A DNA stretch of 31,968 bases. It comes from a virus (Duplodnaviria; Caudoviricetes). The stretch covers positions 1-31,968 of IMG/VR virus record IMGVR_UViG_3300012921_000064; one strand, given 5' to 3'. The position numbers and the translations under genes were made by a program. Every line of letters starts with the position of its first letter. Position 1 is the first letter of the stretch. Under the pieces are notes generated by a model. It saw nothing but the letters and a program-made list of their open reading frames with translations. It did no database searches and was not told the origin of the DNA. Below, piece by piece: positions 1-31,968 of the stretch.

Positions 1-2424
<2,424 letters not shown>

Positions 2425-2447
2425 GAAATTCTTGAGCAAGGAAGTCG

Positions 2448-2476
2448 AAAGCCGGGCTTGAACGCCCGGCTTTTTT
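2448..2476 (+). terminator. Rho-independent terminator after lon
   Basis: AAAGCCGGGC-ttgaac-GCCCGGCTTTTTT hairpin plus T tract. Confidence 0.85.
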
Positions 2477-2612
2477 GTGAAAAACCGCAGAAATCCGGGA
2501 AAAGTCGGCACTCCGGCCGACTTTGGACCTTGGTTGCGGCAACAGCTTTTCCTAGAGTTCGGGTCCTGCCGGCTGAGTCGAAGTCCCGGTTTTTCTGAGG
2601 AAGGGAATCTAG

Positions 2613-2885
2613 ATGAACAAAAATGAGCTCGTGTCAGCCGTCGCTGACGAGGCAAAGCTTTCGAAGAGCGATGCGCAGACTGCAGTGGATGCGGTGTTTG
2701 CCGTCATCACCAAGGAGCTGAAGCGGGGCGGGGACGTTCGGCTCGTCGGCTTCGGCAATTTCTCGGTCACGAAGCGTGCGGCCTCCACCGGCCGTAACCC
2801 GCAGACGGGCGCTGCCGTGAAGATCCCGGCGCGCAAGGTGCCGAAGTTCTCGGCCGGCAAGGGCCTGAAGGACGCCGTGAACTGA
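2613..2885 (+). CDS. hupB: DNA-binding protein HU
   Basis: 90 aa MNKNELV...GFGNF...GRNPQTG...PKFSAGKGLKDAVN; classic position downstream of lon; RBS GGAAGGGA. Confidence 0.97.
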   Translation: MNKNELVSAVADEAKLSKSDAQTAVDAVFAVITKELKRGGDVRLVGFGNFSVTKRAASTGRNPQTGAAVKIPARKVPKFSAGKGLKDAVN

Positions 2886-2911
2886 TTCTTTTCTCCCACT
2901 GCCGGGAGGCG

Positions 2912-2939
2912 AAAAGCCGGGCTCTTGCCCGGCTTTTTT
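2912..2939. terminator. Bidirectional intrinsic terminator after HU
   Basis: AAAAGCCGGGC-tctt-GCCCGGCTTTTTT. Confidence 0.85.
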
Positions 2940-2967
2940 CGTGTGCGTAGGGCGCGAGGCAGGCAGC

Positions 2968-3012
2968 AGGGCAGTAGGGCAGTAGGGCAGTAGGGCAGTA
3001 GGGCAGTAGGGC
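2968..3012. repeat. 8-bp tandem repeat (AGGGCAGT) x5.6
   Basis: Five perfect copies plus a partial copy, read directly. Confidence 0.95.
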
Positions 3013-3207
3013 GAGGCGGCCTCGGTGTGCCACGCTTCAAATGCAAGCATCCGCCAGACACGCGCGAGGCGCGCGACTGGCTCGCCGGCCGCGACGAGGC
3101 GGCAAGGATCATGCGCGAGGAGGATGACGGGAAGCAGCGGCGCGGTGCCCGATCCCCGCCGGAAGCGGCAATTTCCGCGCAGCTGTGCAATCAGGCGGGC
3201 AGGACGC

Positions 3208-3633
3208 CTATGCCGCCCGCCGCATCCACAGGCGTTCGCCAAAGCGGCGGAAGTAGCGGGCGAAGGTGGCAGCTTCCTGCATTGCCGGAAGCCTATGCGG
3301 CGCGGCCGACCAGTGGCGGCGGCGACAGCGGTCGATTTCCCGCCGGATCAGCCGGCGGAACTCGTCGACCGCATCCTCGGCTGACAGCGCAAGGCCGCCA
3401 TCGAGGAAGGCGAAGTAAGGCGAGCGGCTGAAGGTCGCCGGGACCTCGATCGCCTCGTCGATGCGCTCGACGAGACGCGCGCGACGCGCTGCCAACCATG
3501 CGGCCTGCGCGCGATCCGCGACGGCCTCGAAGGCGATGACCCGGCTGTCCGGCGGCGTCGTTGTCGTACCCCAGGCCTTGCGGTTCTGGGTGGCGGCCAG
3601 CGCCCGGAAATCGCGGTCGGTTTGTCGGGGCAT
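3208..3633 (-). CDS. Hypothetical phage early-left protein
   Basis: 141 aa helical-looking ORF directly downstream of the leftward promoter/operator cluster. Confidence 0.65.
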   Translation of the reverse strand: MPRQTDRDFRALAATQNRKAWGTTTTPPDSRVIAFEAVADRAQAAWLAARRARLVERIDEAIEVPATFSRSPYFAFLDGGLALSAEDAVDEFRRLIRREIDRCRRRHWSAAPHRLPAMQEAATFARYFRRFGERLWMRRAA

Positions 3634-3655
3634 TCGAGTGTGGATTCGTCCGATA

Positions 3656-3717
3656 TACGCATCGAGCGTATATGCAAATTGCGTATATAGTCAACGCAGG
3701 AAAACGCATTTTGCGTT
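3656..3717 (-). promoter_or_regulatory. Left operator cluster (three 15-bp palindromes) with leftward promoter
   Basis: TACGCATCGAGCGTA 3656-3670, TATGCAAATTGCGTA 3671-3685, AACGCATTTTGCGTT 3703-3717; minus-strand TTGACT-N18-TACGCT overlaps them. Confidence 0.8.
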
Positions 3718-3839
3718 TGTTTTTTGGGTCATGCGACCCTGATTGGCTTCGGCGCCGCCCCCTCTCGAGCAATCCTAAGCCTGGCTTCGCCAAGCAAAGG
3801 ATTGCTGCCTCGCGGCAAGGGGGAGATAGGGCGGCGCTG

Positions 3840-4439
3840 CTATCTGGGGACCATGCGCTTGACCTTGGCGGCCCAGGCGATCTCGACGTCGAGGATGGGG
3901 GCTTCGGTGTTCGAGATGAGGTGAAAGAGGCCCGGCACTTTGGAACGCTGGACCTGTTTCACCAGCACGCGGTCATCGTTCAGGCCGACGACGCAGAGCC
4001 GCCCGATCATGTCGGGCGTCACCGGCGAGCGGACCTCATCATAGAACACCAGCCACTGGTTGAACACCGCCCCCAGGCTGTCGCCGCGGATTTCCACCGC
4101 CACCGTGTCGGGTGTGGAATCCTCCGGCGCCGGCACGGTCTCGAAGGGGCCCTGGCCTTCGCCGAAGTAATTTGCCGCAGCGCCGGCGCCGACAAAACCC
4201 AGCACCGGCACCTCGCGCGGCTCCACCGGCGCCTGGCCGCGGCCGGTGAGCAGCCAGTCGGTCGACACCTTGAACTTGCGGGCATACTGCATCAACTGCT
4301 CGCGCTTCGGCCCGCGGCTGCCGTTCTCATGGCCAGCATAGGTCGAATAAGAGAGCCCGAGCGTGTCGGCAGCCTCGCGGGCGCTGTCGTAACCCGCAGC
4401 TTCGCGCGCCTGTCTCAGCCTGTCAGCAACTGTCACCAT
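3840..4439 (-). CDS. CI-like repressor (XRE HTH + S24 autopeptidase)
   Basis: HTH (RLRQAREAAG...AADTLGLSYSTYAGHENG...VSTDWLLTG), Ala-Gly site in VGAG, catalytic Ser (GDSL) and Lys (VKQ); start probably ATG 4439 without RBS. Confidence 0.93.
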   Translation of the reverse strand: MVTVADRLRQAREAAGYDSAREAADTLGLSYSTYAGHENGSRGPKREQLMQYARKFKVSTDWLLTGRGQAPVEPREVPVLGFVGAGAAANYFGEGQGPFETVPAPEDSTPDTVAVEIRGDSLGAVFNQWLVFYDEVRSPVTPDMIGRLCVVGLNDDRVLVKQVQRSKVPGLFHLISNTEAPILDVEIAWAAKVKRMVPR

Positions 4440-4441
4440 GC

Positions 4442-4505
4442 CACGCATTTTGCATAGATATCCTACGCAAAAGGCGTTGACAATGAGTTACGCAAAAAGC
4501 ATAAC
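4442..4505 (+). promoter_or_regulatory. Right operator cluster (three 15-bp palindromes) with rightward promoter
   Basis: CACGCATTTTGCATA 4442-4456, TACGCAAAAGGCGTT 4464-4478, TACGCAAAAAGCATA 4489-4503; TTGACA at 4477-4482, N17, CATAAC. Confidence 0.82.
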
Positions 4506-4545
4506 AAGTGCATGGTCAGTTCAACGAACATTGCGCCAAAGAATT

Positions 4546-4623
4546 CCGCCGCCGCCCCCTCCGGCGCGCGGACAGGCCGGCACTGCCTGCCCCTCCTCCC
4601 CGGGCAGTGCCGGCCGCTTTCTT
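4546..4623 (+). ncRNA. Candidate cuckoo-like structured RNA / attenuator (hairpins with anti-SD loops)
   Basis: 15-bp stem 4575-4589/4601-4615 with loop CCCCTCCTCCC, preceded by a weaker hairpin with a CCCCTCC loop and followed by TTTTCTT. Confidence 0.45.
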
Positions 4624-4648
4624 CGGCACCGCGCACGGGGGAGCGGGC

Positions 4649-4798
4649 ATGAAGAGATTTCCCGTGCAACTCACCAAACTCATCTCCGGCACGGTTCGCG
4701 CCAGCGACCCGAATACGGGCGACTGGGCGGAGGCCGAGACAGCCGCGGAGGCGCTCGCAGAGCTTCGCCGCCGGCAAAGCGCACGAGCAGCCGCATGA
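4649..4798 (+). CDS. Small hypothetical phage protein (49 aa)
   Basis: RBS GGGGAG; ATGA overlap with the next gene. Confidence 0.6.
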   Translation: MKRFPVQLTKLISGTVRASDPNTGDWAEAETAAEALAELRRRQSARAAA

Positions 4799-5118
4799 GC
4801 CTGGTCGCGCTGGAAGAAGAGGCGCGGGAGCTGATCCGTGCGCGACCTGGCTTCGCGATCCTCATCGCCGAGCTTCTTGCTGATCCGGGGAAGATGCCGC
4901 GGGCCGGGCTGACGCGGCGCGAAAGCGAGGCGCTGAGCTTCATCAGGGCCTATGGCGCGGCAAGAGAGGGGATGTCGCCGAGCTATGCGGAGATAGCGTC
5001 CGCCATCGGCCTGAGGGCGAAGAGCGGCGTGCACCGGATCGTCACGAGGCTCGAGGAGCGCGGGCATCTCAGGCGGCTCGCGGGGCAGGCGCGTTCGCTG
5101 GCGGTGAAGAACGGGTAG
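4795..5118 (+). CDS. LexA-type winged-helix DNA-binding-domain protein (no peptidase domain)
   Basis: LTRRESEALSFI...PSYAEIASAIGLRAKSGVHRIVTRLEERGHLRR...ARSL closely follows the alphaproteobacterial LexA N-domain pattern; 107 aa. Confidence 0.85.
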   Translation: MSLVALEEEARELIRARPGFAILIAELLADPGKMPRAGLTRRESEALSFIRAYGAAREGMSPSYAEIASAIGLRAKSGVHRIVTRLEERGHLRRLAGQARSLAVKNG

Positions 5119-5282
5119 GCCCGCGACCCGTGAGCGCGGGCGAACGAAAGCGACGCGGGAATGAAGCGCGGGGCGTTCCTTCCAACACCCCTCAACCGTC
5201 TCGGCGCGCAAGCGCGTCGATCCACCTTTTCCCACGAGGGGAGAAGGAAGGCCGCGATCACTCCAAACAAGGATGCCAAACC

Positions 5283-5636
5283 ATGCGCAATGACGATTTC
5301 GACGACATGCGGGAGATCGACCGGTGGCTGCTGAAGCTGCTGGCCGCGATCGTGGTCATTGTCGGGCTCGGGCTGATCTGGTCGGAGGCCAGGGCGCATG
5401 ACTGGTTTCCGCCGAACTGCTGCTCGGGTTTCGACTGCAAGGTCATCCCGCAAAGCCAGGTCAAGGCGAGCCGAAACGGTTTCGTCATTCCCGGCAATCC
5501 GGAGGTGGTGCCGTACAGCTCGCCGAAGATCAGGCAGACACCGCCCGAAGGCGGCGGCAATTTCGCGCTCTGCACCAAGGGCGGGAAGCCGGACGGCGCG
5601 GTGATCTGTCTCTACATCCCGACCTGGGGGAGCTAG
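5283..5636 (+). CDS. Cys-rich exported/membrane-anchored phage protein
   Basis: Hydrophobic segment ending ARA, then HDWFPPNCCSGFDC...C...C; RBS AAGGA. Confidence 0.75.
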   Translation: MRNDDFDDMREIDRWLLKLLAAIVVIVGLGLIWSEARAHDWFPPNCCSGFDCKVIPQSQVKASRNGFVIPGNPEVVPYSSPKIRQTPPEGGGNFALCTKGGKPDGAVICLYIPTWGS

Positions 5637-5888
5637 ATGCAGCTTGCCTTCGCGCCCCGTGCAAAACTCGTAGCCTTCTTCGAGGAAGGCTGGCGGCTGA
5701 TCCCGGGCCATGATTACCGCGCGGCCGACTGGGCGATCCTCGTCTTCCTGCCGCACGACCGGCGTGCGGCGCCGGCGGAACTGATGCAGCGCTGGGCGCG
5801 CCGCTTCCAGCGTCCGCGCCGTGCCCCGATCAGCAACAAAAGTGCTGCCGCCAGAGACAAACGCTGCGTGCTCAAACCGGTGCCTTGA
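5637..5888 (+). CDS. Hypothetical phage protein
   Basis: 83 aa ORF abutting the previous stop codon, in operon. Confidence 0.55.
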   Translation: MQLAFAPRAKLVAFFEEGWRLIPGHDYRAADWAILVFLPHDRRAAPAELMQRWARRFQRPRRAPISNKSAAARDKRCVLKPVP

Positions 5889-5900
5889 GGGGAGAAGTCC

Positions 5901-6422
5901 ATGAGCTGGTATGCAGTCAAAACTGCGCCGGGGGCGCAGCTCGCGCAGCGCGAGTATCAGGTCGAGACGACCCGCAGCGTCAAGGGCTATCGCATCGTGC
6001 CCTCGCTCAACCCGCACGTCTCGGCGGTCGAGCGCGCACTGAAGGACAATGGCTTCATCTTCTATATGCCGGCGGAGAAGCGACTGGTGCGCGACCGCCG
6101 CCGCACCGACCTCTGGAAGGTCAGGCGCTTCGCTTTGATGGTCGGCTACCTGTTCGTGAAAGACCCGCACGACTGGCTGTTGCTCGAGGAGACGCCGGGA
6201 GTCGCCGGCGTGCTCCGCTCGGCCGAGGGTCGACCGCTCGAGGTGGCTCTCGAGGACGTCCTGGTGGTGCGGGCGGCGGAAGCCCAGGCCGAGGTGGAGT
6301 TCGATCGCGCCTCGCGCGCGGCGCGGCAGAAGCTGCGGCAGAAAGCGAAGACCGATGCGCGGCTTCAGGCGCTGGTCGAGAAGCTCGATATTGCGGGATT
6401 GGTTACCGTCCTCGAAGGGTAG
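5901..6422 (+). CDS. NusG-family (NGN) antiterminator paralog
   Basis: MSWYAVKTAPG, YMP, GYLFV and TPGVAGVL motifs of the NGN domain; RBS GAGGGGAG; KOW domain not evident. Confidence 0.85.
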   Translation: MSWYAVKTAPGAQLAQREYQVETTRSVKGYRIVPSLNPHVSAVERALKDNGFIFYMPAEKRLVRDRRRTDLWKVRRFALMVGYLFVKDPHDWLLLEETPGVAGVLRSAEGRPLEVALEDVLVVRAAEAQAEVEFDRASRAARQKLRQKAKTDARLQALVEKLDIAGLVTVLEG

Positions 6423-6486
6423 GCGGTTGGCTGCAGGGCGCAGGGCGGTAGAATTTCCTGCGCTGCGGGATTTCGTGCGGTTGCGC

Positions 6487-7569
6487 CTATTTTTGCCGCG
6501 GCTCCGGGAGGTGCTGGCCGGCCGTGACCAGGCGGCCGGCACGCTGCTGCATGACGGCCTCGGCGAGGCTGCGCGCGACGTTGCGAACCTCCTCTTGCAT
6601 CTCGGTGTCGACGTCGAGCTCTTCATGGCTGGTGGCATACGGCTTCCAATAGCCGATGTAGCGATCGAGCTCGGCGAGTGGTCCCGCGGGCACAAGCCGC
6701 ATGAAACGCAGCCAGTCGGAGACCGAGCGGCGTGCGTTTTCGGCACCTTCGACGTCGCCATGCACAGCCACGGCGAAGAGGCGGCCGGCGAGATGGCGCG
6801 GATAGTCCCAGCCGTCGAGCTCGATCTTCTTTGCCCTGGCCGCGTCCTTGCCCTGCGTCAGCGTCGGGTCGGGATTGCCGCCGTCGGCGCACACCATGCG
6901 GTCCATCATCAGCTTCAGCGGCGAGGACACGTGATACCAGTTCACCGGGCTGATGATCATGATGCCGTGCGCCGCCACCCATAGCGGATAGATCTCGTTC
7001 ATCCAGTCCTGCGTCTGGCCGAGCGCGTGGTTCGGGTAGCAGGAGCAGGGCCAGTGGCAGAGCGGCGCGGCAGTCGAGAAGCACGCCTTGCAGGGGTGAA
7101 TGTTGCGTCCGTACTCCGAGGCCAGTCGCGACAGGTCGAGAAGGTCGACGGCAAGGCCGGCGTCTTCGAACGCCTTCTCAGAAAGCTGCGCGAGCCGGTA
7201 GCTTTTCGACATCTCGCCAGGGCAGGTGTGCTCGCTGCGCGAGGAGCCGTTGATGAGAAGGACGCGCGGGACCTGGGCAGTGTCGTCGTGGTGCTTTTGA
7301 GCTTCAGCAATCGCTTGCCGGGCGGCCAGCCAGTCGGCCGACAGATCATAGCCGGGATCGGCGAACCCGGCGCCGGCCTTGCGGGTGATCGGCGACTTGC
7401 GGGATTCGGCGTAAGCCTGCCAGGCGATATCCGCGATCCTGCCCAGCGCCTCCCGGTGCGGCTCGAAGGCGGGGTCGACGAATTGCTCGGCATAGCGGCG
7501 CTTGAACTCGACTTCCGAAAGTTTTGGGCTGGGCATGCCCTTGCGTGGTTTCATCGCGATCCGTTTCAT
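6487..7569 (-). CDS. Flavodoxin-family / NADPH-dependent FMN reductase-like protein
   Basis: LINGSSR FMN loop, HPCKACFS...CHWPCSC, SPVNWY...LKLMMDR, VHGD; start at 7569 or 7554. Confidence 0.88.
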   Translation of the reverse strand: MKRIAMKPRKGMPSPKLSEVEFKRRYAEQFVDPAFEPHREALGRIADIAWQAYAESRKSPITRKAGAGFADPGYDLSADWLAARQAIAEAQKHHDDTAQVPRVLLINGSSRSEHTCPGEMSKSYRLAQLSEKAFEDAGLAVDLLDLSRLASEYGRNIHPCKACFSTAAPLCHWPCSCYPNHALGQTQDWMNEIYPLWVAAHGIMIISPVNWYHVSSPLKLMMDRMVCADGGNPDPTLTQGKDAARAKKIELDGWDYPRHLAGRLFAVAVHGDVEGAENARRSVSDWLRFMRLVPAGPLAELDRYIGYWKPYATSHEELDVDTEMQEEVRNVARSLAEAVMQQRAGRLVTAGQHLPEPRQK

Positions 7570-7587
7570 GCTCGTTGCCGCGGACGT

Positions 7588-7672
7588 AACGTGCCGGCGC
7601 GCACGAGGTTCACTGTCGTCAGGCGCAGCCCAAGGCCGCGCGGCGGTGGAACTTCGATCCGGAACAGGAGTT
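7588..7672. promoter_or_regulatory. Divergent EcfG/RpoE2-type general-stress promoters
   Basis: Plus strand GGAAC-N17-GTT (7648-7672); minus strand TGAAC-N16-CGTT (7612-7588). Confidence 0.6.
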
Positions 7673-7720
7673 GCTATGGCAGCCGGCCAGGCGGGCCGGA
7701 GCATTTTCGGAGCAGCACAA

Positions 7721-7975
7721 ATGGGTTGGCTGGTCGCCGCGCTCGTCGGCGCCATTATCGGCGCCTTGGCCGAAGTCTCCATACGGAGCAGCTTCGGTGC
7801 CTTGGGAAACGTGCTGGCCGGCATAACCGGCGCAGTGGTCGGCAACGCCGCAATCCTCTATCTGGGGTCCCATCTCGGCGACGATGTGAGCTTCGCACTC
7901 GCGGCAATCGTGGGCGCGCCCATACTGATCGGTGTGACGCGGATGCTGCGTTCGCAACCCACGATCCTGGGCTAG
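7721..7975 (+). CDS. GlsB/YeaQ/YmgE-family (transglycosylase-associated) membrane protein
   Basis: MGWLVAALVGAIIGALA...GNVLAGITGAVVG...AIVGA; three hydrophobic segments; RBS GGAG. Confidence 0.85.
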   Translation: MGWLVAALVGAIIGALAEVSIRSSFGALGNVLAGITGAVVGNAAILYLGSHLGDDVSFALAAIVGAPILIGVTRMLRSQPTILG

Positions 7976-8028
7976 GGATGCATGCGAATTTTTTCTTCGG
8001 CGCAATGAAGATTGTTGCGAATTGCCGC

Positions 8029-8202
8029 TTGACACTGAGACTGATATAGGAATAAATACCTACACAAGGGTGAACGGCACAACACTGCCGGTTTTTGAGG
8101 CGACGGGGATTCGTCCCGGCTTCCAGCGAGGTCATCACCGCCTCGCGTTTGGGCTCCTATCGCCCGGATTGGCGAACAGGCTCGCGCAGGCGGGGCTTTT
8201 TT
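8029..8202 (+). promoter_or_regulatory. Putative late promoter and terminator-containing leader
   Basis: TTGACA at 8029-8034 with AT-rich -10 region near 8052-8058; imperfect GC hairpin plus T6 at 8178-8202 ahead of terS. Confidence 0.5.
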
Positions 8203-8260
8203 GCCGACGTGTTGCCGGTCGGCAAAGCCCCTCGGTTCGACATTTTTGCTCAGAGGCTAC

Positions 8261-8926
8261 ATGCCGCCCAAGAAAATCGAGCGGCGCCCCTTCGTGCGTT
8301 ATTCGCCCGAGACCGCAGCGAAAATCTGCGCAGGGCTGGCCGATGGCCGCAAGCTGCGCTCGATCTGCGCCGATGACGGGATGCCGGCGGAAGCAACAGT
8401 GTTTCGCTGGCTGGCGGTTTACCCCGATTTCCGCACGCTCTACGACGACGCCCGCAGAGGCAATGGCGGGACTCGCTATTCACCTCAGCTCGGCGCCGCA
8501 ATCTGCGAAGCGCTCGCCGAGGGCCGCAGCCTGCGGTCGATCTGCGCCGACGAAGAAATGCCGGGCAGATCGACCGTCTTTCGCTGGCTGGATGAGCACG
8601 CCGAGTTCCGCGTACTCTATGCGCGGGCCCGCGCGGTGCAGGCGGAAACGTTTTTCGACGAGACTATCGAGATCGCGGATGACGCGCGCAACGACTGGAT
8701 GGAGCGCCGTACGCAGAAAGACGCCAGCTGGGTCGCCAATGGCGAGAACATCCAGCGCTCGAAGCTGCGCATCGATACGCGCAAATGGGTCGTCGCGAAG
8801 CTCAGCCCGAAAAAGTATGGCGACAAGGTCGAGCTGGCGGAGACTGCCGACGTGCCGGTGGTCAAGGTTGTTCGGGAGATTGTGAAGGCGGGGAGGAAGA
8901 AGGGGGTTAGAGCAGTAGAGCGATAG
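8261..8926 (+). CDS. terS: Terminase small subunit (Sf6 gp1-like) with tandemly duplicated HTH domain
   Basis: Two copies of RYSP..AA.IC..LA.GR.LRSICAD..MP...TVFRWL, then IEIADD...RSKLRIDTRKW...KLSPKKYGDK. Confidence 0.9.
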   Translation: MPPKKIERRPFVRYSPETAAKICAGLADGRKLRSICADDGMPAEATVFRWLAVYPDFRTLYDDARRGNGGTRYSPQLGAAICEALAEGRSLRSICADEEMPGRSTVFRWLDEHAEFRVLYARARAVQAETFFDETIEIADDARNDWMERRTQKDASWVANGENIQRSKLRIDTRKWVVAKLSPKKYGDKVELAETADVPVVKVVREIVKAGRKKGVRAVER

Positions 8927-9038
8927 GAATTGGTTCTCGCACCTTCGGTCTCATTCTCGATAACCTTGCGGTTTTCTTCTTCCAATGAAGGGGTTATGTA
9001 TCAAGAAAATGGTTGATAAGTATACATCGTGCCGTCTC

Positions 9039-9308
9039 TCAGACGGCGATGTCCTTATTCGGGCGCTGATCGCGGATGACCGATTCCCGCAGCTTGTCTA
9101 CCACCTTAAGCATGTGCGCGCCACGGACGTCGACTTTTTCGGAGCCGATCATGGCCACCTGCGCGGCGTATTCGAAAGCTTCTTCGAAGACTGCCATGTC
9201 GGTTCCGCGCTTGGCGAGGGCATTCATCAGACCGACAAGTAAGGCCTGAACGGCAAGACCTGAGCCGGCGAGATAGAGAATATCGACCTGTGTGCTGTCC
9301 TCTGACAT
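9039..9308 (-). CDS. Hypothetical protein (cargo)
   Basis: 89 aa, RBS GGGAG, helical composition; lower-GC context. Confidence 0.65.
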   Translation of the reverse strand: MSEDSTQVDILYLAGSGLAVQALLVGLMNALAKRGTDMAVFEEAFEYAAQVAMIGSEKVDVRGAHMLKVVDKLRESVIRDQRPNKDIAV

Positions 9309-9364
9309 GGTCCCGCTCCCCAAAGGATAGGGAGCTATCATGGCAGTGCTGGTTTGGGGGAAGT

Positions 9365-9646
9365 CTAGTCGCAGGCTACTGGTTGGTAGAGCTGCATATC
9401 TATCACCAACGCGTCTCCGACGAAAATGTAGGGGTGCATGTTGCCAGCCTCGTCGGTGGCGACCCTGGTCGAGATACCGGTCCCAGCCGAACCAGTCGTC
9501 AGCGTTGTTTCGTTGGCGCCACGGGTCCAGCGAAAGCCGCCATCGATTTCAACGATCTTCCAATTCGGGTCGTCGACAAATTCGTAACAGCTCTTATCAG
9601 CCAAGGCCGGCGTAGCCGACAGCAGCAGAGCGAGCAGCGTCTTCAT
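9365..9646 (-). CDS. Small secreted protein, 'AGTG' family copy 1 (putative peptidoglycan-hydrolase inhibitor)
   Basis: Signal peptide MKTLLALLLSATPALA, two Cys, TGSAGTG motif; paralogous to 29084-29857 and 30577-30897. Confidence 0.8.
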   Translation of the reverse strand: MKTLLALLLSATPALADKSCYEFVDDPNWKIVEIDGGFRWTRGANETTLTTGSAGTGISTRVATDEAGNMHPYIFVGDALVIDMQLYQPVACD

Positions 9647-9679
9647 TTCACGTTCGTTCCTTCTGGAAGGGAATATCGG

Positions 9680-10855
9680 ATGCCGTCTCTCACCCCACAA
9701 GAGCGCCTCGATTTGGCGCTGACCATCGCCGGCGAGATCGACCCTCGGCTTACCCCGTATGGGACGCCGGAATCCGCGCAAGAGATTGCGGCTATTCTGG
9801 GGACGATCGACAACCGGCGAACCTTGGGGGTGTTCAAGTACGGCACGTTCTCGGATGTCGTGAAGGCCCCCAAGCAGTATTCGACTTGGAACAACGCCGA
9901 CAGCAGACGCATCGCGCGTGAGAACTACCAAAACTTCAAGGAGCACATCGACAAAGCAATCGAAGCGTACGCTGGCGGCTATTTGAAATCTCCAGCGCCT
10001 GGTGCGACGCACTATTGGGCGCCGCGTGCAATGGAAGCGATGACTGGCAGTCCAAATCCCTACTGGGCACCTGATCTCGTCAAGCCATGGACGTCCGTAG
10101 GCGCACACATCTTCGGCGCGTATCCAGGTACCCCGGAAAAGCTGGCGGTGGCGCGCGACTGGATGCGCAGCCCGCCGGTTCCAATGATGAACCCGGCTAC
10201 CTTAGAAAGCATTGGCGTTCCTAGGAGCTGGTCGGAGTACGCAGCGTCGCGGATGTCGGCGCCGAGAGACCCGGTAAGCGACGGCCGCTCCATCGCCGAA
10301 ATGCAACAAGACCGGCTCACGATGGGGCTCGGTGGCGTGCTTGGCCTCGACGGACGCTTGGTCGGGCCGTCGCCGTTGGCGCCGGCCCCCGTCGGCCCCG
10401 TCGAGCGATACCCACTTCCGCTGCCGGCGCCGGTCGAGGACAGGGCCTCGCCTCTCGCGGCGTCTCCCATCCTGCATGTCACGCGCAGCCCCCTCCCAGC
10501 CGCTCGGGGGAAGCCGACCAACCGTCCATCGCGCGAGCTTGGCGCAATGCGACCCGCCGCGGCGAAAGCGTCCGATACCGACCTTGACAAGCTAAGGGCC
10601 GCCTATGCGCAGCTGGCGGCTACACGCATGGCAGGCCTGCTGATGCAAATGGCGCCGGTCGCTGCGCCGAAGGCAACGCCGGCTGCGCCGGCAGGCGAGC
10701 GTTTGATCCGCAAAAAGCCGGTCGCTAACCCGATCTCTGTAGGCCGGCCCGCCAGTGGGCTGGGTGGCAGCTTTTCAGGCGGCGCTGGCGGGCTCGGCGG
10801 CGGACCGACCGGCGGCGGTATGGGCGGGCTCGGCCAGAACTACGGGGGGTTGTGA
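9680..10855 (+). CDS. SleB/Hydrolase_2-like cell-wall hydrolase with Pro/Gly-rich C-terminal extension
   Basis: LALTIAGE (catalytic Glu), TIDNR, VV.AP.QYS.WN, GATHY, PYW, VGAHIF; RBS GGAAGGGA before ATG 9680. Confidence 0.85.
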   Translation: MPSLTPQERLDLALTIAGEIDPRLTPYGTPESAQEIAAILGTIDNRRTLGVFKYGTFSDVVKAPKQYSTWNNADSRRIARENYQNFKEHIDKAIEAYAGGYLKSPAPGATHYWAPRAMEAMTGSPNPYWAPDLVKPWTSVGAHIFGAYPGTPEKLAVARDWMRSPPVPMMNPATLESIGVPRSWSEYAASRMSAPRDPVSDGRSIAEMQQDRLTMGLGGVLGLDGRLVGPSPLAPAPVGPVERYPLPLPAPVEDRASPLAASPILHVTRSPLPAARGKPTNRPSRELGAMRPAAAKASDTDLDKLRAAYAQLAATRMAGLLMQMAPVAAPKATPAAPAGERLIRKKPVANPISVGRPASGLGGSFSGGAGGLGGGPTGGGMGGLGQNYGGL

Positions 10856-11068
10856 GGGCGGCAGGGCAATAGGCGCTCGCTTTGCCGTGGTACAGTCTGC
10901 GGGCGTGCCCCAGGCCAGCTCAGCGCCGCCCCCTGCCATGGAAGCGTTTCAGAAAGCTGGTTTATTTCAGTCACATAGCTTGTTCAAACGTGCATCTTCC
11001 ATGGCGCTAGCGGCCGGCGGTGTGTCTTCGAAGAGAGGATGGCACCGGCGCCGCGCCAAGTTCCAAGA

Positions 11069-11280
11069 CCTCGGCGCCGCCCCTCATCCGCCTGCCGGCA
11101 CCTTCTCCCCGTATAGAGACGGGGAGAAGACGGCCAACCGGCAACCTCTTCACCAACCAGCATCGCAGCATTGCTTGACGACGGCACGCCGGTGATTGGC
11201 GAAAGCCGAGATGACAGCCTCCTTCTCCCCGTCTCTATACGGGGAGAAGTGCCGGCAGGCGATGAGGGGCGGCGCCGAGG
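11069..11280. repeat. Inverted pair of rhizobial palindromic (RIME/REP-like) elements
   Basis: CCTCGGCGCCGCCCCTCATCCGCCTGCCGGCACCTTCTCCCCGTATAGAGACGGGGAGAAG at 11069-11129 and its near-perfect reverse complement at 11222-11280. Confidence 0.9.
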
Positions 11281-11365
11281 CTTCAGAGCAAGGCTTCGCG
11301 GACAGCTGCGCCAGATAGCTGATTGGCACTTTCATCAACGATGGCGCCCGCGCCGGGCGGTGTGT

Positions 11366-11440
11366 CTCTCAAGCAATTCCAAGGCTTGGCGAAAGACCAA
11401 GCCGAAAATTGCTATCTCTCCCGCCAGCCAGGGGAGAGAT
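11366..11440. repeat. Palindromic intergenic repeat (CTCTCAAGCAATTCCAA...GCTATCTCTCCC...GGGAGAGAT family)
   Basis: Related copies near 3770-3828, 17301-17433 and 20588-20661. Confidence 0.75.
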
Positions 11441-11509
11441 GGGCGCGCTTCCTCGGCGGCGCGGTTTCGTCCTGACGCCTCCGATTCGACGGCTCAGCCG
11501 AGGTGCCGC

Positions 11510-12787
11510 TTGCAGGGTCGCAGTCTGAAAATTCCGACGGCGGAGATTTTTTCGCCGCTGCTCGAGCCGGCGCGCGACAAGGGGGCGTTCGGCGGGCGCG
11601 GGTCGGGGAAATCGCACTTCTTCGCGGGGCTGCTGATCGAGGACAGCCTGACGGAAAAAGGGCTGCTTTCGGCCTGTATCCGTGAGGTGCAGAAATCGCT
11701 GAAAGATTCGGCGAAGCGGCTGATCGAAGCGAAGCTCGCACAGTATGGCCTCGGCGAGGCCGATGGCTTCAAGGTTTTTCGCGATGTGATCGAGACGCCG
11801 GGCGACGGCGTTATCATCTTCCAAGGCATGCAGGACCACACGGCGGAATCGATCAAGTCGCTCGAAGGCTTCCGCCGCGCCTGGGTCGAGGAAGCGCAGA
11901 CGCTTTCGGCCAGCTCGATCGGGCTCTTGAGGCCGACGATCCGCATGCCCGGCTCAGAACTCTGGTGGAGCTGGAACCCGCGCCGCAAGGCCGATCCGGT
12001 CGACCGCATGCTGCGGGGAGCGAACCGGCCGACGGGTGCTCAAATCGTGCGCGCCAACTGGTCGGACAATCCATGGTTTCCGGACGTGCTCGAGCAGGAG
12101 CGGCGCGACTGCCTGCGGCTCACGCCGGAACAATATGATCACATCTGGGAAGGCGGGTACGCGGCCGTGCTGTCAGGCGCATATTACGCGGCGTGCCTCG
12201 CCGACGCGAAACTGGAAGGGCGAATCGGCAAAGTTGCGCGCGACCCGCTGATGCCGCTCAAGGCTTTCTGGGACATCGGCGTCGCCGACGCGACCTCGAT
12301 CTGGGTGGCTCAGTTCGTCGGCCGTGCCGTGCTGGTGCTCGACTATTACGAGGCGGTCCACCAGCCGCTTGCAAGCCATCTGCAATGGCTGCGCGGCACG
12401 GGCTATGGCGGCGCCACCTGCGTGCTGCCGCATGACGGCGCCAGGGAAGATGCCGTCAGCGCCATCCGCTTCGAGGATCATATCCGCTCGGCTGGCTTCG
12501 AGGTCGAGACGGTGGCGAACCAGGGCAAGGGCGCGGCGCAAAAACGCATCGAGGCAGCGCGCCGGCTGTTCCCGTCGATCTGGTTCAACGAGGCAACGAC
12601 CGAGGCGGGCCGTGATGCGCTTGGCTTCTATCACGAGAAGATCGACGACGCGCGGAACGTCGGGCTCGGGCCTGAACACGATTGGGCGAGCCATGCCAGC
12701 GATGCGTTCGGGCTGATGTGCGTAGCCTACGAAGCGCCGGCCGGTCGGCCCGAGAGCGATTCGACAGATCAAACATGGGTGGCCTGA
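11510..12787 (+). CDS. terL: Terminase large subunit (PBSX-like)
   Basis: Walker A GGRGSGKS, Walker B WVEEA, NP coupling motif, nuclease WDIG and HASDAF; probable TTG start at 11510 after GAGGT. Confidence 0.95.
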   Translation: MQGRSLKIPTAEIFSPLLEPARDKGAFGGRGSGKSHFFAGLLIEDSLTEKGLLSACIREVQKSLKDSAKRLIEAKLAQYGLGEADGFKVFRDVIETPGDGVIIFQGMQDHTAESIKSLEGFRRAWVEEAQTLSASSIGLLRPTIRMPGSELWWSWNPRRKADPVDRMLRGANRPTGAQIVRANWSDNPWFPDVLEQERRDCLRLTPEQYDHIWEGGYAAVLSGAYYAACLADAKLEGRIGKVARDPLMPLKAFWDIGVADATSIWVAQFVGRAVLVLDYYEAVHQPLASHLQWLRGTGYGGATCVLPHDGAREDAVSAIRFEDHIRSAGFEVETVANQGKGAAQKRIEAARRLFPSIWFNEATTEAGRDALGFYHEKIDDARNVGLGPEHDWASHASDAFGLMCVAYEAPAGRPESDSTDQTWVA

Positions 12788-12790
12788 ATC

Positions 12791-13066
12791 ATGGGTGGCT
12801 TGGCAAATGGGCACATGGAACGGCTGTCGACGCGTGAACTCGTGGCGCTTCAGAATTCCGCTGGCGCAATCCTCGCGGTCAAAAATCCTGAGCAACTCAG
12901 GTCGCGCTACGCGGTTTTCGATCCTTCAAAGATCGAGTCCCGCAATCTGCTTGCATCGCTGGCGGCCGTGGGCGGGGTCTCGCTGGTCCTGGACGACGAG
13001 GAGGAGCAGCAGCGAGTCCATCAGGTTGGCTCCGTGTCGCCGGGAGGCGGCGCATCTGACGATTGA
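12791..13066 (+). pseudogene. Orphan C-terminal fragment of ART-like polyvalent protein
   Basis: QLRSRYAVFDPSKIESRNLLASLAAVGG matches QLRSPFAVFDPAKINSRDLLASFAAAFGG of 16378-17235. Confidence 0.7.
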
Positions 13067-13335
13067 TCATGTGGGCTCGACGAAACGAGCCGAAGCTGCC
13101 GGCCATTGGGTCGGGGCGGCGGCGACCCCCCCGCCGTTCGAGCCGTGTGTTCCCACCACTGAAGCGGCACCGGCTGAATTCTCTGTCGCAGGAGTTCCCT
13201 CTCAGCTGGAGACGGCGAACAATTCTCCAAGCTCAGCGGAAAAGGAAGTCGCAGATAGCGCGGTGTTTTTTTCGAGACAGCAGAGCGCGATCGATCTGGA
13301 CGACGCGGAGTCGAAGCATCAGATTTTCGCGGCAT
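13021..13335 (-). CDS. Possible hypothetical protein
   Basis: 104 aa ORF with AT-rich upstream region, convergent on the ART fragment; no recognisable family. Confidence 0.3.
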   Translation of the reverse strand: MPRKSDASTPRRPDRSRSAVSKKTPRYLRLPFPLSLENCSPSPAERELLRQRIQPVPLQWWEHTARTAGGSPPPRPNGRQLRLVSSSPHDQSSDAPPPGDTEPT

Positions 13336-13535
13336 TGCGATTCTTTCGAAGCGTTATGACGTTGTAATTATTACGAATTTGCCAACAAAAAAGCAAGCGA
13401 ATCGTACTGAAGGAGACCTCAGGCCGCGGTTCGCAGCCCACGATTACTCGCGGTCAATTCGCGCGCGCTGCACGCGCAACTGGCTGCCATTGCCGCGTCT
13501 GAGCAGCCGTCCACGAGACAAACGGGAATCATGAA

Positions 13536-15635
13536 ATGTCAGAGCAGGGTATCCGGGAGGAGGAGCTGAAGGCGCTGCTCGCCTCCGAGATCGGCGCAGC
13601 GTTGATGGACGACGCGCACGAGCTTTCGGAGCGCCGGGCGAAGGCGCTCGAATATTATCGCGGCGAGATGAGCGACACGCCGGCGATGGTGAACCGCTCC
13701 TCGATCGTGTCGCGCGATGTGGCCGACACGATCGGCTGGATGCTGCCCGGCATCATCCGTGTCTATGCCGCGTCGGACCGCATGGCCGAATACGAGCCGG
13801 TTCAGCCGGGCGACGAGGGTTTTGCCAGACAGGCGACCGACTACATCAACCACATCTTCTGGAAGGACAATCAAGGCTACCGCATTCTCTGGGATGCGAC
13901 GCATGACAGCCTGCTGATGGGCAACGGCATCGTCAAACATTTCTGGGACGATGCGGAGGAGTGTTTTTACGACGAGTTCTCCGGGCTGACGGCGGCGCAG
14001 GTCGCGCTGCTGGTTGATGACGGCTGTGAGATCGCCGCTTCGAAGGAGGGCGTGCCGCAGCGGCTCCTTTTGCCGGAAGGCGTGGTCGTGCAGCCGACTT
14101 TCGACGTCAAGACCAAGCGGGTCGTGTCGCGCGGGCGGCTGAGGCTCGAATGCGTCGAGCCGGAGAATTTCCTGATCGATCGGCAGGCGCGCTCGATCGA
14201 GGAGGCGCGCTTTTGCGCGCATCGCGACGAGAAGAGTCGCTCCGAACTGATCGAGATGGGATTTGCGCGTGATGTAGTCGATGCATTGCCGGCGGATGGA
14301 GGCTCGGCCTGGTCGGAAGAAAGCCTTGCGCGCGACGAAGCTTCCGATGGGCTCGCCGATGTCGGCCATGAAGCGACGCGGCTGGTCGAGATCTTCGAGT
14401 GTTATGTGAAGGCCGACGTCGACGGCGACGGGGTCGCGGAAACGATACGCGCCTATTATGCCGGCAAGGCCGGCGCGGGCGAGCTGCTCGACTGGGAGGT
14501 GTGGGAAGACGACATTCCCTTCTCCGACATTCCGTGCGAGCCGGTGCCGCACCGCTGGGACGCGCGCTCGATCGCCGACGAGACCATGGACGTGCAGCGG
14601 GTGAAGACCGTGCTGTCGCGCCAGATGCTCGACAATCTCTATGCCTCCAATCTGCCGATGTCGGAGGCCGAGCAGGGGGCGGTGGTCAATCCGGAAATGC
14701 TGACGGCGCCGAAATTCGGCGGCGTGATCTGGCGCCGCAAGGGACTGCCCGGGCCGGCGGTGTCATGGCAGACGGTGCCGTTCGTGGCCGACAAGGTGCT
14801 GGTGGCGCTCCAGCATTTCGACCAGGTGATCGAGAAGCGCACCGGCATCTCGCGCGCCACCATGGCGCTCGATCCTGAGGCGCTGCAGAACCAAACGGCG
14901 ACCGCTGCACAGAACCAGCGGGATGCCGCCTATTCGCAGATCGAGCTCGTCGCCCGCAACCAGGCCGAGCTCGGCTGGCGCCGTGTCTTCCGGCAGATGC
15001 TGAAGCTGATCGTGAAACACCAGGACCGGCCGCGCACGATCCGCTTGCGTGACCAATGGGTAGAGATGGACCCGCGCGCCTGGAATGCCGGCATGGACGT
15101 GACGATCAATGTCGGCTTGGGCACCGGCAGCCGCGACCGCGACATGGCGATGATCAACAACATCATGAGCGTGCAGGCCGCGATCACGCAGAAGCTGGCG
15201 GAGGCCGGGTTTGCCGAAGAAGCGATCGGGATGATCCCGCGGATCGCGCTGTCTGCGACGCGGCTGGCGGAGAGCGCCGGCGTGCGGAACCCGGACAGCT
15301 ATTTTCCGCAGTTTTCGACCGATGCGATTGCGCGAATGCAGCAGGCGGCGCGGGCAAACGCCGGCGCGCCGGACGGGCGGATCGAGGCGGAGCGGCAGAA
15401 GGTTTCCGCAGAGGCCGGGATTGCGATGCGGAAAGCCGAGATCGAGGCCGGGCTGCGGCGGGAGCGGATGCTGTTCGAGCAGAATTTGCGGCGGGAGCAG
15501 ATGGCGGGTGAATTGGCGCTCAAACGCGAGCAACTGGCGGCAGAACTGGCGCTGAAGGAGAGGCTGGCGCTGGAAGAGATGGCGATGCGGATGGGGTCGA
15601 CGTCAGGGGTGCATGTGGGTGGGGAGCCGGGGTGA
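13536..15635 (+). CDS. Portal protein (P22-like podovirus type)
   Basis: 699 aa after terL; ALEYYRGE, SRDVADTI, D.LL.GNG.VK, NQTATA and long C-terminal coiled coil. Confidence 0.92.
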   Translation: MSEQGIREEELKALLASEIGAALMDDAHELSERRAKALEYYRGEMSDTPAMVNRSSIVSRDVADTIGWMLPGIIRVYAASDRMAEYEPVQPGDEGFARQATDYINHIFWKDNQGYRILWDATHDSLLMGNGIVKHFWDDAEECFYDEFSGLTAAQVALLVDDGCEIAASKEGVPQRLLLPEGVVVQPTFDVKTKRVVSRGRLRLECVEPENFLIDRQARSIEEARFCAHRDEKSRSELIEMGFARDVVDALPADGGSAWSEESLARDEASDGLADVGHEATRLVEIFECYVKADVDGDGVAETIRAYYAGKAGAGELLDWEVWEDDIPFSDIPCEPVPHRWDARSIADETMDVQRVKTVLSRQMLDNLYASNLPMSEAEQGAVVNPEMLTAPKFGGVIWRRKGLPGPAVSWQTVPFVADKVLVALQHFDQVIEKRTGISRATMALDPEALQNQTATAAQNQRDAAYSQIELVARNQAELGWRRVFRQMLKLIVKHQDRPRTIRLRDQWVEMDPRAWNAGMDVTINVGLGTGSRDRDMAMINNIMSVQAAITQKLAEAGFAEEAIGMIPRIALSATRLAESAGVRNPDSYFPQFSTDAIARMQQAARANAGAPDGRIEAERQKVSAEAGIAMRKAEIEAGLRRERMLFEQNLRREQMAGELALKREQLAAELALKERLALEEMAMRMGSTSGVHVGGEPG

Positions 15636-15665
15636 GGGAGCGAGCAGGCAACAGGCCGGCCGCTC

Positions 15666-15915
15666 GCGGAATATTCCCCGCTACTCGTGGCCCAGCTCCG
15701 GAAGGTGCGAAAATAGCGGCTGATCAGGCTGCGTCTCCTGTCCGGACAGGTGCCGCAGATCCGGGTCTACCGGGTGGACACGGGCGTTTGGGGGCGCCTG
15801 CTGTCGGCTGGGCATCATAGCGATCTACCCGCTCGAACATCCGCTTTATGGCATCGCGCCGCTCGTCCGGGCTCATTTGATGCCCGCGGGCTTCAGATCA
15901 CGATATTCAGGCGTC
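15666..15915 (+). pseudogene. Degenerate duplicate of the ART-like gene middle region
   Basis: About 250 bp closely matching 16730-16979, with two 1-bp indels. Confidence 0.85.
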
Positions 15916-16028
15916 GCGATACCGGCTGGGCAACACTTGCTGTCTCTCCCGCCCCCTCGACAGGCTCAGCGGGAAGATAGCAGGCCACGATGGCGCCGCC
16001 GGTTTCGGCTCAGCCTGGAGGATACTCG

Positions 16029-16268
16029 ATGAGCGATGTTGAAACGCGGGCGTTTGCGGCGAAGCGGCTGCTCGAGGAGCCGCTGCTCGTGCAGGCGTTC
16101 GAGACGGTTTCCAGGAATGCGATGAGCGGGCTGGTGACCGTCGATGCCGATAACCGGACGGCGGTGCTCAGGCTGCAGGCCAAGGCGCAGGTGATCGACG
16201 AGATCATCTCCGAGCTGGAAGGCGCGATCCTGGCGGCGATGCCGCAGGAACAGCAGGAGGTGCCTTGA
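16029..16268 (+). CDS. Small conserved post-portal phage protein, copy 1
   Basis: 79 aa, RBS GGAGGA; A.RLLEEPLL..AF pattern usual between portal and scaffold. Confidence 0.8.
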   Translation: MSDVETRAFAAKRLLEEPLLVQAFETVSRNAMSGLVTVDADNRTAVLRLQAKAQVIDEIISELEGAILAAMPQEQQEVP

Positions 16269-16377
16269 TGGACGAAGAATACATCCGCGGGTTGGCGAAG
16301 TTTCTGAGTGATACCGAAACCCTGCCTCTGTCGATGCGCCGACCTGAGGGCCCTACGGGTTAGGCCCTGTCGAAGGC

Positions 16378-17235
16378 GTGCCGCTCGGGCCGCGTGGACT
16401 CGGGGCTCCCGATACCGGATTGCCGATGGACCGGGCGGCGCGCATGGCGAGGGCGGCACACGCCGGCTATCGGCAAGGCATGCCGATCGCATTCGGTGTC
16501 GCTCCGGCCGATGAGCGCGTTGCAAGGGCGGCGATCACGGTGAATGGGCGGCTGTTCACGGGCAGGACCCACTTGGATGCAACGTTGAGAGCCGAGAAAG
16601 CGTTCGGGAAGCCTATCGATACAATTGACCCGGAACAGATTTTTGACGGCTTTACCACCACGGCTGGGCGCTTCGTAAGCCGCAGGGAGGCATCCGACAT
16701 TGCTGAAAGAGGCGGGCAGGGCCAAACAAGCGGAATATTCGGCGCTACTCGTGGTCTAGCTTCGGAAGATGCGACGATGGCGTCTGGTCAGGCTGCGTCT
16801 CCTGTCCGGACAGGTGCCACAGATCCGGGTCTACCGGGCGGACACGGCGTTTGGGGGCGCCTCTTATCGGCTGGGCATAATAGCGATCTACCCTCTCAAA
16901 CATCCGCTTTATGGCATCGCGCCGCTCGTCCGGGCTCATTTGATGCCCGCGGGCTTTCAGATCACGATATTCAGGCGTCTCTGAGAAATGCATGGGAACA
17001 TGGCCACGATGCTGTGAAGATTGAGAACTATATAAGACCCGGAAGCAAAAGGCCAGAAACGGTTATCGTGGTGCGGGACCAAAATCAGCTTCGCTCGCCA
17101 TTCGCGGTGTTCGACCCGGCAAAGATCAACTCGCGCGATCTGCTCGCCTCGTTTGCCGCAGCATTCGGCGGGGGCCTTGCCGCTTTCGGCGCCACTCCAC
17201 CGGCCGTAGACGAAGACCAACAACCGGTCCCGTAA
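16378..17235 (+). CDS. Polyvalent-type protein with ADP-ribosyltransferase-like (ART-PolyVal-like) C-terminus; 5' end probably frameshifted from ATG 16268
   Basis: LPMDRAARMARA, GRTH...GFTT..GRFVSRREA..IA...GQ domain, GHDAVKIENY...VVRDQNQLRSPFAVFDP; the coupled TGATG start at 16268 is in a different frame. Confidence 0.65.
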   Translation: MPLGPRGLGAPDTGLPMDRAARMARAAHAGYRQGMPIAFGVAPADERVARAAITVNGRLFTGRTHLDATLRAEKAFGKPIDTIDPEQIFDGFTTTAGRFVSRREASDIAERGGQGQTSGIFGATRGLASEDATMASGQAASPVRTGATDPGLPGGHGVWGRLLSAGHNSDLPSQTSALWHRAARPGSFDARGLSDHDIQASLRNAWEHGHDAVKIENYIRPGSKRPETVIVVRDQNQLRSPFAVFDPAKINSRDLLASFAAAFGGGLAAFGATPPAVDEDQQPVP

Positions 17236-17482
17236 CGGACCACCGGCCAACCATCATCTGCAGTCTCTCCCGCCCGCCGCGCGATGGCGATGGCGCTGTT
17301 TCTCACAAGCAATTCCAACCCAGCCTGTATCGCGACGGAGACGTCACGGCCGTCATCAACGGCGTTGTCGCGACACTGGCTGCGCAACAATTGCTATCTC
17401 TCCCGCCCGCTCGACAGGCTCGGGGGGAAGATAGCCGGCCGCGATGGCGGCGCTGGTTTCGGCTCAGCCTGGGGGACGCCCG

Positions 17483-17707
17483 ATGGCCGGTTTCGCTGCG
17501 AGGCGGCTGCTCGATGAGGCGTTGCTCGCGCAGGCGTTGGAGACGGTTTCCAGGAACGCGATGGGCCGGCTGGTGGCGGTCGATGCGGACGACAGGACGG
17601 CGGTGCTTAGGATGCAGGCCAAGGCGCAGGTGATAGATGAGATAATCTCCGAGCTGGAAGCGGCGACCCTGGCGGCGATGCCGCAGGAACAGCAGGCGGT
17701 TTCGTAG
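17483..17707 (+). CDS. Small post-portal protein, copy 2
   Basis: Near-identical paralog of 16029-16268 (QAKAQVIDEIISELE.A.LAAMPQEQQ); weaker RBS and short N-terminal deletion. Confidence 0.65.
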   Translation: MAGFAARRLLDEALLAQALETVSRNAMGRLVAVDADDRTAVLRMQAKAQVIDEIISELEAATLAAMPQEQQAVS

Positions 17708-17774
17708 GTGGCGGCGCTCGCTCGCACTTCTCTCCCATAGAGGAAGCTGTCACTGCGGCGCTACCTTGGAGAGT

Positions 17775-17834
17775 TCGGCGCCGCCCCTCATCCGACCCTT
17801 CGGGCCACCTTTCCCCCGTGAACGGGGAGAAGGG
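17775..17834. repeat. Rhizobial palindromic element
   Basis: TCGGCGCCGCCCCTCATCCG...CACCTTTCCCCCGTGAACGGGGAGAAGG, same family as 11069-11129. Confidence 0.8.
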
Positions 17835-17980
17835 AAAGTGGCGCCGGCGCGCTGCCGCACGGGCCCCTTCCAGCCTGCCGGCCATCTCCCCTCGAGATCG
17901 GCAGCGGCGCGGGCACATTCAAACGGCCTCGTCGTCTGGGCGAACCGCCGGTCGAAAGTTCAACAACCCAAGAGGCAAAC

Positions 17981-18949
17981 ATGACTGATGGCGATCTCCC
18001 GCAAGGGACCGCAGGGCCGCTCTCGTTCGATGAGAGCGTGGAGAATATTTCCCATCTCTTCGAAGACCGGGCGACCGATCTCTCCGGAGACGATGAGGGC
18101 AAGGCCAAGGGCGACGAACCCGAGGCCGGCGACGCGCGGCTGGAGGATCCGGTCGGCGAGGAAGATGAAGGCGGCTCAGCGGAGCAGTCGGGCGGCTTCG
18201 CGGGATTTGACGCGAAGGTGCGCCTCGACGACGGCTCGGTGATCACCGTCGGCGATCTTGCCCGCAACAACCTCTTCCAGCGCGACTACACCCGCAAGAC
18301 CACCGAGCTGGCGGCCGAACGCGAGACGTTCGAGGCGCAACGGTCCAAGGTCGGGCAATACGCTCAGGCAATGGCGGCCGAGCGGGACTTTTTTCTTCAG
18401 GTGGCGCAGCACTTCCTGCCCATGCCTCCCGACCGAAGCCTCATCGAGACCGAGCCGCGGCAATACATGGCGGCGAAGGAGGCTTACGAGGATAGCATGC
18501 AACTCATCGCGCAGCTGCAAATGCAGCGGCAGGCCGAGCTCGCCCGCCATGCCGAGGACGTGGCGATCAGGAGCCACGGCCATCGCCAGGGCGAGGCGCA
18601 GAGACTCTTCGAGGCGATGCCGGAGCTGAAGCAGCCCGGCGTCTACAAGAAGTTCTGGCAGGATGCGGTCGAGACGATGGCCGATTACGGTTTTTCGGAA
18701 GCCGAGCTCAACGACGCTGCCGACCACCGGCTCTACCGCGCCATGAGCGATCTCATCCGGCTGCGGCGGGCGCTGAAACGCGCACCGGACGTACCCGGCG
18801 AGATCGAAGGCCGGCCGAGGCTTTTCGGCGGCGGCAAGCGGCAGGACCCGAAGACGAGAATCTCCCGCGAGAAGCAGAGCCTGGCCGAGCGGCAGCGCCG
18901 CAGCGGGTCCCTCGAGGACACGATCGCAAGGCTCGAGAACCTCATCTGA
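17981..18949 (+). CDS. Capsid scaffolding protein
   Basis: Acidic N-terminus, QRDYTRKTTELA motif, coiled coil, DHR motif; immediately upstream of capsid gene. Confidence 0.85.
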   Translation: MTDGDLPQGTAGPLSFDESVENISHLFEDRATDLSGDDEGKAKGDEPEAGDARLEDPVGEEDEGGSAEQSGGFAGFDAKVRLDDGSVITVGDLARNNLFQRDYTRKTTELAAERETFEAQRSKVGQYAQAMAAERDFFLQVAQHFLPMPPDRSLIETEPRQYMAAKEAYEDSMQLIAQLQMQRQAELARHAEDVAIRSHGHRQGEAQRLFEAMPELKQPGVYKKFWQDAVETMADYGFSEAELNDAADHRLYRAMSDLIRLRRALKRAPDVPGEIEGRPRLFGGGKRQDPKTRISREKQSLAERQRRSGSLEDTIARLENLI

Positions 18950-18970
18950 AAAACCCAGGAGAATGAAAAG

Positions 18971-19981
18971 ATGGCACAGCTTGCCAATACCTTCGAAACC
19001 TACGACGCCGTCGGCAATCGCGAGGACCTGGCCGACACGATCTACAACCAGACGCCGGAGGAAACTCCGTTTCTGTCGCTGATCGGCCGCAAGAGCATCA
19101 AATCGGTCCATCCCGAATGGCAGACCGACGCGCTCGCCTCGCCCGACACCGCCAACAACCAGCCGGAAGGCAATGACTGGTCCTTCGACGCAGTCACGCC
19201 GACGGCCAGGGTCGGCAATTACGCGCAGATCTCGGAAAAGACCGTGATCGTATCGCGCACCCAGGACGTGACCGACAAGGCCGGCCGCAAGTCCGAACTC
19301 GCCTACCAGGTGGCCAAGCGCGGCAGCGAGCTCAAGATCGACATGGAGACGATCCTGCTGTCGAACCAGGCCTCCACTGCCGGCTCCGGCAACGGGGCGT
19401 CGAACCGCAAGACCGGCGGTTTTCGCGCCTGGCTCGCCACCAATGACGACATGGGCGCCGGCGGCTCGTCCGGCGGCTTCAACACCGGCACCGGCGTGGT
19501 CGACGCGGCGGCCAACGGCACGCAGCGCGCCTTCACCAAGACGATCATGGATCAGGTGATCCTGTCGGCCTACAATGCCGGCGGCTCGCCCAGCACCATC
19601 ATGCTGTCGCCTTACGTGAAAACGGTGTTCTCGCGCTTCCTCGACGACGCCGACGTCGTTCCGCTGCGCTCCAACCTCAAAGCCAAGGAACAGGCGACGC
19701 TCGTCGCTGCCGCCGACGCCTACCTTTCCGATTTCGGGCTGATGACGGTGGTGCCGAACCGGCAGATGGCGCGCGCGGGAGCAGCCATTGCCCGCAACGC
19801 CTTCTTCATCGACCCGAAGATGGTGACGGTCGGCATCTTCGACGACATCCAGCTGCACAAGCCGGCCAAGACCGGCGACGCGGAAAAGCGGGTGCTCAAT
19901 GTCGAGTACACGCTGGTGGTGAAGAACGAGGCCGCGCACGGCGTGGCGGCCGATCTGTTCGGCCTGTCGGCTTCGAGCTGA
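18971..19981 (+). CDS. Major capsid protein (DUF5309/SU10-like)
   Basis: 336 aa; GNREDL.D.IY..TPEETPF, HPEWQTD.L, N..QI..K, LK.DME, KTGD.EK, EYTL. Confidence 0.92.
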   Translation: MAQLANTFETYDAVGNREDLADTIYNQTPEETPFLSLIGRKSIKSVHPEWQTDALASPDTANNQPEGNDWSFDAVTPTARVGNYAQISEKTVIVSRTQDVTDKAGRKSELAYQVAKRGSELKIDMETILLSNQASTAGSGNGASNRKTGGFRAWLATNDDMGAGGSSGGFNTGTGVVDAAANGTQRAFTKTIMDQVILSAYNAGGSPSTIMLSPYVKTVFSRFLDDADVVPLRSNLKAKEQATLVAAADAYLSDFGLMTVVPNRQMARAGAAIARNAFFIDPKMVTVGIFDDIQLHKPAKTGDAEKRVLNVEYTLVVKNEAAHGVAADLFGLSASS

Positions 19982-20035
19982 TCGCTCGGCGCTGGCGGCA
20001 CAACGGCCTCGGCGGCGTTCCCGCGCTTCTCCAAG

Positions 20036-20075
20036 CCCCTCACCTTACCTCTCCCCGTATGAACGGGGAGAGGGG
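20036..20075. repeat. Rhizobial palindromic element (short form)
   Basis: CCCCTCACCTTA-CCTCTCCCCGT-atga-ACGGGGAGAGG. Confidence 0.75.
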
Positions 20076-20122
20076 ACGTCATCGTCGAGCCGATCGACAA
20101 CTAAAGTTCCAGGAGAAACAAA

Positions 20123-20557
20123 ATGGATTTCTATCAACCGATCTCGGTCACCGCGGCGGCGCTCTCGCTGACGAAAAAGGCGCATGCCGGCGTGCCGGTG
20201 ATCGCCAACCGCGCCGCAGGCATCGCGTTCACGCTGCCGGCAGCGGAAGGCAAGGGCACGGAGTTCGAGGTGATCGTCGGCACGGCGGTGACATCGAACG
20301 CCATCACCATCAAAGCGGCGAGCGCCTCCGACATCATGCAGGGCACCGCCTTCGGCGATGACGGCGACGGCGAGCCGGCCAATGGCTGGCCGACTGCAGC
20401 CGACACCGACACGATCTCGATGGACGGCTCCACCCAGGGCGGGCTCAAGGGCGACCGCTGGGTGCTGAAGGATATCGCGACCGGCGTGTGGGCCGTGAGC
20501 GGCTTCCTGCAGCAGGGCGGCACCGAAGCGACGCCATTCTCGGCGACGGTGTCGTAG
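20123..20557 (+). CDS. Putative virion (head decoration-like) protein
   Basis: 144 aa beta-rich, RBS AGGAG, directly after capsid gene. Confidence 0.8.
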   Translation: MDFYQPISVTAAALSLTKKAHAGVPVIANRAAGIAFTLPAAEGKGTEFEVIVGTAVTSNAITIKAASASDIMQGTAFGDDGDGEPANGWPTAADTDTISMDGSTQGGLKGDRWVLKDIATGVWAVSGFLQQGGTEATPFSATVS

Positions 20558-20680
20558 GCGGGCGGCGCGCACTGCCGCAAGGCCTGCTCTCTCAAGCAAT
20601 TCCAAGGACCTGGCTCCGGCCAAGTCCAAGAATAGCTATCTCTCCCGCAAGGGAGAGATAGCTGACCGGCAAAGGATTCA

Positions 20681-20992
20681 ATGATGGCGAAAGACTTGAA
20701 GGCCGAAAACAAGATGTTTCCGGTGAAGCTGCTCTACAATTACGCGCCGCAGGGCGAGTATTCGCAGTTGGGCTGGCAGAAGCCGGCGGTCGAGCGGAAG
20801 AACGCGGCCGGGCAGACGATCGTGGTCGAGCCGGGCCGCTTCATCGAAGGCGAGACGGCGCCGGCGCCTTATCCGGGCGTCGGTTTTGCCGGCAAGGTGT
20901 GGAAAGGCTCGGTCATCGGCCTGCCGCGCGAAGAAGCGATCGCGCTGGTCAATTCCAAGCGCGCCGAACGCGCCGATGCGTTCCCGGCGTGA
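20681..20992 (+). CDS. Hypothetical virion-module protein
   Basis: 103 aa, RBS AAGGA, host-like codon usage. Confidence 0.8.
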   Translation: MMAKDLKAENKMFPVKLLYNYAPQGEYSQLGWQKPAVERKNAAGQTIVVEPGRFIEGETAPAPYPGVGFAGKVWKGSVIGLPREEAIALVNSKRAERADAFPA

Positions 20993-21398
20993 GCTGCGCG
21001 AGACGCGGGATCGGGACGAATCGACAGGTTCATTCCGATCCCGCCCTGCGATGCCTTCCCGGCGTGAGCTGCGCGATGGGGACGGGAGCTGGGAGGTGTT
21101 CGAGGTTACGCCCGAATATCGCCGCTCCCGTCTCTGGATCGACGACAAATCCTACGTCCAGCGCACCGAATACCTGGCGGAAGACGCGCTGATCGAAAGC
21201 AACCGCCAGGCTTTCGATGCATCGCAGGGGAAACGCTTCGGCGACGGCAGGATCGTCGCCCGCATCCCGCTCAACCTGCTCTACGGCTCGACCAGCGAGA
21301 TCGCGGCCAAGCTGAAAGAGGGCGACCAGGACCATTTGAAATGGTTCCTGAACGGCGAGGAGGGCCGCCCCTGGCGCAGGTTCCGGGGCAGGCTGTGA
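20976..21398 (+). CDS. Hypothetical phage protein (start 20976 or 21051)
   Basis: VARIP...KWFLN....PWR pattern typical of podovirus head-tail region; duplicated start region. Confidence 0.78.
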   Translation: MRSRRELRETRDRDESTGSFRSRPAMPSRRELRDGDGSWEVFEVTPEYRRSRLWIDDKSYVQRTEYLAEDALIESNRQAFDASQGKRFGDGRIVARIPLNLLYGSTSEIAAKLKEGDQDHLKWFLNGEEGRPWRRFRGRL

Positions 21399-21450
21399 CG
21401 CCGCGCAATGGCGCGCGGCTCGCGACAATCAGGACAGCATGGAGCTGGCT

Positions 21451-22062
21451 ATGCCGATCAGCAGTTACGCCGAGCTGAAGGCCGCGATCCCGGTCTGGTT
21501 CATGGATCGCTCCGACCTTGCGCCGCAAGCCGACGATTTCATCGACCTGTTCGAGGCCTATGCCAGCAAGGCGCTGCGCTGCCGCCAGATGGAGGCGGTC
21601 GCGAGCCTGACGCCGGTCGCGAATGCCTGCACGCTGCCGGCCGACTACCTTGAATACAAGCGCGTGGTCGAAAAGGCCGCGACGCGTCGCGCGCTGGAGT
21701 TCATCTCGGAAGACGCGGCCGATCTCACCTATCCGCATCGGACATCGGGGCTGGCCAATCATTTCTCGATCGTCGGCTCGAGCCTGACGGCGCTGCCGCT
21801 TTCGAACAACGACATCGAGCTCACCTATTACCAGGCGATCCCGCCGCTCTCGAGCATCGTGACCAGCAACTGGCTGCTCGCAACATCGCCCAACCTCTAT
21901 CTGCATGGCTGCCTGATGCAGGCGGCCGAATTCGTGAACGACGACGCGATGCTGGCGCGCGAGACGGCGCTGACCACCCGCTTCGTCGAACTGCTCAACG
22001 AGGCCGACAACCGGGGCAAGCTCGGCAATGCCGGCATCACGCTCACCGGGCCCGTCTGGTAG
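21451..22062 (+). CDS. Head-tail adaptor protein
   Basis: ISSYAEL..AI..W..RSDL...FI.L.EA, LP.DYLE, YY..IP.LS...SNWLL...P.LYL.G.L; RBS GGAG. Confidence 0.85.
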   Translation: MPISSYAELKAAIPVWFMDRSDLAPQADDFIDLFEAYASKALRCRQMEAVASLTPVANACTLPADYLEYKRVVEKAATRRALEFISEDAADLTYPHRTSGLANHFSIVGSSLTALPLSNNDIELTYYQAIPPLSSIVTSNWLLATSPNLYLHGCLMQAAEFVNDDAMLARETALTTRFVELLNEADNRGKLGNAGITLTGPVW

Positions 22063-22074
22063 GGGAGTGAGAAC

Positions 22075-23520
22075 GTGATCCCATTCCCGCCTTTCGAGCC
22101 CGACCGCACGCCGTTTGCGCCGGGCACCTCGCCCAACATCGTCAACTGCCTTCCGGTGGCGGACGGCTGGGGACCGCTGCAGCAATTCGTGGCCGTGTCG
22201 CAGGCGCTGCCGGCAGGCCCGAAAGGCGCGATCGCGGTGCGCACCTCGTCCGGCTCGTACAAGATCTTCGCCTTTACCACGACCAGGGCCTACCAGCTCA
22301 ACACGACCGACTGGTCGTGGACGGACGTGTCGCGGCTTGCGGGCGGCGACTATGCCTGCCCGCCCAACGACCAGTGGTCGCTCGCCGTCTTCGGCAGCTT
22401 CCTGATCGCGGCGAATCTCGCCGACGAGCCGCAACATATCGACATCGATTCCGGCACGAACTTCGCGGCGCTGCCGGGCTCGCCGCCGCGTGCCAAATTC
22501 GTCGGCACGGCCGGCGATTTCGTCGTGCTGGCGCACACCACGACGAGTCCGCTGCAGGTGAGGACCTCGGCGATCGGCAATGCCGGCGCCTGGACCGTCG
22601 GCCTGAACCTCGCCGGCGACCAGACGCTGCCCGACGGCGAAGATATCTCCGGCCTGTTCTCGGCCGAGACCGGCTGCCTCATCTTCCAGCGCAAGAAGAT
22701 CAGGCAGATTGCGGTCACCGGCTCGGTCGATTATCCGTTCGCCATCAATGTCGTGAACGCCTCGCGCGGCGCGATTGCACCCTATTCGATGGCCGGCATC
22801 GGGCCGGACATTCTCGGCTATCTTTCGCCCGACGGCTTCTGCCTCGGGGTGGAGGGCCGCACCATCGGCAGCGAGCGGGTCGACCGCTGGTTCTTCGAGA
22901 CCATCGACCAGAGCCAAGTGCAGGACGTTCGCGGCGCGATCGACCCTTACAAAAAATGCTTCCTCTGGCAGGCGACGAAGCCGGACACGACCAAATTCAT
23001 GGCCGGCTATTCCTGGGCACTCGACCGCTGGTTCTATTCCGACCAGAACACGGCGCTGCTGGCCGACCTCGTCACGCCATCGATCTCCTGGGACGGCGCG
23101 AACGCGCTGTTTGCGAATTGGGACGCGGCAAATGTTGCCTGGGACTCCCGCCTGCTGATCGGCGGCGCGCCGACCTTCGGCGGCTTCGACGCCCAGAACC
23201 GGCTCGGCTTCTTCACCGGCACGCCGATGGCGGCGAGCCTCGACAGCGGTGCGCTGTGGCTGGCCAATCCGCGACGCGCGTTTGTTACCGGCGCGCGCGC
23301 CGTCACCGACGCGGCTGCCCACACGCTGAGCTTTGGCGCAGCCGAGAAGCATGCAAGCGCGATCAGCTTTGGTACGCCGGTCGCGCCAAACAGCCTCGGC
23401 AAATGCGACAGGCGCGTCGCCGGGCTGCTGCACCGCTTCCGCCTGAACATCGGCGCCGGCGAAAGCTGGACGCATGCCGACGGCCTCGTTCCCGACTTCC
23501 GGGCGGAGGGCTTCAGATGA
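22075..23520 (+). CDS. Tail nozzle / packaged-DNA stabilization protein (podovirus gp10-like)
   Basis: 481 aa beta-propeller-like sequence after the adaptor; IG.ERVDRWF motif. Confidence 0.82.
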   Translation: MIPFPPFEPDRTPFAPGTSPNIVNCLPVADGWGPLQQFVAVSQALPAGPKGAIAVRTSSGSYKIFAFTTTRAYQLNTTDWSWTDVSRLAGGDYACPPNDQWSLAVFGSFLIAANLADEPQHIDIDSGTNFAALPGSPPRAKFVGTAGDFVVLAHTTTSPLQVRTSAIGNAGAWTVGLNLAGDQTLPDGEDISGLFSAETGCLIFQRKKIRQIAVTGSVDYPFAINVVNASRGAIAPYSMAGIGPDILGYLSPDGFCLGVEGRTIGSERVDRWFFETIDQSQVQDVRGAIDPYKKCFLWQATKPDTTKFMAGYSWALDRWFYSDQNTALLADLVTPSISWDGANALFANWDAANVAWDSRLLIGGAPTFGGFDAQNRLGFFTGTPMAASLDSGALWLANPRRAFVTGARAVTDAAAHTLSFGAAEKHASAISFGTPVAPNSLGKCDRRVAGLLHRFRLNIGAGESWTHADGLVPDFRAEGFR

Positions 23521-23918
23521 GCGTCAACCTCGCAATCGGCGGCTCGCTCCTGCCGCCGGCTTCGACCGCGCTTGCGGGCACAGGCGAGACGGACGTGTTT
23601 GTGGCTGCGGGCGGCAGCCCGTCGACCGCGATCAGCATCGCCGTCGCCAACCAGGACACGGGCAGTGCCTGCCGCGTCACCATCCGATGGAGCGACGGCA
23701 CGAACGCCTTCCATCTCTTCACCGGCAACATCGAGGCGGGCGAGACGGAAGGCGTGTCGCATGGCCTGCCGCTGGTGCTGAACCCGACTGCCGCGAACGG
23801 GGCGGGGGTGGCGAAGAAGATCACGGCGCAGGCGGCGGCCGGGGGCGACCTCACCGTGACGGTGATCGCGACACGCGCCATGCCGCAGCAAACCGGCCCG
23901 GCAGGGAGCGGCAAATGA
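23517..23918 (+). CDS. Hypothetical virion protein
   Basis: 133 aa MSVNLAIGG..., ATGA overlaps at both ends. Confidence 0.8.
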   Translation: MSVNLAIGGSLLPPASTALAGTGETDVFVAAGGSPSTAISIAVANQDTGSACRVTIRWSDGTNAFHLFTGNIEAGETEGVSHGLPLVLNPTAANGAGVAKKITAQAAAGGDLTVTVIATRAMPQQTGPAGSGK

Positions 23919-24391
23919 TCAGGCTGGCAGCGCTCGCCGAGATCGACGCGACCTGGCCAAGGATCGCGGCGGGGATGGAAGAATGCTGTCGCCGCTCCGG
24001 CGGCGACATCACCCCGGACTGGCTGTTTTTCGCCTGCCGCAAGGGCGAGGCCCTGCTCTTCCTGGTCGAGGATGGCCGCGGGACGATGCTGGGCGCCCTG
24101 GTCGCGGCGCCGCAGCATTGGGCCGGGCAGCGCGTCCTGCGCATCCTGGCACTATGCGGACGCGGCCTGGCCGGCTGGCTGGGCGAGTTGAAGGCGTTCA
24201 CGCCGTTGCTCGGGATCGAAAAAGTGATTTTCGAGGGCAGGGCGGGCTGGAGCCGCGTGCCAGGGGTCCGCGAGCTCAGGCGGGTTTACGAAGCGGAGCT
24301 GGAGGGCGTGCCTCCTGCGCCCCTTCGCCCCTTCGACAAGCTGACGACTCAGGAGGGCGGCGAGACGCCGCTCCGAAGCACAATTGCATAA
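23915..24391 (+). CDS. GNAT-like phage protein preceding ejection genes
   Basis: LRILALCGRG, FEGRAGW.R motif; C-terminus reads through a palindromic repeat. Confidence 0.75.
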   Translation: MIRLAALAEIDATWPRIAAGMEECCRRSGGDITPDWLFFACRKGEALLFLVEDGRGTMLGALVAAPQHWAGQRVLRILALCGRGLAGWLGELKAFTPLLGIEKVIFEGRAGWSRVPGVRELRRVYEAELEGVPPAPLRPFDKLTTQEGGETPLRSTIA

Positions 24392-24409
24392 CAGAACGAG
24401 GCTTTGACC

Positions 24410-25237
24410 ATGGGTGGCAAGACGACGACGAGCACGAGCGAACCCTGGGCGCCGGCGCAGGGCGCGCTGACCAGCACGCTGGCCGATGCAGGCAAGCTCT
24501 ACCAGAACGGCATCGGCCGCAGCATCTGGAGCGGCCCAACCAATGCGCCCTTTGCGAGCCAGCAGGCGTCCGGGCTCAACCATATGGAAAATACGGCACG
24601 CGCGATGACGCCGTGGATGAGCAAGGCTCCCGAGCGGCTCGACGGCATTGCCAATGCCGGCCCGTCCTATGCCGAGCGCAACCTTGGCGACGTGGCGTCG
24701 GGAAAATTCCTGGCCGGCGGCGATCCGCATTTCGAGGAGGCGCTGAGCAGCGCGAGCCGAAGGGCGCAGGACGCAGTCAACCTGCAAGCCTCGCAGATGG
24801 GCCGCATGGGCTCGGGCGCGAATTACGGCAATGTCGCGCGCGAGATCGGCGACATCCAGACCCAGGCCCGTTCCGGCCAGTACAATCGCGAGCGCGCCTA
24901 CCAGATGAACGCGAACCAGATGCTGGATGCGGAGCGGCAGGCCGGGCTTGCGAACCGCCTCGCCGCCTTCGACCGCATGCCGGCGGCGTTCGACCAGGCG
25001 ATGCTGCCCGGGCAGGCGCTGTTCGACGTCGGCCATCGCTACCAGGGCCAGGCGCAGAACGTGCTCGACGACCAGATCAGGATGTTCGACGCGGCGCAGA
25101 GCGGACCGTGGGAACAGCTCAGCCGCTACAACGCGATCGCGCAAGGCATGGGCGGGCTCGGCGGAACGACGACGCAGCGGGAACGCGGTTTCGGGCTCGG
25201 CGACCTGCTCGGGATCTTAACGAAGCTGCGTGGTTAA
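24410..25237 (+). CDS. DNA ejection/pilot (internal virion) protein
   Basis: MGGKTTTSTSEPW start, Ala/Gln/Gly-rich, GRMGSGA, PWEQL..Y; position after tail genes. Confidence 0.8.
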   Translation: MGGKTTTSTSEPWAPAQGALTSTLADAGKLYQNGIGRSIWSGPTNAPFASQQASGLNHMENTARAMTPWMSKAPERLDGIANAGPSYAERNLGDVASGKFLAGGDPHFEEALSSASRRAQDAVNLQASQMGRMGSGANYGNVAREIGDIQTQARSGQYNRERAYQMNANQMLDAERQAGLANRLAAFDRMPAAFDQAMLPGQALFDVGHRYQGQAQNVLDDQIRMFDAAQSGPWEQLSRYNAIAQGMGGLGGTTTQRERGFGLGDLLGILTKLRG

Positions 25238-25247
25238 GGAGAGTACG

Positions 25248-25382
25248 ATGGGTGGCAATAGCACCACAGCTGCAATCGGCGCGATGACTGGCGTCCCGGG
25301 TGTGCCCGGCGCGTCAGCATGGTTGCCCGGCGCTCTCGAGGCGCTGGCGACGGAATTGCAGGCCGGCAGGAGCGGTGATTGA
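25248..25382 (+). pseudogene. Truncated copy of second 'MGGN' ejection-type gene
   Basis: Strong RBS TAAGGAG; MGGNSTT...PGALEALATELQAG matches MGGNNPTT...PGLIEALAAQLQAG of 28685-29044; stops after 44 aa. Confidence 0.65.
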
Positions 25383-25475
25383 GCCGCCACATCCCGTTCC
25401 CCAGCGACCGATCCGTATGGCACTCGTCCTCGACAGAAGCTTGGCCCGACCAGCGCGCAGCCAGCCGGGCGAGCG

Positions 25476-26937
25476 TTGCACGAGCCGCCGGCAGCGCGGC
25501 CTGCTATCCGGGCTAGAGCCGCGGAGGGTCGAAACGTTATCGCTGCGACGAGGGAACGAGAAGGTCATCAGGGCAGGCCCGTGCGGTTCGCCGAAGCGTG
25601 GGAGGCGACCGTCGAGGTTCCGGAATACGACATCATGGGCAATGCAACCGGCGGAACTATCAGATTTCAGCCGAACCTGCGGCCAATGCATCCGCTGGAC
25701 CCGACGGCTCGGGCTGACCCGCGAGGCCATTGGGCAATGGCTGACAAGCCCGGTGGCGCGGGCGCCGTGCGAGACGGCCAACCCTTCGGTCTGTTGCCCG
25801 GCTCGAAGCCGACAGGTGAGATGGTTGCATATCATCCGACCCTCCGCGACAGGCTGGGCAACCTCATTTACGATACCGCGACATCGGCCGGGTTCGGCTT
25901 CGACGCGAACAATAAGCGCGAATACAGCCAGATATTTGCCGACTTCACTCCGGCCGGGACGGTTTTCGACCTAGAGGACGCATACCGGGCTGTGGACGCC
26001 GGCAACTACTGGGATGCCGCGCTGCAGGCCAGCTTGGCGACACTGGGCGCCGCAGTTCCGATTGCAGGTAGGATCGCAAGCAAGGTCGTGAAGAAACTTG
26101 CGAGGTCTCCGATCGCGGACGAAGCCCTTTCTGCGGCGGTCGAGCGCGCGCAGAGCGAATGGCGCCGCCGACGGTGAGGTGTTGGACGCCTTTTCCTGGC
26201 CGGAAATGTATCACGACCTCGCCGATGAGCCGCAGCGTCCTTTCAAAGATGATTACCCGGATGTCGTCGAGGCCGATGCAACCGGGCGATTGCTCAAGGA
26301 CAGGTTGGGACTGCCGATCCATACGCACAACGTCAGTGGTCGCAGGACGAAGGGGGGACCAGACGTGGCCACGTCGCCCGCCGATGACCGAGCAGTTGGG
26401 GAGGCGCTTGGCGCGAAATACGAGGTCGTGAAGCGGGAGGAAATTGGTGGCAGTTCAGGAAGAGCGGGAGCCCATCTCGATCCGAATACGAGAAAGGTCG
26501 TCGCCGACTACGTCAAGATTGCGGACGATCTTCATCGGCGTGACGTACCACGGGCGGAGTTTCACGAGACTGGGCACCTTATCGATTGGGTAGCTGGCCA
26601 GATACCTATCGACGGAATCGAAGACGAGTTGCTGCCGCTCTACAGCATCATGCAGACCGGCAAGACGTGGCCTCTTACCACTCCACTGGACCGAGGCTAT
26701 TCTGGGCGCCAAGTGCAGTGGGAGTTGATCACTGAAGCCTTGCGAGCTTACCGGACAAATCCAAACGCGATGAAGAAGCTTTACCCCAAGACCGCGGACC
26801 GCCTTGCCTATGCGGTCAATCGCCATCCTCATCTCAACAAGCTCATGCACCTCAACAGCATTCTTGTAGGAACTGGTGCCGCCGGCATTGGCGCAGCTTT
26901 CATCGGCAACGAGGAGAGCAGAGAGCCGAGACTGTAG
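25476..26937 (+). pseudogene. Frameshifted polymorphic-toxin-like gene: pre-toxin-like linker + zincin metallopeptidase
   Basis: Frame A: ADFTPAG...GNYWDAAL...LGAAVPIAG..K..K; frame shift near 26150; frame B: FHETGH (HExxH) and ELITEALRAY..NP...YP. Confidence 0.7.
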
Positions 26938-27012
26938 CCGAGCTGCTTCTTTCTTGGCACTGCCTGTCAAAGCTGCTATGAGAAGGCACTATACATCCCG
27001 CGCGAGAACAGC

Positions 27013-27330
27013 TTGCAGGACGAAGCGAAAGAAGACATCGGTTTGTTCGCTCCCGTCGGCTTGTCGGCGCGTCGGAAGTGGCGCTCGCGGCCGTACAAGC
27101 CTTCCCGACAACTCGATATGACCCAGGCAGAGCGAGACTGGTTGGCGCAGTTCTTGCGCTGGGAACGCAGTCTGAAGCGGGTTGCGCCTCCGGACCGCCC
27201 CTTTACCGGCGAGGAGCGCTACAAGGGCCGCGATGACTATCCTGGATTCCCGGCATCCATAGAAATCCTTACTTCTGGTCATGGCCCCTTTAGGGATCCG
27301 CGCGCTCGAGAGAAAGCCAAAAGTCGCTAA
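27013..27330 (+). CDS. Small partner (putative immunity) protein, copy 1
   Basis: SRQLDMTQAERDWLAQFLRWERSLKRVAPP paralogous to 27877-28266; stop codon supplied by the palindromic element; start uncertain. Confidence 0.6.
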   Translation: MQDEAKEDIGLFAPVGLSARRKWRSRPYKPSRQLDMTQAERDWLAQFLRWERSLKRVAPPDRPFTGEERYKGRDDYPGFPASIEILTSGHGPFRDPRAREKAKSR

Positions 27331-27428
27331 AGCATGTCGCGTGAATTGGGATTCACGCGACATGCTTTAGGTCTTTGATTTTGCGCATGTCTTAGTCCCA
27401 AAACCGGGGCCACTTTTGGGAGACATGC
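27327..27428. repeat. ~100-bp palindromic miniature element, copy 1
   Basis: CTAAAGCATGTCGCGTGAAT-tggg-ATTCACGCGACATGCTTTAG plus a second GCATGTCT...AGACATGC hairpin; near-identical to 30022-30124. Confidence 0.92.
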
Positions 27429-27433
27429 CGTAG

Positions 27434-27800
27434 TTGGTTAGAATATCGGCTCCCCTTCGGCCGCAATTTATTGTGCACGGTATCAAAGCCCCGTTGTTCC
27501 GCATGTGGAGCAGTCTGAAGACCGGTAGGGAAGGACCGCCTTTCGTCCGTCCGCGGGACTACGGCTACGACGCGGACCAGGAGTTGCGTGAACTGAAAGC
27601 TGAAGCCGGACGTGCCTATTTTGCCGATCCGAACTGGACAAAGGCTCGCTACCCTGAGGTTGCCGAGCGCTTCCGAGACACCATCGCCAAAGACGAGAGG
27701 CTCCGGGAGATCGTCCGCCTCAATACACTTCTCCTTGGCGCCGGCGGCGCCGGGGATCGGGGCCGGCCAACTGTTCGGCAATGAGGAGCCGAGGTTGTAA
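27434..27800 (+). pseudogene. Orphan C-terminal half of a second metallopeptidase paralog
   Basis: TG..P...P.D.GY...EL.AEA.RAY..DP...YP aligns with 26098-26937; +1 shift near 27750 restores GIGAGQLFGNEEPRL. Confidence 0.75.
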
Positions 27801-27876
27801 GGCGGGCGGCCGGCTCATTTCGGCGCGGGCGCAAAACTGCTATAGTCGCCTCAGCATCGAGGGAATTTGGGAAGCT

Positions 27877-28266
27877 ATGGGCGACAAGGCGAAGGGGACA
27901 GAAAGACTGCCGCTCAAGGACCTGCCGCTGGCGGTTCGCAAGCGCCTGCGGCAATCGGCACTTGACGAATGGCATGAGAACCCGGGGAAGCGTTCCCGCG
28001 AACTGGATTTGACCTAGGAAGAGCAGGATTACATAGCCCGGTACGTACGTTGGAGCCGGAGTCTGAAGCGAGTTACGCCACCGGCCGACTACCGCTACCG
28101 CGGTGACGATTTCTATCAAGGAATACGGGATCCGGCGCTGCCGCCGTATGTCCCGGTCTCGCTGCTCCTTCGCGACGGAAACCCTCGCAGAGAACATTGG
28201 GGGTATCTGAACCGCAGGGGTCTCAATCGGCCAAGGCCGTTCGTTTTCCTCCAAGATGAAGAATGA
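27877..28266 (+). pseudogene. Small partner protein, copy 2, with in-frame TAG
   Basis: SRELDLT*EEQDYIARYVRWSRSLKRVTPP; TAG at 28015-28017 aligns with CAG (Gln) in copy 1; TGCTATAGT extended -10 upstream. Confidence 0.72.
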
Positions 28267-28684
28267 CGAGACGCGATCCTGAGCGGGGCTCGACGCGGCT
28301 CAAGGACCGGTGAGTTGTGATCCTGCCAGGGGCGGCATCGGCGGCGGACTTTTCCGCAGCGATGCACGGTACAGGCGTTACACACAAGATCACCATCTTG
28401 ATAAATGCGTCTGACCAAAACTCTCTCTCGAGAGCCCCCGTTGCAGAGCGTGAAGAGGGCGACCGCGCCTGGCATGCGGTAGCTGCTCTTGACGCTATGC
28501 CCCGCTATCGGGCCGGTTGAGCGCGGCAGAAAGCCGAGACCGTGGCGCAGCTGCCTCTTCCTGGCGAGTTTTTCGAAATTGCCTTGCCACGCCGACGCTG
28601 GAGCTATTTCCGCGCCGGCCATGCCGCACGAGCCCTGTCCCTCGTGCCATCGATCTCTTTGCTCAAATTCAGGAAAGACAGAAC

Positions 28685-29044
28685 ATGGGTGGCAACAATC
28701 CAACCACGCAGACCGAAACGCCGGCGATCTCCGGCTTTCCCGCGACGGCCGGCAGCTACACGATGCAGCCGGCGCCGCCGGGTTTAATCGAGGCCTTGGC
28801 CGCGCAGTTGCAGGCCGGCTATGGCGGCAACCAGCGCGCCTATCTCGACACGGTCTACCGGCCGATGACGTTCCCGTCATTCCATGCGCTCGGGATGCCC
28901 GTCGCGGCCACGGCAGTGGTGCCCGCGACGCATGCTGCGGCGCCGGCTGCAGGAAAGGCAGCGAGCGCTGCGCCGCTGCCGAACACGCCGATCGAGCAGC
29001 TCCTGTCGCGCTCCCCGTCATCGAATTTCGGCGGGACGTATTGA
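28685..29044 (+). CDS. 'MGGN' ejection-type / internal virion protein
   Basis: RBS AGGA; MGGNNPTTQTET start like 24410; 119 aa. Confidence 0.65.
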   Translation: MGGNNPTTQTETPAISGFPATAGSYTMQPAPPGLIEALAAQLQAGYGGNQRAYLDTVYRPMTFPSFHALGMPVAATAVVPATHAAAPAAGKAASAAPLPNTPIEQLLSRSPSSNFGGTY

Positions 29045-29083
29045 AGCGGCCGAACCATCCTACACATGGCCGGTCCGGCGAAC

Positions 29084-29857
29084 TCAGTCGCAGTTCACCC
29101 AGTCGAGGCCGTCGGGCGCGCGGCAATAACCGTCATTCTCGAGATCTTCCAGAATGGCGATGGTTGCCGCACAGGCAGCATCGGCCTTCTCCTCGCTGAC
29201 CCTGATGCCGTCAGCATCCTCGCCGTCCAGGCAGATACGGCTCGCAACGGTCCAGCTCTCGAAGCGGGGATCGACGGGAAAGGTGGCGGGTGGCACGACG
29301 ACGATCGCAGGCCCGGGTTGGAGAACTGCGTCAGCGGAATACGGGTCCGCCGCGCAAAGGCGCCAGCCGCTCGCCGGGTCGTCGCAATAGCCGCCTTGCT
29401 CGAGCAGTTCCTGGAGCGCGACGGCTTCGGCACAGGCGGCCTTGATGTCATCCTCGCCAGTCTTCACGCCGTAATGATCATCGCCCGAGTTGCAGGTGTG
29501 GTTCGCGTATAGCCAGGCCCTCAGCACGCTGCCCAAATCGGGCGCGGGCGCAGCGTCCGGCGCCGCGATCGTCTGGCAGAACTCGACAAAACGCTCGTCA
29601 GCGAGCCAGAATTCGCCTTGCTTGCGAACGACCTGCATCGGGGCCGAGCCGTCGCGCGGATGGGCGACCTGAATTGCAGAGCCGGTGCCGGCGCTGCCCG
29701 TCCAAAACGACTGGGCTTTCCCGGTTTCACGGAGGGTCAGTTCCAGCCCATTATCGACGAGCACTCTTTCGCCGGCGGGCTTTCTGGTGCTCGTGTAGGT
29801 ATCGCAAGCAAGTGCGGTATTGGTGACCAACAGCAGAAGCGCGGCGACGTACTGCAT
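29084..29857 (-). CDS. Secreted 'AGTG' family protein copy 2 with two extra Cys-rich repeats
   Basis: Signal peptide MQYVAALLLLVTNTALA, TGSAGTG, then 2x W...C..G.....AAC.....L...GYC....W..C; RBS GGGAGGG. Confidence 0.82.
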   Translation of the reverse strand: MQYVAALLLLVTNTALACDTYTSTRKPAGERVLVDNGLELTLRETGKAQSFWTGSAGTGSAIQVAHPRDGSAPMQVVRKQGEFWLADERFVEFCQTIAAPDAAPAPDLGSVLRAWLYANHTCNSGDDHYGVKTGEDDIKAACAEAVALQELLEQGGYCDDPASGWRLCAADPYSADAVLQPGPAIVVVPPATFPVDPRFESWTVASRICLDGEDADGIRVSEEKADAACAATIAILEDLENDGYCRAPDGLDWVNCD

Positions 29858-29865
29858 CGTTCCCT

Positions 29866-29915
29866 CCCGACGAGACGGCAGATCGTGCCGCCCGACGAGA
29901 CGGCAGATCGTGCCG
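29866..29915. repeat. Perfect 25-bp tandem duplication
   Basis: CCCGACGAGACGGCAGATCGTGCCG x2. Confidence 0.95.
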
Positions 29916-29936
29916 CCATCCACCAGAATAAGATGA

Positions 29937-29951
29937 GAACAAAGGCAGAAC
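29937..29951 (-). promoter_or_regulatory. Alphaproteobacterial LexA (SOS) box
   Basis: GTTC-tgccttt-GTTC on the minus strand, between TTGCCA and CATCTT promoter-like hexamers. Confidence 0.75.
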
Positions 29952-30021
29952 AATGGCAAGAGCGCAGGACAAAGCGCAACGATAGCGGCATCCCGGTCTC
30001 AGACACCGTGGCGGTGACGAC

Positions 30022-30124
30022 CTAAAGCATGTCGCGTGAATTGGGATTCACGCGACATGCTTTAGGTTTGGGGACTTTGCGCATGTCTTTGTCCCAAAAT
30101 CGGGACCACTTTTGGGAGACATGC
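30022..30124. repeat. ~100-bp palindromic miniature element, copy 2
   Basis: Near-identical to 27327-27428. Confidence 0.92.
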
Positions 30125-30576
30125 TGTGGAGCGTTTTCGCGATAGGTAGAATCGCTAAACCGCTCTAAGCTATTGTTTTTGCAGTAAGAACGGCGAGAAT
30201 TTCCGCCGGGATCCACCTTTCCTGGATTTGCCCGAGCGAGGCCGAGCCAAGCGTGCCCGCTTCCGTCCGCCCCTTGACGGGGCTGTTCGCGGCCGGCTGA
30301 ACCACTGTCGGACCAGCGCTCATTGGCGAACGCAACAAGCAAACCAGGCCAGCGCGGTCGACCAAAGGGCACCGCGCACTCTCCGCAGTTCAAGGAACAG
30401 GCATGGCAAGATTGCATGATGGCCGCGCTGTCAACGCTGGCGTCGGCAGGGCCTGGTAGATGGCCCGGACGGTCGCTTCATCAGGCGTTACGGCAATGAT
30501 CCCATAAGCGCTGCGGAGAAGGCAGCAAGTTCCACTCTGGCCTTTCCCGCCCTCTTCAGCGCCGCACACGACGCGG

Positions 30577-30897
30577 CTATTTCGTCGTGCAGCCTGGGCG
30601 ATAGATTTCCAGGTCGAACACGAGCACCTCGTCAACAAAAAGGAACGAATAGTGATGCTCGCTATCGCCATTCCACTCATAGGCGTACCGCCTGGGGATA
30701 CCGGTGCCAGCACCGGATGTGCCTAGCTCCACGACTTGTCCTCCTTGGTTCCAAACCATCTCTGGTTCTATGCCCGGATCATTAATGGTGACAGTCCAGT
30801 CGGGATTATCTTCGTTCTGATAACACCGAGCGGCGGCGGCCGGCGAAGCGAGGGCGAAGGACGCCATCGCGAGAAGAAAACCAGCGGTGAGCTTCAT
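30577..30897 (-). CDS. Small secreted 'AGTG' family protein copy 3
   Basis: Signal peptide ending AAA, CY...D.PDW, TSGAGTGI, HYSFLFVDEVLVFDLEIY.P.C; aligns full length with 9365-9646. Confidence 0.85.
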   Translation of the reverse strand: MKLTAGFLLAMASFALASPAAAARCYQNEDNPDWTVTINDPGIEPEMVWNQGGQVVELGTSGAGTGIPRRYAYEWNGDSEHHYSFLFVDEVLVFDLEIYRPGCTTK

Positions 30898-30938
30898 TGA
30901 TCGCTACCCCTTTCGAGCAAGTATCAAAACCAGCCAAA

Positions 30939-30953
30939 GAACAAAGGCAGAAC
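30939..30953 (-). promoter_or_regulatory. Alphaproteobacterial LexA (SOS) box
   Basis: Identical GAACAAAGGCAGAAC (GAAC-N7-GAAC). Confidence 0.7.
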
Positions 30954-31068
30954 GATGGCGGCGCAGTCATCGGGACAAGCCAGCGGCGCTGCACCGGCGC
31001 CGCCACAGCTACGGGAAACAGTCCCTGCAGATGCGCAAAGAGCTTCACGATCAACCAGGATTGGCCAA

Positions 31069-31968
31069 ATGCCCAACGTTGTCGACTTGACCGAGCAGGA
31101 CATCGATTACATCGCGCGAGTGGTACAGACCGAGGTCGACCACGGGTTGGCGCCCCAGGAACACAAGGCGATGGTTGAGATGGTGGTCGACACCATTCTC
31201 AACCGGATGGCGACAGAGCGCTACGGCTCTTCGATCACTGATGTCCTAAACGATCCACGCGCGTTCACCAAAATCACAGGCCCGGCGCAATATGACCCTT
31301 ACGGCAGTGTGCAGGCAGCACCGAAGGCCAGCCGACGAGTGCAGAGCCTCGTCAACGCCCATATCGCGGCGCGCGCTCAGGGAAAGCCCTCGACGATCGG
31401 GACGCGGGCCAGAGAGCAGGGCTTGCCGGCCTCGTTGGGCGGCAGCGTCAATTATGCCAATCCGTTTGAGAGCGACGAGACGAACTGCGCGGGTGGGTGA
31501 ACCCGATGATCGCCGCCGGAGCGGCAAAGGTCGGGACCGGCAAGTCGGTCCACTACCACGGCAACGAACCTGGTGTTAAGGGGCGCCACCGCTTATCACC
31601 TGCAGCCGCCCATCGGGTTTTTTCCCGGACTTATGGAACCCTGGGAAGCGCGCTACAACCCTGATCCGCTTCCGTCACCACGGCCATTGTCACCCATCGA
31701 GCTCTCGCGGCAGTTGGTCAACGGACTTGGCGAAGCGGGGGTGCTCGGCCTCGATGGGCGTTGGCAATCGAGCATGGGATCCCGCCTTTCGAGCGAGGGA
31801 CTGTGCCGGCGGCTGAAGGACGTGATGGCGGTGAGCCTGCCGCACGGCAACGTCGCCCACATGAACTCCAAATACGGGTACATCTCGACCTGGAGCCCGG
31901 CAGACGACGACGAGCGCGGCACGGTCTACGGCAAAGCGCTGGCGATCGACCCGACAGGCAAGCACTAC
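31069..31968 (+). pseudogene. Second SleB-like cell-wall hydrolase, frameshifted, runs off window
   Basis: IARVVQTE, TILNR, ITDVLN...AF, NYANP; shifts near 31485 and 31580 restore WVNPM...HYHG and GVLGLDGR (also in 9680-10855). Confidence 0.72.

Follow-up and report, generated by a model that had tools for sequence, protein, structure and literature searches.

The question raised by this locus is whether the phage genes behind lon and hupB in the window (the whole stretch of 31,968 nucleotides analysed here) encode a particle that the host maintains or are the remains of a prophage. The module is contiguous with lon-hupB-clpX and so sits in the host chromosome, where it comprises intact phage-derived head and packaging genes, a feature of GTAs. 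Our best explanation, to which we give a probability of roughly 0.45, is an early-stage domesticated, GTA-like particle module of SU10-fold podovirus origin. On our analysis, the particle would likely carry host DNA after DNA damage, as a GTA does, and would be kept by selection and inherited vertically in sister soil lineages. The features of the window are listed in Table 1.

Table 1. Features of the window, from the host flank to the contig end.
Feature	Positions	Strand	Remarks
Host lon, left flank	1..2424	+	90-91% to Mesorhizobium-labelled genomes; 97.5-97.6% to two sister lineages
Host hupB, left flank	2613..2885	+	PF00216
141-aa ORF, no known family	3208..3633	-	Sole ORF remaining in usual integrase/recombination gene slot
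cI-like repressor	3840..4448	-	phrog_4; likely autocleavage residues A88-G89, S124, K164
LexA-type HTH protein	4795..5118	+	PF01726; 90.6% on 6.77-Mb contig
Two small native phage ORFs, 117 and 83 aa	5283..5888	+	Neighbours in prophage G011 too
NusG-like transcription antiterminator	5901..6422	+	PF02357, phrog_25909
FMN reductase and GlsB-like membrane ORF	6487..7975	- and +, respectively	PF03358, PF04226
Terminase small subunit (TerS), duplicated Sf6-type domain	8261..8926	+	PF20901, two stretches
Small secreted 8-stranded beta-barrel protein	9365..9646	-	Antisense to hydrolase 1
Hydrolase 1, Hydrolase_2 (SleB-like) ejection-type, intact	9680..10855	+	PF07486; between terS and terL
Terminase large subunit (TerL)	11510..12787	+	PF04466; at most 76% to Mesorhizobium prophages
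C-terminal fragment	12791..13066	+	Paralogous to end of 16378-17235, 60% over 30 aa
SU10-type portal	13536..15635	+	PF23899, E 4.5e-192; 91.4% on 6.77-Mb contig
Duplicated insert block	15632..17707	+	Small native ORF twice (15990, 17444) around 285-aa cargo ORF and its frameshifted partial copy
Head scaffolding protein	17981..18949	+	phrog_3927
SU10-type major capsid protein	18971..19981	+	PF17236; 69.6% to RHph_I1_23; 96-98% to three relatives
Three small virion-region ORFs, likely including decoration protein	20123..21398	+	Syntenic homologues in RHph_I1_23 and many viral loci
SU10 adaptor and nozzle (short tail)	21451..23520	+	PF24175, phrog_2941, phrog_3287
Two conserved small genes 5' of ejection gene	23517..24391	+	
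First DNA ejection protein, intact	24410..25237	+	phrog_4287; 88.6-90% on 6.77-Mb contig
Cargo zone in usual slot of ejection genes 2 and 3	25249..29044	+	
HExxH zincin-like ORF	26206-26937	+	Inside cargo zone, as is its partial duplicate
Two more secreted proteins of the 9365 family	29084..30897	-	Parted by second host palindrome, 30020-30127
Hydrolase 2, frameshifted and truncated	31069..31579	+	RHph_I1_23 gp16 homologue, 48-50% over ~140 aa, then other frame
ORF, no known family, cut by contig end	31633..31968	+	

The genes for TerS, TerL, portal, scaffold, capsid, decoration, adaptor, nozzle and the first ejection protein are open and about as long as their RHph_I1_23 homologues, and TerL has its Walker A/B, coupling and nuclease motifs. 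This agrees with the earlier note, which had described an uninterrupted core with its motifs kept. As the capsid protein is full length, there is no sign of a reduced head. A terminator-like site was found at 8181-8194, upstream of terS, with a terminator count not above that of shuffled sequences. From terS to the first ejection gene, the gene order is that of the temperate Rhizobium phages RHph_I1_23 and RHph_N3_2 and of related proviruses, which are SU10-fold, pCB2047/phiM5-like podoviruses; identities to RHph_I1_23 are 69-70% for the capsid, 52% for the portal, 49% for TerS and 50% for the hydrolase. Unlike these phages, the module has no integrase and lacks the recombination and replication blocks that flank cI, its large ejection, fibre and lysis genes were not seen, and it is fixed behind hupB and invaded by host repeats.

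From the end of hupB to the start of terS we measured 5,376 bp (955 bp between hupB and cI, 1,453 bp between cI and the antiterminator), matching the gap of about 5 kb noted before. By Pfam and PHROGs, it contains cI, a LexA-type HTH, small ORFs, a NusG-like antiterminator, an FMN reductase and a GlsB/transglycosylase-associated ORF. The last two genes are likely later host-type inserts. No tRNA gene was found in the window by ARAGORN and no integrase, recombinase, helicase or primase among its 52 ORFs by Pfam and PHROGs, nor did the integrase, ERF and replication proteins of relatives give a tblastn match in it. Between the window and tRNA-Val genes from relatives, the longest exact match is 11 nt (13 nt if one mismatch is allowed), so the window contains no att duplicate. 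The lack of integration and replication functions first read from the sequence was therefore borne out within the window. Of three intact relatives (G500, G504 and G506), all have a replication initiator on the terS-facing side of cI, and two, G500 and G504, carry ssDNA-annealing, exonuclease or Gam genes in the early-left region; both slots are empty here. An integrase is carried by 9 of 10 related viral records. In prophage G011, too, none of the ORFs of at least 150 aa that lie from cI to terL is recognisable as a replication gene, which indicates that such genes can escape PHROGs.

The proposed repressor switch was found in part. The cI-like repressor, beside which operator-like repeats lie at 4464 and 4489, has 12 relatives at 94-97.5% identity. 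Its Ala-Gly site, Ser124 and Lys164, presumably the residues of autocleavage, and its helix-turn-helix are invariant in 11 of 11 aligned sequences. A Cro-like HTH opposite cI was not found in the window by PHROGs and further profile scans; with cI alone recognisable, this is half a switch. Judging from the conserved cleavage residues, inducibility of the locus through cI is plausible.

A single contig of 6,765,786 bp encodes Lon (97.6%), HU (identical), cI (96%), the LexA-type protein (90.6%), ORF5283 (91.5%), portal (91.4%), capsid (97.9%), decoration protein (95.8%), adaptor (92.1%), ORF23517 (94.7%) and the ejection gene (88.6%). Lon, cI, ORF5283 and the antiterminator occur together on a contig of 12,669 bp, which is too small to hold both early blocks besides, implying that a second lineage has the same compact left junction. 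The relatives are known as clustered proteins whose contigs share one length, from which we infer their gene order. The shared position and the protein identities of 89-98% point to an inherited insertion common to the sister lineages, and vertical inheritance at a fixed site is suggested indirectly by the shared contigs and the capsid clade, at the shallow depth that Lon (97.5%) implies. The synteny at lon-hupB raised in the earlier note is thus implied on both contigs, while the module lies behind hupB in none of 20 relative loci; in 11 of these 20, tRNA-Val is found 3' of hupB, which is often followed by tRNA-Val/tRNA-Asp. A sample of about 600 Rhizobiaceae genomes yielded no copy of the module at this identity. 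In the tree, the four close capsid proteins group in a single clade (100/100), nested among free phages. In a capsid fragment of a second strain, 17 of 22 changed codons are synonymous against 27% expected (P ~1e-6, among the 23 differences listed, on one contig); a second-strain contig also covers 5303-6131 of the window. A cassette protein, at 75% identity, diverges faster than the core at 89-98%. GC3 of the core is 0.78-0.88, near that of lon (0.89). Host maintenance is therefore supported by shared position, protein identity, synonymous bias and GC3, with absence from the sampled genera on the other side.

A possible explanation that we take seriously is a cryptic, slowly decaying prophage. 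A deletion in the common ancestor of a few related species would have grounded it, and it would persist through repressor immunity, exclusion or inertia, with no useful particle. It would account for the missing ejection genes 2 and 3, the broken hydrolase 2 and other cargo, the host repeats, the duplications, the narrow range and the 12 relatives of cI versus three of the capsid, although such cluster sizes favour short genes on short contigs. The type 4 elements of Liberibacter, described as long retained and read as remnants, are a precedent (PMC6854039). Like the orthologous defective prophages of Bobay 2014 (via PMC5381585), they too are integrase-less, with host-like GC and divergence in step with the host. 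In the type 4 strain described there, however, the genes for head and portal are in pieces, whereas the present module has an unbroken core and retains its switch and antiterminator. Several findings argue against decay: open frames make up about 13 kb of core genes, with 89-98% conservation relative to a lineage whose Lon differs by 2.4%, the capsid has its synonymous bias and breaks fall in the cargo only. Purifying selection has been reported for ordinary orthologous defective prophages as well (Bobay 2014, via PMC5381585).

One absence escaped the earlier note: neither of the two large ejection genes is in its usual slot. In each of the 20 loci, from 16 distinct records, that extend 2.4 kb or more beyond the first ejection gene, an ORF of at least 330 aa starts within 0.75 kb of that gene. 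Ejection genes 2 and 3 left no profile trace in the window, where the longest ORF in this region is at most 279 aa over 6.7 kb, and the cargo zone includes N-terminal fragments of ejection genes. Tail fibre and lysis genes were not found by tblastn with relatives' proteins in the window, which ends at the contig end. Ejection proteins carry podovirus DNA across the envelope (PMC9509320).

It is improbable, in our view, that the module is a helper-dependent or interfering element, for which an incoming podovirus would supply replication and ejection while the module gives heads or redirects packaging as a satellite, lateral-transduction site or defence. The module does keep the repressor, the antiterminator, terS and the head genes while lacking replication and large ejection genes, and free phages close to it are frequent (119 viral stretches, with capsid identities of up to 77%). 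However, no integrase or origin for a satellite life was found by Pfam, PHROGs and tblastn, and the module appears fixed, whereas satellites are usually mobile and patchy.

The interspersed genes had been read as effector cassettes. No toxin family was found in the inserts of the window by Pfam, PHROGs and further scans, the one Toxin_7 match (E 0.006-0.01 over 15 residues) being below the cut-off. As for toxin domains with a cognate immunity gene, only cell-wall hydrolases and the zincin-like ORF were seen, and the partner fold is generic: the model of the 9365 protein (pLDDT 86.5) has Atu4866 as best fold (Z 8.2) and PliC at rank 16 (Z 6.0). Its secreted family has 41 representatives at E<=0.001, a 75% homologue lies on the 6.77-Mb contig, and an ESM cluster named C-type lysozyme inhibitor scores 0.86, which is a lead only. 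Homologues of hydrolase 1 occur in phage records; the hydrolase is a regular RHph_I1_23 gene, and viral record L156 has the same hydrolase with an antisense secreted partner. The 285-aa cargo ORF is 44% identical to a prophage insert in L211. From these homologies, the supposed cassettes are likely native, partly decaying cargo of the phage group, namely ejection hydrolases, secreted beta-barrels and a zincin. Delivery of polymorphic effectors into competitors, with the antisense secreted proteins as immunity, is very unlikely: two hydrolase genes each adjoin an antisense barrel of a fold class that includes PliC, and the zincin ORF resembles polyvalent-protein domains (PMC5512222), but the cassettes have homologues in ordinary phages of the group, and most cargo is broken, several inserts being pseudogenes, the opposite of what selection for killing would predict.

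The breaks do cluster in the inserts, as had been observed: hydrolase 2 is frameshifted near 31497, the paralogue of 26938-27327 has an in-frame stop at 28015-28017, and the partial duplicate at 15632-15980 is frameshifted. The claim of host palindromic repeats at many junctions was narrowed: the palindromes at 27327-27431 and 30020-30127 are 84% identical over 102 nt to host DNA upstream of lon and match nothing in 1.29 Mb of viral loci, but only 2 of 8 other junction stretches tested match a host locus, one each. Duplications, host repeats and broken cargo are signs of decay.

Least probable of all is an ordinary mobile prophage with integrase and other genes beyond the contig end. In its favour, the window's right edge is the exact end of a 276,121-bp contig, one of three related proviruses (G500) has its integrase at the right flank beyond the tail genes, and tRNA-Val, a likely att site, would lie to the right. 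Against it, even G500 keeps a replication initiator and RecT beside cI, in slots that are empty here, the left junction appears compact in a second lineage and no att duplicate follows hupB.

If the module is an early domesticated particle, the ancestral temperate phage would have integrated near a tRNA-Val site downstream of hupB, and both early blocks would have been lost before the lineages diverged. RecA-triggered cleavage of cI would free the rightward promoter, and the NusG-like protein would allow transcription to pass the terminator ahead of terS. Without excision or replication, terminase would pack chromosomal DNA in place; the head would also hold the ejection hydrolase and cargo proteins, and the antisense secreted barrels may act as inhibitors. 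The weakest link in this chain is delivery to a recipient, given that neither large ejection gene is found in its usual slot.

The premise that alphaproteobacterial GTAs are siphovirus-like fits RcGTA and overlooks BaGTA (Bartogtaviriformidae), whose particles were initially described as lacking a tail or having a short one (PMC9662315) and whose TerL is described as nearest to pCB2047-type phages (PMC9662315; bioRxiv 2024.11.20.624540). The module resembles BaGTA in its Hyphomicrobiales host and its late operon under an antiterminator, but this is NusG-like here versus the Q21-like BrrG, and no run-off replication module was found in the window by Pfam and PHROGs. PF17236, the SU10 capsid family, was detected in two Zymomonas genomes but in none of 61 relatives of a Bartonella-labelled genome and none of 3 Bartonella-labelled MAGs; by this comparison of labelled genomes, the module appears not to be BaGTA. 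With RcGTA (Rhodogtaviriformidae) it shares a replication-less, vertically inherited head-packaging cluster; it differs in its phage-type cI, its very narrow host range and its SU10 short-tail parts (portal, capsid and adaptor families) in place of a siphovirus tail, and Pfam and PHROGs gave no tail tube or tape measure match in the window. It seems doubtful that the module is a young, independently domesticated GTA derived from an SU10-fold podovirus and still wired to that phage's SOS-cleavable repressor. It would then be a third type of alphaproteobacterial GTA at an early stage, and Zymomonas and small-genome Rhizobiaceae would each have captured phages of this group separately; the large ejection genes, lost here and apparently in Zymomonas, would then imply another route of DNA release or delivery.

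GTAs are known from few independent origins, all old, which makes the step from prophage to GTA hard to study. If our favoured reading is true, the locus would be a snapshot of this transition, with replication and recombination lost, the phage repressor kept and few sister lineages; it would suggest repeated capture of SU10-fold podoviruses in Alphaproteobacteria, of which the Zymomonas case is culturable. A merely decaying remnant would be an ordinary example of a known process. Contig depth in run X1 is 45-57 over the module and 44-46 over lon-hupB, weak evidence that gives no sign of amplification. The NusG-like antiterminator has five relatives at 86-91% identity, the next one being at 76%.

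The module behind lon and hupB is tentatively read as an early domesticated GTA-like module, with a probability of about 0.45. After hupB follow a 141-aa orphan, cI, a LexA-type HTH gene, two small ORFs, a NusG-like antiterminator, an FMN reductase and a GlsB-like ORF, and next terS, terL, an SU10 portal, the scaffold, an SU10 capsid, small virion genes, the adaptor, the nozzle and the first ejection gene. The closest named phages, Rhizobium phages RHph_I1_23 and RHph_N3_2 (capsid identity 69.6% and 68.5%), have the same gene order; capsid identity to pCB2047 and phiM5 was 44.5% and 41.9%. Every core gene is open and about as long as its homologues, and the TerL motifs are present. The GC3 was 0.78-0.88 in the core, 0.89 in lon and 0.60-0.77 in the cargo. 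The N-terminal DNA-binding domain of TerS is tandemly duplicated (71% DNA identity, two PF20901 stretches), while the homologues seen have one; the duplication could alter pac specificity.

Three related intact proviruses (G500, G504 and G506) all carry a replication initiator on the terS-facing side, and two of them ssDNA-annealing, exonuclease or Gam genes at the early-left side. In the window, the slots for those blocks measure only 955 and 1,453 bp, no match to the relatives' integrase, recombination or replication proteins was found, and there is no tRNA or att duplicate. The earlier note had described the locus as replication-less, without tRNA or att, and its core virion genes as uninterrupted, and both descriptions hold for the window. 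A caution on absence comes from the related prophage G011, in which no initiator is recognisable among the longer ORFs either. This prophage has a cI of 64% identity, a TROVE-like gene for RNA binding and homologues of ORF5283 and ORF5637, and no recognisable replication gene.

Ejection gene 1 was matched in 27 loci. In each of the 20 loci (from 16 distinct records) that extend 2.4 kb or more past it, an ORF of at least 330 aa follows within 0.75 kb, and two of these downstream proteins match phrog_2534. According to the available text on SU10, such ejection proteins build a channel across the periplasm (PMC9509320). The window has no ORF above 279 aa across the 6.7 kb after the first ejection gene, the hydrolase is reached without them, and no profile trace of large ejection genes was detected in it. 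The same gap is seen in the Zymomonas module, with only 225- and 153-aa ORFs at the ejection slot, so such a loss may characterise fixed modules of this sort. Alternatively, the module is a decaying remnant, which the gap would fit, as would the frameshift and truncation of hydrolase 2, which is 48-50% identical to RHph_I1_23 gp16. On the other side stand the open core and a capsid fragment of a second strain, in which 17 of 22 changed codons were synonymous against 27% expected (counted from the 23 differences listed for one contig, among 40 shown and 752 in all); decay is the main rival reading, somewhat less probable than the GTA-like one. The missing large ejection genes may also sit further right or elsewhere. 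A helper-dependent or interfering element could lack them along with replication, and we consider it improbable.

Inheritance with the host is suggested by exact-sequence protein clusters, in which co-location was inferred from the proteins' contigs being equal in bp, and gene order likewise. A 6,765,786-bp contig has Lon (97.6%), an identical HU, cI (96.0%), the LexA-type HTH (90.6%), the small secreted Cys-rich ORF5283 (91.5%), portal (91.4%), capsid (97.9%), decoration protein (95.8%), adaptor (92.1%), ORF23517 (94.7%) and the ejection gene (88.6%). A 12,669-bp contig has Lon (97.5%), cI (94.1%), ORF5283 (91.5%) and the antiterminator (87.3%), and is too short for added early blocks of ~9 and ~6 kb, the sizes found in G506. 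Of 30 proteins queried, 6 had no entry in exactly that form and 12 stood alone in their 90% clusters, including most of the cargo as well as terS, scaffold, antiterminator and ejection gene; a further 86% member of the Lon cluster was left out of the count. For cI, 12 relatives at 94-97.5% were found. In a tree of 34 rows hand-picked from stored loci, the four close capsids form one clade (support 100/100) among free phages, separate from the Zymomonas and small-genome clades. In the public read set X3, a second-strain contig links the antiterminator with ORF5283 over 828 bp, with 78 differences. In read set X1, the depth of the module (45-57) was near that of lon-hupB (44-46), so no sign of amplification was seen in that sample, a slight indication.

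The genome scan with TerL gave 76% at best, the metagenome scan with cI gave, apart from the contig of the window itself, only two distant matches, and no close copy turned up among the viral records open to scans with the capsid, cI, nozzle, hydrolase, decoration and ejection proteins. The capsid was found in 19 of 400 sampled genomes (best 68%), cI in 2/400, 2/202, 0/3 and 1/4 (best 68%), and the portal in none of 9; the two samples of 400 are largely the same genomes, with one genome unscored. No module at this identity occurred among ~600 sampled family genomes, and its range appears narrow. Lon is 90-91% identical to that of four Mesorhizobium-labelled genomes, and as the DNA identity of the lon stretch is at most 87% in every sampled genome, the host appears to be a Mesorhizobium-like lineage that has no near relative in the sample.

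In the cargo, hydrolase 1 is unbroken, and phage records contain homologues of it. An antisense secreted protein lies upstream of each hydrolase, and a Gly/Ser/Thr motif is common to three of these proteins, whose family has at least 41 representatives. They were modelled as an 8-stranded barrel (pLDDT 86.5; Z 8.2 to Atu4866 and 6.0 to PliC), for which a Foldseek search at E≤0.001 found nothing; an inhibitor or exclusion role is a lead only. As the hydrolase of viral record L156 is likewise preceded by an antisense partner of similar type, the pairing is native to the phage group. The HExxH-motif ORF shares 40% identity with an insert of prophage L017 and is similar to the zincins of polyvalent proteins as described in the accessible part of PMC5512222. 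No toxin family was detected in the cassettes by family and profile searches of the window ORFs. The effector or toxin cassettes of the earlier note were therefore not upheld, the hydrolases having phage homologues and L156 a similar pairing, and toxin delivery, which the secreted barrels and the zincin-like ORF might serve, is highly improbable. Of the host palindromes claimed at many junctions, two were substantiated as host repeats, with a summed depth of ~11,000 against ~55 in X1.

Positions of features in the window and of related loci
Feature	Locus	Positions
8-bp tandem repeat, ~six copies	window	2954-3017
Operator-like repeat cluster	window	3656-3717
Paired repeats by cI	window	4464, 4489
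Candidate terminator	window	8181-8194
Duplicated TerS domain	window	8297-8632
HExxH-motif ORF	window	26206-26937
Host palindromes	window	27327, 30020
Adenylation-domain and acyltransferase-like genes	L189 (contig holding the window)	14509-18369
ORF5283 homologue	L213	11663-11989
ORF5283 homologue	L227	5028-5950
Related prophage	L269 (G011)	3020-13490
Zymomonas-type module	L026	6220-21230
Zymomonas-type module	L020	
Zymomonas-type module	L261	
Zymomonas-type module	L263	
Zymomonas-type module	L265	
Third-clade locus	L207 (G370)	12884-18817
Third-clade locus	L209 (G213)	
Third-clade locus	L210 (G110)	

The window forms the right end of a metagenome contig of 276,121 bp: its base 1 is contig position 244,154 and its last base is also that of the contig. 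Host genes, clpX among them, lie upstream. No listed read-derived contig piece from three public read sets extends the right end; these are biocrust metagenomes that may be the source of the window DNA, and hence not independent. An integrase was found in 9 of 10 related viral records at E≤0.001 (8/10 above the cut-off), at the cI end in G504 and G506 and beyond the tail in G500. Given the G500 arrangement, an integrase right of the window is possible, and a mobile prophage would have it there; the empty replication slot stands regardless of the right flank, and we find the mobile-prophage reading the least credible. Among 20 relative loci, tRNA-Val lies 0.06-11 kb after hupB in 11, and the module is behind hupB in none. 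The phage would have integrated near tRNA-Val and then lost its left end by deletion. Directly past the hupB terminator is a tandem repeat at which Logan contigs break. Two module-less relatives have ORF5283 homologues near hupB, either older remnants or independent morons. Between clpX and lon, copies of the same host palindrome flank two genes, one with an adenylation domain and one resembling a membrane acyltransferase.

For the GTA-like module, a switch is suggested by cI, in which A88-G89, S124 and K164, presumably the residues of RecA-dependent autocleavage, are kept in all 11 sequences compared. The 141-aa orphan is preceded by operator-like repeats that resemble the paired repeats by cI, so cI may control this gene as well. 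SOS induction would start the module, antitermination would pass the candidate terminator (from a promoter/terminator scan not above shuffles), heads would assemble, and the chromosome would then be packaged in place. The BaGTA late operon is antitermination-controlled too, according to the available part of bioRxiv 2024.11.20.624540.

By its gene families the module is not of RcGTA type; it appears to resemble a GTA precursor and is not classed as a GTA. A relationship to BaGTA, first suggested by TerL matches in Bartonella-labelled MAGs, was dropped: in one such locus (L077) the portal and tail genes that follow are unrelated, and the SU10 capsid family had no match in 61 relatives of a Bartonella-labelled genome or in three such MAGs. 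The module does not appear to be BaGTA. Long-retained prophages without integrase are already known, as far as the accessible text of PMC6854039 and PMC5381585 goes. Our literature search found no paper on the locus or on a short-tailed GTA in Mesorhizobium relatives, and nothing on the Zymomonas module.

All four ~2-Mb genomes examined (G461, G462, G507 and G508, two of them Zymomonas-labelled) have an SU10-type module divergent from lon, a separate and probably older capture, and a culturable one. In G461 it spans ~17 kb (terS, terL, portal, capsid, adaptor, nozzle, ejection gene and two longer ORFs, then host genes); by eye rather than family scan, no repressor, integrase or replication ORF was seen in it. 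The capsid match is in two parts. Three AT-rich genomes of 1.1-1.2 Mb have portal, scaffold, SU10 capsid and adaptor homologues and form a third clade, with a gene set reminiscent of the type 4 remnant in the accessible part of PMC6854039.
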